In this document: piece by piece, positions 1 to 64,000 of the stretch | How the letters are laid out: each line of letters starts with the position of its first letter | Position numbering within the stretch: the first letter of the stretch is position 1 | DNA from: Myxococcales bacterium | GTDB taxonomy: Bacteria > Myxococcota_A > Polyangia > Nannocystales > Nannocystaceae | Direction: 5' to 3' | NCBI GenBank assembly: GCA_020633295.1 | Contig: JACKDW010000001.1 | Span: forward strand, 1,213,828 to 1,277,827 | DNA: 64,000 nucleotides | Notes under the pieces: model-generated | Databases searched by the model: none | Told to the model about the DNA's origin: nothing | The model's input: the letters and a program-made list of their open reading frames with translations, nothing else | Program-made: the position numbers and the translations under genes

Positions 1-580
1 CCAGCCGACGACCAGCGGCCAGGCTGGTCAGCCGACGCAGCAACAGCCGCCGCAGGCCGACGCGAACGGCGTCGTGCCGGGCAGCAAGGACGACCCGCGG
101 TATCACAGCCCCGAGGTGTCCAAAGATCCCGGTCAGGCCGGCGGGGTCGTCGTCCTCTGGCCGCGCATCATCCCCAGCGCCATCGCCGACCAGAACGCCG
201 CCACGGCCTCGTCGATCCAGCAGCACATGCAGCAGATCGCCGGTCGCGCGCTGCCGGGTCGACCGATCAACGTGCGCCCGAACCCCGAGCGCGTGTGCCC
301 CAAGGGCGGCTGCGCGGCGCCCTCGCTCAACGTGTTCTTCACGCGCCAGGCCAACGCCTGCGTCGCGGTCGCGCTGGTCGCCGGCGCCGGCGAGGTGAAC
401 ACGCGGCTCGTGCCCTGGGCGGGCGAGGTCGTGTTCAAGGGCGGCGACTCCGTGCCCTTCCGCCAGCCGCCGGAGAACCAGGTCACGATCAAGGACTACG
501 TGCCCTGCGACGCGCTCATGACCGAGATGGCGAAGCAGGACGCGGCGGTCGAGGCGGCCCTGCGCGCCGTCGGCGGCTGA
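1..580 (+). CDS. 3' part of a hypothetical protein (5' end lies outside the window); Pro/Gly-rich segment followed by a Cys-containing C-terminal domain
   Basis: Open frame runs from the window edge in the frame of ORF 74..580. The translation has balanced amino-acid composition, unlike the Arg-rich antisense frames. No recognisable motif. Confidence 0.5.
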   Translation, partial: QPTTSGQAGQPTQQQPPQADANGVVPGSKDDPRYHSPEVSKDPGQAGGVVVLWPRIIPSAIADQNAATASSIQQHMQQIAGRALPGRPINVRPNPERVCPKGGCAAPSLNVFFTRQANACVAVALVAGAGEVNTRLVPWAGEVVFKGGDSVPFRQPPENQVTIKDYVPCDALMTEMAKQDAAVEAALRAVGG

Positions 581-856
581 CGCCGCGCGCGTCGAACGAG
601 CGCCGCGTGCGTCGGCGCGGCGCCTCGCCGCGCCGTTCGTCGAGGACGCCGCGTTGTTCGCGACCTCCACCGAGAGGACGCCCCGCGTCCATCGACGCTG
701 ACGCGGACTACACGGGACGACACGTCGCGCGACGTCGCGTACGTCGGTGTGTGGGTCAACCGGGTCCGCGGCGTCGTTGCAGGTCGCCGAGTCGATCCCG
801 CGGACCCGCGCGGGTGAACTCGTCGCGCGCGATCTTCCAGGGCCGCGCGTCCTGCA

Positions 857-3800
857 GTGCGCGATTCGAGGTACCCTCACACGGTGCGTGATCCGCTGTC
901 CGGCGATGCGCCCGCGCCGCCCGAACTCGATCTCGAGGCGGATCGCCTGCGCGCGCTCATGCGCGCCAGCGTGTTCAAGCAGAAGCATCAACCCGTGACG
1001 ATCGGGCGCTTCGAGATCGTCCGCCTGCTCGGCTCAGGCGCGATGGGGATGGTCTACGAGGCGGTCGATCCCCGCGACGACGAGACGGTCGCGATCAAGG
1101 TCCTGCGCAGCCAGAACCCCCGCGCGCTCGCGCTGTTCAAGAAAGAGTTCCGCGCGCTCTCTCGCCTCAGCCACCCCAACCTCGTCACGCTCTACGAGCT
1201 CGGCCGGGCCGGTCAGCGCTACTTCTTCTCGATGGAGCTCGTGCGCGGCATCCCGCTGCAGCGCTACCTCTGGGGCCTCGAGCTGCCGGACACGAGCGAC
1301 CTCGCGGCCCAGACCCCCGAGGCCTCCCAGAGCCTCACGGCGCTCTCGATCTCGCCGGTCACCGACTTCGCGCGCCTGCGCGACGTCTTCGGGCAGCTGT
1401 GCGCCGGCGTCTCGGCGCTCCACCAGGCCGGCAAGCTGCACCGCGACATCAAGCCCTCCAACGCGCTCGTCACCGGCAGCGGGCGCGTCGTGCTCATGGA
1501 CTTCGGCTTCGTCAGCGAGCAGGGCCAGGGCGCGCTCGAGTCGACCCACGGGAACATGGTCGTAGGGACACCCGCGTTCATGTCGCCCGAGCAGGCCCGC
1601 GCCGCGCCGCCCTCGCCGACGAGCGACTGGTACAGCGTCGGCGCGGCGCTCTACATGGTGCTGACCGGCCAGCCGCCGTTCTTCGGCCTCAACCTCGCCG
1701 ACATGATGCAGGCCAAGCAGACGCGCCTGCCGATCGCGCCGCGCCTGCTCGTCAACGGCATCCCCGAGGACATCGCCGCGCTGTGCGTCGGCCTGCTCGC
1801 GCCGGACCCAAAGAACAGGCCAGACGAGCGCGCGGTGTTCCGCGTGTTCAGCAAGGACGGCGAGCGCGCCCCCGGCATGTCGCTGCGCGCGCGGGCTCGC
1901 GACGCCGCGGCCGCGATGCCGCTCGTCGGCGGCGGCGGGGTCGACCTCCGCGCCGGGCTCGTCGGCCGCGACGCCGAGCTCGCGGCGCTGCGCGAGGCCT
2001 ACGCGCGCGTCGAGGGCACCTCGGGACAGGTTCAACCAACCGCGGTGTTCGTCACGAGCCGCGCCGGCCTGGGCAAGACGACGCTGCTGCGCCGGTTCAC
2101 GAGCGAGCTGCGCGACGCCGGCGAGGCCGTGGTGCTGAAGACGCGCTGCTACGAGCGCGACACCATGCAGCTCAAGGCGCTCGACGGCCTCGTCGACGCG
2201 CTCGCCCGACACCTCAAGCAGCTCCCCGAGCCCGAGCTGCGCGCGCTGCTCTCGGCCGACGTGAACGCGCTCGTCGCCCAGTTCCCCGCGCTGCTGCAGG
2301 TCCGCGCGCTCGCGGGTCGCGAGCCCGCCGCGCTCGACCGACGCGAGCTGCAGCCGCGCGCGCTCGCGGCCCTGCGCGAGATCCTGCAGCGGCTCGGCGA
2401 GCGCGCCCCGCTGGTCGTCTGGGTCGACGATCTGCAGTGGGGTGACGTCGACAGCGTCGCGCTGCTCGTCGAGCTGCTCGACCCGCGCGAGCGCGCGACG
2501 CCGCGCGTGCTCCTGCTCGCCAGCTACCGCAGCGAGGACGCCGCGCGCAGCCCCGCGCTCGAGCCGCTGCAGCGGCTCGCCGAGGACCCCGCGCGCGCGG
2601 CCCACGTCACGCGCCTCGAGCTCACGCCGCTCGACGAGGACGCGTGCATGGCGATCGCCGAGCGCCTGCTCGCCGTGCGGGCGCCCGACGCCGCCGACGA
2701 CACCGCCCAGGCCATCGCCCGCGAGGCCCAGGGCAGCCCGCTGTTCGTGCACGAGCTCGTGCGCTTCGTCGAGCGCGAGGTCGCGGTCGCGCAGGCTGAC
2801 GGCCGGCGCCCGCACGTCTCGCTCGAGGCGCTGCTGCACGTGCGCGTCGCCCAGCTGCCGAGGCGGATGCGGCGGCTGCTCGCGCTCGTCGCGGTCGCCG
2901 GCCGCCCGATCGAGCTCTCGCTCGCGCTCGCGGCCGCCGAGATCCGCGAGGACGCGCGCGCGGTCGTCCGTCGCCTCGACAACGAGAACCTCGTGATCGC
3001 GCGCGAGCGCGACGGCGTCACGATCCTCGACACCCAGGAGCGCGTGCGCGCGGCCGCGGTCGCGCAGCTCGACGGCGTCACGCTGCGCGCCCACCACGAG
3101 CGCCTCGCCGAGATCTACGCGGCCGCCGACGCGCCCGATCACGTCATCCTCGCCGAGCACCTGCGCGCCGCCGGGCAGCTCACGCAGGCGCGCGCGCACA
3201 TCATCGCCGCCGCGCGCCAGGCCGCCGCCGCCGGCGATCACGATCAGGCCGCCGAGCACTATCACTTCGCGATCGAGCTGTCCGCGGACGACCCGGACGA
3301 GACCGAGCGCCTGCGCCTGCAGCTCGCGGACGTGCTCGCCCGCTGCGGCCGCTGGACGCTCGCCGCCGACACCTACGTCGACCTCTCGCGCGGGCAGCCC
3401 GGCGCCGACCCGCGCCTGTACGCGCGCGCGGCCGCGCTCATGCTCGCGCAGGGCATCACCAACATCGGCCGCGTCATGCTGATCACGGGCATGCGCGAGG
3501 CCAACCTGCGCCCGCCCGGCGCGGCTCGTGTCGTCCGCTGGCTGCGCCGCGGCAGCGCCAAGCTGCGCGGCTACGAATTCGAAGCGCGCCTGCCGTCGAC
3601 GCTCGCGCCCGAGGCCGCGGCCCGCGTCGACGTGCTCGAGGCCGGCGCCGTCGGGCTCGCGCCCACCGACCTCGACGCCGCCGAGGATCTCCAGGCTCGT
3701 CACCTGCGGAGCGCGCTCGACCTCGGGGACCCGCGCCGGGTCGCCCGCGCGCTCGCCCTCGAGGCGCTGACCGAGGCGCGTCGCGGCGTCGACGGGCGCG

Positions 3801-5101
3801 CGCGCGTGCGCGCCCTCCTCACCCGCGCCGATGAGCTGCTCGTCGCGGCCGGCGCGTCGGCGGCCGTGGCCGCGTCGCCCTCCGACGCTTCCTCCCACGC
3901 TTCCTCCCACGCTTCCTCCCACGCTTCCTCCGACTCGTCGCTCCGACCTCGAGCTCCGACGCGCACGACGACCTCCCTGTCGTCGACGGACGACGAGGCC
4001 GTCGGCGCGTCGGCGGCGACGCGCGAGGTGACCGCCGCGCGCCTGCGGCTGCGGACGATCGAGACGCTTACGCACGCGCTGCAGGGTGATCTCGACGCGG
4101 CGATCGTGGGCTGCGAGGCGTGCGAGTCGGCGCTGCTCGAGTCGTGCCCCGACGACGCGTGGGGGCTGACCGAGCTGCGCCGCGCGCGGCTCGACTGCCT
4201 GCGCCGCGCCGGGCTGTTCACCGAGCTGCGAGCGCAGCGCGACCGCGTCGCCGCGCTCGCGCAGGCGGTCGAGAGCCGCGAGCTCAAGGCCATGAGCCGG
4301 CTCGCGGATGTCTGGCTCGCGCTCGCGGGCGCGGCCGCCGACGAGGCCGCGCGCTGGCTCGACGAGGCGCGCGCGCACTGGACGATCCGCAGCCCGAGCG
4401 TGCCGCTGGCGGAGGTGCTGATCGCCGAGGTCCACGTCGCGCTCGCGCGCCGCGACGTCGACGCGGCCGCGCGCGCGCTCGCCGACGCCTGGTCGCAGCT
4501 CTCCGGCAGCACGCTGTGGCGCGTGCAGCAGCTCCGCGTCGACGCGCTGTTCGCCCGCGCGCTCTGCAGCGTCACCCGCCACGTGAGTGACATGACCTCT
4601 CAGTCACGTCGCGCGGCCGAGCGCGACCTCGCGGCGCTCGCCCAGGAGGACTACCCCGGCGCGGCCGGCCTCGCCGCGCTGCCCTCCGCCTCGCTGCTGG
4701 TCGCGACGGGCGCGCGCGAGCGGGCGGCGGCGGAGCTCGCCGCGGCGATCACCACGCTCGACAACGCGGGCCTGCGCCTGCACGCGCGCGCGTCGCCCAC
4801 GCGCGCGCGCGCGCGTGCTCGCGAGCGGCGAGCGCGACTGCGTCGTCGGCGTGCGCTCGCTCGGCGTGCGCGCCCCGGTCGAGCTCTCGGAGCGGCTCGT
4901 GCCGCTGTCGCGCGCGCTCGCGGGCTGAACCACGTCACGACGCGCGCGGCTCATCGACGTCGGCGTCGGCGGCGGCGGGCTCCGAGCGCACCGACCGACG
5001 CGCACCGATCGACGCGTCCCCGAGCCCCGACGCGCGTCGCCATCTCGCCTCGCGGTCATCAACCCGATTCACGCGCGAGCGCACGCCGGCGCTGGACGTG
5101 A
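857..5101 (+). CDS. Serine/threonine protein kinase fused to a P-loop NTPase (AAA/STAND-like) and a long helical/TPR-like regulatory region
   Basis: GTG 857, with an alternative ATG at 959. Kinase motifs LGSGAMGMVYEA (Gly loop), AIKVL (Lys), HRDIKPSNALV (catalytic loop), DFG, and GTPAFMSPEQ (activation segment). Walker A at SRAGLGKTTLLRRF. The last ~60 codons in this frame are Arg-rich junk. The plausible C-terminus continues in the +1 frame to TGA 4926-4928 after a (GC)n tract at 4801-4815 (see findings). Confidence 0.85.
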   Translation: MRDSRYPHTVRDPLSGDAPAPPELDLEADRLRALMRASVFKQKHQPVTIGRFEIVRLLGSGAMGMVYEAVDPRDDETVAIKVLRSQNPRALALFKKEFRALSRLSHPNLVTLYELGRAGQRYFFSMELVRGIPLQRYLWGLELPDTSDLAAQTPEASQSLTALSISPVTDFARLRDVFGQLCAGVSALHQAGKLHRDIKPSNALVTGSGRVVLMDFGFVSEQGQGALESTHGNMVVGTPAFMSPEQARAAPPSPTSDWYSVGAALYMVLTGQPPFFGLNLADMMQAKQTRLPIAPRLLVNGIPEDIAALCVGLLAPDPKNRPDERAVFRVFSKDGERAPGMSLRARARDAAAAMPLVGGGGVDLRAGLVGRDAELAALREAYARVEGTSGQVQPTAVFVTSRAGLGKTTLLRRFTSELRDAGEAVVLKTRCYERDTMQLKALDGLVDALARHLKQLPEPELRALLSADVNALVAQFPALLQVRALAGREPAALDRRELQPRALAALREILQRLGERAPLVVWVDDLQWGDVDSVALLVELLDPRERATPRVLLLASYRSEDAARSPALEPLQRLAEDPARAAHVTRLELTPLDEDACMAIAERLLAVRAPDAADDTAQAIAREAQGSPLFVHELVRFVEREVAVAQADGRRPHVSLEALLHVRVAQLPRRMRRLLALVAVAGRPIELSLALAAAEIREDARAVVRRLDNENLVIARERDGVTILDTQERVRAAAVAQLDGVTLRAHHERLAEIYAAADAPDHVILAEHLRAAGQLTQARAHIIAAARQAAAAGDHDQAAEHYHFAIELSADDPDETERLRLQLADVLARCGRWTLAADTYVDLSRGQPGADPRLYARAAALMLAQGITNIGRVMLITGMREANLRPPGAARVVRWLRRGSAKLRGYEFEARLPSTLAPEAAARVDVLEAGAVGLAPTDLDAAEDLQARHLRSALDLGDPRRVARALALEALTEARRGVDGRARVRALLTRADELLVAAGASAAVAASPSDASSHASSHASSHASSDSSLRPRAPTRTTTSLSSTDDEAVGASAATREVTAARLRLRTIETLTHALQGDLDAAIVGCEACESALLESCPDDAWGLTELRRARLDCLRRAGLFTELRAQRDRVAALAQAVESRELKAMSRLADVWLALAGAAADEAARWLDEARAHWTIRSPSVPLAEVLIAEVHVALARRDVDAAARALADAWSQLSGSTLWRVQQLRVDALFARALCSVTRHVSDMTSQSRRAAERDLAALAQEDYPGAAGLAALPSASLLVATGARERAAAELAAAITTLDNAGLRLHARASPTRARARARERRARLRRRRALARRARPGRALGAARAAVARARGLNHVTTRAAHRRRRRRRRAPSAPTDAHRSTRPRAPTRVAISPRGHQPDSRASARRRWT
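3887..3934 (+). repeat. 12-bp tandem repeat (gcttcctcccac) x4, last copy imperfect, encoding (SHAS)n inside the kinase gene
   Basis: Direct reading of 3887-3934. The translation shows SHASSHASSHASS. Confidence 0.8.
4801..4815. repeat. (GC)7-8 dinucleotide tract at the point where the kinase reading frame appears to shift
   Basis: gcgcgcgcgcgcgcg read directly. Frame 2 upstream is protein-like and frame 0 downstream is protein-like (VLASGERDCVVGVRSLGVRAPVELSERLVPLSRALAG, then stop). Confidence 0.7.
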
Positions 5102-5410
5102 CGCTCGCGCGCGACGATCGCGAGCACCTCGCGCTCGCGGCGTTCGGGACCGACGACCCCTGTTCGCCGCTGCGCTGGCGGGGGCCACTCGCCGACGCGC
5201 GCCGGGTCGCGAGCGCGGCCATTTCGAGATGTTCCATAGGTCAGCTCCACACGCGCGCCCACACGATCGCCGCGCTCAGGGCGACCGCCCGCGCCAGGGC
5301 CCGCGCCGCCGATCGGGTCAGAACCGCCGTCACGCCCGGCAGCGCGCCGTTCACGCGAACGCCGCGGGAGGCCCGTGACGCGCTGCGCTATCCGGGGTAG
5401 CCTTCGCGCG

Positions 5411-6064
5411 ATGGAGGACGATTTTGCTCTTCTCGACAAGTGGCGCGCGGGCGACCTCGACGCGGGGAGCGACCTGTTTGATCGCCACTTCGAGAGCATT
5501 CACCGGTTCCTGCGCAACAAGGTCGGGGACGACACTGACGAGGTGATGCAGCGCACCCTGCTCGCCTGCGTCGAGAGCCGCGACCGGTTCCGCGGCGCCT
5601 CCAGCTTTCGCACCTTCCTGTTCGGCGTCGCGCGCCTCGAGCTGCTCTCGCACTACCGCCGCAAGCGCAAGCTCGACGCCCACGTCGGCTTCGAATCGCG
5701 CTCCTTCTACGACCTCGACCCGTCCCCCAGCACCATCGTCGCCCGCCACATGGAGCAGCGGCTGCTGCTCGAGGCGCTGCGCAGGCTCCCCGTCGACCTC
5801 CAGATCGCGCTCGAGCTGCACTACTGGGAGGCGATGTCCGCGACCGAGATCGCGACCGTGCTCGAGATCCCCGCCGGCACCGTCAAGAGCCGCCTGCGCC
5901 GCGCCAAGGAGCTGCTGCGCGAGACCATGAGCCACCTCGCGCTCAACAAGGATCAGCTCGAGAGCACCATGGGCGACCTCGGCGGCTGGGCCAAGTCGCT
6001 CGGCGAGGCGCTGCGCGAGGGCGCCGCGTCCCCGCGTCGAGGCGGGCGCAAGCCGAAGCGCTGA
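5411..6064 (+). CDS. ECF-type RNA polymerase sigma factor (sigma-70 regions 2 and 4)
   Basis: ATG 5411 (MEDDFALLDKW...). Region 2-like FRGASSFRTFLFGVARLELLSHYRRKRK and region 4.2-like helix-turn-helix MSATEIATVLEIPAGTVKSRLRRAKELL. An alternative GTG start at 5375 is possible. Confidence 0.8.
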   Translation: MEDDFALLDKWRAGDLDAGSDLFDRHFESIHRFLRNKVGDDTDEVMQRTLLACVESRDRFRGASSFRTFLFGVARLELLSHYRRKRKLDAHVGFESRSFYDLDPSPSTIVARHMEQRLLLEALRRLPVDLQIALELHYWEAMSATEIATVLEIPAGTVKSRLRRAKELLRETMSHLALNKDQLESTMGDLGGWAKSLGEALREGAASPRRGGRKPKR

Positions 6065-6085
6065 TCGACCACCGGAGAGCCGACG

Positions 6086-6472
6086 ATGACGCGCAGGGAG
6101 CTGATCAAGGCCGTGCAGGACTCCGTCCGCGAGGCGCTGCCCGAGCTGACGCAGCACGACATCGCCACGGTCGTCGACGCCGCCTTCGAGCAGATCGCGA
6201 CCGCCATGCGCGATGACGGCCGCTACGCGCACCCCGGCTTCGGCACCTTCTCGGTTCGCCGCCTCGCGCCGCGGCCTGGCTTCAACCCGCGCACCGGCGA
6301 GCGAATCCAGGTGCGCGCCTCGACCTCCGTGCGCTTCTCCGCCTCGCGCTCGCTCGTGGAGCGCCTCGGCGTCGCGCGTGCGCCCAGCGACCACGCGGAC
6401 GCGCGCGACCTCGAGAGCGACCTCGAGAGCGACCTCGAGAGCGACCTCGAGAGCGACCTCGAGAGCGACTAG
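6086..6472 (+). CDS. HU/IHF-family nucleoid DNA-binding protein with an acidic C-terminal (DLES)5 repeat tail
   Basis: ATG 6086 preceded by GGAGAG, Shine-Dalgarno (SD)-like ribosome-binding sequence, 6 nt upstream. HU-fold motifs ELIKAV, GFGTFSVRRLAPRPGFNPRTGERIQVRASTSVRFSAS. Confidence 0.85.
   Translation: MTRRELIKAVQDSVREALPELTQHDIATVVDAAFEQIATAMRDDGRYAHPGFGTFSVRRLAPRPGFNPRTGERIQVRASTSVRFSASRSLVERLGVARAPSDHADARDLESDLESDLESDLESDLESD
6407..6466 (+). repeat. Perfect 12-bp tandem repeat (gacctcgagagc) x5 encoding DLES x5 at the C-terminus of the HU-like protein
   Basis: Direct reading of 6407-6466. Confidence 0.9.
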
Positions 6473-6602
6473 CCCGAGGCCTACACCCCCTGCCCGCAGC
6501 GGGGCGCCGAAGCTCAGGACGCGCGCGCGCTCGCGCGTGGTTCTACGATCGCCCGACCCGACCGCGTCCGCGCGCGCGCGACGTCACGCGCGCCTGCCCA
6601 AT

Positions 6603-6631
6603 TGAGCACACAAGCAGACGCTGATACCATC
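6603..6631 (+). promoter_or_regulatory. Candidate sigma-70-like promoter (TTGAGC, 17-bp spacer, TACCAT) upstream of repeat-element copy 1 and sthA
   Basis: Hexamers at 6603-6608 and 6626-6631 with a 17-nt spacer, in the 515-bp HU-sthA intergenic region. Pattern match only. Confidence 0.25.
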
Positions 6632-6662
6632 GCCGCGTCCGATGCAGGAGGTGCGCCGGTCC

Positions 6663-6890
6663 AGGTCTAGCTCGGTGCCCTGCACCAGGGCGGCGTTGCG
6701 CCGCCCGGGCGTACCTCTCCGCATTCATCACAAGGAAGGCTATTCCAGAATGTCGCTGTCCCGAGAAGAGCCCGTAGACGGCGACGGGCTGGAACAACCT
6801 CGCCACTCGAAGTTCCGTACGCCGTCTACGGGCTCTTCTCGGGGCGAATTCAGTGAGCCTTCCATGTCCCAGGTCATGTCGTAGACGACC
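6663..6890 (+). repeat. Copy 1 of a conserved non-coding element with a long hairpin. Core 6726-6875; the variable stem arms 6761-6781 and 6822-6842 form a 21-bp perfect helix. Candidate structured RNA or a MITE (miniature inverted-repeat transposable element).
   Basis: About 150 nt near-identical to 9663-9812 apart from the central stem (for example catcacaaggaaggctattccagaatgtcgctgtcc ... ggcgacgggctggaacaacNtcgccactcgaagttccgtacgccgt ... ggcgaattcagtgagccttccatgtcccaggtc). The stem is entirely different in the two copies yet perfectly complementary within each. Weaker similarity extends about 60 nt upstream. Confidence 0.75.
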
Positions 6891-6986
6891 GCGCGCCTCC
6901 GGCATCGGACACCTCTTCACAACCAGCCACGGACCCCACCCAGGCGAGCCCCGACCTCGTCCGTCGTCGCCAGCAGGAGACACGCA

Positions 6987-8393
<1,407 letters not shown>

Positions 8394-8622
8394 GACCGCT
8401 GCGGTGACGCCGAGCGCCGCGCGCGAGCGTGGCAGCGCGCGCGCGAGTCCGCACGACGCCGCGCGCGAGCAGCCGCCGCGCGCGACCACGTCCGCACACG
8501 CCGCGCGCCGCAGCGCGCCCGACAGCGCGCGCCTGGCCCGAAGATATTGTCGCGCGCGTCGCCGGCACGCGCCGAAATCACGGCCAGGACGAGTTCCGGA
8601 ACTGTTATGCTGCGTTGAGCCC

Positions 8623-9381
8623 ATGTCCGAGTTCCAACTCGCCACGCGCACCTCGATCACCGCGTACTATTCGCGGAGTCAGCTGTTGATCATCGCCGAG
8701 GGCAAGCTGCCGACGCCGGATTGGGAGATCGACATCAGCCAGGATCACAACCAGGCGGCGGTCCCGACGTTTCGACTCTCACGTCGCCCGCGGCCGACCG
8801 ACACCGGCGACGAGGAGACCCCGTTTCGCTACGGCGAGATCTTCACGATCGGCCGCCCGCCCGATCACATCATCGTCCGCCACGTCGACGGCGACGACCG
8901 CGTCCCGGTCGAGTTCACCAACCAGGAGCTCGTCGACATCGTGCTCAGCCTCAGCCTCGAGGACAGCCAGAGCGACGTCCTCGAGATCCCGATGCTCGAC
9001 GACATGGGCGACGAGCCGTCCTCCTCGGTCTACGACTCCGGCCTCCACCGCGTCGAGGTCAACGCGTCCTCCCTGGGCGGCGGCGGAGACGTCATGGTCG
9101 GCCAGGCCATCCCGGCGATGGGCGGGATCAACCTCGACCCGAGCCAGAGCGGCTCGGGCATGCTCAACGACCTCAGCGTCCGCTACCGCGAGTCGGTCGG
9201 CTACTCGAACAAGCTCTCCTTCGACGAGGCCTTCGCCGACGCGCTCAAGAAGCTCCCCCCGCCCGCGATGAAGTTCCCCGACATGATGGAGACCGTCGAG
9301 GTCGTGCACATCGGCGGGACCTTCGGCGGGATCGCGGGCTTCCACCGCCTCGAGGTCCGCATCCGCGCGTACCCCGACTGA
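8623..9381 (+). CDS. Hypothetical acidic cytoplasmic protein (no recognisable domain)
   Basis: ATG 8623 ([11 protein letters not shown]...). Protein-like composition with slightly lower-GC codon choice than the neighbours (tat, agt, ttg, ttt). No signal peptide. Confidence 0.55.
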
Positions 9382-9597
9382 GCGCGCGACGAGATCTCGC
9401 GCCGCCTCCAGCGCGAGCGGTCGGGCCCGCGACCCGACAAAACATGACTCATAAACCAGGTTTCCGCGCGCGCGCGCCGGGAGAAACTCACCCGCGCGCG
9501 CCGGGAGGCGCGGGAAGCTGCGGGAAGCTGTTGATCCGCGCGCCGGAGGCGTGCTATCCGATCAGCACGCGGACGAACTGCTCACCCGACCAGGAGG

Positions 9598-9825
9598 TAG
9601 GTCTAGCCTGATGCCCTGCATCAAGATCGGCGCTGCGCCGATCCGGCATCTTCCATCGCACACATCACAAGGAAGGCTATTCCAGAATGTCGCTGTCCCT
9701 CATATATGCCTCGTACGGCGACGGGCTGGAACAACGTCGCCACTCGAAGTTCCGTACGCCGTACGAGGCATATATGAGGGGCGAATTCAGTGAGCCTTCC
9801 ATGTCCCAGGTCTTGAAGTAGACAT
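9598..9825 (+). repeat. Copy 2 of the hairpin element. Core 9663-9812; stem arms 9697-9718 and 9759-9780 form a 22-bp perfect helix with a different sequence from copy 1.
   Basis: Direct comparison with 6663-6890. Same orientation. Loop and flanks identical except one c/g difference in the loop. Confidence 0.75.
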
Positions 9826-9855
9826 CTTGGTAGTTGAGCTTTTCCGACGCCGCTT

Positions 9856-9910
9856 GCGGCCAGCGAGCCTTTCCCACCCCCTTGGGGCTTCGCTGGCCGC
9901 ACTTTTTTAA
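9856..9910 (+). terminator. Candidate intrinsic terminator immediately downstream of element copy 2
   Basis: gcggccagcgagcc (9856-9869) pairs with ggcttcgctggccgc (9886-9900) with one bulge and a 16-nt loop, followed by cacttttttaa (T-run 9903-9908). Confidence 0.45.
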
Positions 9911-10129
9911 GCGGCTCAAGCTCTTCCCACGTCCGCCCAGTCCGGCCCCCGGTGGCCCTGGCAACGCCGCGCTCGTAGGCCTCAGCCGCGACCTCGGAGT
10001 GCCCGAGGCGAACGGCGGCGTACAGCGCCGCGTCGAGATCCTGCATCGCGCCGGCGCCGTCGCTCGCCTTCATGCGCGCGCTCCCGCGGCGCAGCGTGCT
10101 CGGCCGACGGTAAGGAACCCGAACCCGAG

Positions 10130-10897
10130 CTAGCCGGTGGAGCCCGTGTCCGTGTCGCCGCCGGTCGTCCCGCCGCCGTCCGGCACCCCGGAGCAGTCGG
10201 TCGGGAAGTCCGTGATCGGCACCGGCAGATCGCCGGGCGCCGAGCTGGCGACGCGGATCGCCGAGAAGGTCGAGCCCTCGAGGCTCGCCATCAGCGGCTC
10301 GATGACGTTACCCTCGATGATCCCGCACACGAAGTCCGCGCTCTGGATCGAGCCGACGTAGCGCAGCTCCGTGACGATGTCGCTGCCCGTGATCGGGTTG
10401 GCAGCGCCCGTGACCATGAAGGTCTGATACACGCCGTCGCCCGCCGGGAACGCGTAGCGCCCGTCCTCGTCGACGACGATGTCGGGGATCACGATCGAGT
10501 CGCCGACCGGCGTGCGCGGCGTGTCGATGCTCTGCGGCTCGAGGGCGAGCGGCTGCAGCGTCAGCGTCAGGCGCCCGCCCAGGCCCTCCGGCGTGAACTC
10601 CTGCGTCGCCAGGAACTGCAGCGGGTGCGTCGGGTCGATCACCGAGGCGACGACCATCAGGAACTCGCCCGAGATGTCCTCGAGCTGCCCGCCGAGGTCC
10701 TCCTTCGGGAGCGGGAGGTCCCGCAGCTCCCGGGTGTCGTCGAGGAAGCCGTCGAGCTTGCCCTGCGGATCCGGGCAGCCCGTGGCGGTGAGCGACGCCA
10801 GCGTGAGCGCGCCCGCCAAGCCGAGACGCGCGCGCGTCCCCGCGCGCCCCTGCTGCCTCTGTCCACGCGTCCGCTCTGGCCAAACTTCCTGTTGCAT
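10130..10897 (-). CDS. Lipoprotein, hypothetical
   Basis: ATG (complement) at 10895-10897. Signal peptide with lipobox ...LTLASLTATGC. The C-terminus is Gly/Thr/Asp-rich. The longer track ORF to 11134 is an Arg-rich upstream extension and was rejected. Confidence 0.65.
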   Translation of the reverse strand: MQQEVWPERTRGQRQQGRAGTRARLGLAGALTLASLTATGCPDPQGKLDGFLDDTRELRDLPLPKEDLGGQLEDISGEFLMVVASVIDPTHPLQFLATQEFTPEGLGGRLTLTLQPLALEPQSIDTPRTPVGDSIVIPDIVVDEDGRYAFPAGDGVYQTFMVTGAANPITGSDIVTELRYVGSIQSADFVCGIIEGNVIEPLMASLEGSTFSAIRVASSAPGDLPVPITDFPTDCSGVPDGGGTTGGDTDTGSTG

Positions 10898-11225
10898 GCG
10901 CTCTGGATCCCGCTCGACGACAGGGCCCCGATCGAACTCAGGAGTCCCTTGGGCATGGTCGCACAGTTCCGGGCGCGCGCGCGAGTTCCTTTTTCCCGCG
11001 CGACCGCTCCCGCCTTCCCGCGCGACCGCTCCCGCGCTGCGGCGAGCGGGCCGGGAGAATCGTTGCGTAGCCAACCACCTCCGCGGACCCGCGACGGCGC
11101 GGCGGCTTTCGTGCCCCGACGCCGCGACTTTCATAGTAGAGTCGCCCCAGGGTCGAGAAGCGGGTCCACGCCCTGGCTGCTCGACGCGCGGCCGTCCGCG
11201 GCCGACTCATGGACGAGGAGACCCG

Positions 11226-12755
11226 ATGCCGACACCGTCGACCTGGCCGACCGCTCCCCGAACCTCGACGTCGCGCGCGCTGACGCGGGGCGCCTTCGCG
11301 CTCAGCTTCGCGCTCGCGCTCGCCGCTGGCCAGCGCGCCGAGGCCTCCGGGCTGGCGACCGCGCGCTTCGGCGGCGAGCACGGGCACCCGACCACCGACA
11401 ACCCGACGGCGACCTACTACAACCCCGCCGGCATCGGGCTGTCGACCGGCACGCACATCTTCATCGACGGCACGCTCGCGCTGCGCTGGGCCAGCTACGA
11501 GCGCCCCGAGTCCGCGATCAACAACCCCGGCACGGGCACGCCGGACGAGGCGATCGACGCCAACGCCGGCAAGGCGACGCTGTTCAACGTCATCGGCGCC
11601 CCCTTCGTCGGCGTCACCTCGGACTTCGGCACGCAGGGGCTGGTCGTCGGCGGCGCGAGCTTCTCGGTCCCCTTCGGCGGCCAGGCGGTCTGGAACGCCA
11701 ACGAGAAGTATCAGGGCAGCGACCGCTACCCGGGCGCGGTCGACGGGGTCCAGCGCTGGTACACGATCGACGGCGCGCTGCGCTCGATGTACATCACCGG
11801 CTCGCTGGCCTTCCACCTCAAGAAGATCGGCCTGGCGATCGGCGTCTCCGGCAGCGCCATCTACAGCGGCGTCAACACCATCCGGGCGCGCAACGCCGAC
11901 GGCACCGACGACCTGGTGCTCAGCCAGGACTTCGACAACCCGGCCAACCTCAAGGAGGGCCGCAGCCTCATCGACGTCTCCGGCTGGCAGGGCGGCTTCG
12001 GCATCGGCGCCGTCTGGCACCTGCGCGACAAGTTCTGGGTCGGCGCCTCCTACACGAGCCAGCCCAACGTCGTCGGCGGCATGAAGCTCAAGGGCACGCT
12101 CGTCAACATCCTCGCGAGCGCGCGTCAGCCCGACGAGACCGAGGTCGAATTCACGCAGACGCTGCCCGACATCATCCGCCTGGGCTTCCGCGTCCGCCCG
12201 CTCGAGAAGCTCGAGCTGCGCCTGTTCGGCGACTTCACGCGCTGGTCGGTGATGGACAAGCAGTGCGTGCTCGACAGCGGCGTCGAGGATCGCAACTGCG
12301 AATTCCCCGGGGCCGACACCGCGCTCGACAACCCCTCGGGCTTCGGCTCCGGTCAGAACGCCAACGGCGACACGGTCGTCAAGGGCGTCACCCAGCACCT
12401 CCCGCGCTTCTGGAAGAACGGCGGCGGCGTGCGCTTCGGCGCGAGCTACTTCTTCACCGAGAAGGTCGAGGGCTACGCCGGCCTCGGCTACGACAGCACC
12501 GCGGTGCCCGTGCAGACCGTCGACGCCGCGCTGCTCGACATGCACAAGATGTCGGTCTCGGTCGGCGGGCGCTTTCAGATCGTCCGCAACTTCGCGCTCG
12601 CGCTCACGCTCACCGACCTGATCTACTTCCCGCTCGACACCAAGGGCCGCAACGTCCTCAACCAGTTCCAGGCGCCCACCCGCCAGGCCGACGCCAACGG
12701 CGTGTACAAGTCGAACATCGCGGTCGCCAACCTGTACCTCGACGTCTCGTTCTGA
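11226..12755 (+). CDS. FadL/OmpP1/TodX-family outer-membrane transporter for hydrophobic substrates
   Basis: ATG 11226. Signal peptide ...FALALAAGQRAEA. FadL-family N-terminal motif ATYYNPAGIGL. Alternating beta-strand pattern and C-terminal ...LYLDVSF (terminal Phe typical of outer-membrane beta-barrels). Confidence 0.8.
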   Translation: MPTPSTWPTAPRTSTSRALTRGAFALSFALALAAGQRAEASGLATARFGGEHGHPTTDNPTATYYNPAGIGLSTGTHIFIDGTLALRWASYERPESAINNPGTGTPDEAIDANAGKATLFNVIGAPFVGVTSDFGTQGLVVGGASFSVPFGGQAVWNANEKYQGSDRYPGAVDGVQRWYTIDGALRSMYITGSLAFHLKKIGLAIGVSGSAIYSGVNTIRARNADGTDDLVLSQDFDNPANLKEGRSLIDVSGWQGGFGIGAVWHLRDKFWVGASYTSQPNVVGGMKLKGTLVNILASARQPDETEVEFTQTLPDIIRLGFRVRPLEKLELRLFGDFTRWSVMDKQCVLDSGVEDRNCEFPGADTALDNPSGFGSGQNANGDTVVKGVTQHLPRFWKNGGGVRFGASYFFTEKVEGYAGLGYDSTAVPVQTVDAALLDMHKMSVSVGGRFQIVRNFALALTLTDLIYFPLDTKGRNVLNQFQAPTRQADANGVYKSNIAVANLYLDVSF

Positions 12756-12774
12756 CCGGCCCGCGCGCGCGGCT

Positions 12775-12803
12775 CGCGGGCGCGACGTCCGGCCGCGCCC
12801 GCG
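12775..12803 (+). terminator. Candidate hairpin terminator after the FadL-family gene
   Basis: 10-bp GC stem 12775-12784 / 12794-12803 with a 9-nt loop, followed by ttgactcctgtctttgtgg (only moderately T-rich). Confidence 0.3.
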
Positions 12804-12890
12804 TTGACTCCTGTCTTTGTGGCCATCAGCGGGTGACGCGGCCGCGGGCCTCGGATATAACGCCTGCGGCCCACCGCCAGAGCGCTCGTC

Positions 12891-14174
12891 ATGTCCGATT
12901 CAGGCTCGCGCAAGATCCCGGGGAGCCGGCTGGGGCGGCTCGCGCGGCTCGCCCGCGTCGGCGCGCGCACGGGCGCGAACATGCTGCTGAATCGCGAGGC
13001 CGCCGCCGACGAGGTCGCGCGCCGGGCCGCCGAGGCGCTCGGCACCCTGCGGGGCGTCGCCGCCAAGGTCGGGCAGATGGCCGGCTACGTCGACGGCGTC
13101 ATCCCCGAGGGCCAGCGCGACGCCTACGAGAAGTGGATGCAGACGCTGCTCGCGGCCGCGCCGGCGTCGTCGCCCGCCGCCGTGCGCCAGCTCGTCGAGG
13201 AGGAGCTCGGCGCGCCGCTCGACCGGCTGTTCGCCGAGTGGGACGAGCGCCCGATCGCCAGCGCGTCGATCGGCCAGGTCCACCGCGCGCGCCTGCCCGA
13301 GGGCGACGAGGTCGCCGTCAAGGTCCAGCACCCCGGCGTCGCCAGGGCGGTCGAGAGCGACCTTCAGAACGCCGGGCTGCTCGAGCGCACGGTCGCGGTC
13401 GTCGGCGGCAGCAAGCTCGAGTCCCGGCGCATCCTCGAGGAGGTCCGCACGCGCTTCCGCGAGGAGCTCAACTACGAGACCGAGGCCGCGCGCCAGCGCG
13501 AGTTCGCGGCGTTCTTCCAAGACGACCCGCAGGTCGTGATCCCGCGCGTCTACGACGCGCGCAGCAGCCGGCGCGTGCTGACCTCGCAGTTCATCCGCGG
13601 CCGCGGCTTCCAGGAGGCCTGCGCCGCGCCCGAGGAGGAGCGCGCCGCCTGGGCCCGCGCGCAGTGGCGCTTCGTCTACCGGGGCACGCTCGTGGGCGGC
13701 ATGTTCAACGCCGACCCGCACCCCGGGAATTATTTTTTCTTACCCGAGGGACAGGTCGCCTTCATCGACTTCGGCTGCGTGCAGCCGGTCACGCCCGAGC
13801 GCCGTCGGCTCGGCAGCGCGACGCACCTCGCCGCGTCGACCGGCGACCACCACGCCTTCGTCGCGGCCGGCCGCGCGATGCTCGGGCTGCGCGGCGGCGC
13901 CCACGAGCGCCGCGCGCTCGACTACCTGCGCGAGGCGTTCCGCCCGCAGTTCGACTCCCCCTACCGCATGACGCGTGACTACGTCGCGGCGCTCGTCGAG
14001 CAGTTCCGCGAGATCGCGACCGCCTCCCTGCGCGAGCGCGACGGCAGCTTCGTCTCGTTCCCGCCCGGCGTGTTCTTCCTCAACCGCCTGCAGTTCGGCT
14101 TCTACTCGGTGCTCGCGCGGCTCAACGTCGAGGTCGACTACGCCGCGATCGAGCGCGAGTTCTTGCCGCGCTAG
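12891..14174 (+). CDS. ABC1/UbiB-family atypical protein kinase (AarF domain)
   Basis: ATG 12891. Motifs [25 protein letters not shown], and a catalytic region with DPHPGNYFF and FIDFG. Confidence 0.85.
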
Positions 14175-14190
14175 CGACGCCGGCGCCGGC

Positions 14191-14889
14191 TCACGGGCGA
14201 TCGGTGATCAGCCGCGTGACGCCCAGCTCGACCAGCGCCCGCTTGCGCGCGTCGTCGTTGACCGTCCACGCGCCGACCTCGAGGCCCTGGGCGCGGTGGT
14301 GCTCGATGACCCGCGCGGTGCACAGGCGATGATCGAGGTGCACCGAGGCGCAGCCGTAGGCCTTCGCGCCGCCCGCGTGGAGGAACGGCGGGCTCTCGGC
14401 CGCGAGCAGCAGCGCGTGCTCGTACTGCGAGCCGAGCCCGCGCGCGCGCAGCAAGAGCCGCGGGTCGAAGCTGCTGAGGATCACGCGCGGGCGCCCGGAG
14501 AGCTGCGCGAGCGCGCGCTCGACGAGCACGTGACCGTCGGCGACCGGCTTGAGCTCGACGTTGAGCCAGCGATCCGTGGGCCAGCGCTCGAGCAGCTCGG
14601 CGAGCCGCGGGATCCGCCCGCCGCCCCACAGCCGGATCCGCTGCAGCTGTCTCGAGGTTAAGGTCTCTACGCGGTCGTGACGACCCGCGAGGCGCCGCAG
14701 GTCATCGTCGTGGAAGACCATGACCTCGTAGTCGCGGCTCAGCTGCACGTCGAGCTCGACCCCGTCGGCGCCGCGCTCGATCGCGTGCGAGAACGCCTCG
14801 AGCGTGTTCTCGACCCGCGCGTCGCTGGCCCCGCGATGCGCCAGGATCATCGTCTTCGCCGCGCTCATCGCTGCCGCCATCGGTCGCAT
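14191..14889 (-). CDS. Glycerophosphodiester phosphodiesterase (GDPD family)
   Basis: ATG (complement) 14887-14889. ILAHRGAS and EFSHAIERGADGVELDVQLSRDYEVMVFHDDDL are GDPD motifs. The track's 14916 start is a TTG. Confidence 0.8.
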   Translation of the reverse strand: MRPMAAAMSAAKTMILAHRGASDARVENTLEAFSHAIERGADGVELDVQLSRDYEVMVFHDDDLRRLAGRHDRVETLTSRQLQRIRLWGGGRIPRLAELLERWPTDRWLNVELKPVADGHVLVERALAQLSGRPRVILSSFDPRLLLRARGLGSQYEHALLLAAESPPFLHAGGAKAYGCASVHLDHRLCTARVIEHHRAQGLEVGAWTVNDDARKRALVELGVTRLITDRP

Positions 14890-14893
14890 GCTG

Positions 14894-16255
14894 CTACCGC
14901 GGGCCGATCGCGTCAAACCCGGTCCACGAGCGCAGAACCTTCGGCACGACCACGCTGCCGTCGCGCTGCTGGTGATTCTCGAGGATCGCGACCAGCGCCC
15001 GCGAGTTGGCGACCGCCGTGCCGTTGAGCATGAACACGTGGCGCGGCTTCTGCTTCTTGCCGTCGACCGGCGTCGGCCGGTAGCGGATCTTCAGCCGGCG
15101 GGCCTGGTAGTCCGTGCAGTCGCTGGTGCTCGTGATCTCGCCGAAGCAGCCGCGCCCCGGCATCCACGCCTCGAGGTCGAATTTTCGGTACGCCGGCCCG
15201 CCGAGGTCACCGCTGGCGATGTCGATGACGCGGTAGGGGATCTCGAGGCCCTGGAAGATCTCCTCCTCGATCGCCAAGAGGCGCGCGTGCATGGCCGAGC
15301 TCTCCTCGAGCGTGCCGGCCGTGAACGCGAACAGCTCGACCTTCGTGAACTGGTGCACGCGGTAGAGCCCGCGCGACTCCTTGCCGTGGGCGCCGGCCTC
15401 GGTGCGGAAGCAGTGCGACAGCCCCGCGAGCAGCACCGGCAGCTGCTCCTCCTCGAGGATGCTGTCGGCGAGCATGCCCCCGAGCGTGATCTCGGCGGTG
15501 CCGACCAGGCACAGGTCGGAGTTCTCGATCGTGTACACCTGCGTCGACTCGCCGCGCGGGTTGAAGCCGAGCCCCTGCAAGATCGAGTCGCGCGCGAGGT
15601 CGGGGGTCACGTGCAGCGTGAAGCCGTGCCGCTGCGCGACGCCGATGGCGTAGCGCTGCAGCGCGAGGTCGAGCAGCACCGCCTCGTTCTTCAGGTAGTA
15701 GTGCTTCTGCCCGGTGACGCGGGCCCCGGCCGCGAAGTCGACGAGCTCGAGCGCCTCGGCGATGTCGAGGTGGTCCTTGGGCTCGATGCCCTCGGCCGCG
15801 AAGTCGCGGATCGTGCCGACGCGTCGCAATTCGCGGTGGTCCTCGTCGGTGTGGCCGCGCGGCGACTCGGGGTGCGTCAGGTTGGGCACGCGCGACCACG
15901 CGTCGTCGCGGGCGACGAGCGCCTCCTCGGCCTGGGCGTGGACCTCGCGCTCGTGATCACGCAGCGCCCGCCCCGCCTCGATCAACGGCTTGCGCGCCGC
16001 CGCCTGCTCGGCCTTCGGCAGCTTGCCGACGCTCTTCATCGCCGTGGTGTTCTCGTTCTGCTTGCGGCGCGTCTCGTCGCCGTCGTGCAGCAGCTCGAGG
16101 TAGCGCGCGTCGAGGGCCTGCAGGCGCTCGACGGTCCTCGCCGCCCAGTCGGCCCCGCTCTCCGGCGTGAGCTCGGGGAACACGTGCACGTTGCGATCCT
16201 CGAGGTTCTGACGGATCGCGTCGCCCTGGTCGCGCAGCAGCTTGATGTCGAGCAT
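14894..16255 (-). CDS. serS: Seryl-tRNA synthetase
   Basis: N-terminal coiled-coil MLDIKLLRD..., class II aminoacyl-tRNA synthetase core (FRTEAGAHGKESRGLYRVHQFTKVE, GRGCFGEITSTSDCTDYQARRL). Length 453 aa. Confidence 0.95.
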   Translation of the reverse strand: MLDIKLLRDQGDAIRQNLEDRNVHVFPELTPESGADWAARTVERLQALDARYLELLHDGDETRRKQNENTTAMKSVGKLPKAEQAAARKPLIEAGRALRDHEREVHAQAEEALVARDDAWSRVPNLTHPESPRGHTDEDHRELRRVGTIRDFAAEGIEPKDHLDIAEALELVDFAAGARVTGQKHYYLKNEAVLLDLALQRYAIGVAQRHGFTLHVTPDLARDSILQGLGFNPRGESTQVYTIENSDLCLVGTAEITLGGMLADSILEEEQLPVLLAGLSHCFRTEAGAHGKESRGLYRVHQFTKVELFAFTAGTLEESSAMHARLLAIEEEIFQGLEIPYRVIDIASGDLGGPAYRKFDLEAWMPGRGCFGEITSTSDCTDYQARRLKIRYRPTPVDGKKQKPRHVFMLNGTAVANSRALVAILENHQQRDGSVVVPKVLRSWTGFDAIGPR

Positions 16256-16460
16256 GGGAGCGGACCATACCGCCGAGTCGCCGCTCGCGCTTCTGGACAG
16301 TTCTCACGCGCCACGGCGGAAAACGCGCGGCCGCAGCGCGACTTGACCGAACAACGCTCGCGGGCCATTCTCCGCGCCCTACCGGCCCCTCGGTACCGCT
16401 TGTTGGATCGCCCCTGCGCGCGAGCGAGCGAGCGTCTGGACACACAGGAGAACGACACGC

Positions 16461-16598
16461 ATGGGACACCTCGATAATCGCCGCACGCCGAAGATGCGCC
16501 AGCGCAAGCGCCAAGCCAAGCTCAAGGCCCGACTCAAGCGCCGCGCCGAGGAGAAGCGCCAGACGCGAGCCGGCGCCCCCCCCCCCAAGAAGAAGTGA
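16461..16598 (+). CDS. Small, highly basic 45-aa protein (unannotated in the ORF track) containing an 11-C homopolymer
   Basis: ATG 16461 with CAGGAG, SD-like ribosome-binding sequence, 10 nt upstream. Translation MGHLDNRRTPKMRQRKRQAKLKARLKRRAEEKRQTRAGAPPPKKK. GC3-rich codon usage consistent with the host. Ends at TGA 16596-16598. Confidence 0.35.
   Translation: MGHLDNRRTPKMRQRKRQAKLKARLKRRAEEKRQTRAGAPPPKKK
16576..16586. repeat. Poly-C homopolymer (11 nt) inside the small basic ORF (encodes PPP)
   Basis: Direct reading of 16576-16586. Confidence 0.9.
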
Positions 16599-16703
16599 CC
16601 CGCGCCTGGAATCGCGTCGGTCACCCCGGCGTAGACGCACTGGCGTGAATTCGTGCGCTCGCGGGCGAGCCCGCGGGCGCGAGACCCAAGCGAGGGAGCG
16701 CGC

Positions 16704-17774
16704 GTGAGGCGAGAGGACCCGAAGTTCAGGTCGAGGCTGCTGGTCGTGTTCGGCGGCCGCAGCTCGGAGCACGAGGTCTCGCTGCGCAGCGCGACCTCCA
16801 TCCTCGACAACCTCGACCGCGAGCGCCTCGAGCCCGTGCTGCTCGGCGTCCGCCGCGACGGCAGCTGGTGCACCGGCGCGCTCGGGCTCCCGCTCGCCGA
16901 CATCATCGCCCGCGGCGAGCCCGTGCAGGACCTCCGCGCGCTCGCGCCCGACATCGTGCTCCCCGTCCTCCACGGCCCGTTCGGCGAGGACGGCACCTTC
17001 CAGGGCCTGCTCGAGGTCCTCGGCCTGCCTTACGTCGGCTCCGGCGTGCTCGCGTCGGCGATGTGCATGGACAAGGCCGTGATGAAGCGGGCGCTCACCC
17101 AGCAAGAGCCCGCGATCCCCATGGTCCCCTGGGTCGAGCTCGACGGTCGCAACATCGGCGTCGCCGAGCTCGCTGCGGCCATCGACCGCGTCGGCGCCCA
17201 GCTCGGCTACCCCTGCTTCGTCAAGCCCGCCAACCAGGGCAGCTCGATCGGCATCAGCCGCGCAGGCGACGAGCACGAGCTGCGCGTCGCGATCGAGATG
17301 GCGACGCGCTACGACCCCAAGATCGTCGTCGAGCGAGCGGTCGACGCCCGCGAGATCGAGCTCGCCGTGCTCGGCGACGGCGGCCCCGACACCATCGTCA
17401 GCGAGCCCGGCGAGATCGTGCTCCCCGACGGCCTCTGGTACGACTACGAGAACAAGTACCTCAAGGACGTCGCCGGCCTCGAGATCCCCGCCACGCTCCC
17501 CGCCGAGTCCCGCGCGCAGCTCAAGGCGCTCGCGCTGCGGGCCTTCCGCGCCGCCGGCTGCCACGGGCTCGCCCGCGTCGACTTCTTCGTCGACCGCGTG
17601 ACGCTGGCGCCCTACCTCAACGAGGTCAACACGATGCCCGGCTTCACGAGCATCAGCATGTACCCGCGGCTCATGGCCCACGCCGGCGTGCCCTACAGCG
17701 AGCAGCTCACGCGCCTGTGCGCGCTCGCGCTCGCGCGCCACGAGGCCCGCCGCGCGCTCCGGATCACGCGCTAA
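16704..17774 (+). CDS. ddl: D-alanine--D-alanine ligase
   Basis: GTG 16704 with GGGAG 6 nt upstream. RLLVVFGGRSSEHEVSL, YPCFVKPANQGSSIGISRA and the ATP-grasp C-terminus NEVNTMPGFTSISMYPRL. The track's longer ORF starts at 16653. Confidence 0.9.
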   Translation: MRREDPKFRSRLLVVFGGRSSEHEVSLRSATSILDNLDRERLEPVLLGVRRDGSWCTGALGLPLADIIARGEPVQDLRALAPDIVLPVLHGPFGEDGTFQGLLEVLGLPYVGSGVLASAMCMDKAVMKRALTQQEPAIPMVPWVELDGRNIGVAELAAAIDRVGAQLGYPCFVKPANQGSSIGISRAGDEHELRVAIEMATRYDPKIVVERAVDAREIELAVLGDGGPDTIVSEPGEIVLPDGLWYDYENKYLKDVAGLEIPATLPAESRAQLKALALRAFRAAGCHGLARVDFFVDRVTLAPYLNEVNTMPGFTSISMYPRLMAHAGVPYSEQLTRLCALALARHEARRALRITR

Positions 17775-17860
17775 CGATCGGCGCGCGTCGATCTTCGCTC
17801 GCTTCGCAATCATCGCGTTCCTCCGTCGATCGTCGCGGCGGTCGATCGTCTTCGTGGGAG

Positions 17861-18030
17861 ATCGAGCCTCCAGTCGCTCGTCGTGACGGATCGAGCCTCC
17901 GCGTCGCTCGTCGTGACGGTCGATCGCGGGAGCGAGTGATCGAAGCACGAGCGAGCCTCCGCGTCGCTCGTCGTGACGGTCGATCGCGGGAGCGAGTGAT
18001 CGAAGCGCGAGCGAGCCAGCCTCCGTCGAG
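17861..18030. repeat. About 60-bp tandem direct repeat, two full copies (17893-17952, 17953-18012) plus partial diverged copies, in the ddl-trpS intergenic region
   Basis: gagcctccgcgtcgctcgtcgtgacggtcgatcgcgggagcgagtgatcgaagcRcgagc repeated with a single a/g difference. Not CRISPR-like, as there are no spacers. Confidence 0.85.
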
Positions 18031-18252
18031 CACCACGAGCGGAGCGTGGCGAGAGAGAGGGGGCGGGGTCGGAAGAGGACTTAAGACCATGTGAGCGGCC
18101 CCCGGAGGGGGTCGTTCACGTGCGTCCCGCATGGAGCGCCCCCGCCCCCTCGCTCCAAGAGCCACGCGTGTCGCAAAACCGGCGCTCGCAATCCGAACCC
18201 GAGAATCCGAAGGGGGTCGATCACCAGGGATGTCCATGGCATCGTCGCGCCC

Positions 18253-19266
18253 ATGACCGGCGCGACCAAGCGACAGCGCGTGCTCTCGGGCATCCAGCCG
18301 TCCGGGCTCATCCACCTCGGCAACTACTTCGGGGCCATCCAGCAGCACATGGAGCTGCAGCACGAGTTCCCCGGCGAGTGCCTCTACTTCATCGCCGACT
18401 ACCACGCGCTGACCACCGTCCACGACGCCGAGGCCCTGCGCACGCACGTCTTTGACCTCGCCGCCACCTACCTCGCCATGGGCCTCGACCCCGACAAGGC
18501 GCTGCTGTTTCGTCAGTCCGACGTCCCCGAGGTCACCGAGCTGACCTGGCTGCTCGCCACCGTCACCGGCATGGGGCTGCTCGAGCGCGCCGTCAGCTAC
18601 AAGGACAAGGTCACCCAGGGCCTCACCGCGTCGGTCGGGCTGTTCACCTACCCGATCCTCATGGCCGCCGACATCCTCGCCTACGACTCGACCATGGTCC
18701 CCGTCGGCAAGGACCAGGTGCAGCACGTCGAGATGACGCGCGACATGGCGACGCACTTCAACGAGGCCTACGGCAGCAAGCGCAAGCCCGCGCTCACGCT
18801 CCCGCGCTACCGCCTCTCGCACGCGCCCTACGTGCCCGGCATCGACGGCCGCAAGATGAGCAAGAGCTACGGCAACACCATCTGGGTGTTTCGCGCCGGC
18901 AAGGCGCTGCGCAAGCGCGTCGGCCAGATCGTCACCGACTCGACCCCCATGGGCGAGCCGCTCGACCCCGACAACAGCGTCGTCTTCGACCTCTTCAAGC
19001 TGTTCGCCAGCGAGGCCGAGCAAGCCGAGGTCGCCGGCTACTTCCGCGCCGGCGCGCGCGACGGTCAGCCCTTCGGCTACGGGCACGCCAAGCAGCTGCT
19101 CGCCGCCAAGATCGACGCGCACTTCGCCGACGCCCGCGCCCGCTACGCCGAGCTGCAGGCCAACCCCGAACGCGTCGAGGACGTCCTGCGTCAGTCCGCC
19201 GCCAAGGCGCGCGCGCTGGCGCGGGCGACCGTCGACCGCTGCAAGCGCGCGTGCGGGCTGCGGTGA
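18253..19266 (+). CDS. trpS: Tryptophanyl-tRNA synthetase
   Basis: ATG 18253. Class I motifs SGIQPSGLIHLGNY (HIGH-type) and KMSKS. The track's upstream extension to 18091 is not protein-like. Confidence 0.95.
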   Translation: MTGATKRQRVLSGIQPSGLIHLGNYFGAIQQHMELQHEFPGECLYFIADYHALTTVHDAEALRTHVFDLAATYLAMGLDPDKALLFRQSDVPEVTELTWLLATVTGMGLLERAVSYKDKVTQGLTASVGLFTYPILMAADILAYDSTMVPVGKDQVQHVEMTRDMATHFNEAYGSKRKPALTLPRYRLSHAPYVPGIDGRKMSKSYGNTIWVFRAGKALRKRVGQIVTDSTPMGEPLDPDNSVVFDLFKLFASEAEQAEVAGYFRAGARDGQPFGYGHAKQLLAAKIDAHFADARARYAELQANPERVEDVLRQSAAKARALARATVDRCKRACGLR

Positions 19267-20105
19267 ACCTCCCCGCGCACGAGGTCACCACGGTCGCCGC
19301 CGCGCTCGGCGACATCCTGCGGGATCCCGACGCGCGGGCGCGGCTCGAGGCGCTCGCGCTCGAGATCTTCGGCCCGGGTGACCGCGCCAGCGGGTGGTTT
19401 CTGCGCAAGCTGCGTCGCGAGGGCGTCGACGGCTCGCTCTCCTCGGTCCTCCGCGAGCGCGCGACCGGCCGCGTCTGCGGCTACATGCTCGTGGGCCCGT
19501 CGCGGCTTCAATCCAACATGGTCCTTGGAGCAGGCATGGGGCTCTCGCCCGACGCGCGCGGGCGCGGGCTCGGGCGCGCGCTGGTCGCCGCCACCGTCAC
19601 GCGCCTGGGGCGAGCCGGCTTCACGCGGCTCGAGCTGCCCGCCGAAGCGACCGCGCGACCGTTCTACGAGCGGCTCGGCTTTCACGCCCAGGCGCCCCGG
19701 GAGACCTGGCTGACCTACGGCTGCGCGCGCCCCTCGGCCGACGAGCGACGCGCCGCGCCGGCGGGCCCCTGGAAGTGCGCGAGCGCGGCCGTCGAGTTGG
19801 CCGGCTGGCGCGAGGAGGCCTGGATCCGGACGCCGCCGCCAAAGTCGACCGTGCGCGCCGCGTCGGCCTTCGCCCACTTCTCCCGGGAGGGCCGCGCGCT
19901 GCTCGTGCAGCGCCTCTGCGTCCCTGAGCCCGTCGACCCGCACGTCCCGGCCGCGCTCGACATGCTGCGATCCCTTGGCGCGCTCGGGACACCCGTCCTG
20001 CTCTACGGCGTTCGACCGGTGAGTTTCATCACCCAACACCTGCGGGCGCGCTGCTGGTCCATGGCCCAGCGCTCCTTCCCCATGCGCCGCGAATTGCATC
20101 CCTAG
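19251..20105 (+). CDS. GNAT-family N-acetyltransferase
   Basis: Acetyl-CoA-binding motif RGRGLGRALVAATVTRLGRAGFTRLEL...FYERLGF. The start is GTG 19251 or GTG 19263, the latter overlapping the trpS stop as GTGA. Confidence 0.7.
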   Translation: MRAAVNLPAHEVTTVAAALGDILRDPDARARLEALALEIFGPGDRASGWFLRKLRREGVDGSLSSVLRERATGRVCGYMLVGPSRLQSNMVLGAGMGLSPDARGRGLGRALVAATVTRLGRAGFTRLELPAEATARPFYERLGFHAQAPRETWLTYGCARPSADERRAAPAGPWKCASAAVELAGWREEAWIRTPPPKSTVRAASAFAHFSREGRALLVQRLCVPEPVDPHVPAALDMLRSLGALGTPVLLYGVRPVSFITQHLRARCWSMAQRSFPMRRELHP

Positions 20106-20356
20106 GACCGCGTCGGGCCCCCGGCGACACCTGCCCCCCGGACACGCTCGTCGCGCTCGCTACACCGCTGGAGCCATCGACGCGCGCCGCGACGACGCGA
20201 GGCTCCCGGGCCTCCGCAGCGCTGGACAGCCGGGCCCGCGATCCCGCATTCTGGTCACCACTGTGGAACGAGTCCTCGGGTCCCCGCACCACTCGAGACT
20301 GCTTCTACAACAATTGCATCGCTCCGTTTTCGGACCTTCCTGCCAGTGAGTTCATT

Positions 20357-21250
20357 GTGAGCACGATTCGCCTTCGCCTCTTTCACGTCGCCACGGCGGC
20401 GCTCCTGTCCACCACCCTCGCGCTCACCGCCTGCGGCGACAGCAGTGACCCCGGCCGGACGGACTCGAACTCCGAGTCGGACGGCGAGAGCACCGACGGC
20501 AATTCGTCCTCGACCTCCGGGGACACGACCGCGGGCCCGACCTCGGACCCCGGCACCGGCAGCTCGAGCTCGAGCTCGACCACCGACCCCGGCACCAGCG
20601 ACGACTCGGCCGCCTTCCTCACCAACGGCATGCAGACGACGACCGACGCCGGCCCGCTGCCGAACGGCTCGATGTGCAGCGCCGACTCCGACTGCGAGTC
20701 GATGAAGTGCTACGAGATCCCGATGCTCGGCGGCCTGTGCTCCGAGTGCAAGACGTCCTCCGACTGCCCGCCCGAGACGCCCTCGTGCTCGCTCGACGCG
20801 CTGACGATGCAGGCCAAGTGCGTCGAGGCGGCCCCGGGCGTGCAGTGCACGAGCGACGCGGTGTGCGAGGGCGCGGGCCTGGTGTGCACCAGCGTCATCC
20901 CCGGCATCGAGCTGCTGTTCCCCGAGTTCCAGACCTGCGGTGAGTGCACCAAGAACGGCGGCGAGTGCATGGACGGCCAGGTCTGCAACGGCCAGCTCGA
21001 CCTCATGAATTTCGGCGGCTACACGCAGTGCATCGACCCGGGCACCGTGCCCAACGACTCGCTGTGCTTCAGCAACGAGGCCTGCACCTCGGGCATCTGC
21101 AACAAGACGATGATCGACGGCGTGCCGCTGCTGACCATCGACATCTGCGGCGAGTGTGCCAGCGACCAGGACTGCCAGGGCAACAGCACCTGCATGCCCG
21201 GCTCGATCGACATCATGGGCGGCGGCCTCTCCGGCTCGACCTGCGTCTAA
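20357..21250 (+). CDS. Secreted lipoprotein with four cysteine-rich repeat modules
   Basis: GTG 20357. Signal peptide with lipobox LALTAC. Ser/Thr/Gly-rich linker, then four roughly 40-aa modules of the type C.SD.DC....C......C.EC. Confidence 0.7.
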   Translation: MSTIRLRLFHVATAALLSTTLALTACGDSSDPGRTDSNSESDGESTDGNSSSTSGDTTAGPTSDPGTGSSSSSSTTDPGTSDDSAAFLTNGMQTTTDAGPLPNGSMCSADSDCESMKCYEIPMLGGLCSECKTSSDCPPETPSCSLDALTMQAKCVEAAPGVQCTSDAVCEGAGLVCTSVIPGIELLFPEFQTCGECTKNGGECMDGQVCNGQLDLMNFGGYTQCIDPGTVPNDSLCFSNEACTSGICNKTMIDGVPLLTIDICGECASDQDCQGNSTCMPGSIDIMGGGLSGSTCV

Positions 21251-21266
21251 TCCGTCAATGCGCGCG

Positions 21267-21298
21267 GCAGGGGATCGGTCTCCGGATCGATCCCCTGC
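21267..21298. terminator. Candidate bidirectional hairpin between convergent genes
   Basis: gcaggggatcg / cgatcccctgc 11-bp stem with a 10-nt loop. No clear T-run. Confidence 0.3.
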
Positions 21299-21329
21299 GT
21301 CGTTCGAACGGGCCGCGCGGGCGCGCCGA

Positions 21330-22871
21330 TCACCGCGAGAGCTCCGCGCGCCGCAGCAGCGGACCTAGCCCCTCGCAGTGCAGCTCCTCCGGATAGAGGT
21401 AGCCGAAGAACTGCAGCTCCGACGCGCGCGCGTCGACCAGCGCGACCGCGAGCGGCACCGACTCCCGGCGCGTGCGACAGACCGCGCGCGCGAACGCGAA
21501 CTCCCGCATGCCGCGGGCCTGCGAGAGCACCTGATCCGCGAGCGCGTTGGGGCCGCGCGCGACGCTGGCGACCTGGTACACATCGCCGAGCCCGGGCACC
21601 GGGAACGACCCGCCGCCGACTCGCCACGCGCTCGCGATCGTCGCGTCCGGCGGGCGCGACAGCGTCTCGCCGATCCGCGCCAGGCGCCCGTGCAGCGTGT
21701 CGAGATCCGCCTCGCTGAACCTCCGGCGCCGCGGCACGCAGATCTCGGAGACCGCGCCGTGGACCTCCGAGACCGCGCCGAGGCGATCGACGAGCTCGGT
21801 CCAGACCGGGTCGAGCCGCGCCGTCACGACCTTCGCGGACTCCCGCCCCATCCGCCGCAGCTCCTCGCGAACATCGCGGCCGAACACCTCGGGGCACGCG
21901 TCCGCGATCGACCCGAGCGGCTCGACCATGCCGAGCTGGAGCCCGCTCTGCGCGAGGAAGGCCCGCGGCGCGTAGGCGCAGCGCTGGGGCTCAGGCGCGC
22001 CGGGCGTCCCGAGGCAGGCGGCGTAGGCCTCGACGTGCTCCCGGTACGCGGCGCCGCAGCGCGCTCGCGGGGTCGCAGAGCCGTCGACGGCGCCGTAGGT
22101 GCTCAGGTCCTTCTGCAGCTCGGGCACGTAGGCGGCGAGCTGCCCGCGAAACACCTGCCACAGCGACGCGTCGACGTGATCGAGGAACGGGGCCGCGAGC
22201 GCGAGCGAGCGCTCTTGTCCCCCGGCGAGGGCCTCGAGCGCCGCGTCGCAGCTGCCCACGCTGCGGGTCTCGAGCGCGTTCCAGCCAGCCAGCTCGACCG
22301 CCGCGACGTCGACGAGCAGCAGGCGCCCGGACGCGCCCGCGGCCGCGCGCGCGGCGGCGGCGTCGAGCTCCAGCACGTCGCTGCGGTAGCGCGGCCGCTG
22401 CGTCACGGGCCCGGGGATGCGCGCCAGGGGCAGCGGCTGCGCGGCGCCCCCCAGTCCGCGCACCACCGCCCGCAGCGGCGTCGCGGCCGAGGACGCGGTC
22501 CCCTGCAGCTCGTGACCCGTCATCGTCTCGACGATGTCCTCGACGCGCGCGTCCCAGCCCGCGCCGAGCTCCGGACCGACGCGCACCGTCAGCGGCTCGT
22601 CCGCGCGCGCGCGCAGGAGCTCCGCGAGCGCGTCGAGGTGACCGGCGGTCTCCGACGGCGGGACCCAGTCGATCGCCGTGAGCGAGAAGCTCAAGCCCGA
22701 GCGCGGCGGCGGCGGACCAGGAGCAAGCGTCCCGGCGATCGGCGTCGCCGGGCGAGCCGCGCGCCGTGAGGACGCACCGGGCCGACAAGCGCCCGATGCG
22801 CACAGGAGCGCGAGCAACCCGACGACGGACGCCAGCGTGCGCCCCCGCGAGCCTCCTGTCCTTCGTCTCAT
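21330..22871 (-). CDS. Hypothetical lipoprotein
   Basis: ATG (complement) 22869-22871. MRRRTGGSRGRTLASVVGLLALLCASGAC is a signal peptide with a lipobox. Balanced composition, in contrast to the overlapping + strand ORF 21378..22769, which is Arg-rich antisense. Confidence 0.6.
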   Translation of the reverse strand: MRRRTGGSRGRTLASVVGLLALLCASGACRPGASSRRAARPATPIAGTLAPGPPPPRSGLSFSLTAIDWVPPSETAGHLDALAELLRARADEPLTVRVGPELGAGWDARVEDIVETMTGHELQGTASSAATPLRAVVRGLGGAAQPLPLARIPGPVTQRPRYRSDVLELDAAAARAAAGASGRLLLVDVAAVELAGWNALETRSVGSCDAALEALAGGQERSLALAAPFLDHVDASLWQVFRGQLAAYVPELQKDLSTYGAVDGSATPRARCGAAYREHVEAYAACLGTPGAPEPQRCAYAPRAFLAQSGLQLGMVEPLGSIADACPEVFGRDVREELRRMGRESAKVVTARLDPVWTELVDRLGAVSEVHGAVSEICVPRRRRFSEADLDTLHGRLARIGETLSRPPDATIASAWRVGGGSFPVPGLGDVYQVASVARGPNALADQVLSQARGMREFAFARAVCRTRRESVPLAVALVDARASELQFFGYLYPEELHCEGLGPLLRRAELSR

Positions 22872-22965
22872 GTCCTCGTGTCCCCGCCGCACCCCGGTGA
22901 CTTCATGCTATGCGCCCGTCTTCGCCGCTGGGGTGATCCAGGACACCTGCGGGGCTCAGCCGCGA

Positions 22966-24819
22966 ATGTACGCGGGCGCGGAGCCGCTCGCGCCCGCGTG
23001 TATACTCCTACCCGTGGCCGGTGCATTGTTGCAAAAAATCACGGTTCCGGGCCTCCTGACGCTTGGCTTATTGACCTCGACGGCGCTCCTCGGCGCGCTC
23101 CTGCTCGTCCCCTCCGACGCCCGCGCGGCGGACGAAGACGCGCTGCTCGAGTTCCACTACAAACCCGTACCGAAGCTGCAGATCGCGATCTGGGTCGAGG
23201 ACGCCGACGGCAACTTCGTCGAGGACGTCTTCGTCACGCAGGCGACCGGGAAGCTCGGCATCGGGAACCGCTCGGGACGCTGGGACTTCCTCTCGAGCTG
23301 GCGCGCGCCCTACGGCGCGCGCCCGTCGGTGCTCCCGATCTGGTCGTCGCGACGGGGCAAGACCTACCCCAAGGTCGTGTTCTACGACGACGACGCGTCC
23401 GACCAGAACTCGCTCGGCTGGCACGAGAACTCCAGCTCGCCCGAGACCTACTACTGTCGGCCGCTGTCGCCCGAGGAGCACGCGACGATCTCGGTCGACA
23501 CGATGACCTGCCCGTCGCCGGCGACCTTCCAGAGCGACAAGGGGCGCTTCGCGCCCGGCCAGACCAGCCGCTACCCGCCGCGCAACGATCTCATCGACTT
23601 CGAAGAGCAAGACGACTCCGCGGACGCGAAGACCTACGCCGAGATCAACGACCTCGACGCCTACACGGGCGCGACGCCGCTGGGCGACATCCCGGAGTTC
23701 CTGACCGCGACCGTGCCGGCCGCGGCGCTCGCCAAGGGGCCGATCACCGCCTGGATCGAGGTCAGCCTCGAGGACGACCAGAACGAGCAGTGGTCCTTCG
23801 ACCGCGAGGACGACCACTACGTCGATCCCAAGCTGTCGAGCTACGGCATCGGCTACCTCGGGCAGCCCTCGGTCGTCTACAAGGTCGAGCTCGACGCGCG
23901 AGAAGCCGGCTTTAAGGGCACGTCGGAGTTCTTCGGCTACGGCGACTGGGACGGCGCCTCCGGCTCGATCCACCTGCCCGACGGCAGCATCAGCGTCAGC
24001 GGCGGCAGCGGGGCCGACCGCCTGCTGGAGTACACCCTCAACGGCGAGACCTTCCGCTTCGGCGTCTACAGCTACGGCAACGAGCCCGAGCAGCCCGGCA
24101 CCACGGGCGGCGAGACCACCGGCACCGACAGCGACTCGGACACCAGCGGCACCGAGCCCGACCCGACCGACGGCGGCGGCGGCGGCTGGGGACAGTGCCG
24201 ACCCGTCGCGCTCTCGCCGATCTCCGACCTCACCGCCGCGAGCGTCGCCTTCGACAAGGTCGAGCTCTCGTTCACCGTGCCCGAGCCGACCCCGGACCCC
24301 GACGGGCTCGAGACGCTCTCCGAGGTCTCGCGCGTGCGCGTCTACTACATCCCGACGCTCGAGACGCTCACCGAGGAGATGCTCGGCGCCGCGACCGAGA
24401 CCAGCGTCTCGGCCGACATGGTGACCGTCGGCGGGCGCAGCACCGTCACGGTCGAGCAGCTGTGGGGCAACTACACCTATCAGTTCGGCGTGCGCTACGA
24501 GGACAAGTGCGCCAACAAGAGCGAGCTGGCGACCGCCTCCGCCAAGACGCCGGCGCAGGAGTTCCAGCAGGTCGAGGGCTTCTGCTTCCTGGCCACGGCC
24601 GCCTACGGCGCCTCCTGGCAGTCCGAGGTCTCCACCCTGCGGTGGTTCCGCGACCTCGTGCTGCGCAGCAACCCCATGGGCAGCGAGCTCGTGCGCTTCT
24701 ACTACACGTACAGCCCGCCGCTCGCCGACGTCATCGAGGATCAGCCGGTGCTGCGCAGCATGGTCCGCGCGGTCGTCCAGCCCGTCGCCGACGTCTCGCG
24801 GCTCGCGACCACGCGCTGA
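22966..24819 (+). CDS. Secreted hypothetical protein with a C-terminal CFLATAAYGASW-motif domain
   Basis: ATG 22966. An alternative in-frame TTG at 23071 gives the clean signal peptide MTSTALLGALLLVPSDARA|AD. Gly/Thr/Asp-rich linker (TGTDSDSDTSGTEPDPTDGGGGG). C-terminal region FCFLATAAYGASWQSEVSTLRWFRDLVLRSNPMGSELVRFYYTYSPPLA. Confidence 0.7.
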   Translation: MYAGAEPLAPACILLPVAGALLQKITVPGLLTLGLLTSTALLGALLLVPSDARAADEDALLEFHYKPVPKLQIAIWVEDADGNFVEDVFVTQATGKLGIGNRSGRWDFLSSWRAPYGARPSVLPIWSSRRGKTYPKVVFYDDDASDQNSLGWHENSSSPETYYCRPLSPEEHATISVDTMTCPSPATFQSDKGRFAPGQTSRYPPRNDLIDFEEQDDSADAKTYAEINDLDAYTGATPLGDIPEFLTATVPAAALAKGPITAWIEVSLEDDQNEQWSFDREDDHYVDPKLSSYGIGYLGQPSVVYKVELDAREAGFKGTSEFFGYGDWDGASGSIHLPDGSISVSGGSGADRLLEYTLNGETFRFGVYSYGNEPEQPGTTGGETTGTDSDSDTSGTEPDPTDGGGGGWGQCRPVALSPISDLTAASVAFDKVELSFTVPEPTPDPDGLETLSEVSRVRVYYIPTLETLTEEMLGAATETSVSADMVTVGGRSTVTVEQLWGNYTYQFGVRYEDKCANKSELATASAKTPAQEFQQVEGFCFLATAAYGASWQSEVSTLRWFRDLVLRSNPMGSELVRFYYTYSPPLADVIEDQPVLRSMVRAVVQPVADVSRLATTR

Positions 24820-24887
24820 GCGGCGTGACGACGACCGGCGCGTCGACGCTCGCGCGCCCTCGCGGCGCGCGATAGACTCACGCACCC

Positions 24888-25277
24888 ATGGCCCTCGGGA
24901 CACACGCCCTCGCGCTCGGCTTGTCCGTCGCGCTGCTCGCCGACGCGCCGGTCGTCGCCGAGGGGCCCGCGCCCGCGCCCGCCGCCCCGCCGGTCGTGAG
25001 CCCGCCGTCACGACGCGACCGTCAGCTGCTCACGCTCGGCGCGGTCTCGACGACGCTGGGCGGCGCCGCGGTCATCACGGGGGTCGTCCTCGCCACGCGC
25101 CCCGAGGTGCCGCTCGCCTCGGACCCGATGCTCGCGCGCAGCTACAAGCCCGCCGGCGTGACCGCAGCGGTCGTCGGCGCCGCCGTGCTCGCGACCGGCG
25201 TCGTCATGTTGATCGCCGCGCTCTCGGACCGGCGCGCGCATCATCGCCAGGACAAGTCACCCGCCGCGTCGCGGTGA
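24888..25277 (+). CDS. Small membrane protein (signal peptide plus two hydrophobic segments)
   Basis: ATG 24888. Hydrophobic stretches LALGLSVALLADAPVVA and AAVVGAAVLATGVVMLIAAL. No known motif. Confidence 0.4.
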   Translation: MALGTHALALGLSVALLADAPVVAEGPAPAPAAPPVVSPPSRRDRQLLTLGAVSTTLGGAAVITGVVLATRPEVPLASDPMLARSYKPAGVTAAVVGAAVLATGVVMLIAALSDRRAHHRQDKSPAASR

Positions 25278-25324
25278 CGCGCCGCTTCGGCGGTCAACGT
25301 GTCGCTACCGCGAGCGCGCCGCGC

Positions 25325-26284
25325 TCAGTGAAGCGGGCGCGAGACCAGGCGCGCGCCCTCGCTGACGCGGCTCACCCGGCCCTGGCCCGGCACGCCCGCG
25401 TTCGTGAACGACTCCTCGAGGATCTCGAGCAGCACCGCCGCGCGCGCCTCGCTGGCCGCGATCGCAAACGTCGTCGGCCCCGCGCCGCTGATGCTGCACG
25501 CGATCGCGCCGGCCTCGACCGCCGCCGCCTTCGCGTCCGGGTACCCGGGGATCAGGCCGGCGCGCACCGGCTCGACGATGTCGTCGACGATCGCCTCGCC
25601 GAGCAGCGCGAGGTCGCCGACGTGCAGCGCGTGCACGAGGAGGCCGAGGCGCGCGGCGTGGCGCACGGTCTCGTCGAGCCGGACGCGCGCGGGCAGCACC
25701 TCGCGCGCGTGCTTGGTCGAGACCTCGCAGCCCGGGGTGTAGAGCGCGAACCACAGGTCCTTGGGGACAGGTAATGAGATGCAGCGCAGCGGCTCGAGCG
25801 TCGGGATCATGACGATCCCGCCGATGATCCCGGGCGTGACGTTGTCGGGGTGCGCGCTCCCGCAGGCCACGCGCTCCCCCTCGCGCGCCAGGTCGACGAG
25901 CTGGTGCGAGCCGATGTCGAGCCCCAGCGCCGCCTTGGCCGCGATCAGGGCCGCGCACGCGCTCGCGCCGCTCGAGCCGAGGCCGCTGCCCAGCGGCAGC
26001 CCCTTGTGCAGCTCGAGCTCGACGCCGGCCCTGGGCGCGTAGCGCTGCAGCAGCGCCGCGACCGCGACCGCCGCGGTGTTCTTGTCGGTGTCTCGAGACA
26101 GCTTGCCGCCGTCCCCCTCGATCGAGAGCAAGCGAACCCCGGGCGTCTCGACCCTGCGCGCGCGCACGCGGTCGCCCGGCCCCTCGACCGCGATCCCCAG
26201 GCAGTCAAAGCCCGGGCCGATGTTCGACAGCGTCGGCGGCGCGAACGCCTCGCGCCACGGCCCGGCCGCTCCGTGCGTCCCCAT
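25325..26284 (-). CDS. thrB: Homoserine kinase (GHMP kinase family)
   Basis: GHMP motifs NIGPGFDCLGIA and PLGSGLGSSGASACAALIAA. ATG at 26282-26284; the track's start at 26293 is a GTG. Confidence 0.85.
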   Translation of the reverse strand: MGTHGAAGPWREAFAPPTLSNIGPGFDCLGIAVEGPGDRVRARRVETPGVRLLSIEGDGGKLSRDTDKNTAAVAVAALLQRYAPRAGVELELHKGLPLGSGLGSSGASACAALIAAKAALGLDIGSHQLVDLAREGERVACGSAHPDNVTPGIIGGIVMIPTLEPLRCISLPVPKDLWFALYTPGCEVSTKHAREVLPARVRLDETVRHAARLGLLVHALHVGDLALLGEAIVDDIVEPVRAGLIPGYPDAKAAAVEAGAIACSISGAGPTTFAIAASEARAAVLLEILEESFTNAGVPGQGRVSRVSEGARLVSRPLH

Positions 26285-26317
26285 GATCCCCACGATCGTC
26301 CCTGACGTGGTGACGGG

Positions 26318-27280
26318 CTAGCGACGCAGCGCGTCGTCGACCCAGCCGGCGAAGGTCCCGCCGAACAGGAGGTCATTGAAGTAGCGACCGTTGATGAACA
26401 CGGCCGGCGTCCCCGTGATCTCGAGCTTCTCGCCCAGCGCGCGATCGGACTCGACCTGATCGCGCCCGAGCTTGCTCTCGTAGGCCGCGCGGAACTTGCC
26501 CATGTCGAGCCCGATGTCCTGGGCGTAGCGCACGATGTCCTCGTCCTCGAGGGCCGTCTGGTTCTCGAACACGATGTCGTGCATCTCCCAAAACTTGCCC
26601 TGCTGCTTCGCGGCCTCGGTCGCGATCGCCGCCTGCTTGGCCCGCGGGTGGCTGCTGAGCGGGAAGTGCTTGAAGATGAGGCGGGCGCGCCCGCGGAACT
26701 GATCGACGGTCTGCCGCAGCTTCGGCGCCTCGGCGCGGCAGTGCGGGCACTCGAAGTCCGCGAACACGATGATCGTCACCGGCGCGCGCTCGTTGCCGTA
26801 GATCGGCGAGCTCTCGAGTGGAATCTCGCGCACGCGCAGCGAGTCGAGCACCATCTCCATCGCGTCCTTGATGTCGGCGGGCGCGTGCCCGGCCTTGAGC
26901 GCGTCGGCGATAAACTGCGACACGCTCAGGGAGTCGCGGCAGGAGGCGTCATCGCGCACCGACTTGGCCAGGCTCTCCGGCTTCCCGCACGCGCTCGACT
27001 CGCTATTAATGATCTGGAAGAAGCTCGTCTTCTTGTTCTCGTCGAGGCCCGAGAGGTCGACGCCCTTGGCCGTCGTGATCATCTCGCCGTCCGCGGGACC
27101 CGGACCCTGACTCCCACCGTCGTTCCCGCTGGCTGCAGGAGCGCCGGACTCGGCCGCCGAGTCGTCGCCCGAGCGCGGGTTCGCGGCGTCCGGGCTGTCG
27201 GCGGCGGGCGCCGTGCAGGCCGGGTTACAGGCCGCCAGCGCGAATACCAAAAGCGCGAGAGTGCACCTGGATGGGGTCAT
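26318..27280 (-). CDS. DsbA-family thiol:disulfide oxidoreductase lipoprotein
   Basis: ATG (complement) 27278-27280. Lipobox LVFALAAC. Thioredoxin-fold CPHC active site (FADFECPHCRAE). The track's long upstream extension was rejected. Confidence 0.8.
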   Translation of the reverse strand: MTPSRCTLALLVFALAACNPACTAPAADSPDAANPRSGDDSAAESGAPAASGNDGGSQGPGPADGEMITTAKGVDLSGLDENKKTSFFQIINSESSACGKPESLAKSVRDDASCRDSLSVSQFIADALKAGHAPADIKDAMEMVLDSLRVREIPLESSPIYGNERAPVTIIVFADFECPHCRAEAPKLRQTVDQFRGRARLIFKHFPLSSHPRAKQAAIATEAAKQQGKFWEMHDIVFENQTALEDEDIVRYAQDIGLDMGKFRAAYESKLGRDQVESDRALGEKLEITGTPAVFINGRYFNDLLFGGTFAGWVDDALRR

Positions 27281-27589
27281 CGACGTCGATCCTGAGTTTG
27301 CTTCGATTCGCCTGCGGACGCCGCTGGGATCGCCGTCCGAGAACGTCATCTGGGACCGGCAGCGCCGAAACACTGCTCCGCACCCGTCCAGATGCCGGGG
27401 ATCACTCCCCGAGTTGGACCCGAGGGCGCGCAGAACGCTACCCCACGCGCTGCCGGCCCGCAACTGACCGAGGCCTGGCCGGAGCGGGAACAGCGACGCC
27501 CCGCGCACGGCCCAAACGCGCCCGATCACGACACCAGGCGGTCACAATTGCCCTCGCGACCAACGGGCGGCACTGGCGCCAGAACTCCA

Positions 27590-27618
27590 TTGACAACGTT
27601 CTTGGCACGCGCGATACA
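27590..27618 (+). promoter_or_regulatory. Candidate sigma-70-like -35/-10 pair (TTGACA, 17-bp spacer, GATACA) upstream of etfB
   Basis: Perfect -35 hexamer at 27590-27595 but a weak -10. Pattern match only. Confidence 0.2.
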
Positions 27619-27640
27619 CCCGCCCGAGGGAGGAGCCCTT

Positions 27641-28462
27641 TTGAAGATTCTGGTCACAGTCAAGCGGATCCCTGATCCCGACGAGAGTCTCAAGTTCGCC
27701 GGAGGCGGGCTGGACACCTCGTCGAGCAAGTGGGTCCCCAACGCGTTCGATGAATACGCCGTGGAAACCGCGCTTCGCCTGTCCGAAGTCGCCGGCAAAC
27801 GTGGCAAGAAGCTTGCGGAGGTCATCGTGATGAGCGTGTGCCCCGCGAAGCAGCGGCAACACGTCACACAATTCCTGGCAATGGGAGCCGACCGCGGCGT
27901 CGTGGTCGACCACAACCCCGACGAGCTGGACACCATCGCCATCTCCAAGGCCATCGCCGGCGTGTTCAAACAAGAGGCCTGCGACCTGCTGATCATCGGC
28001 AAGCTGTCGCAGGACAACGAGGGCAACCAGGTCGGCCAGCGGGTCGCCGGTCTCCTCGGGCTGCCACAGGCCTCCTTCGCGGCCACGGTCAACTGGGACG
28101 AAGGCGCCAACAACATCTCGGTGGGCCGCGAGGTCGACGACGGCGTCGAGACCAAGCGCGTCCCGCTCCCGGCCGTCGTCACTGTTGACCTCCGCGTCGT
28201 CCTGCCGACGAGCGTCGTCAACAACGTCACGCCCGCGAACCACAAGTATCAAGAAGGTCCCCGTCTGGCCTCGCTGCGCGGCATCACCATGGCCAAGCGC
28301 AAGAAGGTCAAGGTCGTCACGCTCGGCGATCTCAAGGTCGCCGCCACCTCGACCGAGCGCATGGTCAACATCGCGGCGCCGCCCTCGCGCGCTGCGGGTC
28401 AGCGTGTCGGCTCGGTGGAAGAGCTGTTCCAGAAGCTGACGAAGGAGGCCAAGGTTCTATGA
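27641..28462 (+). CDS. etfB: Electron transfer flavoprotein, beta subunit
   Basis: TTG 27641 preceded by GGGAGGAG (27628-27635). LKILVTVKRIPDPDE matches the EtfB N-terminus (MKILVCVKQVPD). Confidence 0.9.
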   Translation: MKILVTVKRIPDPDESLKFAGGGLDTSSSKWVPNAFDEYAVETALRLSEVAGKRGKKLAEVIVMSVCPAKQRQHVTQFLAMGADRGVVVDHNPDELDTIAISKAIAGVFKQEACDLLIIGKLSQDNEGNQVGQRVAGLLGLPQASFAATVNWDEGANNISVGREVDDGVETKRVPLPAVVTVDLRVVLPTSVVNNVTPANHKYQEGPRLASLRGITMAKRKKVKVVTLGDLKVAATSTERMVNIAAPPSRAAGQRVGSVEELFQKLTKEAKVL

Positions 28463-29424
28463 GCCGCGTACTTGTCGTTCTCGAGACCGCCAACGGCGCG
28501 GTCAAGTCGGCCAGCCTGCCCGGCGTCACCTGCGGTCAGCAGATCGCGGCGAAGGACGGCGGCGAGCTGCACCTCCTCGTGCTCGGCGCCGACGTCTCGG
28601 CCGCTGAGGCGGCCCGGGGCTTCGGCGCCGCCGCCGTGCACACGCTCACCGCCGCCGAGCTCGAGCCCTTCACGGCCGAGGCCTGGGGCGACGCGATCGT
28701 CCACGCCGCGCGCTCGATCGGCGCCACCCACGTGGGCGGGACCGCGACCTCGACCCTCCGCGACGCGCTCCCGCGCGCCGCCGCAGTGCTCGACAGCCCG
28801 CTCGTCAGCGAGGTCGTCGCGGTCAAGGCCGTCGACACCTTCACCCGCCCCATCTCGGCCGGCCGCGCGCTCGTTGACATGAAGCTCAGCGGCCCGGTCG
28901 CGTTCTTCACGGCCCGCGCCACCGAGTTCCCGCCCCCGAACCAGGGCGGCAGCTCCCCGGTCAAGGCCCTCGGCGGCACCCAGCTCAACACCCGCGGCGT
29001 GACCGTGGTCGGCGTGCACAAGACCGAGAGCGCGCGCCCGGCCCTCACCGAGGCCCGCGTCGTCGTCTCCGGCGGACGCGGCATGCGTGAAGGCGCCAAC
29101 TTCGGGGTGCTCGAGGAGCTCACCGACCTCCTCGGCGGAGCGCTCGGCGCCAGCCGAGCCGCCACCGACGCGGGCATGGTCCCGGCCGACCTTCAGGTGG
29201 GCCAGACCGGCAAGATCGTCGCGCCGGAGCTGTACATCGCGGTCGCGATCTCGGGCGCCATCCAGCACCTCGCGGGCATGAAGGGCTCGAAGACGATCGT
29301 CGCCATCAACAAGGACGAGGAGGCCCCGATCTTCCAGATCGCCGACTACGGCCTCGTCGCCAAGTGGGAGGACACGATCCCGCAGCTCACCGCGCTCGTT
29401 CGCCAGCACAAAGCGGCCAACTGA
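28459..29424 (+). CDS. etfA: Electron transfer flavoprotein, alpha subunit
   Basis: ATG 28459 overlapping the etfB stop (ATGA). FAD-binding C-terminal region [37 protein letters not shown]. Confidence 0.9.
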
Positions 29425-29449
29425 CGCGGAGCGCCATGACGCCGCGCGC

Positions 29450-29486
29450 GGCCCCAGGGGTTCCCCTCTGGGGCCGTTCGTAATTC
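29450..29486 (+). terminator. Candidate intrinsic terminator after etfA
   Basis: ggccccagggg tt cccctctggggcc hairpin (29450-29475) followed by gttcgtaattct. Confidence 0.35.
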
Positions 29487-29518
29487 TCCCCCTCCCCGTT
29501 CGATGGTATGGCCCACGC

Positions 29519-30775
29519 GTGTTCTCTCGTCGGACGTCGTGGGACTCGACCCCCGGCGCGCTCGCGCAGGCGATCGCGCGCGCGCGCGCGGACGACACGG
29601 GCGCGCCGCTGCTGGACCTCACCTGCTCGAACCCGACCGCGGTCGGCCTCCACCCCGATCCGAACGAGATCCGCGCGGCGCTCGACCGCGCCTACGACCC
29701 CCGCTACACGCCGGACCCGCTCGGCAGCCTGCGCGCGCGCGAGGCCGTGCTCGACTACTACCGGCGCCGGCACGCGCTCACGCCTGACCTGACGCCCGCG
29801 CGCGTCTGCCTGTGCGCCGGCACGAGCGAGGCCTACGCCAACCTCCTGGCCGTCCTGTGTGACCCCGGGGACGTCGTGCTCGTGCCGCGCCCGGGCTACC
29901 CGCTGCTCGCGTACCTCGCCGATCTCCAGGGCGTCACGCTCGCCCCCTACGCGATCGAGCTCGAGCACGGCGCCTGGCGACTCGACCTCGAAAGCGTCCG
30001 CGAGCAGCTCGCGCGCCCGCGCGAGCGCGCCCGCGTCCGCGCCGTCATCGTCGTCGCGCCCAACAACCCGACCGGCAACTACGTCGACGACCTCGAGCTC
30101 GCCGCGCTCGAGCGACTGTGCCACGAGCGCGAGCTGGCGCTGATCATCGACGAGGTGTTCCACGACTACCCGCTCGACCCCATCGCCGCGCGTCGCGGCT
30201 GCGCGCTCGCGGGCGCGCGCCGCTGCCTGTGCTTCACGCTCTCCGGGCTCTCCAAGGTCGCCGCGCTGCCCCAGCTCAAGCTGTCCTGGCTCGTCGCCCA
30301 CGGCCCGCCCGAGCTGGCGACGGCGGCCATGGGCCGCCTCGAGCTGATCGCCGACAGCTTCTTGAGCGTCGCGAGCCCGGTCCAGCGCGCGCTGCCGGAG
30401 CTGCTGGAGCGCGCTCCCGCGACGCAGGCCCGCGTGCTCGCGCGCACGCGAGACAACCACGCGCACCTGCGCACGTGCTGTCGCCTGGCCGAGAGCGCCG
30501 TGACGCCGCTCGCGGTCGAGGGCGGCTGGACCGCGCTCGTCCGCCTGCCGGCGATCGGGGGGCTCGACGACGCGGGCTGGGTGCTCGATCTGCTGGAGCA
30601 CGCCCGCGTCCTCACGCAGCCCGGGTATCTCTACGATCTCGACGATGGCGGCGGCGCGCGCCCCATGCTCGCGCTCTCGCTGCTGAGTGAACCCAGGCAA
30701 TTCCGCGACGGCCTCACGCGCCTGCTCGCGCGCGTCGCCGCACGCGTCGCCGCAGTGGTAGCCTCGGGCCCATGA
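29519..30775 (+). CDS. Pyridoxal-phosphate-dependent aminotransferase (class I/II fold)
   Basis: GTG 29519. VIVVAPNNPTGNYV and the PLP-lysine region FTLSGLSKVAALPQLKLSW. Confidence 0.8.
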   Translation: MFSRRTSWDSTPGALAQAIARARADDTGAPLLDLTCSNPTAVGLHPDPNEIRAALDRAYDPRYTPDPLGSLRAREAVLDYYRRRHALTPDLTPARVCLCAGTSEAYANLLAVLCDPGDVVLVPRPGYPLLAYLADLQGVTLAPYAIELEHGAWRLDLESVREQLARPRERARVRAVIVVAPNNPTGNYVDDLELAALERLCHERELALIIDEVFHDYPLDPIAARRGCALAGARRCLCFTLSGLSKVAALPQLKLSWLVAHGPPELATAAMGRLELIADSFLSVASPVQRALPELLERAPATQARVLARTRDNHAHLRTCCRLAESAVTPLAVEGGWTALVRLPAIGGLDDAGWVLDLLEHARVLTQPGYLYDLDDGGGARPMLALSLLSEPRQFRDGLTRLLARVAARVAAVVASGP

Positions 30776-31440
30776 GCGACACCCGCCCGCGCGGCATGAC
30801 CCTGCTCAACGACGCGCTCACCGACTACATCGAGGCCCACGCGCTGCCCGAGTCCGAGCTGTTCGCGCGCATGCGTGAAGAGACCTATCGCGACCTCGAC
30901 TCGCCGCAGATGCAAGTCGGCCGCGTCGAGGGCTCGCTCCTGCGCCTGCTCGTGCAGATCAGCGGCGCCCGGCGGGTGCTCGAGATCGGCACCTTCAGCG
31001 GCTACTCCGGGCTCTCGATGGCGATGGCGCTCCCCGACGACGGGCGCGTGATCACCTGCGACGTCGACCCGGTCGCCACGTCGGTGGCGCGCCGCTACTT
31101 CGACGAGAGCGGACACGGGCACAAGATCGAGATCAAGCTCGGGCCCGCGCTCGAGACCATCGCCGCGCTCGCCGAGCAGGGGGCGCGCTTTGACCTCGTG
31201 TTCATCGACGCGGACAAGACCAACTACAGCGAGTACTTCGACGCGGTGCTCCCGCTGCTGCCGATCGGCGGCCTGATCCTCGCCGACAACACGCTGTGGA
31301 GCGGCAAGGTCATCGACCCGCAGGCCGACTCCGACCACGCGCTCGTCGCCTACAACAAGAAGGTCCGCGACGACCCGCGCGTCGAGCAGGTGCTGCTCTC
31401 GGTCCGCGACGGCGTCATGCTCGCGCGCAAGATCGCGTGA
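30772..31440 (+). CDS. Class I SAM-dependent O-methyltransferase (caffeoyl-CoA O-methyltransferase-like)
   Basis: ATG 30772 overlapping the upstream stop (ATGA). SAM-binding VLEIGTFSGYSGLSMA and DLVFIDADKTNY. Confidence 0.85.
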   Translation: MSDTRPRGMTLLNDALTDYIEAHALPESELFARMREETYRDLDSPQMQVGRVEGSLLRLLVQISGARRVLEIGTFSGYSGLSMAMALPDDGRVITCDVDPVATSVARRYFDESGHGHKIEIKLGPALETIAALAEQGARFDLVFIDADKTNYSEYFDAVLPLLPIGGLILADNTLWSGKVIDPQADSDHALVAYNKKVRDDPRVEQVLLSVRDGVMLARKIA

Positions 31441-31687
31441 TATGGGGCATCAGCGTCGCCCGCGCGGCTCGCCGGCCCGCGCTGGCGCGTCGTCGCTTCG
31501 GCATCGTCGAGCCGCGCGCGTTGACAATTTGTCACGCGCGCGGGCACGGACGCGCCAGCCTGCGGCGGAGATCATGCGCTACGCCGGTTTCGCCTTTGAG
31601 TTTGTACGCGCCCCTTGTGGCACCCTGGTTGCATTGGGCATAAACCGTACAGACCGGCGCGTGCCTGCGCGCGTGGGATCGAGCAGC

Positions 31688-33733
31688 ATGCGTCGCGCGC
31701 GACAGCCGAACCAAATCCCCCCCTACCTCGTGGCCGCCGCGGTCGCGGGCCTGATCGGGCTCGTGACCCCGGCGGCGCACGCGGATCCAGGTCAGACCTC
31801 GGTCATCCCGACCGCCGACAACTTCACGATCCGCTACCGGCTGATCGACAAGGACGACAACAACGCGCGCATCCGGCAGATGGACAGCCGGGACATGCGT
31901 CAGTTCTTCAACCAGGCGCGCTGCGTGTGCGGCGAGCTGGTCGAGGCCGAGATCCTGCTGCAGAAGAGCCAGGGCGAGGCCTACGACAACGCGCAGATCT
32001 CGTCCTACGTCGGCACCAACTGCGACACCGCCGAGGCCATGCAGTTCGGCCAGTTCCGGGCCTGCGGCAAGTTCAACTCGGCGAACACCTCGACGTGGTT
32101 GACGAGCTACTTCGCCCGCTTCGCGCCCGTCTGGCTCGTCAACGGCGTCGACCCGAGCAGCGGCGACGACCGCAACCCCAGCACCGCGATCCCCTTCGGC
32201 ACCTGCGGCTCGAGCGAGGGTCAGGGCGGCATCTGGATGTGCGCCGAGAGCAACGGCTCGGCCAACTGCCAGTCCGAAGAGTTCATCATCACCGGCGCGA
32301 CCAACATCAACACGCAGAACACCGAGTCGCCGCAGGGCATCAGCTACGACTTTCGCCCGCCGACGACCGCGCCTGACGAGAGCACGTTCCGCTTCGAGGT
32401 CGGAGACGGCGCCGTGCAGATCAGCTGGTCGCTGCTGACGCCGGGCGACATCAACGGCTACCGGATCCTGTGCGCCGAGTCGGACACCGGCGCGCCGGCG
32501 CTCGCCGACAGCCCGGTCAAGACCCGCGACGAGCTGCGCTTCATTCGCCCCGACGGCACCAACTACTACACGCCCGGCAACCTGTGCCCGTCGGACGTGC
32601 CGGTGTGCGGCAACGGGGTGCTCGAGGGCACCGAGGAGTGCGACGACGGCGACGCCAACAACAACAGCGCCGCCTGCACCTCGCTGTGCACCGTCGCCTA
32701 CTGCGGCGACGGCTTCGTCGAGGCGGGCGCCGAGCAGTGTGACGGCGGCTACGACTCGAACAACCCCGACGGCGCCCTGGTCACCGAGACATGTGACGCG
32801 GCCTGCGCGACCATCAACCGCTGCGGGAACGGGATCATCGACGACGGCGAGGCCTGCGACGACGGCGACCTCAACGGCACCAACATGAGCGAGTGCACCG
32901 CGTTCTGCTCCTCGCCGCTGTGCGGCGGCGGCGGGACCACGACGGGCACCGACACGGACACCGGCACGGACACAGACACGGGCACCACCGGCGACACGGA
33001 CACCGGCACCACCGGCAACCCGCTGATGCCGGGCGCGACCACGGGCGGCACCGGCGACGCCATCCCCTACGAGTGCGACCCCGACGTCGACGCCGACTGC
33101 CTGCCGACCTGCCTGCTCAACGTGTGCGGCGACGGCTTCGTCGGCGGCGACGAGGAGTGCGACGACGGCAACACGCTCAGCGACGACGACTGCATCACCA
33201 TCGATCTCGCGGAGACCGACGAGAGCGCGCAGCGCAAGTGCGTCGCCAACGTGTGCGGCGACGGCTTCCTCGGGCCCACCGAGTCGTGTGATGACGGCGC
33301 GGACAACAGCTTCACCGGCGCCTGCACCCCCGAGTGCCGGGCCAACGACGTGCTCTCCCTGCCGAGCGGCGGCATCGAGAGCCTCGACTGGTCCTACGTC
33401 TGCTCCGAGCACCTGGCCAACACGACCACGAGCCACCGCGTCTCCGGGCTCGACAACAGCAAGACCTACGACATCATGGTGGTCGCCTACGACCTGTTCG
33501 GGAACCCGCTGCCGGTCGCCTACCGCAAGGGCATCACGCCGCGCGAGACCCTCGACTGGTGGGAGCTGTGCGAGCAAGACGGCACCTGCGGGGCCTCCGG
33601 CTTCTGTAACATCAGCGACCGCGTGGAGGGTCGCGAGGGGCGCGGGCGCACCGGGCTCGGCCTGCTCGGCCTGCTCGGCCTGTTCAGTCTGCTCGGCGTG
33701 ACCACGCGGATCCGTCGCCGGAGGACCACGTGA
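31688..33733 (+). CDS. Secreted protein with Myxococcus-type cysteine-rich repeats and a MYXO-CTERM-like sorting tail
   Basis: ATG 31688. Signal peptide ...AAHA|DPG. Repeated CGNGxxExxEECDDG / CGDGFV modules. C-terminus GASGFCNIS...GLGLLGLLGLFSLLGVTTRIRRRRTT (Gly/Cys motif, hydrophobic segment, Arg cluster). Also a Gly/Thr/Asp linker (TGTDTDTGTDTDTGTTGDTDTGTTG). Confidence 0.8.
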   Translation: MRRARQPNQIPPYLVAAAVAGLIGLVTPAAHADPGQTSVIPTADNFTIRYRLIDKDDNNARIRQMDSRDMRQFFNQARCVCGELVEAEILLQKSQGEAYDNAQISSYVGTNCDTAEAMQFGQFRACGKFNSANTSTWLTSYFARFAPVWLVNGVDPSSGDDRNPSTAIPFGTCGSSEGQGGIWMCAESNGSANCQSEEFIITGATNINTQNTESPQGISYDFRPPTTAPDESTFRFEVGDGAVQISWSLLTPGDINGYRILCAESDTGAPALADSPVKTRDELRFIRPDGTNYYTPGNLCPSDVPVCGNGVLEGTEECDDGDANNNSAACTSLCTVAYCGDGFVEAGAEQCDGGYDSNNPDGALVTETCDAACATINRCGNGIIDDGEACDDGDLNGTNMSECTAFCSSPLCGGGGTTTGTDTDTGTDTDTGTTGDTDTGTTGNPLMPGATTGGTGDAIPYECDPDVDADCLPTCLLNVCGDGFVGGDEECDDGNTLSDDDCITIDLAETDESAQRKCVANVCGDGFLGPTESCDDGADNSFTGACTPECRANDVLSLPSGGIESLDWSYVCSEHLANTTTSHRVSGLDNSKTYDIMVVAYDLFGNPLPVAYRKGITPRETLDWWELCEQDGTCGASGFCNISDRVEGREGRGRTGLGLLGLLGLFSLLGVTTRIRRRRTT

Positions 33734-34848
33734 TCGTCGGCGCGCTCGTCCACGTCAGCGCGATCGCCCCGCTCGCGCTCACGCTCGCGCAGGAGCCCGC
33801 TCCAGCGGACGCGCCCGCCGAGGACGCGGTCGTCGAGGAGCCGGCCACCGCGCCCGCCACCGTCGACCCGGAGCAGCGCGTGCGCGTCGTGCCGGACGGC
33901 CCGGATCCCTGGGCGCCCGACCCGCCGCCGGACCCCGACGCGCCGCCCGCCGTGCCCACCCAGGAGGCCGCCGAGCGCCAGACCCGTCCGCCCGAGGTCG
34001 GCGAGGTGCTCGCCGACGAGGCGCCCGCCAACAACCGCGAGGCTCGCAAGGACGAGCGCAAGCGCAAGCGCGAGCAGAAGTCGGGCTACGCCAAGTACGA
34101 GTCGCCGCAGCGCTTCGCGGTCGAGCTCAAGTTCGGCCCCTACCTGCCGAACATCGACCGCAACTACACGGGCAACCGGCAGTTCGGCTCGTACGACCTG
34201 ATCTTCGGGAAGACCGACGCGATCGGCAACACCGTCGACTCGCCGAGCAAGGCCTTCATGTTCGGCCTCGGCTTCGAGTGGCAGTTCTTCAACCCCGGCC
34301 GCATCGGCCCGCTCGGCCTCGGCTTCACCTTCAGCTTCTTCCGCGACCGCGCCAACGCCATCTACAAGGATTATCAGGCGATCTACGCGGAGAGCGGCAC
34401 CGTCACCAAGGACGACCTGCTCCCCGGCGACACCTCGATCCGCAGCACCGCCGACTCCATCGTGTTCAACGGCATCCCGCTCGCGCTGCAGCTCGTGTTC
34501 CGCTTCGAGCTGCTCGCCGATCGCCTGCGCGTGCCGATCGTGCCCTACGCCAAGGGCGGCGTCGCCTACGCGTTCTGGTGGTCGAAGGGCTCCGACGGCG
34601 AGATCTCGGTGAACGCGACGGGGCAGCCCGCGCGCGGCGGCTCGTGGGGCTACCAGATCAACGCCGGCGGCATGCTGCGGCTCGACTTCCTCGAGGGCGA
34701 GAGCCACACGCTCGATCGCCAGCTCGGCATCAACCACACGTACCTGTTCGGCGAGTTCCAGTTCTCGCAGATCGACAACTTCGGTCAGGCTGACGCGGTG
34801 TCCATGGGCGACACGACCTTCTTCGTCGGCCTGGCGATGGAGTTCTGA
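33730..34848 (+). CDS. Predicted outer-membrane beta-barrel protein with a Pro/Ala/Glu-rich N-terminal region
   Basis: GTG 33730 overlapping the upstream stop (GTGA). Alternating aromatic/hydrophilic strands and C-terminal ...FFVGLAMEF (terminal Phe). Confidence 0.6.
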   Translation: MIVGALVHVSAIAPLALTLAQEPAPADAPAEDAVVEEPATAPATVDPEQRVRVVPDGPDPWAPDPPPDPDAPPAVPTQEAAERQTRPPEVGEVLADEAPANNREARKDERKRKREQKSGYAKYESPQRFAVELKFGPYLPNIDRNYTGNRQFGSYDLIFGKTDAIGNTVDSPSKAFMFGLGFEWQFFNPGRIGPLGLGFTFSFFRDRANAIYKDYQAIYAESGTVTKDDLLPGDTSIRSTADSIVFNGIPLALQLVFRFELLADRLRVPIVPYAKGGVAYAFWWSKGSDGEISVNATGQPARGGSWGYQINAGGMLRLDFLEGESHTLDRQLGINHTYLFGEFQFSQIDNFGQADAVSMGDTTFFVGLAMEF

Positions 34849-34875
34849 TCGCGCGCCCCGGAGGCGGGGCGCGGG

Positions 34876-35562
34876 TCAAGGACGCCCGCTCGCGCCGCGT
34901 CGCGCGAGCACCACGGACACGCCGAGCATCGCCTCGAGGTGGTGCGCCGGGCCGGCGAGCCCCGGCGCGATCGTGTCGCGCAGCTCAGCGCGCAGCGCCA
35001 GCGACTCGGTGGCGTAGAGCGTGAGCCCGCAGCCGAGGTGCGCGCCGCTGGCGACCGCCGCGCCGACCCCGGGGCCCGAACTCGACAGGAGCGCCACGCC
35101 CGCGAGCAGCACCGGCGACAGGCGCAGCGGGAGCTGGAGCCGCAGCGCCGCGCGGGTCGAGTACGCCATCGTGTGCAGCCGCAGCGCCGCGGTCTGCGTC
35201 GGGATCACGCCCGCGCCGAGCTCGATCGCGACCGCGCGCAGCGGCGCGTACGAGCCCTGAACGCCGATCGTCGCGGACGCGGCGACCAGCGGCGCGGGCG
35301 CGTAGTCGCGGCTGACGAGCGCGTGATCCTGGGGCGGCAGGAACGCGCCGAACCAGACGCCGAGCTCGAGCTGGTGACAGTCGGGCCGGTGACGCGCGAA
35401 CCACCCGCGCACACGACCTGAATCCTCCAGCCAATTGCGACACAGCGTACCGGCTGTTCGTCCGGCGGCGAGCGTCTCGCTCGCGCTCGCGCTCTCGCGC
35501 TCGCGCGACGCGGGCGCAGGCTCGCTCGCGACGAGCGAGAACACCGTCAAGGTCCAGAGCAT
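34876..35562 (-). CDS. Hypothetical protein, possibly a secreted or outer-membrane beta-rich protein
   Basis: ATG (complement) at 35562 (MLWTLTVFSLVASEPAPA...). Balanced composition compared with the overlapping Arg-rich frames. Confidence 0.4.
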   Translation of the reverse strand: MLWTLTVFSLVASEPAPASRERESASASETLAAGRTAGTLCRNWLEDSGRVRGWFARHRPDCHQLELGVWFGAFLPPQDHALVSRDYAPAPLVAASATIGVQGSYAPLRAVAIELGAGVIPTQTAALRLHTMAYSTRAALRLQLPLRLSPVLLAGVALLSSSGPGVGAAVASGAHLGCGLTLYATESLALRAELRDTIAPGLAGPAHHLEAMLGVSVVLARRGASGRP

Positions 35563-35868
35563 GGAGATCACGCGGCGCTCGGCCGCCGCGAGGAACACTG
35601 TCAGCGACGGAGACGACAGCGCCGTCACGGTTTGAAGACATCGCGGAGACGTCGACTCGCGCGACGTCTCTGACTTGTCTCAAAAGACAGCTCGTGTTTG
35701 CGCCCGCGCGCTGTATCACGCGCGCGCGGTTGAAGTCGCGATCCCCGGCGCCGCTCGGGCACTCGCGCGCGCCTCGTGGAGCGGTCGCGACAACCACGCG
35801 AGACGTCGGCGTCGCCCGAGAACGCGCCGCGCCGCGTGCTAGGCTGTTCGCTTACCGTGGGTGACGGG

Positions 35869-37590
35869 ATGCACATGCGCCCCCTCCAATCCGGGAGGCG
35901 GGCGGCGGTCGAGCATGTTCAAGAGCTCGTCGATCCGCGCGTCGAGCCCCACGACGCCAACCAGCTCGAGCTCAAGCTCGGCTACGTCATCAAGCCCGGC
36001 GAGCGCCGCCAGCGCTACCTCATCGAGACCTACATGTTCATCCCCAAGACGCTGGGGATCGATCGACACAGCTACAACGCGAGCCGCTTCTACGCCGACA
36101 CCGCCGCGTTCCTGCGCCTGCGCACGCCCCACGTCTCGCTCGAGGCGCTGGCGACCGTCGGCAGGGCCAACGCGTGGTTCGAACAGCTGCACTCCGGGCT
36201 CGACGCGCGCGCGCGCATGCGTGAGCGCGACATCAGGCGACTCGCGCGGCGCGTGAAGATCCTCGGCTGCGTGTACCGCTCGGCGCTCCGCGACGACGCG
36301 CGCTCGCTCCGGCAGCAGCTCACGAGCGCGCCGGCGCCCGATCCCCTCGCCGAGGGCCGCATGCAGGAGACGACCGCGCGGCGGATCCGTCGCTTCGTCC
36401 GCAACATCGAGCGCGCGCTCCGGCGCCTGCGCGCCGTCGACGGGCGCTGCCTCGCGCGCGGCGACGGCGACCTGCTCTGCGACTCGTGGCGCGCGGTCGA
36501 CGAGTACAGCGCGCTGATCGCCGAGGACGTGTGCAAGGACGTCATCGTCGCGCTCGACGATCGGGCGTCGCGCTCGCCCGTCGTCCACCCCGACCTCCTC
36601 GACGCGCGCGCGCGGCTCGTGCGGGCCGCCGTCGACGCCCACCAGTATCGCCGCAGCCGCGGCTACCGCAGCCAGCTCATCGCCGGCGAGAGCAACGAGG
36701 AGCTGCCCCACTGGCGGCGGACGATCAAGCGCATCGTGTTCAGCGCGCTGTACCTCGACGTGCGCCACGAGGAGGTCGGGCGGCTCGCGTATGACCTCGT
36801 GGGCGCGGTCGCGGCGATGATCGCGATGGCGTTCGCCGTCACCGTCAGCCTGCTCGCGCAGCTCGAGCTCGACATCTTCAGCGGCGCCTTCGTCGCGATC
36901 ATGATCGTCTCCTACATGATCAAGGATCGGCTCAAGGACTGGGGCAAGCGCTACGGCGGCCGGCACCTCGGGCGGCTGCTCCCGGACACGCTCGTGCGCG
37001 TGCACGACAACGAGGGCGACCGCGCGCTCGGGCAGTGCCGCGAGTCCTTCTACATGCTGCAGGTCGACGAGGTCGACGACGAGATCAGGCGCTCACGGCA
37101 GTCGCGTCGCGCGAGCTCGATCGAGCGGCTCGGCAAGCCCGAGGTCGTCATCCGCTACTCCAAGGACGTGACGCTCCACTCGCAGCCGCTGCGCGACGAG
37201 CTCGCCGGCCTCGAGGGGCTGCACGACATCATCCGCTTCAACCTCGGGCACCTGCGCGACCGCATGGACGCGCCGCGCGAGGACCACCCGCTCATCGACC
37301 CGAACACGGGGGAGATCCAGATCATCCCCTGCGCGCGCGTCTATCACATCAACATCATCCTGCGCATGACCGTCGGGCGGGGCAAGCACGCGCGCAGCCG
37401 GGTCGAGCGCGTGCGCGTCGTCATGGACCAGCGCGGGATCAAGCGCGTCGAGTTCCTCGACCGCCACGGCAAGCAGCTGGTCTGCAACCACGAGGGCGGC
37501 GCGCCGTTCCAGGACATTACGAACCTCTCGCTCCCCGCGATCCCGCGCGCGCAGCTCGAGGACTCCGGCGCGGCCTCGGCGGCGCGCTGA
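35869..37590 (+). CDS. Hypothetical protein with two central transmembrane helices
   Basis: ATG 35869 (MHMRP...). Hydrophobic segments VGAVAAMIAMAFAVTVSLLAQL and FSGAFVAIMIVSYMI. No recognisable catalytic motif. Immediately upstream of the ACAD/ACP/PKS operon. Confidence 0.55.
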   Translation: MHMRPLQSGRRAAVEHVQELVDPRVEPHDANQLELKLGYVIKPGERRQRYLIETYMFIPKTLGIDRHSYNASRFYADTAAFLRLRTPHVSLEALATVGRANAWFEQLHSGLDARARMRERDIRRLARRVKILGCVYRSALRDDARSLRQQLTSAPAPDPLAEGRMQETTARRIRRFVRNIERALRRLRAVDGRCLARGDGDLLCDSWRAVDEYSALIAEDVCKDVIVALDDRASRSPVVHPDLLDARARLVRAAVDAHQYRRSRGYRSQLIAGESNEELPHWRRTIKRIVFSALYLDVRHEEVGRLAYDLVGAVAAMIAMAFAVTVSLLAQLELDIFSGAFVAIMIVSYMIKDRLKDWGKRYGGRHLGRLLPDTLVRVHDNEGDRALGQCRESFYMLQVDEVDDEIRRSRQSRRASSIERLGKPEVVIRYSKDVTLHSQPLRDELAGLEGLHDIIRFNLGHLRDRMDAPREDHPLIDPNTGEIQIIPCARVYHINIILRMTVGRGKHARSRVERVRVVMDQRGIKRVEFLDRHGKQLVCNHEGGAPFQDITNLSLPAIPRAQLEDSGAASAAR

Positions 37591-37774
37591 GCGAGCGCGG
37601 CGCTGGGCGCCGCGCCTTCGAGACATGTCCTTATGCGCAGAATCGCGGCGCGCGGCGCATGATCGACCCGTGCAGAAATTCTCCGCCCGCCGCAATTGAT
37701 CCCGGGGACGCGGAAACTGATCGAGTGAACGCGCCCTCGCCCACGCGGCGTGACGCGGCGCGACGAGGCGGATC

Positions 37775-38914
37775 ATGGACTTCAGCTGGACAGACGAGCA
37801 ATCGACGCTCCACGAGCAGGCGCTCGAGTTCGCGCGCGCCCGGCTGCGCGGGCGCGACGACGACGACGACCGCAGCTTCGCGCGCGCGACCTGGCGCGCC
37901 CTCGGCGACTTCGGGGCGCTCGGCGCCTGCCTGCCCCGCGCCCACGGCGGGCTCGGGCTCGACGCGCTGACCACCGCGCGCGTCGTCGAGGGGCTCGGTC
38001 ACGGCGCGCGCGAGCTCGGCCTCGTGTTCTCGGCCTGCGCCCACCTGCTCGCCTGCGCCGTCCCCGTCGCCGAGCACGGGAGCGCCCAGCTGCAGCGCGA
38101 GGTGCTGCCCGCGCTCGCCTCGGGCGAGCAGATCGGCGCCAACGCGATCACCGAGGCCGGCGCCGGCTCTGACGTGTTCTCGCTGCGGACCACGGCCCGC
38201 CGCGACGGCGACGACTACGTGCTCGACGGCGCGAAGAGCTACGTCACCAACGGCCCCGTCGCCGATCAGCTCCTCGTCTACGCCTCCACCAACCCCGCGC
38301 ACGGCTACCTGGGCATCAGCGCGTTCCTCGTCGACGCGCGCCAGGCCGGCGTCACGCGCGGCGAGCCGTTCCACAAGACCGGCCTCGGGAGCTCGCCGAT
38401 CTGCCCTGTGTACCTCCGAGACGTGCGCGTGCCCGGCTACCGCCGGCTCGGCGCCGAGGGCGGCGGCGCGGCGATCTTCCAGCGCTCGATGGCGTGGGAG
38501 CGCGCCTGCCTGTTCGCGGCCTTCGTCGGCGCGATGGCGCGTGACCTCGAGCTCTGCCTCGAGCACGCGCGCGGCCGCCAGCAGTTCCGCAAGCCGATCG
38601 GGCGCCACCAAGCGGTCGCGCACCGCCTCGCGGACATGAAGCTCCGCCTCGAGGGCGCGCGCCTGCTGCTGTACCGCGCGTGCTGGCGGCTCGACCGCGG
38701 CGAGCTCGCGGCGCTCGACATCAGCCTCGCCAAGCTCGCGGTCAGCGAGGCCGCGGTCCAGAGCGGGCTCGACGTCATCCGCCTCCACGGCGGCCTCGGC
38801 TACATGTCCGAGACCGGCCTCGACAACGGCCTGCGCGACGCGCTCGGCAGCCTGATCTTCTCGGGGACCTCCGAGATCCAGCGCGACCTGATCGCGCGCG
38901 GCCTCGGGCTCTAG
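37775..38914 (+). CDS. Acyl-CoA dehydrogenase family protein
   Basis: ATG 37775. ACAD N-terminal region FSWTDEQSTLHEQALEFAR, middle-domain ANAITEAGAGSDVFSLRTTARRDGDDYVLDGAKSYVTNGP, and C-terminal helical domain with QQFRKPIGRHQAVAHRLADM. Confidence 0.9.
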   Translation: MDFSWTDEQSTLHEQALEFARARLRGRDDDDDRSFARATWRALGDFGALGACLPRAHGGLGLDALTTARVVEGLGHGARELGLVFSACAHLLACAVPVAEHGSAQLQREVLPALASGEQIGANAITEAGAGSDVFSLRTTARRDGDDYVLDGAKSYVTNGPVADQLLVYASTNPAHGYLGISAFLVDARQAGVTRGEPFHKTGLGSSPICPVYLRDVRVPGYRRLGAEGGGAAIFQRSMAWERACLFAAFVGAMARDLELCLEHARGRQQFRKPIGRHQAVAHRLADMKLRLEGARLLLYRACWRLDRGELAALDISLAKLAVSEAAVQSGLDVIRLHGGLGYMSETGLDNGLRDALGSLIFSGTSEIQRDLIARGLGL

Positions 38915-38975
38915 CGCCCGCCCGACGCGCGACCCGACGCGCGCCCCCGATCGGCGCGCCGCGAGCTCCCGCGGC

Positions 38976-39000
38976 GCGCCGCGCCGCGCCGCGCCGCGCC
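38976..39000. repeat. (GCGCC)5 pentanucleotide simple-sequence repeat in the ACAD-ACP intergenic region
   Basis: Direct reading of 38976-39000. Confidence 0.85.
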
Positions 39001-39090
39001 GCCGACGGCGCGACGCGACGCGCCACGAATTTTCGTCACCGATCCGCCGCCGGATCGAACACGCACCCCTGACACACCGCTGAGTTCACG

Positions 39091-39399
39091 ATGCAAACCA
39101 TCAACCACACCCCCGCCCTCTCGTCCACGACCGCCGACCGCTTCCTCGAGCCGCTCTCGCGCTTCATCATCCGCGAGTTCCTCCACGGCGACGCGAGCCT
39201 CACGCCCGAGACCCCGCTGCTCGAGTGGGGCGTGATCGACTCGATGACCATCATCGACGTCATCGTGTTCATCTCGGAGCAGCTCGGCGTGCGCGTGCCC
39301 GACGAGGAGATCCGCCCCGACAACTTCGCCACGCTGCGCGCGCTGAGCCGCATGCTCGCCGCGCTCGACGACGCCGCGCGCGTCCGGGGGGCGGCGTGA
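39091..39399 (+). CDS. Acyl carrier protein (discrete)
   Basis: ATG 39091. Phosphopantetheine-attachment motif LEWGVIDSMTIIDVIVFISEQLGV (DS-M/L core). 102 aa. Confidence 0.8.
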   Translation: MQTINHTPALSSTTADRFLEPLSRFIIREFLHGDASLTPETPLLEWGVIDSMTIIDVIVFISEQLGVRVPDEEIRPDNFATLRALSRMLAALDDAARVRGAA

Positions 39400-40472
39400 G
39401 CCGCGTCCACCTCTCGAGCCTCGTGACCGTCGCGGGCGCCCACACGGTGCCGCAGGCGGCGCTCGGCGAGTCCATGCGCCACCAGCTCGCGCGCCTCCCC
39501 GAGGCCGCGGGCGTGGCCCAGATGATCACCTTCGTCTACGCCCGCTCGGACATCCGCGCGCGTCACCTCGAGCTCGCGCCCGACGAGCTCGAGCGGCGCG
39601 ACGACTGGTACGCGCTCACCAACGAGGCGACCTTCCGCCTCGCCTGCCGGGCGCTCGACGCGGTGCTCGCGGCCGGCGAGCGCGCCGAGACGCTCGACGG
39701 CCTCGTCGTCGTCAGCTCCAGCTACGCCGGCTTCCCCGCGCTGAGCCGGCGCCTGCAGGACCGCTACCGGCTCCCGACCGCCGCGCGCTGCCTCGACCTC
39801 ACCGGCCTCGGCTGCGGCGGCTCGACCCAGGGGCTGGAGCTCGCCGACAGCCTCGTGTCCCGTGGGACATGTAAAAAAGTCGCGCTGATCTGCGTCGACG
39901 TCATGGGCACCTTCGGCGCCGCGCGTCGGCACCTGCGCGCGCCGACGATGTCGCAGCTCGTCGCCCACTGCCTCGCGTCGGACGGCGCCGCGGCGCTCGT
40001 CGTCGAGCGCGAGCCCTCGCCGCGCTGCGTCCTCAGCTACGCGCGCGCGCGCCTGCGCACGCGCCTGTGGCCCGGGACGCTCGCGCTCAACGACCTCACC
40101 GCGGACGCCGACAACCAGCCGCTCATCGCGGTCGGCAAGGACATCCGCGCGCGCCTGCTGCCCGAGGTCGCGCCGCTGCTCGAGCAGCTCGAGCCCGGCC
40201 TGCTCGCGATGCACCCCGGCGGCAAGGCGCTCATGCAGCTGCTGCGCGCGCGCTGCCCCGACCACGCCGACGCGGCCGAGCTCGCCATGGCGACGCTGCG
40301 CGAGCACGGCAACCTCGGCGCCCCCTCGGCGCTGTGGGTCCTGCGGCGCGCGCTGAGCTCCGAGCTCGCGGGCGCGCTCGATCGCGGCGGTCGCTGCCAC
40401 CTGTTCGCGCTCGCGCCCGGCATCGTCACGACCCTGTTGACCCTGGAGGGAGCGCGCAGCCATGCCGCGTGA
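39396..40472 (+). CDS. Type III polyketide synthase (chalcone/stilbene synthase family)
   Basis: GTG 39396 overlapping the ACP stop (GTGA). Active-site Cys context LDLTGLGCGGSTQGLELADSL, His region LAMHPGGKALMQ, and Asn region GNLGAPSALWVL (corresponding to GNMSSA). Confidence 0.8.
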   Translation: MSRVHLSSLVTVAGAHTVPQAALGESMRHQLARLPEAAGVAQMITFVYARSDIRARHLELAPDELERRDDWYALTNEATFRLACRALDAVLAAGERAETLDGLVVVSSSYAGFPALSRRLQDRYRLPTAARCLDLTGLGCGGSTQGLELADSLVSRGTCKKVALICVDVMGTFGAARRHLRAPTMSQLVAHCLASDGAAALVVEREPSPRCVLSYARARLRTRLWPGTLALNDLTADADNQPLIAVGKDIRARLLPEVAPLLEQLEPGLLAMHPGGKALMQLLRARCPDHADAAELAMATLREHGNLGAPSALWVLRRALSSELAGALDRGGRCHLFALAPGIVTTLLTLEGARSHAA

Positions 40473-42668
40473 TCACCACGTCGTCCCCGTCCCCGCCCCC
40501 GCCCCCGCCCCCATCCCCGAGCTCGACGCGCGGGTCCAGGCCGCGCGCGCGGCCCAGCGAGCCTGGGCGCGCGCCGGCGTCGCGCGCCGGCTCGAGGTCC
40601 TGCAGGCCGCCGGCCGCCGCCTCGCGCGGCGCGGCGCGGCGCGCTCGACGAGGCGCTCGCCGCCGACGGCCTCTCGCGCAAGCTCGCCGGCCCCTACGGC
40701 GACTGGGTGTGCGCGCAGGCGGAGCCCGCCCGGCTCGCGCGCTACGCCGCCCAGCTCGTGCGCGAAGAGCCAGGTCCCCGCGGGCCCGAGCTGCTCGTGC
40801 GCCGCCCCGACGGGCTCGTGCTGCTCGTGCCGCCCGGCAACTCGCCGACCATCAACGCCTCGTGCCTGTTCTCGATCCTGCTGCCCGGCAACGCGGTGAT
40901 CGCCCGGGCGCCCGCCCGCGACCGCGGCGTGCGGCTGCTCGTCGAGGACGTGCTCGGCGGCGCCCTGGAGGAGGCCGGGATGGACCGCGCGCTCGCGCAG
41001 GTCCTGACGATCGGCACGCGCCCCTTCCTCGACGCGCTGCTCGGGCGCCCCGAGCCGCGCACGCTCGTGTTCTTCGGCAACACCCGCGTCGGCGAGGCGG
41101 TCGCCGAGCGCTGCCGCGCCGCCGGCAAGAAGGTGGTGCTCGAGCTCGAGGGCAGCGACCACATGATGATCTGGCGCGACGCGCCGCTCGAGCGCGTCGT
41201 CGACAGCGCGCTGCGGGCCTTCGACTTCTCGACCCAGCCCTGCGCCGTGCCCAAGCACCTGCTCGTCCACGGCGCGCGCTTCGACGAGCTCGTCGCGGCG
41301 CTCGAGCGCCGGCTCCCCGAGGTCTCCGTCACGATCGCGCGCGACCCCGAGCGCGGCGTGCTCGCGCCCGTCGCCCGCCGCGAGGACTACTTCGCGTGCC
41401 TCGACGAGGTCGCGCCCGTCGCCGAGCTGCGCGGCGGCGGCCCGATCGACGCCGACGGAGAGCCTGACCCTGAGGGCATCTTCATCGCGCCGACGCTCGC
41501 GCTGCTCGACGCGCAGACCGTGCTCACGCGCCCGCTCCGGCTGTTCGAGGACGAGATCAGCTTCCCGCTGCTCCCGATCGTCCGCTGCGACGGCGCGCGC
41601 GACGAGGACGCGCTCGCGGCCATGCTGAAGATCGTCGGCGGCAGCCCCTTCGGCCTGCGCGCGTCGCTCTGGAGCGAAGACGCGGAGGTCATCGAGCGCT
41701 GCGTCGAGGAGCTCGCGGAGGTCGGGCTGCTCGTCGTCAACGGCGATCACTGCGAGGTGCCCGGCTACGCCTCGCCGTGGGGCGGCCCCGGACGCAGCGG
41801 CGGCCCCGGGGGCGAGAGTCACCTGTTCTGGGAGAAGACCAGCCGCCTGCAGGCGATCACGCTCGACCCCGCGTCGCGTCGCGCCGCGCTCGCGGCCCTC
41901 GGCGTACCAGACCCATCAGACATGTCCCGATCGCCCGCGACGCCCGCGCCGGACGCCGGCGAGCCGCTCACGCTCACGCTGGAGGACGGCGTCGCCACGC
42001 TCACGCTGCGTCGCCCCGCGCGTCACAACGCGGTCAACCCGGCCATGCAGCGCGCGCTGCTCGCGGCCGCGCGCGAGCTGCAGCGACGTCAGCACGAGCT
42101 GCGCTGCGTCGTCATCCGCGGCGCCGGTCGCTCGTTCTGCAGCGGCGCCGATCTGCACGCGCTGCGCGAGCTGGACCCGGACGCCGCGCGCCGCTTCATG
42201 CTCGACGCGACCTGGGCGTTCCGAGCGCTCGAGCGCCTGCCCGCGCCCGTGATCGCGGCGGTCCACGGCTACTGCCTCGGCGGCGGCTTCGAGCTGCTGC
42301 TGCACTGCGACGAGGTCATCGCGGCCGAGAGCGCGCGCCTCGGGCTGCCCGAGGCCAACCTCGGGCTCGTGCCGACCACCGGCGCGATCGCGCGGCTCAT
42401 CGCCAGCGTCGGAGAGCTGCGCGCGCGCGAGCTCGTGATGTCCGCCCGCGCGCTGACGGCCGCCGAGGCCCAGCAGTTCGGGCTCCTCACCCTCGTGGTC
42501 CCGGACGCGGCGCTCGACGACGCCGTGGCCGAGCGCGTGCGCGCGCGCCTCGCCCAGCCCCGCGAGGGGCTCGCCGCGGTCAAGCGCCTGTTCGCCAGCG
42601 GCCGCCGCCACGCGGGCGCGTGGATCCACGAGCTCGAGACCTTTGATGCCCTCACCCGCGGATCGTGA
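40462..42668 (+). CDS. Aldehyde dehydrogenase-like domain fused to an enoyl-CoA hydratase/isomerase (crotonase) domain, interrupted by an apparent frameshift at 40625-40644
   Basis: ATG 40462, with GGAGGGA 9 nt upstream. The ALDH-like N-terminus (ELDARVQAARAAQRAWARAGVARRLEVLQAAGRRLARRG) is in frame 1. The remainder, from about 40640, is in frame 0: ALDEALAADG..., PPGNSPTINASC, catalytic Cys FDFSTQPCAVPKHLLV, then crotonase VVIRGAGRSFCSGADL...AAVHGYCLGGGFELLLHCD. Deleting one CGCGG unit joins the two frames cleanly. Confidence 0.6.
40625..40639. repeat. (CGCGG)3 pentanucleotide tract at the ALDH-ECH frameshift site
   Basis: Direct reading: cgcgg cgcgg cgcgg cgcgc. Confidence 0.8.
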
Positions 42669-43501
42669 TCATGACCTCCGAAACCTCCTCCCCGACCTCC
42701 TCCCCGACCTCCTCCGCAACGCCCTCCTCGACCTCCGACGACGCGGGCGCCCCGACCCGCCTCGCCGGCGAGGTCGCGCTCATCACCGGGGGCTCCCGCG
42801 GGATCGGGCGGGCCATCGCCGTCGAGCTCGGGCGGCTCGGCATGCGCGTCGCGATCAACTACCGCGCCGACGAGGCCGCCGCCGCCGAGGCCGCCGCGCG
42901 CACGCGGGCCGCCGGCGCCCCCGAGGTCCTGCTGCTGCAGGGTGACGTCGCGCGCCCCGAGGTCAACCGCGCGCTCGTCGAGGCCGCGCGCGCGCGGCTC
43001 GGGCCGGTCGACGTGCTCATCAACAACGCCGGCATCCAGCGCGCCCAGCTCGCGCACAAGATGTCCGACGACGACTGGCGCGACGTCATGGCCGTCAACC
43101 TCGACAGCCTGTTCTACTCGGCGCGCGCCGTGCTCCCGGAGATGCTCGAGCGGCGCCGCGGACAGATCCTGCACGTCGCGAGCGCCTCCGCGTTCATGGG
43201 CCAGCGCGGCGCCTGCAGCTACGTCGCCTCCAAGCACGCGGTGATCGGCCTGACGCGCGCGCTCGCGGTCGAGACCGCCGGGCGCGGGATCCGGGTCAAC
43301 GCGATCGCGCCCGGGCTCACGCGCACCGACCTGCTCGCCGACCTCCGCGCGCCGCAGCTCGAGGCGCTGCGCGGCATGGTACCCATGCGTCGGCTCGCGG
43401 CGCCCGAGGAGGTCGCGCGCGCCGCTCGCTTCGTCCTGACCGAAGCGACATACAGCACCGGGAGCGTGCTCCACGTCGGCGGCGGGGTCGTGATGGCGTG
43501 A
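42665..43501 (+). CDS. SDR-family oxidoreductase (3-oxoacyl-ACP reductase FabG-like)
   Basis: GTG 42665 (GTGA overlap with the upstream stop) or ATG 42671. Ser/Thr/Pro-rich N-terminus, then the glycine-rich NAD(P)-binding site VALITGGSRGIGRAIA and a catalytic YxxxK (SYVASKHAV). Confidence 0.85.
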   Translation: MIMTSETSSPTSSPTSSATPSSTSDDAGAPTRLAGEVALITGGSRGIGRAIAVELGRLGMRVAINYRADEAAAAEAAARTRAAGAPEVLLLQGDVARPEVNRALVEAARARLGPVDVLINNAGIQRAQLAHKMSDDDWRDVMAVNLDSLFYSARAVLPEMLERRRGQILHVASASAFMGQRGACSYVASKHAVIGLTRALAVETAGRGIRVNAIAPGLTRTDLLADLRAPQLEALRGMVPMRRLAAPEEVARAARFVLTEATYSTGSVLHVGGGVVMA

Positions 43502-43515
43502 CCCCCGTGCCGCGC

Positions 43516-43881
43516 TCAGCGATCGCGCAGCTCGAGCGCGGACAGCACCGCGAGCACGGCGTGCACCGCCACCGTGATCCAGACGACCGGGGACGTGGTC
43601 CCCGCGAGGCCCGCGCTCGTCTGCACCACCGTCTCGGCCGCGTTGAACGCCGCCGAGGCGACGAGCAGCGCGCGCACCACCTCGGGGGTGTCGAAGTCGC
43701 GCAGCATCAGGTACACCGCGCCGTAGCCGAGCAGCGTCGAGGCGTAGCCGCGCGCGGCGAGCTGACCGCCGACGTCGAGCTCGATCCCGAACAACAGGAA
43801 CACCCACGCGGGCGCGATCAGCCCGAGCACGGCGAAGGGGAGCGTCAGCGCGGCGTTGGCGATGAAGACGGTGCGGGCCAT
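43516..43881 (-). CDS. Small membrane protein
   Basis: ATG (complement) 43879-43881. About four hydrophobic segments (FIANAALTLPFAVLGLIAPAWVFLLF, AVYLML, LLVASAAF, VVWITVAVHAVLAVL). Confidence 0.45.
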   Translation of the reverse strand: MARTVFIANAALTLPFAVLGLIAPAWVFLLFGIELDVGGQLAARGYASTLLGYGAVYLMLRDFDTPEVVRALLVASAAFNAAETVVQTSAGLAGTTSPVVWITVAVHAVLAVLSALELRDR

Positions 43882-44004
43882 GGCGAACTCCAGGAGCGTG
43901 TTGACCGACCCGCAGTCTGCCCGTTCGCGGCGCGCTCCAAAAGCGCCTCGACCGCGCGCGATCACGACGAGCGCGACCTCGTCACCGCGCGCCCGCGTGC
44001 GCGT

Positions 44005-47211
<3,207 letters not shown>

Positions 47212-47218
47212 GCGTGGG

Positions 47219-48169
47219 TTACAGCCCCGCGACGAGCGCCTCGGTGCGCGCCCACAGCTCGGCGGCGAGCTGGCGATCCCGCCCCAGCGCTGACGACTCC
47301 TGGACGTTGCAGTCGTACCAGTACTCGCCCGTCACGCCCGCCGCGTCGGGGTGCGCGGCGACGTAGCACTGCGTCGCCGCCCCCTGCGCCACGCTCTTGA
47401 GCCCGATCGGCCCGGCGAGCGCGAGCGCGAGTCCTGTCCCGATGGGCATGTGCCTCGACAGCCGCGTGTTGATGACGCCCGGGTGCACCGCGTTCGCGGT
47501 CTGCCCCGGGCGCAGGCGCGTCGCCAGCTCCCGCGCGAACAGCAGGTTCGCCAGCTTCGACTGCCCGTAGAAGCGCCACCGGTGGTAGTCGCGACCGCCG
47601 TCGAGGTTGTCGAGCTGCACGCCGCCCGGCGGCGTCTGTGCGTGCGCCGAGCTGCTCACCATGACGACCCGCGCGCGCGCCGTGAGCCGCCCGAGCAGCC
47701 CGGTCACGAGCATGAAGTGGCCGACGTGGTTGGTGAGGAACTGCAGCTCGAGCCCGTGCCGCGTGACCGCGCGCGGCAGCGCCATGATCCCCGCGTTGCC
47801 GAGCACGATGTCGATCGGCAGCTCGAGCCGCAGGAGCCGCTCCAGGCAGGCGCGCACGGACGCCGGCTCGCCGAGGTCGCAGGCGATCGGCGTGAGCGTC
47901 GGGCCGTCGCCGAGCGCCGCGCGCAGCGTCGCGATCGCAGCGCGCGCGCGCGCCTCGTCACGCGCGAGCATCAACACGCGCGCGCCTCGCAGCGCGAGCG
48001 CGCGCGCGCTCTCACGGCCGAGGCCCGAGGTGCTGCCGGTCACGAGCGCGACGCGGCCGCGCAGGTCGACGCCCGCGGTCACCTCCTCGGCCGTCGACGC
48101 GAAGCCGAAGCCGCTCGGCCCGTTGCGCCGGAGCAGCGCGAGCAGGCTGACGCCGCTCAGCCGCCCCAT
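47219..48169 (-). CDS. SDR-family oxidoreductase (retinol-dehydrogenase-like)
   Basis: ATG (complement) at 48169. VALVTGSTSGLGRESA (NAD(P) binding), NAGIMA, and YGQSK (catalytic YxxxK). Confidence 0.8.
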   Translation of the reverse strand: MGRLSGVSLLALLRRNGPSGFGFASTAEEVTAGVDLRGRVALVTGSTSGLGRESARALALRGARVLMLARDEARARAAIATLRAALGDGPTLTPIACDLGEPASVRACLERLLRLELPIDIVLGNAGIMALPRAVTRHGLELQFLTNHVGHFMLVTGLLGRLTARARVVMVSSSAHAQTPPGGVQLDNLDGGRDYHRWRFYGQSKLANLLFARELATRLRPGQTANAVHPGVINTRLSRHMPIGTGLALALAGPIGLKSVAQGAATQCYVAAHPDAAGVTGEYWYDCNVQESSALGRDRQLAAELWARTEALVAGL

Positions 48170-48328
48170 CGCACCAGCTCCTTCCAACATGTCGTTAAAT
48201 GCGCGTACGCGCGCTGCTGATCACGTCGCATGACAGGCGTCCTCCAGCCCGCGCTCGCTCGGCGCGGCTCGCTTTCTTAGGTGCCGCCCGCGGCGTTTCA
48301 ATTGCGACGTGATGTCGAACGAGCGCGC

Positions 48329-50335
48329 TCAGCTCGACAGGCGCGAGATCAGCGCGAACTCGACCTTGCGCCGCTGCATGCTCGCCTCGATCGCCTCGAC
48401 GATCACGCGATCGCCGAGCGTCAGCGTCCGCCCGCTGCGGTCGCCGACCATGCGCACGCCCGACTCGTCGAGCGCGTAGCGCTCGCGCTCGTCCTTCTCG
48501 ATCGAGCCCAGGCGCACGAGCCCGTCGACCGCCGGGTGCTCGATCGCCACGAACACGCCCGCGCTCGACAGCCCCGTGATCACGGCCTCGAAGCGGTCGC
48601 CCAGGCGCTCGCGCATATACGCCGCCGCGTACAGCCGCCGGCTCTCGCGCTCGGCCTGCATCGAGATCCGCTCGCGCTCGCTGCAGCGCGCGGCGTGGGC
48701 CGTGCTGTCGCGCTTGCGCGGCATCGCCGGCACCGGCTCCGGCCCGGCCTCGACGCCCGCGCGCCGCAGGTGCGCCTTGAGCACGCGGTGCACGAGCACG
48801 TCCGGGTAGCGGCGGATCGGCGAGGTGAAGTGCGCGTAGCCGGTGCTCGCGAGCGCGAAGTGACCGAGGTTCTCGGTCCGGTACTCCGCCTGCGCCATCG
48901 CCCGCAGCAAGAGCATGTTGAGCGCGCCGGCGCGCTCCGGGTGCTGCGTCTCGACCGTGTTCAGGAACTTCTGCATCCCCCGCGGCTTGCGCAGACGCTC
49001 CGGGTCCACGCGCACGCCGAGCACCGCGGCCGCGACCGCGAGCTCGCCCAGCTTGTTCTCGTCGGGCCGGTCGTGGACGCGGAACACGAGCGGGAGCTTG
49101 GCCCGCAGGGCGATGCGCGCGACGGCCTCGTTGGCCGCGAGCATGAACTCCTCGATCAGGTTGTAGGCGCGCACGAGCGCCTTCGAGGCGCGCGACGGGA
49201 TGATGTCGCGGATGCGCTCCGGGTCATCCTCGTCGAGCACGATCCGGTTCTCGGGGAGGTTGAGCTCGATCGCGCCGCGCCGCAGCCGGCTCGCGCGCAG
49301 CCGATCAGCCACGCGCCGGAGCACGCGCACGCGCGCCTGCACCTCGTCCGGGAGCTTCGAACGCTGCTCCTCGTCGAGCACGTCCGCGACGAGCCCGTAG
49401 GTCAGGCGCCGGCGGCTGTGGATCACCGCCGCGCGCACGCGCTCCTCGGTCACCGCGCCCGCCGGATCGACGCGCATCGTCGCGACCATCGCCAGGCGGT
49501 CCGCCTCCGGCACCAGCGAGCACATGTGCGAGCTCAGGGCCTCGGGCAGCATCGGGATCGCGCGGTTCGGCAGGTAGGTCGAGAACCCGCGCAGCGACGC
49601 CTCCTTGTCGATCTCGGAGCCGGCGCGCACGTAGTGCGAGACGTCGGCGACGGCGATGTGGATGCGCGCGTCGGCGGTCACCGGGTCGTCGCCGAGCAGC
49701 TCGACGCACACCGCGTCGTCAAAGTCGCGCGCGTCGTCCGGGTCGATCGTCATGAACTCGAGCCCGCGCAGATCGACGCGCCCCTCGAGGTCGCCCGGCA
49801 GCACCTCGCGCGGCACGTCCTGGGCCTCCGCGAGCACCTCGTCGGGGAACTCCGGGTTGATGTCGTTCTCGATCAGGATGCGCTCCTGCTCGGTCGCGAT
49901 CGTGTCGGGCGGCCCGAGCACGCGCTCGACCCGAACGACCATCTGCGGCTGCGCCGGCGTCGGGTAGTCGAGGATGCGCGCGACCACGACCTGGCCGAGC
50001 TCGACGATCCCCGGCTTGCGCGCGTGCAGGACCACGGGATGCAGGATCCGCGGGTCATCGGCCTCGAGCACCCACGCGCGCCCGGCCTGCCGGATCATCC
50101 CGGTCAGCCGCGTGCGGCGGCGCTCGAGCACGGCGACCACCGCCCCCTCAAACCCGCGCTCGACCTCGTAACAATCGACCTCCACGTCGTCGCCGTCGAT
50201 CGCCGTACCCACGGCCTTCGGCGGGATAAACACAGTGCCCTCGCCGTCGTGGCGCTTGGCGAAGGCGTACCCACCCGGGTTCACCTGCAGCCGCGCGACG
50301 ACGGGCCCCTGGGCCTTCGTCTTACTTTCTCTCAC
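48329..50335 (-). CDS. rnr: Ribonuclease R (RNB family 3'-5' exoribonuclease with C-terminal S1 domain)
   Basis: GTG (complement) 50333-50335 with AAGGA 6 nt upstream. RNB motifs FMTIDPDDARDFDDAVCVE and S1-like AVITGLSSAGVFVAIEHP. The antisense 1284-aa + strand ORF was rejected. Confidence 0.9.
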   Translation of the reverse strand: MRESKTKAQGPVVARLQVNPGGYAFAKRHDGEGTVFIPPKAVGTAIDGDDVEVDCYEVERGFEGAVVAVLERRRTRLTGMIRQAGRAWVLEADDPRILHPVVLHARKPGIVELGQVVVARILDYPTPAQPQMVVRVERVLGPPDTIATEQERILIENDINPEFPDEVLAEAQDVPREVLPGDLEGRVDLRGLEFMTIDPDDARDFDDAVCVELLGDDPVTADARIHIAVADVSHYVRAGSEIDKEASLRGFSTYLPNRAIPMLPEALSSHMCSLVPEADRLAMVATMRVDPAGAVTEERVRAAVIHSRRRLTYGLVADVLDEEQRSKLPDEVQARVRVLRRVADRLRASRLRRGAIELNLPENRIVLDEDDPERIRDIIPSRASKALVRAYNLIEEFMLAANEAVARIALRAKLPLVFRVHDRPDENKLGELAVAAAVLGVRVDPERLRKPRGMQKFLNTVETQHPERAGALNMLLLRAMAQAEYRTENLGHFALASTGYAHFTSPIRRYPDVLVHRVLKAHLRRAGVEAGPEPVPAMPRKRDSTAHAARCSERERISMQAERESRRLYAAAYMRERLGDRFEAVITGLSSAGVFVAIEHPAVDGLVRLGSIEKDERERYALDESGVRMVGDRSGRTLTLGDRVIVEAIEASMQRRKVEFALISRLSS

Positions 50336-50413
50336 GATAATCCTTCGAATGTTTCTGCTTCGCGGCGCCGGCGGCCTGGTGGAGCGAGCTTCGGGCGTGA
50401 CGCCTGCGAGAGC

Positions 50414-52099
50414 TCATCGGTCCACCGGCGCGGTCGGGTCCGCGACTGCGCGAAGCATGCCATCATCCGCGCCGAACACAAGCCGCCCGCCTGGAGAAAT
50501 TGCCACGGAGCTGTCGACGTCGGCCGGCAGCTCAATGCGCCAGCGCACGTCGCCCTCGCGCGTGACCGCGTACAGCCGCTCGTCCTGGGCCCCGAAGAAC
50601 AGCGTGCCCTCGGCGTCCAGGACCGGCGTCGACTGAATCGGCGCGCCGAGCTCGAGCGTCCACAACAGCTCACCCGCGCGCGTGAAGGCGTACACGTTGC
50701 CCGCCAGCGTGCTCACGTACACTCGCTCGGTCGGCGCGCGCCGACGCCCAGCCGGGATCCGCGGGTCGATCGCCACGGCCGCGCGCACGGGCGCGCCGAG
50801 CAGCGCCGTCCAGCGGAGCTGCCCGTTCGCGCCCACGGCCACCAGGCGCCCCCCGTCATCGCCGACGTACAGCGTGCCGTCGCCCCCGACCGCCGGCGCG
50901 CTGTCGACGTCGCCGACGAGCTCGACGCGCCAGCGCTCGCGGCCCTCCGGGTCCACGGCGATGAGCCCGGCGCCCTGGGTCCCCACGACGATGTCGCCGC
51001 GCGGCGTGATCACGGGCGCCGCGTAGACGTGCTCGATCTTCGTCGGCGGGAGGTCCTCGGCGGCCTCCTGGTCCTTCGATCCTGTTTTCTTGTTCTTCGT
51101 CGACGTCTTCTTCGTCGACTTCTTCTTCGTCGACTTCTTCTTCGTCGACTTCTTCTTCGTCGACTTCTTCTTCGTCGACTTCTTCTTCGTCGACTTCTTC
51201 GCCGACTTGTTCGATGTCGTCGCCGCCTCCGTCGACTCGTCTCCGTCCGTGGCTCCGTCGGCTCCGTCCTCGGCTCCGCCCTCTGCGACAGCTCCGTCGG
51301 CTCCGTCCTCGGCGCTCGCGTCCGCGGGCGCGCCGTCGAAGCGCCACGCGATCGCGCCGTCTCGCTCGACGCGATAGACCCCGTCCGCGCCCACCACGAG
51401 CGCGCCGTCCACCGCGACCGTCGGGCCGCCGTCGACATCACACCGCACGCCCATCGGGCCGAGCGCGCGCGGGGGATCACAGCGCCCGAGCCGCGTCGAC
51501 CACACGACCGCGCCCGTCCCCACGTCGATCGCGTGGAGCGTGTCCGCGTCGGTGCCGACGTACAGCCGCGCCTCGTCCCCTGGACCCGGGCCGACCGCCG
51601 CCGTGCCCCAGACGACGCCGTCGAGCTGGAGCTCGAGCGCGACGGTCCCGGCGCGCGGGCCCTCGACGACCGCGCACACAAACCGCCCCTGGTGGGCTCC
51701 GACGCACGCGAGCACCTCCTCCTCGACGGTCACGAGCCGCGGCGACGCCGAGATCGCCGCGCCGAGCGAGAGCTCCCATGCGACCGTCGGGGCCGTGCGG
51801 GGACCGCTCGCGGTCGCCGGGTGCGGCAACCCCGGGCCGCCGCGTCGCCAGGCGGGGCCGGGGGACGCGTCGGCGAAGGCCGCCGCGGCTCGCGTCGCGC
51901 CCGGGGACTCGACGACGGCTTCGTCGGCCGGGTTCACGCACGCGCCGCCCTGGCACACCTGCCCCTGCCGACAGTCGGCGTCACGTCGACAGCGCGCCTC
52001 GGGCTCCGTCGTCGTCGCGCTGTCGCGGCACCCGGGGAGCGCGACCAGCAGCAGCCCCGCGCGCAGCCAGGCCCTCGGGGAAATTCCGCGCGTCAGCAC
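50414..52099 (-). CDS. PQQ-like beta-propeller repeat lipoprotein (BamB-like fold) with an internal (KKKST)n low-complexity insert
   Basis: GTG (complement) 52097-52099 preceded by AAGGAG. Signal peptide MLTRGISPRAWLRAGLLLVALPGC. Cys-rich segment CRRDADCRQGQVCQGGAC. Repeated ...LYVGTDADTLHAIDVGTGAVVWS..., ...TLYVGDDGGRLVAVGANGQLRW... blades. The longer ATG 52237 start would leave a 2-bp gap from the divergent gene. Confidence 0.8.
   Translation of the reverse strand: MLTRGISPRAWLRAGLLLVALPGCRDSATTTEPEARCRRDADCRQGQVCQGGACVNPADEAVVESPGATRAAAAFADASPGPAWRRGGPGLPHPATASGPRTAPTVAWELSLGAAISASPRLVTVEEEVLACVGAHQGRFVCAVVEGPRAGTVALELQLDGVVWGTAAVGPGPGDEARLYVGTDADTLHAIDVGTGAVVWSTRLGRCDPPRALGPMGVRCDVDGGPTVAVDGALVVGADGVYRVERDGAIAWRFDGAPADASAEDGADGAVAEGGAEDGADGATDGDESTEAATTSNKSAKKSTKKKSTKKKSTKKKSTKKKSTKKKSTKKTSTKNKKTGSKDQEAAEDLPPTKIEHVYAAPVITPRGDIVVGTQGAGLIAVDPEGRERWRVELVGDVDSAPAVGGDGTLYVGDDGGRLVAVGANGQLRWTALLGAPVRAAVAIDPRIPAGRRRAPTERVYVSTLAGNVYAFTRAGELLWTLELGAPIQSTPVLDAEGTLFFGAQDERLYAVTREGDVRWRIELPADVDSSVAISPGGRLVFGADDGMLRAVADPTAPVDR
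51091..51207. repeat. Perfect 15-bp tandem repeat (tcttcttcgtcgact) x6 (51106-51195) with imperfect flanking copies; encodes (KKKST)n on the minus strand
   Basis: Direct reading. Locally low GC inside a high-GC gene. Confidence 0.9.
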
Positions 52100-52124
52100 C
52101 GTGCGCCAGCTCCTTCCAAGCGCT

Positions 52125-52153
52125 TTGACAGGTAAAACCGGAATTGGTACTCG
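52125..52153 (+). promoter_or_regulatory. Candidate promoter in the divergent intergenic region (perfect TTGACA -35; weak -10)
   Basis: TTGACA at 52125-52130 in a lower-GC stretch between the divergent start codons 52099 (-) and 52240 (+). The -10 is unconvincing. Confidence 0.2.
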
Positions 52154-52239
52154 TTTTCGGGCCCTCGCGGTACAGCGCACAGTCCGCTCGCTTCCCCTTC
52201 GGGAAGCGTTTTTGTCTTTTTGTGCGCGCAGGAGCATGC

Positions 52240-53127
52240 ATGTCCAGTCAACCCGCCGAACCGGCTCAGGACGAGGCGCCCCCGTCCGTCGAAGAGATTT
52301 ACTACCGCAAAGGTGATATCGACTTCTGCTTCTTGCTCAACCGGCGTCACCAGAACCTGCGCGTGTTCGATTATCGCGTCGGAAACTACCAGCAGAAGCG
52401 CGACTTCTTCGATCGTATCGCCCGCGCCGAGGGCCTGCGCAAGGTCTTCACCGTCGTCGAGAAGCAGGACTCCAAGAGCTGGCGCAGCGTCGGCTTCTCG
52501 CGAGAGGGCGCGATCCCCGGGTACTTCCGGACGGCCGACGCCTACGTCATGAGCCGCGTCTACACCGAGGACGGTGAGCCGATTCAGGGCGGCGCCCCCA
52601 AGCTCAACGCGCCGAGCGTCTCCGCCAAAGAGAAGACCTCGAGCAAGCCGCGCGGCCTCAACACCGAGCTGGTCGAGAGCACCGAGCGCCTCGCCGCGAT
52701 CACGGAGGAGCTGGCCGAGGTCTGCCTCTACGCGCCGTTCCGCCGCGGCATCTTCCACCCGGATGTCGCGCTCCACGCGCGCCACAACAAGAACAGCTAC
52801 TGGGTCGGCGCCGAGACCGACAGCTCCTTCGGCCACGCCAAGCTCGACTACCTGACGCCGCCCAAGACCGAGGCCCAGCTGCCGGCGCTCGAATTCATGA
52901 TGAGCTCCCTGCTCGACGAGCTCGCCCGACGCGAGACCGCGAGCGTGTTCTCGCTCGTCCCCGCCGACTGGACCCTGACGGCCCAGCTCTACAACGCGCT
53001 CGGCTTCAAGGTCTCCGCGCGCCTCACCGACCACGTAGTCCGCGACGACGGCTTCGTCGGCGCGCAGCTGTGGCACCGTCGCCTGTCCACGGCCGCCGCC
53101 CCGCGGCTCTCGAGCATCCTCGGCTAG
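52240..53127 (+). CDS. Hypothetical protein (possibly an acyltransferase-like fold)
   Basis: ATG 52240 with GGAG 5 nt upstream. Protein-like composition (MSSQPAEPAQDEAPPSVEEIYYRKGDIDF...). Confidence 0.55.
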   Translation: MSSQPAEPAQDEAPPSVEEIYYRKGDIDFCFLLNRRHQNLRVFDYRVGNYQQKRDFFDRIARAEGLRKVFTVVEKQDSKSWRSVGFSREGAIPGYFRTADAYVMSRVYTEDGEPIQGGAPKLNAPSVSAKEKTSSKPRGLNTELVESTERLAAITEELAEVCLYAPFRRGIFHPDVALHARHNKNSYWVGAETDSSFGHAKLDYLTPPKTEAQLPALEFMMSSLLDELARRETASVFSLVPADWTLTAQLYNALGFKVSARLTDHVVRDDGFVGAQLWHRRLSTAAAPRLSSILG

Positions 53128-53380
53128 CGCGGAGGGACCCACGGCGCCGCGAGCTCCGCTCGCGGCGTTGTGCAATTCCTCAATCTGTTTTCTCACGCGA
53201 TCACGCGCGAGCGCGCCGGAACCTCGCCCCTTGACGCACACCGGGGCCTCCTTAAGTTCCGAACGCGAGTCCGCGCTGATTCGGTCGCCCCGCGCGATCG
53301 CGCTGCGGCTCGCGCCCACAACAACTGAATTTCGCGGCCAGGCGCCGCACGATCACGACATCCAACGACGGAGCTTTCTC

Positions 53381-55312
<1,932 letters not shown>

Positions 55313-55454
55313 TCCCGATCGCGCGCCGCGTCGCGCCGGGGGCTCGGACAGCACCGAGTCTCCGGCGTCTCGCTTGGAGCGCGGCCCGGCGCGCGCGCGC
55401 GCGCGTCGACCTCGGGTGGACGAGCCCTCGATCGGCGCGGTAGGACAGCCCGAC

Positions 55455-56600
55455 ATGAGCGTCGGGATCCTGACCAGCGGAGGAGATGCGCCAGGCATGA
55501 ACGCGGCGGTGCGCGCCGTGTTCCGCTCGATCAAGATGCGCGAGCCGGCGCGCGAGATCGTGTTCTTCCGCGGCGGCTTCCGCGGGCTCGCGCGCAAGCT
55601 CGACTCGTCGACCGAGCGCAACGTCCAGCGTCAGGAGACCCGCGGGATCATCCACCGCGGCGGCACCTTCCTCGGCACCGGGCGCGTGCCCGAACTCAAG
55701 GTCACGCGCGAGGACGCGCCTGACCGCGTCGCCCGGCTCGCGGCGCAGGAGTCGTTCTTGCGGGTCGCGGCCGTCAACCTGTTCCAGATGGAGGTGAGCG
55801 ACCTGGTCGTCATCGGCGGCGACGGCTCGTTCGCCGGCGCGCGGCTGATCGCCCGACACTTCCGCGAGATGTTCCCCGATCGCCCGTTCCGCGTGCTCGG
55901 GCTCCCCGGCACGATCGACAACGACATCTGGGGCACGGACTACTCGATCGGCTTCGACACCGCGCTCAACAACGTGGTCGACGCGATCCGCAAGATCCGC
56001 GACACGGTCGAGTCGCACAAGCGCGTCATCATCCTCGAGGTCATGGGCAACACCTCGGGCTGGCTCGCGCTGCAGTCGGCGATCGCGGGCGGCGCCTCGG
56101 TCGTGGCGATCCCCGAGGTGCCCGCGAGCCACGACCACGAGCACATCGTGCGCAGGCTGATCAGCGGCTTCGAACGCGACTACCGCTACTTCATCATCGT
56201 CTACGCGGAGGGCGTGGCCAAGCAGCACGGCGAGGGCTGGGCCCAGCAGCTCCGGCGGCGCATCGAGTCGAACGCCACGCTCGTGCGCCTGCACGGCGGC
56301 ACGCCGATGGAGGTCCGGCTCAACTCGATCGGGCACCTCGCCCGCGGCGGCAGCCCGAGCGCGCTCGACAACACGCTCGCGGGCCTGCTCGGCACCGCCG
56401 CCGCCGACGTGATCTTGGACGGCCGGCTGCCGGACGACGCGCCGGTCGACGGCGACGTCATGGTCGGCTGCGCCGGCCCGCGCCCGGTGGTGCACTCGCT
56501 CGACGAGGTCATCGCTCGCTCGCCGCGCCTCGTGACCGAGGACAGCCCGCTGTACCGGATCGCGCAGAACCTCATGCTCAGCGCGGATCAGCCGTTCTGA
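55455..56600 (+). CDS. pfkA: 6-phosphofructokinase
   Basis: ATG 55455. MSVGILTSGGDAPGMNAAVRAV, GGDGSF, and LPGTIDNDI motifs. Confidence 0.9.
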   Translation: MSVGILTSGGDAPGMNAAVRAVFRSIKMREPAREIVFFRGGFRGLARKLDSSTERNVQRQETRGIIHRGGTFLGTGRVPELKVTREDAPDRVARLAAQESFLRVAAVNLFQMEVSDLVVIGGDGSFAGARLIARHFREMFPDRPFRVLGLPGTIDNDIWGTDYSIGFDTALNNVVDAIRKIRDTVESHKRVIILEVMGNTSGWLALQSAIAGGASVVAIPEVPASHDHEHIVRRLISGFERDYRYFIIVYAEGVAKQHGEGWAQQLRRRIESNATLVRLHGGTPMEVRLNSIGHLARGGSPSALDNTLAGLLGTAAADVILDGRLPDDAPVDGDVMVGCAGPRPVVHSLDEVIARSPRLVTEDSPLYRIAQNLMLSADQPF

Positions 56601-56651
56601 CGCGGCGCGCCGACGAGCGACGCCCGCGTCGGCGCGCTACACTGCGGATCG

Positions 56652-57542
56652 ATGCAATTCGCCTCCGCCGCCGGGATCGACCTCTGCTACGAGACCTTCG
56701 GGGACCGGTCGAACCCGCCGCTGCTGCTGATCATGGGCCTCGGCTGCCAGCTCGTGCACTGGCCCGAGCCGCTCTGTCAGCGGCTCGCTGAACATGGCTT
56801 TTGGGTCATTCGATTCGACAACCGCGACGTCGGCCTGAGCAGCAAGCTCGACCACCTCGGGGTGCCCAACGTGCCGCGCCTCGTGCTGCGCAAGCGCCTC
56901 GGCCTCTCGCTCTCGGTGCCCTACCAGCTGCGCGACCTCGCCGACGACGCGTTCCACCTGCTCGACGCGCTCGGGATCCGGCGCGCGCACATCGTCGGCG
57001 TGTCGATGGGCGGCATGATCGCGCAGCTGATGACGCTGCGGCGGCCCGAGCGCGTGCTCAGCCTGTGCTCGTGGATGTCGACGACCGGCGACCCGCGGGT
57101 CGGGCGGCCGTCGACGAGGGCGATGCGCGCGCTGCTGCAGAAGCCGCCGCGCGTGCGCGCGGCGCTGCCGGATCACGCGGTCGCGGTCTTTCGCGTGATC
57201 GGCAGCCGCGGCGCGCTGCTCGACGAGCAGCGCGTGCGCGAGACGTCCCTCGTCGCCTTCGATCGCTCGCCCTATCGCCTCGGCTTCGCGCGCCAGCTCG
57301 CGGCCGCCCTCGCGGCGCCGCCGCGCGACGCGGCGCTCGCCCGCGTGCGCGCGCCGACGCTCGTGCTGCACGGACGCGCCGACGCGCTCATCAACTCCTC
57401 CGGCGGCGTGGCCACGGCGTCGGCGATCCCGGGCGCCGAGCTGCGCCTGTTCGACGACGTCGGTCACGACATCCCGCGGCCGCTGTGGCCCGAGTTCGCC
57501 GCGGCGATCGCGGGCAACTCGCGCAGGGCCGCCGCCGACTGA
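56652..57542 (+). CDS. Alpha/beta-hydrolase fold protein
   Basis: ATG 56652. Nucleophile elbow HIVGVSMGGMIAQ and C-terminal His region FDDVGHD. Confidence 0.8.
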   Translation: MQFASAAGIDLCYETFGDRSNPPLLLIMGLGCQLVHWPEPLCQRLAEHGFWVIRFDNRDVGLSSKLDHLGVPNVPRLVLRKRLGLSLSVPYQLRDLADDAFHLLDALGIRRAHIVGVSMGGMIAQLMTLRRPERVLSLCSWMSTTGDPRVGRPSTRAMRALLQKPPRVRAALPDHAVAVFRVIGSRGALLDEQRVRETSLVAFDRSPYRLGFARQLAAALAAPPRDAALARVRAPTLVLHGRADALINSSGGVATASAIPGAELRLFDDVGHDIPRPLWPEFAAAIAGNSRRAAAD

Positions 57543-57591
57543 GTTTCCCGCCGCGCAAGCGCGTCCACGCGGGTGCTGCTACGGTGGGGCC

Positions 57592-60045
57592 ATGCGCCGG
57601 GCCCCCGCAGGCGCGGCCGGCGGACCCGCCCGCCGGCGCGGCGAAGACGAGGTTGTCGCCGGTGAGCCGCTCGCGTCATCGCTGCTGGCGCACCTCGGGC
57701 CGACGAACACGGGCAAGACGCACCGCGCGATCACGCGCATGCTCGAGCACCCCACGGGGATGATCGGGCTGCCGCTGCGGCTGCTCGCGCGCGAGGTCTA
57801 CGACCGGGTCACGGCGCAGGTCGGCGAGGCGCTCGTCGCCCTCGTCACGGGCGAGGAGAAGCGCGTCCCGGCGCGCCCGCGCTACTGGGTGTGCACCGTC
57901 GAGTCGATGCCGACGGACCGCGTGGTCGACTTCCTCGCGGTCGACGAGATCCAGCTCGCGGCCCACCGCCAGCGCGGCCACACCTTCACCGAGCGCCTGC
58001 TGCACGCGCGCGGCCGCGTCGAGACCTGGTTCCTCGGCGCCGACACGATGCGCCCGCTGATCGAGCAGCTCACGCCGACCGCGACGCTCGAGCGCCACCC
58101 GCGGCTGTCGCGGCTGCGCTACGCGGGCGCGAGCTCGCTCAGCGGGCTGCCCCCGCGCTCGGCCGTGATCGCGTTCTCGCTCCCCGAGGTGTACGAGCTG
58201 GCGGAGCGCGTGCGCTCGCGCCACGGCGGCGCTGCGGTCGTCCTCGGCGCCCTGTCTCCCAGGACACGTAACGCCCAGGTCGCGATGTACCAGTCCGGCG
58301 AGGTGCAGTACATGGTCGCGACCGACGCGATCGGCATGGGCCTCAACATGGACATCGATCGCGTGGCGCTCGCGTCGCTGCACAAGTATGACGGTCGCGA
58401 GCGGCGCCCGCTCGAGCTGGCCGAGCTCGCGCAGGTCGTCGGGCGCGCGGGTCGCTACACCCGCGACGGGAGCTTCGGCACGCTGACCGAGGTCGGCGGG
58501 CTGCCGCCGCGCGTCGTCACGGCGCTCGAGCGGCACCGCTTCGCGCCCGAGCGCCGGCTCGTGTGGCGCAACCACGCGCTCGACTTCTCCTCCGTCGACG
58601 CGCTCATCGCCAGCCTCAGCGCCCGACCGCGCGACCGCTCGCTGCGCCGAGTCGAGCACGCGGACGACTTCGAGGCGCTCGTGCAGCTGGCCAAGCGACC
58701 CGAGGTCCGCGCGCGCGCGCGCGGACCCGAACGCGTCGCGCTGCTGTGGGACGTGTGCCGGATCCCCGACTTCCGCAAGCTGCTCGAGGGCAGCCACGTC
58801 GGGCTGCTCGCCGCGATCTACGAGCAGCTCTCGGGGCCGCGGCGCGCCCTCGAGACCGACTGGATCGCCGAGCGGATCGCCCGGCTCGACACGATCGAGG
58901 GCGACCTCGACGCGCTGATGAATCGCATCGCGTTCACGCGCACGTGGACGTACGTCTCCAACCACGCGCGCTGGCTCGCGGACGCGCGGCACTGGCAGGA
59001 GCTCACGCGCGCGCTCGAGGATCGCCTGAGCGACGCGCTGCACGAGCGCCTGACGCAGCGCTTCGTCGAGCCCGGCGCGGGCGCGCGTAGGGGACGACGC
59101 GCGCGCCCGCGCTCGCGCGCGCCGCAGACCGACGACACGCACGCGCGCGCGCTCGAGGACGGGCCCGACGACGGCCCGTTCGCGGCCCTGCGCGCGCTCG
59201 GGAGCCTGCTGCCCGACGCGACCGGCGACGGCGACACGACCGACGGCCACGCGCTCCGCGAGCACGAGCTGCACGCGCTCGTCGACGCGGGCCACGAGGC
59301 GTTCACGCTCGACGCGGCGGGGCTCGTGCGCCGCCGCGACGACGATCGCCCGCTCGCCTGGCTCACCGCCGGCGCCCACCTGCTGCGCCCGGAGCTGCGC
59401 GTGCGCGACGAGCTCGCCAGCGCGGGGGGCCGCGCCCGCCTGCACCGGCGCCTGCACGCCTGGACCATCGACGCGATCGGCGAGCTGCTCGAGCCGCTGC
59501 GACGTCCCGCGCCCGACGACGCCAGCCCCGCGCTGCGCGGGCTGCTGTACCAGCTCGAGCAGGGGCTGGGCTGCGTCGGCCGAGCGTCCGCCCGGGCCCA
59601 GCTCGAGCACCTCACCCCGCGCGATCACGACGAGCTGCGCGCCCGCGGCGTGCAGCTCGGCCTGGGCTGGGTCTACCTCCCACGCCTGCTGCGTCCGACC
59701 TGGGTGCGGCGGCGCTTCGCGCTCGCGCTCGCCCACGCCGGGCTGACCTCACCGAGTCGGCCGCGGCTGACCCCGCCTGGACCCGGCGCCGTGTCGCTGG
59801 TGCTCCCGGCCGGCGCCGACGGCCGCGTGTACGAGCGGGCCGGCTTCCCGGTCGTCGGTCCGCGCGCGATTCGAGTCGATCAACTCGAGCGCGCGCGCGC
59901 GGCCCTGGAGACGCGCGCGCAGGAGCCCGACGCGCTGCGGCGCGCGATCTCGGGCTGGCTCGGCACGCCCGGCGCCGAGCTCGACCCGATCCTCGCCGCG
60001 CTCACGGCGAACGGGCGTCGGCGTCGACGTCGGCGGCGCGCGTGA
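57592..60045 (+). CDS. Superfamily-2 ATP-dependent helicase, Suv3-like
   Basis: ATG 57592. Walker A GPTNTGKTH, DEIQ box (AVDEIQLA), and helicase C-terminal motifs (VATDAIGMGLNM, QVVGRAGR). Long Arg/Ala-rich C-terminal extension. Confidence 0.8.
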   Translation: MRRAPAGAAGGPARRRGEDEVVAGEPLASSLLAHLGPTNTGKTHRAITRMLEHPTGMIGLPLRLLAREVYDRVTAQVGEALVALVTGEEKRVPARPRYWVCTVESMPTDRVVDFLAVDEIQLAAHRQRGHTFTERLLHARGRVETWFLGADTMRPLIEQLTPTATLERHPRLSRLRYAGASSLSGLPPRSAVIAFSLPEVYELAERVRSRHGGAAVVLGALSPRTRNAQVAMYQSGEVQYMVATDAIGMGLNMDIDRVALASLHKYDGRERRPLELAELAQVVGRAGRYTRDGSFGTLTEVGGLPPRVVTALERHRFAPERRLVWRNHALDFSSVDALIASLSARPRDRSLRRVEHADDFEALVQLAKRPEVRARARGPERVALLWDVCRIPDFRKLLEGSHVGLLAAIYEQLSGPRRALETDWIAERIARLDTIEGDLDALMNRIAFTRTWTYVSNHARWLADARHWQELTRALEDRLSDALHERLTQRFVEPGAGARRGRRARPRSRAPQTDDTHARALEDGPDDGPFAALRALGSLLPDATGDGDTTDGHALREHELHALVDAGHEAFTLDAAGLVRRRDDDRPLAWLTAGAHLLRPELRVRDELASAGGRARLHRRLHAWTIDAIGELLEPLRRPAPDDASPALRGLLYQLEQGLGCVGRASARAQLEHLTPRDHDELRARGVQLGLGWVYLPRLLRPTWVRRRFALALAHAGLTSPSRPRLTPPGPGAVSLVLPAGADGRVYERAGFPVVGPRAIRVDQLERARAALETRAQEPDALRRAISGWLGTPGAELDPILAALTANGRRRRRRRRA

Positions 60046-60098
60046 CCCGGGCGCGCCTGGCCAACGACCGCGATGACTTCAACCACCTGCTCGATCGC

Positions 60099-60380
60099 TC
60101 ACGCGTGGGCGAAGCCCGGGAACACGGACGCCGTCGGCGTCCGCGGCAGCACCGTCGGAGCCCGCGGCGTCTGCAACACGGCGAGATGTTCACGCAGCGT
60201 GTCGACATCGGGGCGCAGGAGCGTGGCGACCAGCGTGTAGCCGTACACCTCGAGCTCGTCGTCGGGCTCCGCGTGGCACAGCCGCCCGTTGAGCGTCAAC
60301 CAGATCGAGCGATAGCCGTGGAACTGCGCCAGTCCCTCGGCCAGATCCTCAAGCTCGCGCTCCATGTTCACGCCGATCAT
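60099..60380 (-). CDS. Small hypothetical protein (93 aa)
   Basis: ATG (complement) 60378-60380 (MIGVNMERELEDLAEGLAQFHGYRSIWLTLNGRL...). Protein-like, whereas the overlapping + strand ORF 60042..60491 is Arg-rich. Confidence 0.35.
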   Translation of the reverse strand: MIGVNMERELEDLAEGLAQFHGYRSIWLTLNGRLCHAEPDDELEVYGYTLVATLLRPDVDTLREHLAVLQTPRAPTVLPRTPTASVFPGFAHA

Positions 60381-60450
60381 GTCGGCACGGTGGCACGCGG
60401 CCGATCGCCCGCCAAAAAACCGGACGATTTTGCTCGGCGGCGCGCCGACG

Positions 60451-61614
60451 TCATCGACGATCAGCGAGCGCCGCGATCGCGTCGGCCATGATCCGGGCGG
60501 CTTCGAGCATGCGCGGCCCGGGTCGCCCCGAGAACCGCTCGTCCAGGCGATACACACGCCCCTGCCGGGCCGCGTGCAGGGTCTCGAGCCCCGCGCGCGT
60601 GATCAAATTGTTCGGATCGAGCTTGTCCTCGGCCACGCCGCACCACGACACGAAGCAGACGTCGGGCCGCGCCGCGACGAGCTCCGCCGGCGTGACCTGG
60701 ACGCTCGAGCCCTCGCGCCCGCGAAACACGTTGACACCCCCCGCGAGCTCGATGAGCTCATTGCTGTAGCAGTCGGCGCCGGGCGAGAACATCGGGCGTG
60801 GCCACCACTCGAGGTACACGCGGGCCGCCGCCGCGGGCCGCCGCTGCGCGAGCGCCTCGCGTTCGCGCGAAAACGCGGCCCGAGCCGCGTCCGCCGCCCC
60901 GCGCACGCCCAGGCGCACGCCCAGCTCGGCGAGGTTCGCCAGCACATCATCCACGCTGCGGGGCGCGAGCACGACCTGGGGCACACCGCGGCGGCGCAGA
61001 CCGGTGACGACGCGCTCCATCCCGGGGACGCTCAGGGAGGAAACCGCCAGGTCCGGGGCCAATTCTCGGACGCGATCGAGGTTGGGGCCGAGGTCGGGCC
61101 CCAGACGCTCACGCGACCGGATCTCATCCGGCCAATCCGAGGAGTCCTCGCAGGCGATGACCCGATCAAAGCAGCCCAGGCTCGCTACCAGCTCGGCGTT
61201 GGACGGGCACAGCGTGACCAGCCGCCTGGGCGCCGCGTCGTCGGCCGGCGTCGACAGGGCCGACACCTCGAACGCCCCCCGGGCCGTCCATTCGCCACGC
61301 TCGTCCCGCAGGTGCAGCGTCCGGGCGCCGCGGGCCGCGAGCCAGGCCATGGCGGCGAAGCGCACGTCCTCCCCGTCGCGATCGAGCACCGCGCGATCGA
61401 CCACCTGCTCGCCCAGCGAGAACCACGCGCTCGGCGCGGATCTACCTGCGGTTTCGCCCCCGTGCTGGTGAAGATCGAAGACCTCGGCGCGCGGTCGACC
61501 GGCCCAGGACTCCGGGAGCTGCGCCCTTCGCACCGCGCGAAAGTTGCTCGTCTCCCACTGGTGCTCGGGCTTCCGCATGGTCGTCAGGATACTGGAGTGG
61601 ACCACCACGCACAT
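60451..61614 (-). CDS. Class III periplasmic-binding-protein fold (BtuF/FecB-like ABC substrate-binding protein) with an N-terminal extension and no signal peptide
   Basis: PBP-like core LVTLCPSNAELVASLGCFDRVIACEDSSDWPDEI...LAPDLAVSSLSVPGMERVV. ATG candidates at 61614 and 61578; the track start at 61683 is a TTG. Confidence 0.65.
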   Translation of the reverse strand: MCVVVHSSILTTMRKPEHQWETSNFRAVRRAQLPESWAGRPRAEVFDLHQHGGETAGRSAPSAWFSLGEQVVDRAVLDRDGEDVRFAAMAWLAARGARTLHLRDERGEWTARGAFEVSALSTPADDAAPRRLVTLCPSNAELVASLGCFDRVIACEDSSDWPDEIRSRERLGPDLGPNLDRVRELAPDLAVSSLSVPGMERVVTGLRRRGVPQVVLAPRSVDDVLANLAELGVRLGVRGAADAARAAFSREREALAQRRPAAAARVYLEWWPRPMFSPGADCYSNELIELAGGVNVFRGREGSSVQVTPAELVAARPDVCFVSWCGVAEDKLDPNNLITRAGLETLHAARQGRVYRLDERFSGRPGPRMLEAARIMADAIAALADRR

Positions 61615-61772
61615 TGTGCGGCCACCGCGCACACGCAACGCAAGTCCATCGCCGAAACCGGCATCCTGATCCGCTTGCGGCAAATCGCGCGGCGCTTTTC
61701 CGCGACTGGCATGCCCGTTTCGGTTACGATGCGCGCGAAGCCACGCAGCGGCGCGGTCGCTGCCCGGGAGAA

Positions 61773-62618
61773 ATGAAGTTCATGGACATCTCGATCAAGG
61801 AAGCTGCTGACCTCCTCGAAAAAAGCCAACGGACCGTTCGCCACATGGCCCAGACAGGTCGAATTCCGGCCCGCCGGATCGGCTCGCGTTGGCTCATCAA
61901 ACAGGCCGACGCGGAGGCAATCAAGGTGGGCAAGCCGCCGCCCTCGACGCTCGAGTCCGACCCCGAGCCGCCGAGCGAATCCGCCGATCCGAATCCGGCG
62001 GTCGCGGCGGAGGCCCCCCAGCCGCGGCCGCAGCCGCGCCCCGTGGCCGCGCCGCGGGCGAGCTTCACGGTCTCCTTCGACTCCTCGCTGCACCACTCAC
62101 GGCGCAAGCCCAACCACACCGCCGAGACCGTGCGCGACCTCGACAGTTTTACAATCACGGCTGGGATCCTCGCGGAGGTCGCGTTCCTGCGCCACCAGGG
62201 GCCGTGCGACGTGCTGCTCATCGGCGAGATCGAGCGAGCCCTGCGCGGCATCCTCGAGGTCCTCGCAGACGGCCTTCAGCAGAGCCACCCCGGCGCCAAG
62301 ATCGAGCGCTTCCGCCTGGCGCAGACGCGTGCCTGCGGCGCGCTCACGGGCCTCCTCCACTACAACATGGTCTACGCCGAGCCGGACCTCGACCCGATCT
62401 CGGATCGCATCGAGAAGGACCTCCTGCCCGCCCTGCGCGAGCTCATCGACGCCATCGAGAAGCGCGCGCGCTGGCGTGGTCGCGCGATCACGGCCGCCGA
62501 GCAGGCCATCAATCGCATGTTCTCGCAGGTGCGCACCATGGCCGGTGACGGCCGCCTTGGCGACGGACTCTCGACGATTCACAAGAGCCTCAACCGCGCG
62601 CTCGAGGCGGCGCTCTAA
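61773..62618 (+). CDS. Excisionase/Xis-type helix-turn-helix DNA-binding protein with a long C-terminal helical domain
   Basis: ATG 61773, with GGGAG close upstream. HTH ISIKEAADLLEKSQRTVRHMAQTGRIPARRIGSRWLI. Pro-rich linker, then a roughly 170-aa C-terminal domain. Confidence 0.7.
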   Translation: MKFMDISIKEAADLLEKSQRTVRHMAQTGRIPARRIGSRWLIKQADAEAIKVGKPPPSTLESDPEPPSESADPNPAVAAEAPQPRPQPRPVAAPRASFTVSFDSSLHHSRRKPNHTAETVRDLDSFTITAGILAEVAFLRHQGPCDVLLIGEIERALRGILEVLADGLQQSHPGAKIERFRLAQTRACGALTGLLHYNMVYAEPDLDPISDRIEKDLLPALRELIDAIEKRARWRGRAITAAEQAINRMFSQVRTMAGDGRLGDGLSTIHKSLNRALEAAL

Positions 62619-62662
62619 GCACGCCCCCTCGACGTAGACGCAGATTGAATCACCACAATTAC

Positions 62663-62694
62663 AAAACGGCGCGACCTCGGGTCGCGCCGTTTTG
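62663..62694. terminator. Strong bidirectional rho-independent terminator between convergent genes
   Basis: aaaacggcgcgacc tcg ggtcgcgccgtttt: a 10-bp perfect GC stem with a 3-nt loop, flanked by an A-run and a T-run. Confidence 0.7.
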
Positions 62695-62718
62695 CGTTGG
62701 GAGTCTCGGCATCGATGG

Positions 62719-64000
62719 TTACGTGATGCGCTCTCCGGGCCGCGCGCGCGGATCGAGCTCGACCACCGTCACCGCGTCATCGCTGGCCCCCGCCGCCAGG
62801 ATCATCCCCTCGCTGACCCCGAACTTCATGGTCCGCGGCTTGAGGTTGGCGAACACGGCCACGCGCTTGCCAACGAGGGCCGCGGGATCCGGGTAGCTCT
62901 TGGCGATCCCGCTGAAGATGGTTCGTTTGCCCAGCGGCCCGAGGTCGACCGTCAGCTGCAGCAGCTTGCGAGCCCCTTTCACGCCCGTGCACTCGAGCAC
63001 GCTGCCCACGCGCAGATCGACCGGGCCGAAGGCCTCGATCCCAACCTCGTCCGACAGCGCCTCGACCTCGTAGTCGTGGCTGGTCGCGGCCGGGTCCTCG
63101 GCCGACTCGGCCGCCGCCTGCTGCCGACCGGCCTCGATGATCGCGTCGAGCGTCTTCGTCTGCACCCGCTCGGCCAGGGTCTCGTAGGCGCCGAGCACCG
63201 TCTCGGGCGGGATCGGATCGGCCGCGTTGGCGAAGGTCATCGGCGCCTCGAGCTTGAGCATGCGCTCCATCTTCTCGGCCCAGCTGGGGATGACGGGCTT
63301 GAGGATCGCCGCGATCAGCTTGCTGGCGTAGACCGCCGCCGCGTTGACCGCACGGGCCCGCTCCGGGTCCGACTTGGTCAGCTTCCAGGGCGCCGCCTCG
63401 GTCATGTAGACGTTGAGGTCGTCGGCGATCTCCATGGCCACGCGCAGCGCCTTGCCCGACTCGAACTCGGCGTACAGCGCCGGCGCCTCGGCGAAGCGCT
63501 CGCGGGCCCGCTCGAGCAGCGGCGCGGCGTCCTCGGCCGGCGCGCCCAGGCGACCGCCGAGCCGCCCGACGATGAACTTGATCGAGCGGCTCGCGAGGTT
63601 CGCAAGCTTGTTGACCAGGTCGGCGTTCACCCGGTTGGCGAAGTCCTCCATGTTGAGGTCGAGGTCATTCTGGTCGGCGCCGAGCTTGGCCGCGAGGTAG
63701 TAGCGCAGGTAGTCCGGGCTCAGGTGGTCGAGGTAGGTGCGGGCCAGGATGAAGGTCCCGCGCGACTTCGACATCTTGGTGCCGTTGACCATCAGCCAGC
63801 CGTGCACCTGCACGCGCGACGGCGGCGTGTAGCCGGCGCCGTGCAGCATGGCCGGCCAGAACACGCAGTGGAAGTACTGGATGTCCTTGCCGATCACGTG
63901 GACGATCTCGGTGTCGCCGCCCTCGTTCTTCCAGTAGCTGTCGAAGTCGCGGCCGTTGTCCCGACACCACTTCTCGGTCGCGCCGATGTAGCCGATCGGC
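62719..64000 (-). CDS. metG: Methionyl-tRNA synthetase, C-terminal two-thirds (5' end beyond the window)
   Basis: The frame stays open to the window edge. ...EIVHVIGKDIQYFHCVFWPAMLHGAGY, KMSKSRGTF, and the C-terminal tRNA-binding (EMAP/Trbp111-like) domain VDLRVGSVLECTGVKGARKLLQLTVDLGPLGKRTIFSGIAKSYPDPAALVGKRVAVFANLKPRTMKFGVSEGMILAA closely parallel E. coli MetG. Confidence 0.95.
   Translation of the reverse strand, partial: PIGYIGATEKWCRDNGRDFDSYWKNEGGDTEIVHVIGKDIQYFHCVFWPAMLHGAGYTPPSRVQVHGWLMVNGTKMSKSRGTFILARTYLDHLSPDYLRYYLAAKLGADQNDLDLNMEDFANRVNADLVNKLANLASRSIKFIVGRLGGRLGAPAEDAAPLLERARERFAEAPALYAEFESGKALRVAMEIADDLNVYMTEAAPWKLTKSDPERARAVNAAAVYASKLIAAILKPVIPSWAEKMERMLKLEAPMTFANAADPIPPETVLGAYETLAERVQTKTLDAIIEAGRQQAAAESAEDPAATSHDYEVEALSDEVGIEAFGPVDLRVGSVLECTGVKGARKLLQLTVDLGPLGKRTIFSGIAKSYPDPAALVGKRVAVFANLKPRTMKFGVSEGMILAAGASDDAVTVVELDPRARPGERIT

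Follow-up and report, generated by a model that had tools for sequence, protein, structure and literature searches.

The Ser/Thr kinase gene called at 857–5101 of the window (the whole stretch of DNA that was analysed, 64 kb in length) almost certainly ends at position 4928, in the +1 frame. The available sequence breaks the reading frame in an alternating C/G stretch of 85% GC, with a net change of -2/+1 nt. The called protein has a false tail of 95 residues where three conserved helices should close its sensor region, and the main value of the finding is the correction of this annotation. The finding itself is of an ordinary kind, either an error in the sequence or a mutation of very recent date. 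Any domain analysis, structure prediction or family alignment with this kinase should repair the frame first. The correct product would be about 1354–1356 residues long from GTG 857, or about 1320–1322 residues from ATG 959, which is the likely true start judging from comparison with the ortholog protein P0001. The ORF, the tract, the +1 peptide and its stop were all located correctly in the initial annotation. The features discussed below are as follows.

857–5101, + strand: kinase ORF, 1414 aa, stop codon 5099–5101
857–4789, + strand: gene body, codon starts at mod 3 = 2; Pkinase, AAA_16 and TPR-like region
4783–4792, + strand: (CG)5 tract, where a first change of frame (mod 3 = 2 to mod 3 = 1) may have occurred
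4792–4814, + strand: third-frame stretch, best ortholog match in mod 3 = 1
4800–4815, + strand: (CG)8 tract, 16 nt, where the final change to mod 3 = 0 is placed
4815–4928, + strand: C-terminus regarded with near certainty as authentic, 37 codons plus TGA 4926–4928, +1 frame (mod 3 = 0)
4929–5101, + strand: distal part of the pseudo-tail, non-coding DNA read through by the shifted frame, no similarity to the ortholog contig L001

Architecture of the kinase and its ortholog

The gene product is a Ser/Thr kinase of the STAND type, in which an AAA_16 P-loop NTPase follows the kinase domain and a TPR-like sensor solenoid makes up the C-terminal part. The Pfam kinase domain (Pkinase, PF00069) covers residues 52–323 and scores 135.5 bits (2.9e-39), where the gathering score is 31.7; the NTPase domain (AAA_16, PF13191) covers residues 368–552 and scores 74.6 bits (1.7e-20; cut-off 32.6). 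The translation contains the kinase catalytic motifs LGSGAMGMV, VAIK, HRDIKPSN and DFG, the Walker A motif GLGKTT and the Walker B motif VVWVDD. The C-terminal region is all-helical and forms the TPR-like sensor. The window kinase has one close ortholog, L001:4933–8826 (P0001), from a Polyangia MAG. This gene is one uninterrupted ORF and its protein is 69% identical to the window kinase over 97% of the query; the window copy has an extra 168-nt Ser-rich insertion.

Coding signal along the gene

The GC content at codon positions 1/2/3 of the gene body is 0.79/0.52/0.95. The codon-position signal stays in one frame to about 4790, continues in the +1 frame from 4815 to 4925 with values of 0.86/0.54/1.00, and is then gone. 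Read in the ORF frame, the DNA of this tail gives 1.00/0.84/0.57, and the segment 4929–5101 has no codon-position signal at all (0.75/0.81/0.70). A scan of codon-usage log-odds also shows the frame switch at the tract. The coding signal of the kinase ORF stops 329 nt before its stop codon, compared with at most about 135 nt for the other genes of the window. The in-frame tail is 36% Arg and 22% Ala, while the gene body has 11% Arg; the strong enrichment reported in the initial annotation is real, but its wording of almost pure Arg/Ala is overstated. Upstream of the tract the +1 frame is Arg/Pro/Ser-rich and has stop codons, the last of them before the tract starting at 4593, in line with its earlier description as junk.

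Three minus-strand ORFs (4604–5062, 4651–4938 and 4935–5237) and the plus-strand ORF 5098–5400 were considered and rejected, having neither coding signal nor a Pfam match. A search of 4700–5500 found no promoter-like or terminator-like sites.

The conserved C-terminus in the +1 frame

From 4815 the +1 frame reads VLASGERDCVVGVRSLGVRAPVELSERLVPLSRALAG and stops at TGA 4926–4928. The ortholog ends in GERDRVLGLRSLGLRAPVELSEHFVPLSHVLGR and the +1 frame of the window in GERDCVVGVRSLGVRAPVELSERLVPLSRALAG, with equal lengths and aligned stops. The last 33 residues of the ortholog align with the +1 peptide without gaps and 24 of them are identical; the ortholog TGA falls on 4926–4928. When the ortholog tail is compared with the three frames by BLASTP, it matches the +1 frame with 27/44 identities (E = 1e-13) and shows no match to the Arg-rich tail past the tract. 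At the DNA level, blastn aligns the window with the syntenic L001 locus up to exactly 4928 and then again from the next gene, at 5372. The alignment of the ortholog C-terminus and stop, together with the end of DNA similarity, agrees with the earlier proposal that the true protein ends near 4928. The initial annotation named orthologs that follow the Arg-rich tail as a refutation, and the comparison with the closest ortholog went the other way, in favour of the proposal.

More distant members of the family share a terminal motif, L..G(V)..P......L.P, and the family-type solenoid end with this motif is present in the window gene only through the +1 frame. Against a profile of 27 family C-termini the tail as it stands scores -9.8 bits and the repaired versions score 40.6–48.0 bits. 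The +1 tail compared with the ortholog gives a dN/dS of 0.55 (dN 0.17), next to 0.60–0.70 (dN 0.25) for the 100–160 codons before it, and the wrong frames of the tail give 0.83 and 2.1. The last 300 residues of the ortholog are modelled by AlphaFold2 with a pLDDT of 93 and a pTM of 0.91. The shift lies inside helix 249–262 of this model, and three further confident helices follow beyond it. The fold resembles the TPR sensor domains of Rap proteins (TMq 0.65) and domain III of MalT (1hz4, TMq 0.54).

Word-indexed protein searches with residues 1001–1314 and with the repaired last 140 aa gave no match, not even P0001; because of the candidate selection in Ala-rich sequence, these results do not mean that homologs are absent. 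The 37-aa +1 peptide, run exhaustively with HMMER, returned zero hits at E ≤ 0.001, which says little about homologs, as the query is too short and the representatives are clustered at 50% identity. The in-frame Arg-rich tail also matches nothing.

The frame break and the CG tracts

The sequence gcgcgcgcgcgcgcg occupies 4801–4815, and with the c at 4800 it becomes (CG)8. With the body in mod 3 = 2 and the tail in mod 3 = 0, continuity takes -1 nt or +2 nt, and the frame arithmetic agrees with the earlier statement that losing 1 nt or gaining one GC unit restores it. Local GC at the break (85%) is at the 98th percentile of the window. The window has 17 alternating-GC tracts of at least 12 nt, which sit mostly within intact genes of this 72% GC genome. 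The best frame differs across the tract in only one of the 17, the one discussed here, and eleven other coding tracts of 12–16 nt keep their frame. At the position of (CG)8 the ortholog has a short interrupted CG run, cacgcgcgcc. A 23-nt 'repeat' reported by TRF at 4786–4836 was rejected as a duplication; the window is shorter than the ortholog there, not longer.

The initial annotation placed a single shift at the long tract. The frame does become mod 3 = 0 there, but a path with two shifts in the same direction, one in (CG)5 4783–4792 and one in (CG)8 4800–4815, fits the alignment somewhat better and is mildly favoured. Along this path the frame would pass from 2 to 1 near 4790 and from 1 to 0 near 4813, each shift corresponding to the loss of 1 nt or the gain of one CG unit; the alternative would be one event within (CG)8 4800–4815. 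Aligned with L001, the region reaches 29/43 matches when two gaps (1 + 4 nt) are placed and 23/43 with one 5-nt gap; 1% and 11% of shuffles, respectively, do as well. The family profile puts the two-shift repair only 5–7 bits above the single-shift repair, and the two-shift path depends on a single close ortholog. Between the tracts, 4792–4814 reads V-A-H-A-R-A-R-A in mod 3 = 1 and S-P-T-R-A-R-A in the ORF frame, compared with V-A-A-H-A-H-A-R in the ortholog. The block GCCCACGC is common to the window and L001, and in L001 it encodes Ala-His. Past the break, the shifted frame stays open for 95 codons, which cover the real tail and then 170 nt of intergenic DNA, and it closes at the false stop at 5101. 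Such a long read-through occurs because out-of-frame stops are rare at 72% GC, and the lesson at this composition is that a frameshift silently lengthens the ORF instead of truncating it.

Cause of the frame break

We give slightly better than even weight to the combined statement that the kinase end is out of frame in the CG tract(s) and that the cause is an uncorrected sequencing or assembly indel, and we favour such an indel over a real slippage mutation. The initial annotation spoke of an artefact, which is certain for the called stop at 5101 and for the Arg-rich tail; this certainty does not extend to the indel itself. Since the dN/dS of the tail (0.55) matches that of the gene body, the lesion must be very recent if it is real at all. 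Error is suggested by the two shifts that probably lie within 25 nt of each other, by the 85% local GC, and by three short-read contigs of a near-identical strain that all break 60–145 nt downstream. The GeneTack survey (Antonov et al. 2013, PMC3711429) expected singleton frameshifts validated by BLASTp to be mostly sequencing errors. The present case resembles a GeneTack singleton, one gene in one genome whose two halves match one continuous homolog, and nothing essential differs; the break lies in CG tracts, 37 codons from the true stop, and may comprise two shifts. Against an error, no frame break was found in the other genes of the 64-kb window (resolution about 100 nt), and because the eleven other coding tracts keep their frame, the assembly is not generally error-prone at CG tracts.

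The main rival is a real mutation by recent replication slippage in the CG tracts, which may be fixed in the strain or polymorphic; we rate it somewhat below an even chance. Dinucleotide tracts are prone to slippage, and a gain of one CG unit per tract gives the frame path 2, 1, 0 exactly and is the best-scoring repair. The absence of further frame breaks in 64 kb speaks for a mutation as it speaks against an error. Near-identical strains differ from the window by nearby repeat indels that look real (a 3-nt CGA, a 36-nt VNTR and a 49-nt intergenic indel), and genuine slippage polymorphism therefore occurs in the population. Slipped-strand mispairing is summarised by Antonov et al. (PMC3711429), who find true indels relatively commoner among frameshifts close to the 3' end of genes. 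On the other side, the tail is undecayed, with the low dN/dS, a GC3 of 1.00 and an intact and aligned stop, which would place the event in the extremely recent past. A break made of two shifts would require two independent mutations within 25 nt in this short time, which is not parsimonious. In addition, the tail is confidently folded in the ortholog model and conserved in the family, so its loss should be selected against. A real mutation would replace the last three solenoid helices by a basic, probably disordered tail of 95 residues, which would make the allele a deregulated form or a pseudogene in the making. It would represent one recent inactivating or deregulating mutation among many paralogous myxobacterial kinases, of local interest only.

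Independent sequence across the tract was sought in several ways. Exact look-ups of the window kinase and of one neighbour found no second copy of the tract, and neither did a degenerate DNA pattern across it in JGI metagenomes or a profile-guided scan. None of the genomes in the collection is conspecific; L001 comes closest, with 63% identity over the best tblastn segment. Look-ups for conspecific sequence over the tract found none, and those with neighbours gave only the near-identical contigs L013–L015, which start at 4988 or 5073 and leave the tract outside. A near-identical strain is represented in public run SRR6747757 and ENA assemblies ERZ28656077 and ERZ27309141.

It is very unlikely that (CG)n is a contingency locus, in which a reversible change of CG units toggles between the native sensor cap and the Arg-rich tail. 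As in known loci of this type, an ORF contains a short tandem simple-sequence repeat whose unit number sets the frame. The repeat coincides exactly with the frame break, and repeat-length polymorphism occurs nearby in the population. However, the repeat is not conserved in the only close ortholog, eight units are short for a dinucleotide switch, and similar tracts are common in the window, mostly in intact genes. The repeat lies at the 3' end of a gene for a cytoplasmic signalling protein, outside the surface and restriction-modification classes with which phase variation is usually associated (criteria in PMC3711429). If true, phase variation would provide a hypermutable switch in this Polyangia lineage with heritable on/off or deregulated signalling variants within a population, and a soil myxobacterium would then be phase-variable in a cytoplasmic kinase of the STAND type.

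Still less probable is that the annotated 1414-aa ORF is right and its Arg-rich tail a real, disordered extension specific to this lineage. This frame does stay open as far as 5101, but its GC3 over the tail is 0.57–0.70 against 0.95 in the body, with no coding signal; L001 has no homology past 4928, and the conserved tail exists in another frame. Furthermore, the near-identical contigs L013 and L014 lack 5024–5072, a deletion of 49 nt, not a multiple of 3, inside the Arg-rich tail.

Programmed +1 ribosomal frameshifting or transcriptional slippage, by which the unaltered sequence would still give the native protein at full length, can be practically dismissed: an intact downstream frame and the +1 direction, the one likeness to prfB, are all that favour it. 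The gene has no in-frame stop and neither a slippery motif nor a stop or hungry codon at the shift, and re-pairing in the +1 frame is impossible for CGC/GCG codons. Nor is there a stimulatory structure beyond composition, the DNA of 4770–4845 folding no better than shuffles (z = -0.14). Transcriptional slippage is known on long A/T runs and is not known on CG dinucleotides. The ortholog is unshifted and the shift position is thus not conserved; the GeneTack study grouped frameshifted genes by conserved predicted frameshift position before calling recoding (PMC3711429).

Relation to known kinases

No NCBIfam equivalog model reaches its cut-off with the kinase protein. The combination of Pkinase, AAA_16 and a C-terminal helical solenoid is shared with STAND NTPases that have a TPR-like sensor of the MalT type together with a Hanks-type kinase. 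Some homologs are called 'PknK' by their sources.

The kinase gene and its predicted domains

The STAND-type kinase lies on the + strand of the window, whose GC content is 72%. The features of its reading frame and of the two alternating tracts near its end are as follows.

857-5101, + strand: kinase open reading frame, 1414 codons, codon starts at 2 modulo 3
Kinase residues 52-323, + strand gene: protein kinase domain
Kinase residues 368-552, + strand gene: AAA_16 NTPase
4783-4792, + strand: second alternating tract, sequence (CG)5
4800-4815, + strand: (CG)8 tract, reading cgcgcgcgcgcgcgcg

The rest of the protein, its C-terminal ~800 residues, is rich in Ala, Leu and Arg. The frame was opened mechanically from GTG 857, and the closest ortholog (P0001, from Polyangia MAG locus L001) begins at a Met matching ATG 959 (MRASVFK...); judged by this alignment, the listed frame probably has 34 residues too many at its N-terminal end. 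Compared with the ortholog, the gene carries an in-frame insertion of ~168 nt (within 3820-4039) coding for a Ser/Thr/Ala-rich low-complexity linker, with a 12-nt tandem repeat in 4.4 copies at 3879-3931 (ASSH ASSH ASSH...). Codon-position GC looks abnormal across 3820-4039 because of the Ser/Thr composition only, with no change of frame.

Frame switch at the 3' end of the gene

Past ...LDNAGLRLHARASPTRARA the called frame runs on for 95 residues, 36% Arg and 22% Ala. The +1 frame (codon starts at 0 modulo 3) reads VLASGERDCVVGVRSLGVRAPVELSERLVPLSRALAG from 4815 and stops at TGA 4926-4928, and the body and tail frames are joined by -1 or +2 nt. The initial annotation had described the reading frame, the tract, the +1 peptide, its stop and this arithmetic, and all are correct in the sequence and its translations; the tract string that it placed at 4801-4815 is contained in the (CG)8 tract.

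Four lines of evidence place the frame switch beyond chance. In a high-GC genome, no coding signal is stronger than codon-position GC. GC1/2/3 is 0.79/0.52/0.95 in the kinase body; at 4815-4925 it is 0.86/0.54/1.00 in the +1 frame and 1.00/0.84/0.57 in the called frame. Positions 4928-5098, at 0.75/0.81/0.70, are non-coding. A codon-usage log-odds scan, trained on the long genes of the window, loses the called frame at ~4770-4785. The distance from signal end to stop, at scan resolution, is 329 nt in the kinase versus usually 17-134 nt (all genes, both strands). The window holds 17 alternating-GC tracts of at least 12 nt; 11 of them, a 16-nt and a 15-nt tract included, lie within coding sequence that keeps its frame across the tract, and 4800-4815 is the sole tract of the 17 whose two sides differ in frame.

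(GC)6 matches are over-represented in the window (22 observed, 4.6 expected from dinucleotide-preserving shuffles). The longest alternating-GC tract (17 nt, 55389-55405) is apparently non-coding and lies between two + strand genes, one of 16 nt (29575-29590) is located at the start of a gene, and a further example is found at 58708-58723. The third + strand frame (1 modulo 3) is open for ~800 nt, 4590-5400, across the kinase end and intergenic DNA. It has no Pfam match and a weak coding signal, and is probably a spurious high-GC reading frame. Three metagenome contigs of near-identical strains have it annotated at their edge as a partial gene (L013:2-361, L014:2-364 and L015:2-325).

Comparison with orthologs

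The genome collection contains one close relative, the syntenic contig L001 (JAUIKS010000024.1), where the ortholog frame (L001:4933-8826) is unbroken. P0001 is 69% identical to the kinase over 97% of the query and ends in ...LQLHARVAAHAHARLEDDADGERDRVLGLRSLGLRAPVELSEHFVPLSHVLGR*. Starting at GERD, the +1 tail aligns with it gaplessly as far as the stop, 24 of 33 residues being identical and the TGA codons aligned. In BLASTP of the last 110 residues of P0001 against three frames of 4700-5101, the +1 frame is matched with 27/44 identities (E = 1e-13), and matches to the called frame are confined to the DNA upstream of the tract. The blastn alignment of the two kinase genes stops precisely at 4928, and similarity begins again at 5372, in the ECF sigma factor gene.

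Homologs at greater distance (42-51% identity; Nannocystis and uncultured Myxococcota) share the end ...LH.A...R(L/A)......L...G(V)..P......L.P, which the window has in the +1 frame only (RSLGVRAPVELSERLVPL). On a family profile built from 27 C-terminal tails, the sequence as written scores -9.8 bits versus 40.6-48.0 bits with the frame mended at the tract or tracts; with P0001 left out of the profile, the scores are -7.3 and 18.1-24.2 bits.

Compared with L001 by Nei-Gojobori counting, the +1 tail, a small sample of 33 codons, has dN 0.17 and dS 0.31 (ratio 0.55), and the preceding 100-160 codons have dN 0.25 (ratio 0.60-0.70). Read in the two wrong frames, the tail DNA gives ratios of 0.83 and 2.1. 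Within this small sample the tail evolves like the rest of the gene, and it retains a GC3 of 1.00 and its stop codon; therefore, the break is either extremely recent or not real.

One shift or two

Between CAC (4781-4783) and GGCGAGCGCGAC (4827-4838) there are 43 nt in the window versus 48 in L001. With one 5-nt gap, optimally placed, 23/43 positions match, a score reached by 11% of shuffles; with two gaps (1 + 4 nt) 29/43 match, a score reached by 1%. MAFFT returns the same two-gap alignment. In it the block GCC-CAC-GCG-CGC falls in the third frame and reads Ala-His-Ala-Arg as in the ortholog (ARVAHARARA versus ARVAAHAHAR). Removing one CG unit per tract yields ...LHARVAHARARVLASGERD... and is the top repair on the family profile (48.0 versus 40.6-40.9 bits; 24.2 versus 18.1-19.4 bits without P0001). 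When BLASTP is run against only the P0001 tail, one base added per site is best (138 bits), followed by one CG removed per tract (135 bits) and single-shift repairs (128-131 bits). Two shifts, from the called frame to the third near 4790 and on to the +1 frame near 4813, thus appear more likely, though not established, a modest preference drawn from one close ortholog.

Predicted structure of the C-terminus

AlphaFold2 models the last 300 residues of P0001 (12-row alignment) as an all-helical solenoid with pLDDT 93 and pTM 0.91. Structurally it comes closest to the TPR domains of Rap proteins (TMq 0.65) and to MalT domain III (1hz4; TMq 0.54), and the modelled solenoid is consistent with a STAND NTPase sensor domain. 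The shift site falls within model helix 249-262, which bears an invariant His, and three more confident helices (266-277, 284-291 and 295-298) follow. Read as it stands, the sequence would yield a protein whose sensor domain lacks its C-terminal cap and which ends instead in a basic, probably disordered tail; by analogy with MalT-type STAND proteins, such a kinase would be expected to be inactivated or deregulated.

Near-identical strains

Exact look-ups of two downstream genes retrieved three short contigs, L013 (ENA ERZ28656077), L014 (ENA ERZ27309141) and L015 (Logan SRR6747757). From 5073 on, L013 and L015 show no substitution against the window and L014 shows one (5204); the other differences are indels. 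These include a 3-nt CGA indel at 5151-5153, beyond which L013 and L015 are identical to the window for their remaining ~1.3-1.5 kb. L013 and L014 have a 49-nt deletion (5024-5072) with two substitutions nearby (5009 and 5021). The deletion lies inside the called tail and its length is not a multiple of three; by this comparison the Arg-rich tail is unconserved even among near-identical strains. The contigs, which may share reads and whose ends can be unreliable, start at 4988 or 5073, and none extends to the tract. The break point that they share suggests that short reads assemble poorly in the DNA immediately upstream.

The polymorphic intergenic stretch 3' of the kinase spans 4988-5155 (L013:1-145, L014:1-60). 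Small tandem repeats occur in the intergenic DNA: (TCGGCG)4 at 4954-4977 and a 14-nt repeat of 2.6 copies at 4982-5016.

Origin of the frame break

The observation made in the initial annotation is confirmed, and its reading as a frameshifted kinase end is supported, refined by a possible second shift site. As a frameshifted gene end it is ordinary and of a known type, useful mainly because it corrects the kinase C-terminus to end at 4928. Two causes are compatible with the data. A sequencing or assembly indel has a slightly better than even chance of being the cause. It is favored by the undecayed tail, the alternating sequence at the tract (85% GC), two shifts within 25 nt, should the two-shift model hold, and the GeneTack survey, which expects BLASTp-validated singleton frameshifts to be mostly sequencing errors (PMC3711429). 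A genuine recent slippage mutation is the next candidate, at somewhat under even. In favor of a mutation, the 64 kb contain no second frame break, the eleven coding GC tracts are intact, true repeat-length polymorphism occurs nearby, and frameshifts at 3' ends are relatively enriched for true indels (PMC3711429). Phase variation at the tract is very unlikely, given an ortholog without the tract, the abundance of alternating-GC tracts in the window and an atypical protein class. Programmed recoding is effectively excluded because the ortholog is unshifted, a shift-prone motif is absent and no structure rises above composition expectation.

Downstream genes

About 450 nt after the kinase lies an ECF-type sigma factor gene (5375/5411-6064; Sigma70_r2, r4_2, Sigma70_ECF), followed by a 128-aa gene (6086-6472) for an HU/IHF-type DNA-binding protein (PF00216, 1.3e-21); L001 has the same gene order (kinase, ECF sigma, HU-like). 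The C-terminal tail of the HU/IHF-type protein consists of the 12-nt repeat GCGACCTCGAGA in 4 copies (6405-6452). L014 has three copies fewer (a 36-nt indel; L014:1357-1380) and its product is called at 116 aa; the repeat is a VNTR in the tail of a nucleoid protein. L015 ends at window position 6434 within the repeat, and its 116-aa HU-like product is truncated because of this contig end.

Follow-up and report, generated by a model that had tools for sequence, protein, structure and literature searches.

Two frame breaks at alternating-CG repeats in a Myxococcales genome assembly and their probable origin

Known sources of repeat-associated frameshifts

Alternating GC runs slip in E. coli, where sites of the NarI (GGCGCC) type are hot spots for -2 frameshifts and (CG)n tracts are prone to form Z-DNA. 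Frameshifts can also be artificial: Watson & Warr, in 2019, reportedly described residual long-read indels that create them. Such indels remain where short reads are unusable (PMC8812927), and Illumina coverage is low in GC-rich sequence while Nanopore coverage is unaffected (PMC7016772). Finally, frameshifts can serve as switches. In the contingency loci of Neisseria, Haemophilus and Campylobacter a change in the length of a simple-sequence repeat (SSR) within a coding region shifts the frame (Moxon et al., 1994; PMC11868660). High-frequency, reversible switching is a criterion for such a locus (PMC11868660).

The window analysed here is a stretch of 64,000 nucleotides with 72% GC, taken from a 1,438,650-bp contig that NCBI lists as 'MAG: Myxococcales bacterium'. 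Two of its genes, encoding a Ser/Thr kinase (site 1) and an ALDH-ECH fusion protein (site 2), change frame at GC-rich repeats. The first-pass annotation considered systematic sequencing errors and contingency loci. Ordinary slippage or strain microdiversity is a third option, which it omitted and which is viable.

The phenomenon is ordinary and of an already known kind. As with the indel artefacts of long-read and hybrid assemblies (Wick and Holt, 2022; PMC8812927), small low-complexity indels split intact, conserved genes, and they appear confined, in an otherwise accurate assembly, to places that short reads cannot polish. However, the textbook artefact is a homopolymer error, whereas here a C11 run is right, the lesions lie in alternating CG of extreme GC content and the platform is itself a deduction. 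Slipped-strand mispairing in E. coli offers a likeness in its changes of plus or minus 2 nt in (CG)n. A further likeness is that the site 1 run can pair with itself and form a hairpin. The E. coli case differs in that an origin in vivo is here only hypothetical. The SSR loci of Neisseria, Haemophilus and Campylobacter share the coding-region repeat whose length change shifts the frame. Unlike those loci, the tracts described here are short, driven by composition and invariant in length wherever this is testable. Moreover, the genes that carry them have cytoplasmic housekeeping or regulatory roles, one tract is at the extreme 3' end of its gene, and relatives do not share the repeat.

Repeat content of the window

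All of the tracts named in the first-pass annotation are present where it placed them. Its entries are real but its count is too low, because the window contains 17 (CG)n tracts that are 12 nt or longer, and four of these equal or exceed the tract at 4800 in length. Markov simulations of order 1-5 predict 3.5-10 such tracts, so the enrichment is 2-5 times. The longest observed tract is 17 nt; the maxima in the simulations average 14-16 nt. Is this excess a sign of contingency loci? It would be expected of them, but a simpler source can account for it. The abundance of GCG (Ala) and CGC (Arg) codons makes alternating CG runs frequent, and the excess is explained by the 14 of the 17 tracts that encode Ala-Arg (ARARA), harmlessly in frame within intact genes. 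The tracts are also short, which again argues against contingency.

Only two same-strand frame breaks were found in the 64 kb by GC3 frame plot and six-frame codon HMM. Both are on the + strand (4799/4800 and 40625/40626). The earlier statement that both fall on repeat tracts holds, with frame plot, HMM and the orthologue and homologue alignments in agreement. In fact, both break intervals consist of alternating-CG repeat. The window has 25 SSRs covering 384 nt (0.6%), and the probability that both intervals would overlap one by chance is about 2.6e-4. This meeting of breaks and repeats, far beyond chance, is a second point in favor of contingency loci. Loss or gain of a single CG unit would fit both lesions (-2 nt at site 1, +2 nt at site 2). 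Slippage in vivo, too, classically changes alternating GC runs by plus or minus 2 nt, which counts against an artefact.

The interrupted kinase and ALDH-ECH genes

The gene at site 1 encodes a Ser/Thr kinase-AAA_16-TPR-like protein (Pfam Pkinase and AAA_16). Its upstream frame, with codon starts at 2 mod 3, runs on the + strand from the true start (ATG 959) to 4783. An intact syntenic orthologue of 1272 aa (L022/L023) matches the window at 959-3841 and 4034-4783 in frame 2 with 67-75% identity (tblastn). The intervening 3842-4033 is a lineage-specific insert of 64 codons, inside which an in-frame 12-nt repeat on the + strand encodes ASSH 4.4 times (3879-3931). The orthologue continues in frame 2 until 4783 and in frame 3 from 4821 (tblastn). 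Frame plot, HMM and tblastn thus define a 37-nt break interval on the + strand (4784-4820), across which the frame passes from 2 mod 3 to 0 mod 3. Compared with the orthologue, the window lacks 5 nt here, and the frame is restored by adding 2 nt or removing 1 nt. Two CG runs are found in the interval, (CG)5 at 4783-4792 and (CG)8 at 4800-4815, the latter reported earlier as '(GC)7-8'. DNA alignments place a 1-nt and a 4-nt gap, both in CG runs, and are compatible with either one or two lesions. Repairing the frame raises the C-terminal profile score of the kinase family from 31.6 to 40-42 bits. The displaced C-terminal tail (4821-4928, + strand, frame 0 mod 3, stop TGA 4926-4928) is 73% identical to that of the orthologue. 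It is open, its GC3 is 0.94 and its substitution pattern is like that of the upstream in-frame part.

At site 2 it is the N-terminus that is displaced. This part of the ALDH-ECH gene (40462-40626, + strand, frame 1 mod 3) is recognized from its translation, from a Pfam Aldedh alignment that begins at residue 20 and from 14 homologues. It is open, has a GC3 of 0.98 and can be aligned to the homologues. The start, ATG 40462, is also called in two independent contigs (L012 and L013). The body of the gene (40644-42668, + strand, frame 0 mod 3) is annotated in the source as a 653-aa protein from GTG 40707 (MCB9749358.1). Between the two parts lies a 20-nt tract of period 5 (40624-40643), which reads as four copies of GCGCG or as (CGCGG)3 plus flanking bases. 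The reading frame changes from 1 mod 3 to 0 mod 3 within 40627-40643, at codon ~55 in a gene of about 734 codons. One surplus CG (2 nt) in the window is the best fit, since the homologues then align without a gap, whereas deleting an entire 5-nt unit leaves a one-residue gap against them. Across the junction, Pfam Aldedh and the 14 ALDH-ECH homologues continue unbroken. The gene is internal to an operon, and stop and start codons overlap at both of its ends. Its ATG overlaps the stop of the preceding KS-III-like gene (TGA 40470-40472) and the sequence at 42665 is GTGA. A relative has conserved this operon in intact form.

Could these genes be functional as they are written? Programmed recoding, by ribosomal frameshifting or transcriptional slippage, would decode the breaks, and both halves of each gene do retain a full coding signal. 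However, a slippery heptamer and a homopolymeric A/T run are absent at both breaks, DNA folding near the sites is no more stable than in shuffled controls, and the orthologues and homologues are single-frame, so the frameshift is not conserved. Recoding is accordingly the least credible of the explanations, and barely so at all.

Contingency loci are hardly more credible. Under this reading, the kinase C-terminus and ALDH-ECH would be moved in and out of frame reversibly, as a form of bet-hedging, by hypermutable GC-rich repeats. Site 2 lies close to the 5' end of ALDH-ECH, where ON/OFF tracts usually reside. On the other hand, site 1 leaves only 37 codons to the kinase stop and is poorly placed for a switch, and a relative (L001) is missing the repeat at the homologous ALDH position. 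Nor are the products of the expected kind. Pkinase plus AAA_16 and Aldedh plus ECH_1 point to cytoplasmic proteins rather than to surface, restriction-modification or host-interaction functions. Nothing hints at high-frequency, reversible switching here. Together with the fixed tract lengths described below, these points lead away from the earlier suggestion of genuine contingency-type loci, for which the chance appears very small. A broader version, in which alternating-CG runs (prone to Z-DNA and hairpins) act as slippage hot spots of plus or minus 2 nt and form a standing, reversible 'GC-rich phasome' that toggles the kinase tail and ALDH-ECH in a free-living, non-pathogenic lineage, is just as improbable.

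What if the frameshifts are real but have no adaptive role? They could have come from recent slippage or quasi-palindrome template switching of about one unit, or be strain variants caught in the MAG consensus. The kinase tail and ALDH-ECH would then be pseudogenic, or the consensus would carry variants of them. This is a tentative reading, although one with several points behind it beyond the size of the lesions. The (CG)5 and (CG)8 runs of site 1 pair as arms of a predicted DNA hairpin (-33.8 kcal/mol). A more distant kinase orthologue (L028) is naturally without the C-terminal tail, so loss of the tail may be tolerated, which also counts against an artefact. The kinase product is absent from the protein collection under both starts tried (GTG 857 and ATG 959), a weak sign of a pseudogene flag at NCBI. 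Against real mutation stands the lack of sequence decay on both sides of the breaks, as does the position of ALDH-ECH inside a conserved, translationally coupled operon. Two independent frameshifts in ~55 genes is also high for a free-living bacterium by our own estimate.

Independent assemblies and the local consensus

Tract length can be checked directly against independent short-read assemblies from the same population, whose identity to the window is 99.5-100%. All seven SSR tracts that these assemblies cross, a set that leaves out both frameshift tracts, keep the length seen in the window. One is the C11 run (16576-16586, + strand), which encodes Pro-Pro-Pro near the C-terminus of a 45-aa basic ORF (16461-16598). 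It is the sole C-run longer than 7 nt and an outlier among homopolymers in the Markov comparison. The locus has equal length in 10 independent contigs from at least eight samples, six with C11 and four with a synonymous C16577G change (C9), and the 45-aa protein is identical in all 10. Another is the (GCGCC)5 tract of the ACAD-ACP intergenic region (38975-39002), the same length in L013 and L014, and a third is another 16-nt (CG)8. That C11, a classic long-read failure, and this second (CG)8 are both right counts against an artefact. It likewise fits ordinary slippage that the assembly is right wherever it can be checked.

No tract-length variation was seen at any covered tract capable of shifting the frame (at least 10 assemblies), which is an objection to contingency loci. 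The sole variable repeat in the comparison is an in-frame 12-mer encoding DLES 5.4 times (6405-6469, + strand) at the C-terminus of an HU-like gene (6086-6472). A MEGAHIT contig (L020) is short by 36 nt (three units), while L019 matches the window, and this copy-number polymorphism is genuine. A further in-frame repeat, of 15 nt, encodes VDEEE 7.5 times (51089-51200, - strand) in a PQQ/BamB-like beta-propeller protein (50414-52237). Two other indels occur in the population, one of 3 nt (GAC, at 5155) and one of 50 nt between genes; about 11 kb of overlap has no further indels in unique coding sequence. Polymorphism of this kind, in the HU repeat and the two indels, agrees with ordinary slippage and counts against an artefact.

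The seven confirmed lengths, the 14 in-frame (CG)n tracts and the clean overlap of about 11 kb together mean that the assembly is not generally unreliable. The quality of the assembly as a whole is sound, and the tracts covered are not length-variable. The first-pass suggestion of systematic slippage errors that flag the whole assembly therefore fails in its assembly-wide form. A weaker, local form is plausible, with residual indels at a handful of low-complexity spots of extreme GC content, at which short-read contigs end.

One clue is where those contigs end. Only two stretches in the window reach at least 88% GC, one containing (GCGCC)5 (38892-39029) and the other site 2 (40485-40671). Local GC is in the 99th percentile at site 2 and the 94th-98th at site 1. 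Both short-read contigs that run toward site 2 stop before it (at 40564 and 40615), the contigs closest to site 1 begin at 4988, and no contig among the independent assemblies spans either site. JGI metagenome pattern scans gave no matches. The ACP locus behaves similarly, with six of its seven contigs having their left end in or beside the 38892-39029 stretch. L012 and L015-L018 begin at 39000-39040, at or just beyond the 3' end of (GCGCC)5, and L013 begins at 38969 and includes the tract. Overall, sequence immediately past contig ends is GC-enriched (P~0.01). Both sites are thus exactly where short-read support is likely absent, which weakens the case for real mutation.

On balance, the explanation that both frameshifts are local, unpolished consensus errors is the one we lean toward. 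The size of the contig, for a MAG, suggests that the assembly was built from long reads. Two low-complexity spots of extreme GC content would then have been mis-sized by about one CG unit during consensus building, with 2 nt missing within 4784-4820 and 2 nt surplus within 40627-40643. The errors would have been left uncorrected because short reads were sparse or unalignable at both spots. In other words, polishing presumably failed there and the reads themselves probably carry in-frame lengths. On this view neither gene would truly be broken: the kinase would have ~1320 aa and end at 4928, ALDH-ECH would have ~734 aa from ATG 40462, and the remainder of the window would be accurate. Consistent with this, the coding signal shows no decay on either side of each break and relatives are intact at both positions. 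Two frameshifted genes per ~55 exceeds the typical rate of a finished genome and fits hybrid long-read MAGs, again by our own estimate.

If the frameshifts were real and variable in length, phase variation would extend to a free-living myxobacterium, though nothing here suggests so. For high-GC long-read MAGs, what deserves distrust is not every repeat or homopolymer but those few stretches of alternating CG and extreme GC content at which short-read assemblies break as well. The other gene models of the window are trustworthy. The kinase model should be 959-4928 with a repair in 4784-4820, and the ALDH-ECH model 40462-42668 with a repair in 40627-40643, which makes the deposited MCB9749358.1 (653 aa) N-terminally truncated. 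Both genes are best regarded as intact; if they are pseudogenes at all, they are very recent ones.

Frame breaks and simple-sequence repeats

A GC3 frame plot and a six-frame codon-usage HMM, both run over the 64 kb, detect same-strand frame switches at only two places, 4799/4800 and 40625/40626. The first break lies within 4784-4820, at the 3' end of a Ser/Thr kinase gene (959..4928, + strand), and the second within 40627-40643, at about codon 55 of an ALDH-ECH fusion gene (40462..42668, + strand). The first-pass annotation had placed both frameshifts on repeats, and this is borne out. Both break intervals overlap a simple-sequence repeat (SSR), and the chance of both doing so is ~2.6e-4. The process behind the two indels, whichever it is, is repeat-associated. 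DNA secondary structure at either break is no more stable than in shuffled sequences.

Several other candidates were rejected as broken genes. Position 60465 is an ATGA stop/start overlap, and the same-frame ORF pairs near 6064, 26300, 50400 and 56600 consist of separate genes whose domains are complete. Adjacent same-frame ORFs encode an ECF sigma factor, HU, a GHMP kinase, a DsbA-like protein, RNase II, a PQQ propeller protein, HtpG, PFK, a hydrolase and a binding protein. An excursion at 3874-3987 that resembles a double frameshift is the ASSH repeat insert of the kinase; this part of the insert scores higher in another frame in the codon HMM, but the ORF is still open. In NCBI, the window's proteins correspond to MCB9749328-369 (titled 'MAG: ... 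[Myxococcales bacterium]'; locus tag prefix H6713; 1,438,650-bp contig). The numbering of proteins and locus tags is continuous between a 45-aa ORF (16461..16598) and the KS gene, so the source annotation has no pseudogene there.

The GC content of the window is 72% throughout. The four short tracts recognized earlier are present: (CG)8 at 4800-4815, at the kinase break; C11 at 16576-16586, in the 45-aa ORF; (GCGCC)5 at 38975-39002, between the acyl-CoA dehydrogenase and ACP genes; and a 20-nt period-5 tract at 40624-40643, at the ALDH-ECH break. So are three longer in-frame repeats with periods of 12, 12 and 15 nt and units ASSH, DLES and VDEEE. The entries of that list are real, but it is incomplete. 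The census gives 25 perfect SSRs in the window, 17 of which are (CG)n tracts of at least 12 nt, and four (CG)n tracts equal or exceed the one at 4800 in length. Markov simulations (order 1-5) predict 3.5-10 such tracts of at least 12 nt. The excess arises because 14 of the 17 are in-frame within coding sequence, where GCG and CGC codons encode Ala-Arg strings (e.g., ARARA). The C11 run is a true outlier among the window's homopolymers, as C-runs of length 4, 5, 6 and 7 number 245, 47, 7 and 1, with none of 8-10 and a single one of 11. The longest (CG)n tract (17 nt, 55389-55405) covers codons 6-11 of the longest PFK ORF (TTG 55374). The Pfam PFK match begins only at residue 30 of this ORF, so the true start may be further downstream and the tract would then lie in the leader.

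The two interrupted genes

The frame-repaired ALDH-ECH product is an Aldedh and ECH fusion, with a Pfam Aldedh match running from residue 20 through the junction. All 14 Myxococcota homologues (700-750 aa, including Enhygromyxa and Nannocystaceae) are uninterrupted at this point. They match the upstream frame as far as ...GRRLA (40626) and the downstream frame from LDEAL (40644), which puts the break inside the 20-nt tract, flanked by GAGGTCCTGCAGGCCGCCGGCCGCCGCCT and CTCGACGAGGCGCTCGCCGCCGACGG. Deletion of a whole 5-nt unit produces a gap of one residue in the alignment with every homologue. If 2 nt (one CG) are deleted instead, L001, a 63% relative that has the same operon and lacks a repeat at this position, aligns codon by codon and gap-free. 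The gene overlaps its neighbors by stop/start at 40462-72 and 42665-68. The deposited 653-aa protein (start GTG 40707) is N-terminally truncated. Such fusions of ~700-750 aa recur across Myxococcota. The surrounding cluster (37775-43501) comprises acyl-CoA dehydrogenase, ACP, KS-III/type-III-PKS-like, ALDH-ECH and SDR genes, an order kept in L001 (63%), and resembles a small pathway of lipid or polyketide type.

The kinase break, flanked by CTCGACAACGCGGGCCTGCGCCTGCAC and GGCGAGCGCGACTGCGTCGTCGG, can be compared with an intact 1272-aa orthologue in a syntenic kinase-sigma-HU-transhydrogenase block of two other contigs, L022 (GCA_030430565.1) and L023 (Logan ERR3428547). This orthologue matches the window in frame 2 over 959-3841 and 4034-4783 (67-75% identity) and in frame 3 over 4821-4919 (73% identity). 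Across 4784-4820 the window lacks 5 nt relative to the orthologue, and alignment of the two places gaps of 1 nt and 4 nt in the CG runs 4783-4792 and 4800-4815. The 2-nt periodicity of CG makes this alignment ambiguous, and it is compatible with one lesion (e.g., one CG lost plus a codon difference) or with two. Exhaustive HMMER with the kinase C-terminus found only paralogue-level relatives of 30-40% identity. A C-terminal profile built from these (110 homologues) improves from 31.6 bits to 40-42 bits after frame repair and reaches position 106 of 111. A word-indexed homologue search with the repaired C-terminus was empty, an uninformative result because Ala/Arg-rich words swamp the prefilter, and raw tblastn with the same relatives was dropped because composition noise was too high.

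A more distant orthologous kinase, in contig L028 (GCA_020431275.1, 1-2153), stops 14 residues past the LQLHA motif. Lacking the 37-aa tail, it does not help as an outgroup for the break. The HU-like gene is on the opposite strand in L028. The window's kinase carries an insert at 3842-4033 of 64 low-complexity codons, including ASSH four times, where the L022 orthologue has only 8 residues.

What if the breaks are programmed recoding sites? This is barely credible, since a slippery motif is absent and the frameshift is not conserved.

Repeat lengths in independent assemblies

Exact-protein look-ups, anchored on the KS, sigma factor, ETF-alpha and helicase genes, yielded 24 short-read contigs from the same population, with 99.5-100% identity to the window. 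Their sources are Logan, ENA MEGAHIT and other assemblies and a second NCBI MAG, and at least eight samples are represented. Runs containing the population include SRR12358675/6, SRR23493594/8, SRR15882951 and SRR6747757, along with the reads underlying ERZ27309xxx and ERZ28655xxx. Seven SSR tracts are crossed by independent contigs and all seven equal the window in length. Tracts of window length include (GCGCC)5 (in L013 and L014), (CG)8 at 29575-29590 (in L024 and L025), (CG)6.5 at 59889-59901 and 40040-40052, a CCCCGC repeat at 40491-40512 and (CG)6 at 6569-6580. The C-run is covered by ten contigs. Six have C11 and four have a synonymous C16577G change that cuts the run to C9, the 45-aa protein being identical throughout.

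Where these contigs differ from the window, the polymorphism is in-frame or intergenic. At every point that can be checked, the assembly is accurate and the repeats able to shift a frame keep a constant length. Both alternatives offered by the first-pass annotation, an assembly-wide quality problem and contingency behavior, are thereby disfavored. Judged by published criteria (PMC11868660), contingency loci are very improbable here: the tracts are invariant where tested, short and composition-driven, the repeat is missing in relatives, and neither the gene classes nor the 3'-terminal position of the kinase break suits a switch.

None of the 24 contigs crosses either break. The nearest end at 40564 and 40615 (L012 and L013) or start at 4988 (L019 and L020). 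For neither break did gapped flank-pattern scans of JGI metagenome contigs produce a match. A scan of species-representative genomes turned up just a 63% relative, and exact-match queries with P0001, ACAD and SDR retrieved no contigs. Partial products at contig ends are absent from the protein collection, so negative protein searches are no proof that spanning contigs do not exist.

The same contigs reveal variation of other kinds. The HU-like gene (6086..6472) has a perfect 12-nt repeat at 6405-6469 encoding a C-terminal (DLES)5. A MEGAHIT contig (L020) has three units (36 nt) fewer, while L019 has the copy number of the window. The acidic tail of this nucleoid protein carries a genuine in-frame VNTR. 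Between the kinase and ECF sigma genes, a ~50-nt segment (5024-5072) is missing from L019 and L020 and a GAC triplet (5155-5157) from L019 and L021, both strain-level indels in a population that is 99.8% identical. Right after the ddl stop, 40 nt (17777-17816) are missing from the second NCBI MAG (L002). Next, at 17860-18017, comes a 30/60-nt tandem repeat of 2.1 copies (98% identical), and several short-read contigs end at 18006-18074. In the Logan contig L027, whose strain is 99.5% identical, one T is missing at window position 59003, inside the helicase gene (57592..60045) and not at a repeat. The gene call there begins only at the equivalent of 58944, and the missing T is either a contig error or a real frameshift of that strain.

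The very basic 45-aa ORF (MGHLDNRRTPKMRQRKRQAKLKARLKRRAEEKRQTRAGAPPPKKK) sits between serS and ddl and matches no Pfam family. Because its product is identical in ten independent contigs despite SNPs, including the one inside the C-run, it seems to be a genuine small protein subject to purifying selection. Directly upstream of (GCGCC)5, in the ACAD-ACP intergenic region, is a predicted GC hairpin with a 12-bp stem (38952-38981, GGCGCGCCGCGA...CGCGGCGCGCC). Of the regions tested, it alone folds better than its shuffles (-39 kcal/mol, z = -2.8), and it may be a terminator or regulatory element.

Age and origin of the lesions

The displaced kinase tail and the displaced ALDH segment both remain open and keep full codon bias (GC3 0.94-0.98). 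Between the kinase tail and the orthologue, 18 of 99 nt differ (6/4/8 by codon position), and the affected codons comprise 6 synonymous and 9 non-synonymous ones. The pattern is like that of the 250 in-frame codons upstream (50/52/74, with 42 synonymous and 82 non-synonymous). Therefore, the lesions are either very recent or not real. This excludes old pseudogenes, but the lack of decay cannot separate the two leading explanations.

One clue is location. Measured over 100 nt, GC rises to 88% or more in just two parts of the 64 kb: 38892-39029, with (GCGCC)5, and 40485-40671, with the ALDH-ECH break. At the ACP locus, six of seven contigs have their left end in or beside the former, and the latter is the end point of both rightward-running contigs. 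Over all contigs, GC just past the ends is modestly enriched (0.743 vs 0.721, P~0.01). GC-rich sequence is under-covered by Illumina workflows, whereas Nanopore shows no GC bias (PMC7016772), and residual long-read indels cause frameshifts that persist where short-read polishing fails (PMC8812927). Together these provide a coherent mechanism for errors confined to such spots. The assembly was presumably made from long reads, to judge from a 1,438,650-bp contig in a MAG, and indels in these reads would have been left uncorrected at extreme-GC CG runs where short reads were unusable. We lean towards local unpolished consensus errors at both sites, which would explain the GC-extreme location, the undecayed genes, the operon context and the presence of two broken genes in ~55.

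A real recent slippage mutation or strain variant is less likely but quite possible. Gain or loss of 2 nt in an alternating GC run is a classic product of slippage in vivo, and the changes proposed here would fit. Repeat polymorphism is present in the population, the assembly is otherwise clean, C11 included, and the kinase tail is wholly missing in L028. Consensus error, the favored reading, predicts that read-level data will show both extreme-GC CG runs at in-frame length. Under whichever leading explanation, the event is of a known, ordinary kind. The gain is in the gene models: those of the kinase and the ALDH-ECH fusion are corrected, and there is evidence that the window's others are sound.

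Follow-up and report, generated by a model that had tools for sequence, protein, structure and literature searches.

The window analysed here, a 64-kb stretch of DNA from a member of the Nannocystaceae, contains a hairpin element in two copies on the same strand (+). The arms of the central stem are fully substituted between the copies and yet perfectly paired in each of them. Which kind of element is this, and what keeps its stem paired while the sequence is exchanged? Retrons are normally defined and searched for as a reverse transcriptase (RT) gene with an adjoining RNA gene, and the initial annotation of this DNA had taken the lack of a nearby RT gene as an argument against a retron. Our reading, which we hold at a probability of roughly 0.8, is that both elements are msr-msd genes of type XIII retrons that lie apart from the retron protein genes; they would be reverse-transcribed in trans into msDNA. 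That the elements are type XIII msr-msd RNA is, taken by itself, even a little more probable than the whole explanation.

Two copies of a folded unit of about 275 nt

Three conserved blocks of 28, 33 and 33 nt were each found exactly twice in the 64-kb window, whereas shuffled sequences gave no match, confirming the two copies in the same orientation that had been described before. The duplicated core had been put at about 150 nt. Its duplication is beyond question, and the alignment of copy 1 with copy 2 is free of indels over approximately 6726-6886 and 9663-9823, but the extent of the unit had been underestimated. Compared to the orthologous locus of a Polyangia MAG, conservation spans about 6619-6912 and 9528-9908; a long closing stem lies within the conserved stretches, and so does a terminator in the case of copy 2. 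Each unit measures about 275 nt (6636-6909 for copy 1, 9580-9839 for copy 2). Both copies fold far better than dinucleotide shuffles, with z-scores of -7.9 (copy 1) and -7.4 (copy 2).

The central arms are exact reverse complements in both copies, in line with the initial annotation: the only other match of CGAGAAGAGCCCGTAGACGG (copy 1) and of CCTCATATATGCCTCGTACGG (copy 2) in the window is in each case the exact reverse complement, which lies 40 nt downstream. The proposed difference in stem length (21 versus 22 bp) turned out to be a delimitation artefact, as the arms are equally long in both copies and the truly variable part comprises about 18-20 nt.

The element had been considered non-coding on the grounds that the conserved nucleotides fall into different reading frames in the two copies. 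This argument does not hold, since a core without indels has the same frame in both, and the copies indeed have a 44-codon ORF in common (ATG 6750 to TAG 6884; ATG 9687 to TAG 9821). The conclusion itself is borne out on another ground: in the copies L034_a, L034_b, L031_a and L035_a the ATG is changed to ATT, and with the start codon lost in several copies of relatives we rejected the small-protein reading.

Both copies have the anatomy of retron RNA genes

[quoted passage not shown] Mestre et al. (2020) name two opposing Gs, one to three msr hairpins and a long, variable msd stem as hallmarks (PMC7736814). By motif and fold, all structural features of a retron ncRNA were found in the elements: closure by a1/a2, a TAGC G with a facing G, a number of msr hairpins within the range of 1-3 and an msd hairpin within the range of 10-50 bp.

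In copy 1, which like copy 2 is described here on the + strand, a1 (6636-6669) forms the 5' strand of the closing stem, ends in the invariant GTCTA (6665-6669) and makes a duplex with 6882-6909; the stem itself pairs 6636-6660 with 6886-6909. The a1/a2 duplex reached -48.0 kcal/mol compared to -22.0 kcal/mol with a shuffled 3' flank, and the differences from the orthologue in this stem preserve the pairing, partly via G-U. The G at 6670 lies in the invariant TAGC (GTCTAG is identical in 56/56 family members) and is, by its likeness to the retron priming G, the candidate branching G. Downstream, msr hairpin 1 (6674-6686; GGTGC/CCT/GCACC) has 99.3% of its cells paired across the family with double changes at 4/5 pairs. 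For msr hairpin 2 (6688-6706; GGGCGGCG/TTG/CGCCGCCC) 98.4% of the cells are paired, double changes occur at three pairs and G-U is tolerated. The long msd hairpin (6730-6867), with about 50 bp and a conserved base and apex, is predicted by the MFE fold and backed by the covariation within the family. Its variable 5' arm (6762-6781) is the exact reverse complement of the variable 3' arm (6822-6841), and in the orthologue both arms show a compensatory change from A-U to G-C (CGAGAAG/CTTCTCG to CGGGAAG/CTTCCCG). The block at 6853-6875 is near-invariant in the 56-sequence alignment, in which the metagenome copies had been fetched by a pattern from this same block. The copy closes with the opposing G (6881) and a2 (together 6881-6909), the 3' strand of the closing stem, which runs from TAGAC (6882-6886) onward; GTAG is invariant in 56/56 sequences. 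The start of sthA lies 78 nt past the end of copy 1.

Copy 2 is built in the same way. Its a1 (9580-9605) pairs with 9819-9839 (-20.9 versus -14.9 kcal/mol for shuffled sequence), and a G-U in the window is a G-C in the orthologue, which leaves the pairing intact. The candidate branching G at 9606 is again assigned by the invariance of TAGC and the likeness to the retron priming G. The two msr hairpins (9610-9622 and 9625-9643) differ from those of copy 1 in a compensatory manner, and the msd hairpin (9667-9804) with its variable arms at 9698-9718 and 9759-9779 is supported by the fold, the exact complementarity and the family covariation. In the orthologue, the arms have changed in a compensatory way from ATATATGCC/GGCATATAT to ATATACGCC/GGCGTATAT. 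The opposing G (9818) and a2 (together 9818-9839) were assigned by sequence and by the duplex test.

Transcription signals are suggestive for both copies, as judged from sequence. A strict consensus scan detected neither a promoter nor a terminator around either copy. Upstream of copy 2 there is a putative promoter (9531-9559, +; TTGATC, 17-nt spacer, CTATCC), whose -35 element is identical in the MAG and whose -10 element is nearly so (TTATCC there); the spacer between the two has diverged. The putative promoter of copy 1 (6602-6630, +; TTGAGC, 17-nt spacer, TACCAT) is weak and below the threshold of the consensus scan, and its -10 element is conserved in the MAG but not the -35 element. Downstream of copy 2, a hairpin (9855-9901) followed by a T-run (9903-9908) resembles an intrinsic terminator (9855-9908, +; -32.3 kcal/mol, z = -4.3). 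It was missed by the strict scan because its loop exceeds 8 nt, and it is identical in the window and the MAG where the flanking DNA has diverged.

Covariation across the family

For statistics we used 56 distinct full-length copies from Polyangia genomes and metagenomes (alignment A3). The heptamer GTCTAGC on the 5' side and GTAG on the opposite, 3' side were invariant in all of them, and CUA/UAG was paired in 56/56 sequences. As the length and the register of the closing stem vary, this stem was tested for each sequence separately by comparing the duplex energy to that obtained with a shuffled 3' flank. The mean was -29 kcal/mol for the native and -18 kcal/mol for the shuffled flanks, and 53 of the 56 sequences clearly beat their own control. 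The closing stem also shows covariation across the alignments; in the relative L034 it comprises 16-17 bp and is followed by a T-run.

RNAalifold predicted the long msd hairpin of about 50 bp and two msr hairpins, one of 5 bp and the other of 8 bp; double changes were seen at 37 of 57 predicted pairs. Counted on the named structure, 96.3% of the cells were paired compared to 77.5% in shuffles and 35-43% with slid partners, 632 cells were changed on both sides compared to 171, and the covariation score was 0.466 compared to 0.107; none of 500 shuffles matched the observed values. The selection on secondary structure that the initial annotation had proposed is thus supported by massive covariation. 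The outer helix GGAAGGCT/AGCCTTCC described there is real as well, with 99.8% of its cells paired across the family. The apical ggaac/gttcc mini-helix, in contrast, had to be dropped: its 5' side varies (GGTGC, GGAGC, GGCGC, GGACC and others), GTTCC hardly varies, and there is no covariation between them.

Within the msd hairpin, the base (GGAAGGCT/AGCCTTCC and the neighbouring pairs) and the apex are conserved, while the middle 18-20 bp differ in nearly every copy, with 49 distinct variable arms among the 56 sequences. Identity between copies was 34% in the arms, which is near random, and 96% in the flanks, the latter value being partly imposed by the search pattern that fetched the metagenome copies. 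Further copies were checked for co-variation of the stem, as suggested along with the initial annotation: among 1062 cells of the variable stem, 1006 were Watson-Crick pairs (95%), 6 were G-U (0.6%), 12 were A-C (1.1%) and 38 were other mismatches.

Variable helices of RNA families normally carry several per cent of G-U pairs. In this family, the two ends of the variable stem have fixed G-U pairs, and the msr hairpins contain G-U as well, with 57, 47 and 13 G-U compared to 2, 6 and 1 A-C. The excess of G-U over A-C at these positions identifies the + strand as the folding RNA strand. We infer that the near-absence of G-U inside the variable stem reflects a need for the msDNA, as the complementary DNA strand, to pair too; a stem that is 95% Watson-Crick and 0.6% G-U is expected if a complementary DNA hairpin has to pair as well. 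Alternatively, a templated process may keep both arms matched.

The element lies in syntenic positions and occurs in few copies per locus

We scanned one genome per species from 185,579 species with a 19-mer from the core. Only two of the 23 loci obtained were real, and both are located on a single contig of the Polyangia MAG; this contig and the window are syntenic, and their nucleotide sequences are about 87% identical. Next to the element, a hypothetical protein of about 250 aa is encoded, which has homologues down to Nannocystis and the Nannocystaceae at about 55% identity; it has no Pfam domain and no obvious features of a nucleic-acid enzyme. At the syntenic loci of six relatives, the element was present in all six with one to three copies each. 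In every case, one of the copies follows the hypothetical gene at a distance of about 100 nt, even where the protein is only about 55% identical. The other copies of the relatives precede the HU gene or occupy the space between it and sthA; in L031 and L034 they are upstream of HU, and the spacer between HU and sthA measures 173-262 nt.

A scan of metagenomes with the most conserved block, GAGCCTTCCRTRTCCCAGGTC, yielded 60 loci, many of which are tandem arrays of two to three copies with a period of 330-360 nt. The same period was found for the tandem pair of N. pusilla (L037). Overall, a locus carries about one to four copies: two in the window, three in L034 and arrays of three in L065 and L071.

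Searches in databases of other elements gave the following picture. Rfam 15 had no match at the gathering threshold in the window or in the related loci, and a permissive search (E up to 10) yielded sub-threshold hairpin noise and nothing else. There was no match to plasmid and phage collections by blastn, and an 18-mer scan of viral contigs gave chance matches in low-GC phages and nothing else. A role of the arms as guides that match a target found no support, as the arms match nothing else in the window and nothing in viral contigs.

The distribution also bears on two of the classes that had been considered at the outset, namely a mobile hairpin (MITE, REP/RAYT target or IS200/IS605 end) and a leader or riboswitch of sthA. 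The palindromic hairpin is long and has conserved flanks, and copy 1 ends 78 nt upstream of sthA. This would be compatible with such classes, but together they are the least probable of all explanations weighed here. A mobile element is at odds with the two true 19-mer matches among the genomes of 185,579 species, both of them syntenic, and with the few copies per locus, the lack of dispersal, the absence of a nearby transposase and the housekeeping genes that surround the copies in the window. The leader reading is removed by the variable position relative to sthA, since in relatives the copies precede HU or follow the hypothetical gene instead; furthermore, copy 2 is followed by a terminator and not by a gene, and no Rfam riboswitch matched.

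Hardly more probable is that the copies are dead, decaying derivatives of msDNA that arose by retrotransposition or duplication. Lampson and co-workers proposed retrotransposition for msDNA-like repeats of N. exedens (cited in PMC6868368), and the metagenomes do contain fragments with the 3' block alone (L052/L097 and L066/L080/L093). The full-length copies, however, contain the msr and a1/a2, although these are not part of msDNA, and they are syntenic across genera. Their blocks are about 96% identical while the arms are randomised, with compensatory changes even between close orthologues. Conserved blocks together with compensated arms point to purifying selection and not to decay.

Members of the family adjoin type XIII retron operons

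Myxobacterial retrons were placed in type XIII by Mestre et al. (PMC7736814), and Ne144 of N. exedens together with its RT was assigned to this type (PMC6868368, PMC7736814). An RT motif scan across all collected loci gave a single match, in the metagenome locus L050. Here, a 432-aa ORF was recognised as an RT by Pfam (RVT_1, 6.9e-21) and by PADLOC (RT_XIII, 6.1e-166), and about 20 nt past its stop codon a full-length member of the family begins. Upstream of the RT gene, SWIM_XIII (5.5e-174) and HEAT-ARM_XIII (E = 0) are encoded. Using the L050 proteins in tblastn, we identified L079 and L081, where two HEAT-ARM_XIII genes in a row, followed in L079 by SWIM_XIII, begin 90-200 nt downstream of the RNA gene; the linkage at these two loci is to the HEAT-ARM and SWIM genes, the RT itself being beyond the DNA examined.

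Three further RT_XIII loci were picked via the protein. In L101, a family member is located 6 kb downstream of the RT_XIII gene. At the RT_XIII locus of Minicystis rosea (L100), no member of the family was present within 10 kb. In L102, the space between the SWIM and RT genes is taken by another retron-like RNA, which is shorter and present in four tandem copies. RT_XIII is therefore not always paired with this RNA family. Components of type XIII systems (clade-10 RT_XIII, SWIM/winged-helix and HEAT/ARM proteins) thus lie beside family members in L050, L079, L081 and L101. The family is most probably an ncRNA of type XIII retrons, and in the Polyangia it has no fixed place with respect to the protein genes.

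In the 64-kb window itself, tblastn and a scan for the YxDD motif revealed no gene for RT_XIII, SWIM_XIII or HEAT-ARM_XIII; these two methods were used because a PADLOC scan of all window proteins was swamped by models of Ser/Thr kinases. None of the three genes was present in the flanks of about 20 loci of the Nannocystaceae type, where the RNA genes stand in 1-3 tandem copies beside the hypothetical gene, and the RT of the window's own genome was not found among the best 120 of 7112 RT_XIII-like proteins. The initial annotation was correct that an RT gene is absent from the window, but it does not follow that the element is no retron: homologues adjoin RT_XIII/SWIM_XIII/HEAT-ARM_XIII operons, with the RT gene directly adjacent in L050 and 6 kb away in L101, and there is an RT-less precedent in Nannocystis. 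'No RT nearby' is an unsafe argument against a retron.

The absence of an RT gene within tens of kb would also be explained if a retron-derived RNA had been domesticated and now acted independently of RT, for instance as a protein-binding or regulatory structured RNA tied to the gene of the ~250-aa hypothetical protein and without any DNA copy. The promoter-like and terminator-like signals of the copies fit such a small RNA, and so does the constant placement of one copy, about 100 nt behind the same hypothetical gene in genomes whose versions of its protein are only ~55% identical. We consider this unlikely, although it is the strongest competitor. The copies distant from an RT retain every invariant that is common to the RT-adjacent copies, including nucleotides with a role in priming only (the TAGC G, the opposing G and the block at the cDNA start). 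The variable stem avoids G-U (0.6%), which would be tolerable under a constraint on RNA alone, and Nannocystis makes msDNA, known as Ne144 and Ne160 (PMC6868368, PMC7736814).

A proposed model for type XIII RNA genes acting in trans

Under the type XIII reading, both RNA genes would be transcribed from the + strand, and a1 and a2 would pair into the long closing stem, which ends at the invariant CUA/UAG helix flanked by the two opposing Gs. If the elements work like the retrons characterised so far, their two msr hairpins would be bound by a type XIII RT whose gene lies elsewhere in the genome. The 2'-OH of the TAGC G (6670 or 9606) would serve as primer, and leftward copying of the msd would begin one nucleotide 5' of the opposing G (at 6880 or 9817). 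The expected product is a branched msDNA, about 150-160 nt long and folded into the complement of the long hairpin; branch point, cDNA start and msDNA length are deduced here from Ec86-type retrons. The middle 18-20 bp of this hairpin would be free in sequence provided that Watson-Crick pairing stays, and an msDNA stem that is free in sequence but paired would account for paralogues whose stems are fully substituted and perfectly paired.

The individual parts of this model differ in strength. Homology, a common structure with covariation and the physical linkage of members to type XIII operons are direct observations on the family, while transcription, the branch point, reverse transcription in trans and a function of the msDNA are transferred from the retrons studied so far. 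We lean towards the view that the copies distant from an RT are still reverse transcribed. It is a speculative extension that the Nannocystaceae possess a natural retron array, in which one type XIII RT encoded elsewhere would serve two to four separately transcribed msr-msd genes and produce a repertoire of msDNAs differing only in a duplex of 18-20 bp. These duplexes might act as alternative 'baits' for sequence-specific phage factors. Their arms might stay perfectly complementary because the DNA hairpin is under selection, or because the msDNA serves as the template for correcting the chromosomal copy.

In one bacterial family, RNA genes of this kind lie far from the RT, are multiplied and have been strongly selected over at least genus-level timescales. 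What makes the family interesting is this conserved multi-copy organisation distant from the RT together with a hypervariable stem that is strictly Watson-Crick paired. The 49 natural stem variants on one conserved scaffold may help to learn what a type XIII RT and its effectors read and how far the msd is replaceable.

Comparison with described retrons

The elements agree with the type XIII ncRNA class of Mx162, Mx65, Sa163 and Ne144 (PMC7736814) in a1/a2, the TAGC priming G with an opposing G, two msr hairpins and a long variable msd hairpin, in the RT_XIII, SWIM_XIII and HEAT-ARM_XIII genes that adjoin family members, and in their occurrence in Polyangia/Myxococcota with apparently vertical inheritance. 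The likeness to Mx162 and Sa163 is one of architecture and operon linkage. In contrast to this class, the RNA genes of the window and of the Nannocystaceae type are not contiguous with an RT gene (none in 64 kb), they occur as two to four paralogues with unrelated stems, and where an RNA is linked to the protein genes it either precedes the whole operon or follows the RT gene, and is not placed immediately before the latter.

The retrons of E. coli (Ec86/Eco1) have a1/a2, the TAGC branching G, msr hairpins and an msd hairpin in common with the elements. They differ in having a single ncRNA immediately upstream of the RT gene, with which it is co-transcribed, and a shorter msd (about 86 nt); they have no detectable sequence similarity to the window elements, which are also without an Rfam match.

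The closest parallel is Retron-Nex1 (Ne160) of Nannocystis exedens, for which several msr-msd repeats and no RT within a kilobase were described by Lampson and Rice in 1997, as summarised in PMC6868368. On our reading, the element of the window is not an unknown class but an RT-distal msr-msd gene pair of a type XIII retron, an arrangement reported once, for N. exedens Ne160. Our data revive this observation of 1997, which has been without genome follow-up since. The resemblance, duplicated msr-msd repeats in a Nannocystis genome without an RT within a kilobase, is to the published description of the locus. Its interpretation at the time was retrotransposition, whereas the copies studied here show long-term purifying selection on complete a1-msr-msd-a2 units. 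The msDNA of about 150-160 nt predicted for them would also fit the name Ne160.

Variable stems, chromosomal positions and the adjacent hypothetical gene

The variable stem of the first retron RNA gene in the window (6762-6781), which lies in the spacer between the HU and sthA genes, has an orthologue in the RNA copies at L034:6817-7099 and L031:6863-7162, two loci of relatives that are syntenic with the window (GAGAAGAGCCCGTAGAC in the window versus GAGAAGTACCCGTAGAC in L031/L034). In both relatives, the copy carrying this stem is located downstream of the hypothetical gene. This difference in position implies an exchange of stems and chromosomal positions between genomes.

The hypothetical gene (window 8623-9381, + strand) encodes the conserved protein P0001 of ~252 aa without a Pfam domain, and one to three retron RNA genes are found directly 3' of it in every Nannocystaceae-type locus. 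Shorter P0001 homologues (~190 aa) are present in Actinomycetota.

Both window copies also share an in-frame 44-codon ORF on the + strand (6750-6884 and 9687-9821), with a product beginning MSLS. As the start codon is missing in several homologues, we rejected this ORF as a real gene; it arises by chance from the conserved RNA sequence.

Partial and apparently disrupted copies

Fragments consisting of the 3' part of the msd only were detected at L052:1471-1533 (= L097), where the 3' arm is retained together with GGCGATTTCAGTGAGCCTTCCATGTCCCAGGTC, at L066:9190-9226 (= L080, L093) and in L076 (= L082, L094). The fragments end at CCCAGGTC or just past it, which is where cDNA synthesis is predicted to begin. 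They are embedded in unrelated contexts, with two DNA methylase genes adjoining the fragment in L052. All three may be integrated partial copies of msDNA, as put forward for N. exedens (Lampson et al., 2002, as cited in PMC6868368).

The copy at L041:2604-2651 (= L043, L045) has its 5' two-thirds replaced and adjoins an IS91-family transposase gene (Y2_Tnp / Zn_Tnp_IS91). On its 3' side the flanking sequence agrees with that of the L070/L048 subtype, so that the copy looks like a disrupted family member.

A probable tandem RNA array in a retron operon

On another Polyangia contig, four tandem repeats of ~170 nt each (L102:9331-10001) are positioned between the SWIM_XIII and RT_XIII genes and look like a natural ncRNA array within a retron operon. 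The encoded RNA is retron-like, shorter than and different from that of the window family, and has a 30-bp a1/a2 stem in which GACCCCTGCCGGCTTGCCCGGCAGGTGAAG pairs with CTTCACCTGCCGGGCAAGCCGGCAGGGGTC.

Kinase genes in the window

The gene at 857-5101 (+ strand), upstream of an ECF sigma factor gene and the HU gene, encodes a large protein of 1414 aa in which a Ser/Thr kinase is fused to an ATPase of the AAA_16/STAND type. The PADLOC kinase models PD-T4-6, mad6 and MkoA gave strong matches to two window proteins, which probably reflect generic kinase similarity.

Follow-up and report, generated by a model that had tools for sequence, protein, structure and literature searches.

[quoted passage not shown] In E. 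coli retrons, such as Retron-Eco1 (Ec86), each RT has a single ncRNA, with which it is co-transcribed. In retrons the priming G usually sits in a TAGC that immediately follows the 5' arm; this G lies at the inner end of the arm helix and it is its 2'-OH that primes reverse transcription (PMC6868368). Type XIII is the clade to which the classic myxobacterial retrons Mx162, Mx65, Sa163 and Ne144 belong; it has an ncRNA structure of its own and is inherited in a largely vertical manner (PMC7736814). The 241-nt precursor of Mx162 gives an msr of 71 nt and an msd of 162 nt, with an overlap of 8 bases (PMC6868368). For Retron-Nex1 (Ne160), from Nannocystis exedens, the summary in PMC6868368, which cites Lampson and Rice 1997, describes several duplicated msr-msd repeats that have no RT closer than one kilobase. 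On the strength of that summary, an RT-less arrangement has already been reported once, in Nannocystis, and Ne160 is the closest precedent for the RNA genes described here.

The locus examined in this report lies in a 64-kb stretch of DNA, the whole of which was analysed and is termed the window, and comprises two copies of a structured element. With Retron-Mxa1 (Mx162), Retron-Sau1 (Sa163) and Retron-Nex2 (Ne144), all of type XIII (PMC7736814), the element shares paired arms, a presumed priming G, msr hairpins and a long msd hairpin, and it is like the Mx162-type retrons in having a precursor of ~240 nt and a DNA of ~160 nt (predicted here). Homologues of the window RNA also adjoin the RT_XIII, SWIM_XIII and HEAT-ARM_XIII genes of type XIII retrons. 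The priming context is TAGC in the window family versus CAGC in Mx162 and Sa163 (PMC6868368). Unlike the Mx162-type retrons, the RNA genes of the window are not contiguous with an RT, they are present as two dispersed copies (relatives have tandem arrays), and they belong to a family most of whose members have terminators of their own. The E. coli retrons share the msr-msd logic and the TAGC around the priming G, but are unrelated in sequence to the window family. As far as the published summary of Ne160 extends, its likeness to the window element consists of the same bacterial family, repeated msr-msd units without an RT and a product of ~160 nt (predicted here), while the Ne160 repeats are in tandem and the window copies are split by two genes. 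Nannocystis punicea contains two tandem copies of the window element, and the summary description suggests that Ne160 belongs to the same family.

Results

Copy 2 and its terminator

The pair of copies was missed by a whole-window repeat finder and was detected by a BLAST search of the region against the window, in which the core of copy 2 (9599-9823) displays 82% identity to copy 1 at 6663-6886 on the same strand. The features of copy 2 are listed below.

9531-9560, + strand: putative promoter-like site of copy 2 (-35 TTGATC at 9531-9536; TG at 9552-9553; -10 CTATCC/TATCCG at 9554-9560)
9581-9838, + strand: copy 2, a probable retron msr-msd RNA gene, with arms, TAGC and hairpins
9581-9605, + strand: 5' arm (a2) of copy 2, from duplex folding of its own 5' and 3' flanks
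9606, + strand: presumed priming (branching) G in the invariant TAGC (GTCTAGC in 38 of 38 aligned copies)
9607-9646, + strand: msr part, with P1 (9610-9614/9618-9622) and P2 (9625-9632/9636-9643), both enclosed by a 3-bp helix
9656-9818, + strand: presumed msd (template) part, its limits set by analogy with Mx162 and type XIII RT-DNA
9667-9678/9793-9804, + strand: P3, within the presumed msd
9685-9688/9785-9788, + strand: P4, within the presumed msd
9696-9725/9751-9781, + strand: P5, the long hairpin, with a stem of free sequence and a conserved tip
9819-9838, + strand: 3' arm (a1) of copy 2, which pairs with the 5' arm
9856-9908, + strand: intrinsic terminator of copy 2 (hairpin 9856-9900, AC, T6 at 9903-9908)

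The terminator hairpin at 9856-9900, GCGGCCAGCGAGCC...GGGGCTTCGCTGGCCGC, has a predicted stability of -30 kcal/mol over 45 nt, and the T6 run (TTTTTT, 9903-9908) starts 2 nt past it. As the T run is present on the + strand only, with no such run opposite, the terminator is oriented for a + strand transcript. The window has a G+C content of ~70% and only nine runs of five or more T in 64 kb, both strands counted; among these nine the most stable upstream hairpin is that of 9903-9908. A simple promoter and terminator scan gave no result, since the hairpin has a 12-nt loop and the scan a loop limit of 8, and was replaced by a custom scan. The hairpin is separated from GTAGAC, which ends at 9823, by 32 nt, and from the 3' arm, which ends at 9838, by 17 nt. 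A stable GC-rich hairpin followed by a T run, the signature of an intrinsic terminator, is thus present at 9856-9908, and provides the predicted 3' end of the transcript. According to the gene calls of the public record, copy 2 is flanked by convergent genes, 8623-9381 (+) and 10130-10819 (-), and no + strand gene lies downstream of it. The preliminary description, which had placed copy 2 between convergent genes and had proposed that a terminator for a + strand transcript follows it within 45 bp, was correct in each of these respects.

A related Polyangia MAG has the orthologous locus (L001), where copy 2 and the terminator persist as one nearly unchanged unit, with few substitutions and with an identical terminator, while the flanks are only 82-85% identical to the window; the element is therefore better conserved than its flanks. 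Right after the terminator the two loci differ by an indel, 233 nt in the window (9910-10130) versus 887 nt in the MAG (L001:3994-4881). This stretch of the window contains a minus-strand ORF remnant (9900-10073) that has no match in Pfam.

A structured RNA family with compensatory changes

A scan of one genome per species with the apical-loop motif returned the orthologous Polyangia MAG locus as its sole match, because the motif is too specific to the window lineage. A 20-nt invariant block, in turn, identified 46 loci in metagenomes, and a profile search of these loci and the window gave 68 matches (full, partial and contig-cut). With the addition of loci fetched later, the set contains 53 full-length copies, 47 of them distinct. 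The family thus has at least 47 distinct full-length copies, from metagenomes and Nannocystis punicea, and is found on both Myxococcota- and Planctomycetota-like contigs. The length of the unit is almost constant, at ~245 nt. Rfam, searched at gathering and at permissive thresholds, contained no matching family for the element, the Rfam msr family included, the only hits being chance microRNA-like ones on the palindrome.

The element is a structured non-coding RNA with very strong covariation. The two window copies are more stable than shuffled controls (z = -6.6 and -7.6) and differ mainly by fully compensated changes, which are located in three helices; a 15-bp stretch of the long hairpin is wholly different between copies 1 and 2 and is perfectly paired in both. 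Across 38 distinct copies, 98.2% of the cells in the 61 predicted pairs are paired, compared with 34-44% in slid controls, where the pairing partners were shifted by 1-3 columns. Changes on both sides occur in 32 of the 61 pairs in this set, and the covariation score is 0.473 versus 0.05-0.08 for the slid controls. When 47 sequences are considered, compensatory changes extend to 36 of the 61 pairs, P3 included. This helix, formed by GGAAGGCU and AGCCUUCC, is invariant among the myxobacterial copies, and covaries once the planctomycete copies are included.

Resemblance to retron msr-msd RNAs

Three features of retron ncRNAs are present in the element, namely paired arms, a TAGC priming context, and msr stem-loops combined with a long and variable msd hairpin. 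Arm duplexes of 15-25 bp are formed in all 38 copies, and the arm sequences vary so as to match their own partner. Cognate arms pair at -19.0 kcal/mol versus -12.9 kcal/mol for non-cognate arms (p=6e-12, 38 copies). The arms of copy 2 pair less well than most (-15.1 kcal/mol, rank 10 of 37). Both msr hairpins, P1 and P2, show compensatory changes. The presumed msd folds into a composite hairpin of ~150 nt in which the stem sequence changes freely and pairing is kept; in P5, 23 of 30 pairs have changes on both sides. A conserved tail, AUGUCCCAGGUC, is located between the composite hairpin and the 3' arm.

The limits of the DNA product can be estimated by analogy. The sequenced RT-DNA of a Clostridium type XIII retron starts just 5' of the 3' arm and stops 4 nt upstream of ACACAUCAUCAGG, the window counterpart of which is ACACAUCACAAGG at 9660-9672. 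The Clostridium and Mx162 analogies agree in suggesting that DNA synthesis would run from 9818 back to a stop near 9656, to give a product of ~160 nt.

Promoter-like sites, copy 1 and predicted independent transcription

Copy 2 is preceded by a promoter-like site that contains TGCTATCC at 9552-9559. The motif TTGATC-N17/18-TGnTA(C/T)C sits 27-40 nt upstream of the conserved AGGTCTAGC in the first copy of nearly every array, and the inner units of the arrays are preceded by a TGnTAnC motif. At the other end, a hairpin and T run are found 35-80 nt downstream of the element in 30 of 44 distinct family copies, including ones located beside retron operons. From the promoter-like motif and the terminator, each unit looks like a transcription unit of its own. 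Copy 1 and the two genes that separate it from copy 2 have the following features.

6602-6630, + strand: promoter-like site of copy 1, read from the sequence (-35 TTGAGC at 6602-6607; TG at 6622-6623; -10 TACCAT at 6625-6630)
6647-6900, + strand: copy 1 (a2 6647-6669; presumed priming G 6670; a1 6882-6900); the next gene starts at 6987
6987-8393, + strand: pyridine nucleotide-disulphide oxidoreductase, SthA/Lpd-like (Pfam Pyr_redox_2, 1e-60)
8623-9381, + strand: famA, hypothetical protein with a predicted dodecin-like C-terminal domain

The promoter-like site of copy 1 contains TGATACCAT at 6622-6630 and is of the same type as the family motif, and the arm duplex of this copy has a stability of -32.5 kcal/mol. 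Downstream of copy 1 no hairpin with a T run was found, either in the window or in L001, and its transcript probably runs on into the flavoenzyme gene 100 nt downstream. Since it has the same promoter type, TAGC, arms and hairpins as copy 2, copy 1 is another such gene, only without a terminator, and is not a riboswitch-like leader. The proposal in the preliminary description that the two copies represent one cis-element and one free RNA is therefore not upheld.

Genomic neighbourhood in the Nannocystaceae

In 15 metagenome loci and in Nannocystis punicea (CP114040.1) the RNA genes occupy a conserved neighbourhood, in which a gene for an FHA protein is followed by those for an SthA/Lpd-like flavoenzyme and FamA, by one to three tandem msr-msd units and by a CDF cation-efflux gene. 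N. punicea has two tandem units at this position between famA and the CDF gene. In the window lineage and L001 one unit precedes the flavoenzyme gene and the other follows famA, and the CDF gene is absent there. In most Nannocystaceae-like loci the copies stand apart from any RT, either singly or in tandem, with three copies at most. The oxidoreductase encoded by 6987-8393 is a conserved neighbour that is syntenic in nine other loci, and its gene is not part of the RNA.

The gene immediately upstream of the RNA gene or genes in the 15 metagenome loci, and also in L050, is famA, homologues of which are confined to Nannocystis and Nannocystaceae-like MAGs, so that the window can be assigned to Nannocystaceae-like bacteria; a protein 100% identical to FamA is annotated in a 'Myxococcales bacterium' MAG. 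The structural model of the protein (AF2 pLDDT 77) consists of an N-terminal beta domain and a dodecin-like C-terminal domain of ~65 residues, which Foldseek matched to many dodecins with a probability of ~1, an E value of ~0.09 and a TM score of ~0.6. FamA was considered as a partner of the retron and rejected in view of this dodecin-like, flavin-related fold and the location of its gene next to that of a flavoenzyme. The predicted fold and the adjacent flavoenzyme suggest a role in flavin or redox biology, and the linkage of famA to the RNA is thus treated as synteny only.

Link to type XIII retron operons

Copies of the element outside the detached loci provide the connection to an RT. In L010 the element is located ~30 nt downstream of a 432-aa RT that matches PADLOC RT_XIII at 6e-166, and this RT is preceded, in one operon, by SWIM_XIII (5.5e-174) and HEAT-ARM_XIII proteins. 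In L014, L016, L031, L053, L054 and L055 the element is 100-300 nt upstream of the first HEAT-ARM_XIII gene; the last three of these loci were fetched through homologues of the HEAT-ARM_XIII protein. All six loci in which the start of a type XIII operon is visible thus have the element upstream of it, and the RT-adjacent L010 is a seventh locus. The homologue through which L053 was fetched is identical to a protein of Singulisphaera sp. Ch08, a planctomycete. The Singulisphaera-like copy upstream of this operon (L053:3664-3818) has a short msd from which the whole long hairpin is absent, and retains the arms, TAGC, small hairpins and tail.

A tblastn search revealed no RT, SWIM or HEAT-ARM_XIII gene in the 64-kb window, and none is present in the 8-kb L001 locus. 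Contiguity with an RT is thus absent in the window and observed for homologous copies elsewhere. Conversely, no element was found within 10 kb of the RT in L048, from Minicystis rosea, where the start of the operon is outside the locus, or in L049. An nhmmer comparison with the five type XIII ncRNAs of a retron census gave a best E value of 0.59, which is not significant, and membership of type XIII is consequently based on anatomy and neighbourhood. It is the operon neighbourhood of the homologous copies that identifies the element as a type XIII msr-msd.

The supplement of PMC10849725 lists, as 'Retron Terminal 1627', a type XIII retron from Enhygromyxa salina, a member of the Nannocystaceae, with an ncRNA that is unlike this msr-msd family and in which no TAGC context or msr hairpins were noticed. 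Possibly the census overlooked the real ncRNA of type XIII retrons in the Nannocystaceae because this RNA lies away from the RT. In L049 (9348-9969) the gap between a SWIM-like gene and the type XIII RT gene is filled by four tandem 159-nt units, which are 99% identical, form near-perfect palindromes (-121 kcal/mol) and each contain GGAGGTCAACGGCTAGA. These units could represent ncRNAs arrayed in tandem that belong to a different type XIII lineage, or else a palindromic repeat that is unrelated.

Discussion

The data argue that copy 2 is probably a self-contained msr-msd RNA gene of type XIII (Mx162/Ne-type) that would provide the template for an RT acting in trans. Transcription would start at the extended -10 promoter, ~35-40 nt upstream of the conserved AGGTCTAGC, and would end at the hairpin and T6 of 9856-9908. 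Pairing of the 5' arm (9581-9605) with the 3' arm (9819-9838) would place G9606, the equivalent of which in copy 1 is G6670, at the end of the helix. A type XIII RT encoded outside the 64-kb window would then prime from the 2'-OH of G9606 and copy the RNA from 9818 back to ~9656, and the resulting branched DNA, a single strand of ~160 nt, would fold into a long hairpin. Copy 1, which has a different hairpin stem, would give rise to a second msDNA species, predicted to match 6720-6881.

It is also conceivable, but on balance unlikely, that the element derives from a retron and is no longer reverse transcribed, having become an RT-independent sRNA or a decaying relic with no function. Such an origin would be consistent with the absence of an RT from the 64-kb window, with the two RT loci (L048 and L049) that have no element within 10 kb, which show that RT and RNA are not always together, and with a promoter and terminator of the unit's own, as is typical of sRNA genes. 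A relic, however, would decay, and an sRNA has no need of a priming context, whereas the detached copies keep the invariant TAGC, a constant length and co-varying arms that end at the G. That these copies retain every retron-specific feature as strictly as the operon-linked ones argues for continued use by an RT and against their being relics. Copy 2 had initially been described as a stand-alone small RNA; its promoter-like motif and terminator agree with an independent unit, but its features are those of a retron msr-msd and not of a generic sRNA.

A mobile element carrying a terminator was also among the readings of the preliminary description. The view that the repeats are mobile, whether spread through msDNA retrotransposition or as MITE-like elements equipped with a terminator, is very unlikely to be correct. 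The title of Lampson and Rice 1997, as cited in PMC6868368, proposes possible retrotransposition for the N. exedens repeats, and four unrelated metagenome contexts contain only the last 40-65 nt of the msd. The full copies, on the other hand, include the promoter, 5' arm and msr, which are outside the msDNA, indicating that they are gene duplications and not cDNA insertions. Their positions are syntenic from the window MAG to Nannocystis punicea, target-site duplications were not seen, and the element has no match in viral contig, phage or plasmid collections.

Msd-end fragments were observed on lower-GC contigs at L012:1471-1533 (=L046), L020:9189-9228 (=L032, L042) and L028:1610-1660 (=L033, L043). 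In these three groups the similarity breaks off at CCCAGGTC or immediately past it, which is close to where the 5' end of the msDNA is predicted. The fragments resemble the 'partial retrotransposed msDNA copy' to which Lampson et al. 2002 refer in their title, and retrotransposition may explain these short sequences. At L002:2599-2658 (=L003, L005) only the 3' ~45 nt of the msd, the 3' arm and the terminator are left, the 5' part having been replaced by other DNA with a conserved 77-aa ORF; related contigs have an intact copy (L008:313-563) with the same 3' flank. An insertion into the RNA gene, or a rearrangement within it, may account for this.

A cis-acting leader or riboswitch, in which the element would be the sensor of a signal, the terminator the expression platform and the controlled gene sthA (copy 1) or, elsewhere, the CDF gene, is hardly credible. 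Copy 1 does lie 100 nt upstream of the oxidoreductase gene, and the array is followed, in 12 loci, by a same-strand gene for a CDF transporter. There is, however, no + strand gene downstream of copy 2 to be controlled, and across the family the element precedes unrelated genes (HEAT-ARM, radical SAM, CDF and oxidoreductase) and is repeated in tandem, each copy with a promoter and a terminator of its own. Element and terminator are a variable distance apart, the spacer between them is unconserved and no alternative anti-terminator pairing was seen; moreover, the sequence of the largest helix is free, which is not what a ligand pocket would show. A small protein gene can be dismissed, for although the two window copies and L001 all keep a 44-codon ORF (9687-9821; copy 1, 6750-6884) open in a common frame, with a Shine-Dalgarno-like motif (AAGGAAGG) ahead of it, and one public record (L052) lists it as a gene for 44 aa, its ATG is missing in most family members (CAGAACTCGC, CAGACTTCAC and others), the halves of its variable region change by base-pair-compensatory substitutions and thus specify unrelated peptides (REEPVD versus LIYASY), and its third-position GC is ~75% versus >90% in real window genes.

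If copy 2 is a type XIII msr-msd gene that is used in trans, a further and more tentative possibility is that the Nannocystaceae-like type XIII retron is split, such that one vertically inherited RT operon serves several msr-msd genes in trans. Were this so, the msr-msd genes would be kept at a fixed site beside redox and metal-efflux genes, and, as each unit has a different but conserved msd stem, several distinct msDNAs would be made per cell. A split retron of this kind would point to a domesticated and possibly non-defence role, and surveys that seek the ncRNA only beside the RT would mis-assign it in this clade.

Beyond what has been described for Ne160, the data presented here add breadth (at least 47 distinct copies), independent units with promoter-like and terminator signals, and a fixed site in the Nannocystaceae. 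Many genomes thereby join a single report from 1997 in showing that the ncRNA genes of one bacterial family can be separate, multiplied and far from an RT. For annotation, the analysis names two intergenic elements, conserved and strongly structured, for which current RNA libraries have no match. With respect to retron biology and editing, the arrangement suggests that a type XIII RT can accept several templates in trans, and the 47 natural variants show which positions are fixed and which parts of the msd stem are free.

Other repeats in the window

Three further repeats were observed in the window. Five tandem 12-nt repeats (CGACCTCGAGAG) at 6388-6469 are located at the 3' end of the gene for an HU-like DNA-binding protein (6086-6472) and, when translated by eye, appear to encode a repeated acidic tail. 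Three 60-nt direct repeats at 17811-18008, two of which are 97% identical, lie between the end of one ORF (17774) and the start of another (18091). At 51059-51246, approximately nine tandem 15-nt repeats (CTTCTTCGTCGACTT) are contained within a minus-strand ORF (50414-52237).

Follow-up and report, generated by a model that had tools for sequence, protein, structure and literature searches.

An overlapping gene pair in a Nannocystaceae genome encodes a predicted SgmI-like surface adhesin and an MXAN_2562-family outer-membrane barrel

When the stop codon of a gene for a cysteine-rich protein with a predicted signal peptide (P1) overlaps the start codon of a gene for a predicted outer-membrane protein (P2), do the two genes form a dedicated pair and, if so, of which kind? 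We addressed this question in a 64-kb stretch of DNA (hereafter the window), in which a first, sequence-only reading had proposed a module of cargo and outer-membrane partner. Our analysis indicates that the pair is a real module and not a new kind of module; both partners are already modelled in NCBIfam (NF045522 and NF040596). By homology, it is the Nannocystaceae version of sgmI (MXAN_2561)/MXAN_2562 of M. xanthus, a link made via the NCBIfam models and one preprint. We favour, with a probability of roughly 0.7, the reading that a sigma-54-type operon encodes P1 as a lipid-anchored surface adhesin and P2 as its outer-membrane partner. The features of the locus are collected in Table 1.

Table 1. 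Features of the P1/P2 locus, in positions of the window
Feature	Positions	Strand	Basis or remark
Palindrome TGACAATTTGTCA, candidate upstream activating sequence for an enhancer-binding protein	31522..31534	+	
Sigma-54-type promoter TGGCAC-N5-TTGCA (-24 GG / -12 GC)	31618..31633	+	Motif search
P1, predicted SgmI-family surface adhesin precursor, 681 aa	31688..33733	+	ORF including stop
P1 signal peptide, aa 1-32, predicted cleavage between AHA and D	31688..31783	+	Read from sequence
P1 conserved N-terminal domain, aa 40-222, seven invariant Cys	31805..32353	+	Alignment, AlphaFold2
P1 putative split FN3 domain, first half, aa 223-302	32354..32593	+	
P1 variable insert, aa 303-560	32594..33367	+	TIGR02232, DUF4215, tblastn
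P1 putative split FN3 domain, second half, aa 561-622	33368..33553	+	pLDDT about 94
P1 MYXO-CTERM-type C-terminal sorting signal	33554..33730	+	Orthologue tails and alignment
Translational coupling element	33720..33733	+	GGAGG, 5-nt spacer, GTGA stop/start overlap
P2, MXAN_2562-family outer-membrane protein, 372 aa	33730..34848	+	NF040596, ORF including stop
P2 Pro/Ala/Glu/Asp-rich N-terminal extension, aa 21-125	33790..34104	+	Composition
P2 8-stranded beta-barrel domain, aa 126-372, ends in Phe	34105..34845	+	Predicted model

The P1 stop codon (TGA, 33731-33733) overlaps the P2 start codon (GTG, 33730-33732), which is the first start codon in the P2 open frame, and the GGAGG of the coupling element is supplied by the CGG AGG arginine codons of the P1 tail. 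This overlap, already pointed out by the sequence-only reading, is conserved in relatives, defined here as the best 80 loci of one genome scan (Nannocystaceae, other Polyangia and Sorangium; DNA 72% GC), in which upstream genes were identified by tblastn and HMM searches. The 4-nt RTGA overlap is kept in 67 loci (63 of 69 under a nearest-start criterion), and 62 of these 67 have a Shine-Dalgarno core four or more nucleotides long, with GGAGG in 37. Of the best 80 loci, 71 have an SgmI-like gene immediately before the barrel gene and in the same orientation; these are all the loci whose upstream DNA permits a judgement, the remaining nine having 1,440 nt of it or less. A missing barrel prediction or an adjacency that is not conserved had been named beforehand as refuting the idea of a pair; the adjacency is conserved and, as described below, the barrel is predicted. 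Conservation of the flanking genes is confined to close relatives, and we found no other conserved neighbour of the pair across the related loci. In 39 loci, an RNase R-like gene, recognised by eye, follows some 3 kb downstream; it was not seen beside the pair of the window.

The two partners also occur as one protein. Among 145 newly returned representatives of the barrel family, 69 are single polypeptides in the order adhesin, tag and barrel; one adhesin-barrel fusion was verified on a 760-kb contig, and five fusion proteins match both NCBIfam models. In the fusions, the barrel comes after a cytoplasmic Arg loop and a second signal-like segment. The proposal of a dedicated partner pair, which conserved adjacency and coupling sustain, is further supported by these natural fusions. 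They emerged only in an exhaustive search. Within the best 80 loci no fused ORF was found, and none explained why a clustering of ORFs across loci had put adhesins and barrels into one cluster, a grouping that we rejected and that is therefore likely to reflect low-complexity matches.

Upstream of P1, a sigma-54-type element lies 55 nt before the start codon, its GG/GC doublets (31619-31620 and 31631-31632) being ten bases apart. It is the sole match in the 64-kb window on both strands, and 49 of 63 loci have it ahead of their SgmI-like gene, where the expected background is 0.0026 per 380 nt; the leader around it has long identical stretches in one relative (L001). The palindrome farther upstream is likewise the sole TGACA-N3-TGTCA in the window, even with one mismatch permitted. 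A copy with at most one mismatch precedes the sigma-54 element in 47 of 51 loci (background 0.016 per 220 nt), mostly at a distance of 65-120 nt and up to about 160 nt, and Sorangium loci also possess it. The operon is probably sigma-54-dependent, and the palindrome is a candidate activator site, a function that we infer. No signature of an enhancer-binding protein (GAFTGA and similar) is present in the 64-kb window, and a literature search for the regulator binding the palindrome yielded nothing useful. Within 31300-35100, a scan for sigma-70 promoters and terminators was uninformative and no Rfam family matched. One fused locus (L081) has no palindrome and only a sigma-54-like site with 2 mismatches, neither above chance.

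The longest ORF of the P1 frame opens at 31442. The ATG at 31688 is the supported start, since the orthologues start there and the conserved promoter lies inside the longer ORF. The resulting N-terminus (MRRARQ...) reads as a typical signal peptide, with RRAR, a hydrophobic core and AHA followed by D, and its position is conserved in the orthologue alignment. The N-terminal domain is modelled by AlphaFold2 with a pLDDT of about 83-93; its invariant cysteines in the orthologue alignment are C79, C81, C112, C126, C173, C185 and C194, and aa 40-221 gave zero matches in Pfam. The second half of the putative FN3 domain is encoded directly upstream of the barrel gene in nearly all loci. Alignments indicate that the N-terminal Cys-containing domain and the putative FN3 domain are the conserved core of P1, homologous to M. 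xanthus SgmI/MXAN_2561. In hhalign, the alignment of P1 orthologues (A2) matches that of the SgmI-like proteins of Sorangium and Polyangia (A3) over its full length (probability 99.9, E 1.3e-33; query 11-664 onto template 15-413). Full-length P1 gives no match to NF045522 at E<=1; its C-terminal 131 aa score 25.1 bits (E 1.1e-5), with profile positions 214-271 aligned to the second FN3 half, and 21 of the 23 P1 family members match this model. Among the relatives scanned (nine loci, then L033, L010 and L004, L057, and five fusion proteins), the best score was that of an A3 member (L066; 98.4 bits, profile positions 20-304), and the cutoff of 150 bits was reached by neither P1 nor any of these relatives. 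As P1 lies far under this equivalog cutoff, it is by NCBI's rule a distant homologue and not an orthologue: the profile matches mark it as homologous to the MYXO-CTERM-anchored proteins of the MXAN_2561 (SgmI) family, but divergent and enlarged.

The repeated Cys-rich modules seen in P1 at first reading, along with the signal peptide, are present, at scores well above chance: five stretches match TIGR02232 (54.6 bits; cutoff 20.8) and Pfam DUF4215 (PF13948; 69.2 bits; cutoff 27), arranged as three repeats, a Thr/Gly/Asp-rich linker (aa 413-455) and two more repeats. They are not the defining trait of the protein. The insert segment is detected by tblastn in only 11 related loci, and other orthologues have a low-complexity linker at its position in the alignment; its pLDDT is below 50. 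The repeats are best described as a lineage-specific, variable insert that splits the putative FN3 domain.

P2 matches NF040596 over the whole profile (aa 128-372; 209.7 bits, cutoff 100; E 3.5e-62), and 323 homologues were found. This score and a high-confidence model of eight strands, resembling the OmpA/OmpW/PagL barrels, bear out the assignment of P2 to the outer-membrane beta-barrels. The C-terminal Phe and the Pro/Ala/Glu-rich extension that had been noted are both there. The Phe is invariant across the family. The extension, after a short, hydrophobic N-terminus, is 105 aa long, 59% of which are Pro, Ala, Glu or Asp, and carries the semi-conserved motif P-x-x-E-A-x-x-R-Q together with a helix rich in Lys and Arg (aa 103-118). 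No other part of P2 is as poorly conserved as the extension (0.35), for which pLDDT is mostly below 60, and the homologues of Polyangia and Sorangium are without a Pro-rich extension of this type; matches to TolA and GltJ (E 0.02-0.04) were dismissed as compositional. Among the non-strand parts of the barrel, conservation peaks in the turns predicted to be periplasmic (0.88 and 0.78) and is lowest in two of the outer loops (0.37 and 0.51), with loop 1 fairly conserved (0.68). A simple surface-docking model would lead one to expect a different pattern. No relative emerged when PDB sequences were searched with a P2 profile. Identity to small 8-stranded barrels (OmpA N-domain, OprF, OmpW, NspA and PagL) is merely 10-19%, and compared with these the predicted periplasmic turns of P2 are unusually long, conserved and helix-containing.

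How P1 is anchored depends on its tail, which runs from CEQDGTCGASGFC through a 16-aa charged spacer to LGLLGLLGLFSLLGV, TT, RIRRRR and TT, with the helix at aa 657-671 and the Arg cluster at aa 674-679. W625, C628, C634, G635, G638 and C640 are invariant, the three cysteines in a 23-sequence alignment. The assignment of this tail to MYXO-CTERM by the sequence-only reading stands on its architecture, but the proposed check with TIGR03901 fails on P1 itself: the isolated tail gives no match even at E<=10 (cutoff 20 bits). Among orthologue tails, one passes with 35 bits (L016) and others score 18.6 (L002) and 15.3 (L024); 7 of the 23 family members match at E<=0.01. We retain the assignment because of the tripartite architecture (invariant-Cys motif, hydrophobic helix and Arg cluster), which P1 combines with an N-terminal signal peptide, the invariant Cys, and the orthologues that pass. 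MYXO-CTERM processing is no longer as poorly understood as the sequence-only reading assumed, as the myxosortase MrtX and the dependence of the MYXO-CTERM proteins tested so far on the type II secretion system have been published (PMC11980579; its Table S1 lists 35 MYXO-CTERM proteins). The TraA tail, GGAFCCG...RPRRPAR with a 13-residue spacer, is cleaved by MrtX (PMC11980579) and resembles that of P1.

One could argue from the silence of TIGR03901 that P1 stays unprocessed, its helix being a permanent inner-membrane anchor from which a periplasmic P1 bridges to the Pro-rich extension of the barrel. The long, highly charged spacer between Cys and helix (NISDRVEGREGRGRTG), the predicted periplasmic location of the conserved face of the barrel, and an extension of the periplasm-spanning kind would all suit such a bridge. 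We nevertheless consider it unlikely, given the invariance of C628, C634 and C640 and the orthologue tails that pass TIGR03901, the cleavage of TraA despite its comparable spacer (PMC11980579), and the general association of FN3 and Cys-rich repeat stalks with surface proteins. Moreover, the extension is missing in the Sorangium and Polyangia homologues and therefore cannot be the core mechanism.

A Polyangia subgroup and 13 of the fusions have an SgmI-like protein that terminates in a CFI-box-CTERM (NF041770), which starts at the same conserved Cys position; its box is CFIATAAYGS, whereas P1 has the Cys/helix/Arg type of tail. These relatives retain the barrel, which is therefore tied to the adhesin and not to the tag or to MYXO-CTERM processing. 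A pairing that survives this change would fit a tag-independent export route, and co-translation and frequent fusion into one polypeptide recall autotransporters and two-partner systems; the barrel might then be dedicated to export or assembly, carrying the adhesin through the outer membrane or flipping it to the other side (Slam, two-partner or autotransporter-like). This is improbable, however: a folded 60-kDa passenger rich in disulfides would need a far wider pore than the eight-strand model offers, and the translocator barrels known have 12-16 strands. The position of the barrel in the fusions, behind the Arg loop and second signal-like segment, also argues that the parts are exported separately, and the MYXO-CTERM proteins tested so far go through type II secretion instead (PMC11980579). 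That the barrel is an outer-membrane enzyme (a PagL/PagP-like lipid or LPS modifier) merely co-expressed with the adhesin is very unlikely: the non-enzymatic barrels OprF, OmpA, NspA and OmpW score equally, identity to PagL is 14% with no catalytic His-x-Ser arrangement around P2 H336 (GINHTY), the invariant polar residues of strand 7 alternate with hydrophobic ones as lumen-lining residues do in small barrels (our reading of the alignment), and an enzymatic role would leave unexplained why the barrel is so strictly paired with, and fused to, one adhesin family.

In the favoured reading of a surface adhesin with an outer-membrane partner, and by analogy with the published pathway (PMC11980579), P1 would leave the cytoplasm through Sec and remain inserted in the inner membrane via its C-terminal helix, with RRRR on the cytoplasmic side. 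A conserved Cys in CGxxGFC would then be lipidated and a myxosortase would cleave the protein, after which type II secretion would deliver P1 to the cell surface, with the lipid as its anchor there. The Cys-rich repeats and the Thr/Gly linker may form a disulfide-stiffened stalk that loops out of the FN3 domain. Ribosomes finishing P1 could reinitiate at the GTGA by way of the Arg-codon GGAGG, leading to roughly equal amounts of P1 and P2. P2 would insert in the outer membrane and form a complex with P1 as a membrane-embedded dock, as is presumed of TraB for TraA. M. xanthus genetics points to a probable role in surface adhesion, in connection with type IV pilus motility, matrix or development. 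For the SgmI/MXAN_2562-type family, we found no published report of physical interaction, localisation or lipidation.

Few surface proteins with an implied part in the social motility and development of myxobacteria are understood as little as SgmI and MXAN_2562. The pairing data offer experimental handles, on the regulator of the operon and on the need of the barrel for adhesin display, and a handle on why lipid-anchored surface proteins of Myxococcota often have a barrel partner (TraAB, MXAN_5598). It is possible, if doubtful, that MXAN_2562-type barrels are obligate one-to-one co-receptors of SgmI-type adhesins across Myxococcota, either made as one polypeptide that a sorting protease and signal peptidase cut apart or coupled by 4 nt, under one conserved circuit of sigma-54 and enhancer-binding protein, and with the Pro-rich tail of Nannocystaceae tying the adhesin to the periplasm or inner membrane. 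If true, this co-receptor reading would amount to a general TraAB-like design that wires lipid-anchored surface proteins to the cell envelope. The pair of the window itself contributes only a lineage-specific variant.

Among the known systems closest to the pair is SgmI/MXAN_2562 of M. xanthus, with the same gene order of an adhesin with a C-terminal Cys/helix/Arg tag and then a barrel; a 2026 preprint (10.64898/2026.08.28.747804) reports that sgmI and MXAN_2562 appear co-transcribed and have similar Tn-seq fitness profiles. No Myxococcus locus was among the best 80 of our genome scan, and the top 120 proteins of a profile search seeded with distant barrels were all from Polyangia and Sorangium. 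In comparison with SgmI, P1 exceeds the 304-position NF045522 profile about twofold in length and bears the roughly 260-aa Cys-rich/Thr-Gly insert; in comparison with MXAN_2562, the extension of P2 and a signal peptide without Lys/Arg residues are specific to Nannocystaceae. TraA and P1 share a head domain, a Cys-rich repeat stalk and a MYXO-CTERM, and in both cases the downstream gene encodes an outer-membrane partner with a four-base overlap, as reported for traA and traB (PMC3325183). The PA14 domain and TIGR04201 repeats of TraA are absent from Pfam/NCBIfam scans of P1, however, as is the OmpA peptidoglycan-binding domain of TraB from those of P2, and the likeness is one of design, not descent. 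MXAN_5598 is a fusion of adhesin, internal MYXO-CTERM, barrel and OmpA (PMC11980579). In the window, by contrast, the parts are separate genes, and the barrel is of a different family, without an OmpA domain; the logic of MXAN_5598, an internal tag between adhesin and barrel, is nonetheless shared by many single-polypeptide relatives of the pair.

P1, a surface adhesin precursor of the SgmI family, and P2, the outer-membrane barrel protein encoded directly downstream, are a divergent instance of a pair that has already been named, and both their identity and their pairing are well supported. The sequence-only reading was correct as observation and largely correct as interpretation. Its outer-membrane beta-barrel is borne out by the NCBIfam model NF040596 ("MXAN_2562 family outer membrane beta-barrel protein"), which covers residues 128-372 of P2 at 209.7 bits (cutoff 100), and by an AlphaFold2 model from 23 homologues, in which eight long strands lie within residues 128-371 (pLDDT mostly about 80-95); a Pfam scan of P2 gave no match. 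P2 begins with a short hydrophobic segment, continues with 105 residues of which 59% are Pro, Ala, Glu or Asp, and closes with a C-terminal domain whose last residue is Phe; the first 125 residues of the protein were modelled with low-to-moderate confidence (block means 43-78), as short helices only. P2 resembles PagL at the level of the fold only.

The counterpart model for P1 is NF045522 ("MXAN_2561 family MYXO-CTERM-anchored protein"). Over its full length P1 gave no match to it at E<=1; the C-terminal 131 residues matched at 25.1 bits (E 1.1e-5). A match was also obtained for 21 of 23 in the set of P1 orthologues, and in Sorangium and other Polyangia the genes ahead of the barrel reached up to 98 bits across the whole profile. 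A profile of the P1 group and one of the Sorangium/Polyangia group aligned end to end (hhalign probability 99.9, E 1.3e-33). Because every NF045522 score lies below the equivalog cutoff of 150, P1 does not count as an orthologue under NCBI's rule, and we class it as a distant, enlarged homologue. SgmI, the product of MXAN_2561, has been implicated in motility that depends on type IV pili; MXAN_2562 lies downstream of sgmI and appears to be co-transcribed with it, and insertions in the two genes give similar fitness profiles during development (2026 preprint, 10.64898/2026.08.28.747804).

The adjacency of the two genes, proposed earlier as the mark of a dedicated pair, holds across related genomes. 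Among the best 80 loci from a barrel-profile scan of species-representative genomes (Nannocystaceae, other Polyangia and Sorangium), HMM searches placed an SgmI-like ORF directly upstream of the barrel gene, on the same strand, in 71; in eight of the nine others the upstream DNA is shorter than 600 nt, and in the ninth (L075) it runs to 1,440 nt. Since the flanking genes are common to the closest relatives only, the pair itself is the conserved unit.

The open frame of P1 begins at 31442 on the + strand. The ATG at 31688, which opens what reads as a standard signal peptide, MRRARQPNQIPPYLVAAAVAGLIGLVTPAAHA|DP, is supported as the start because the orthologues begin at the same place and a conserved putative promoter sits between the two positions. 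An antisense ORF covers most of P1 and several further long ORFs overlap the region; we regard them as shadow ORFs, of the kind expected in DNA of 72% GC, and nothing marks them as genes. The Cys-rich repeats read from the sequence were recovered in five stretches above cutoff by both TIGR02232 (54.6 bits, cutoff 20.8) and Pfam DUF4215 (69.2 bits, cutoff 27). These repeats are, judging from the alignments, not a trait of the family of P1: tblastn found the Cys-rich segment in only 11 related loci, and the other orthologues have a Thr/Asp/Gly-rich linker in its place. Of the 120 listed matches to P1, we kept as orthologues the 22 whose alignments take in both conserved domains, the N-terminal and the C-terminal; the remainder have the repeats alone in common with P1. 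No family match was found for the N-terminal domain. Intact P1 matched Pfam fn3 over profile positions 2-42 only (22.9 bits), and removal of the insert in silico gave 36.2 bits in one alignment crossing the junction to position 69. PDB FN3 sequences match each half separately, and together these searches indicate an FN3 domain split by the variable insert.

The final 59 residues of P1 read DWWELCEQDGTCGASGFC-NISDRVEGREGRGRTG-LGLLGLLGLFSLLGV-TT-RIRRRR-TT. A Cys motif, a membrane helix and an Arg cluster follow one another in a protein that also has a signal peptide, and C628, C634 and C640 are invariant in the 23 sequences; by its architecture we read this tail as a MYXO-CTERM signal. That part of the earlier proposal thus stands on architecture, the invariant cysteines and some orthologue tails (TIGR03901 scores of 35 bits, a pass, 18.6 and 15.3; 7 of 23 family members match), but the TIGR03901 search found nothing on the isolated tail of P1 itself, even at E<=10. 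Cys and helix are set apart by an unusual, charged spacer of 16 residues; that of TraA has 13, yet TraA is cleaved by myxosortase (PMC11980579). The processing of such tails, described in the sequence-only reading as poorly understood, is no longer obscure.

The GTGA overlap is present as read: the P1 stop (TGA, 33731-33733) overlaps the P2 start (GTG, 33730-33732), the earliest start codon in that frame. An RTGA stop/start overlap occurs in 67 of the best 80 loci (a separate nearest-start criterion scored it in 63/69). In the window GGAGG, made by CGG AGG codons of the P1 Arg cluster, stands 5 nt ahead of the GTG, and a Shine-Dalgarno core of at least 4 nt occupies that position in 62/67 RTGA loci.

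In some relatives the two proteins are one. When 1.84 billion representative proteins were searched exhaustively by HMM with the barrel profile, 942 matched at E<=1e-10, and 69 of the 145 newly returned best matches are single polypeptides with an SgmI-like adhesin ahead of the barrel. Their junction runs from Cys motif through helix and Arg cluster to a second signal-like hydrophobic stretch; in 13 a CFI-box-CTERM domain, beginning at the conserved Cys, replaces the Arg cluster. The five fusions scanned match both NCBIfam models (54-85 and 214-243 bits), one fusion was verified on a 760-kb contig and another comes from a Myxococcales MAG. The Arg cluster of the fusions would double as the positive N-region of the signal sequence of the barrel. 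In one subgroup of Polyangia, CFI-box-CTERM forms the end of the SgmI-like protein itself, from the conserved Cys onward (86-94 bits, cutoff 40), with the GTGA overlap and the MXAN_2562-family barrel (212 bits) retained. Because the pairing is kept under this other tag, the barrel goes with the adhesin and not with one sorting pathway.

The P2 signal peptide, MIVGALVHVSAIAPLALTLA, has no Lys or Arg, as in the Nannocystaceae homologues, and may be left over from a fused ancestor; in Sorangium and Polyangia the homologues have signal peptides of the ordinary, positively charged kind. The Pro-rich extension belongs to Nannocystaceae alone, and in Sorangium and other Polyangia the signal peptide leads directly into the barrel. 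Within this otherwise unconserved extension lies a motif, P-[ST]-x-E-A-x-x-R-Q, modelled as a small helix with P76 and A80 at least 90% conserved, which may be a candidate binding site for a periplasmic partner.

The sigma-54-type match upstream of P1 is the sole one in the window on either strand. Such an element precedes the SgmI-like gene in 49/63 loci (0.0026 expected per 380 nt), and the palindrome, allowing at most one mismatch, occurs in 47/51, in most cases 65-120 nt and at the farthest about 160 nt ahead of the element (background 0.016 per 220 nt). Both are kept in most Nannocystaceae loci; a diverged form is found in Sorangium (TGGTACGAGCTGTGCT with TGACAACTTGTCA) and in part of the other Polyangia loci. 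The arrangement is the textbook one for a putative enhancer-dependent promoter; no gene for an enhancer-binding regulator was found within the 64-kb window.

Downstream of P2, the convergent ORF stays next to the pair in one relative only, the closest (L001), and matches a myxobacterial outer-membrane barrel domain weakly (TIGR04565, 22 bits, E 1e-4, below cutoff). The next ORF has hydrophobic segments, no Pfam or NCBIfam match, and a counterpart among the loci only in L001 (79% identity). An RNase R-like gene, judged by eye, lies about 3 kb downstream of the barrel in 39 loci; none was noticed by eye next to P1 and P2 in the window, where the ORF that follows looks, also by eye, like an acyl-CoA dehydrogenase.

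Features of the P1/P2 region and of related loci
Feature	Position	Strand	Description
Palindrome TGACAATTTGTCA	31522-31534		ninety-six nt upstream of sigma-54 element; only such palindrome in window
Putative sigma-54-type promoter TGGCACCCTGGTTGCA	31618-31633	+	fits consensus and spacing; 55 nt before P1 ATG
Antisense ORF	31532-33577	-	681 aa
P1 gene	31688-33733	+	681 aa
P1 signal peptide			first element of layout (alignment and model)
P1 N-terminal domain	aa 40-222		confident fold, seven invariant cysteines (alignment and model)
P1 FN3 domain, first strands	aa 223-302		alignment and model
P1 variable region	aa 303-560		poorly modelled (alignment and model)
P1 FN3 domain, remaining strands	aa 561-622		alignment and model
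P1 tail	after aa 622		C-terminal (alignment and model)
P2 gene	33730-34848	+	372 aa
P2 signal peptide	33730-33789
P2 motif	33949-33987		aa 74-86
Convergent ORF	34876-35628	-	250 aa; ends 27 nt past P2 stop
Next ORF	35776-37590	+	604 aa
Acyl-CoA dehydrogenase-like ORF	37775-38914
RNase R-like gene, example	L001:9800-11809	-
Natural fusions	L081:3001-4944 (locus of a fused gene)		proteins P0373, P0375, P0383, P0390, P0396 and others; adhesin, internal Cys/helix/Arg tag, second signal-like segment, barrel
CFI-box-CTERM examples	L056, L057 (e.g. 4193-5887), L059, L061, L064		related loci; proteins P0376, P0407, P0465

We favour a mechanism in which P1 and P2 would form a one-to-one outer-membrane complex, with the barrel as a dock for the adhesin. 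The barrel might instead be a translocation pore for the adhesin, a role against which its eight strands argue. The dock-type role is favoured by analogy with TraB, although the pattern of conservation does not fit it neatly. Under a topology inferred from the even number of strands and the Phe at the C-terminus, conservation outside the strands is highest in the predicted periplasmic turns T2 (0.88) and T3 (0.78) and lowest in the outer loops L2 (0.37) and L3 (0.51); L1 is fairly conserved (0.68). In the literature searched we found no report, for the sgmI/MXAN_2562 family, of fusions, Arg-codon coupling, a sigma-54/palindrome promoter, a tag swap or a split FN3 domain. Outside the family, MXAN_5598 follows the same logic as the fusions described here (PMC11980579), and so does the TraA/TraB pair, encoded by genes with a four-base overlap (PMC11980579, PMC3325183).
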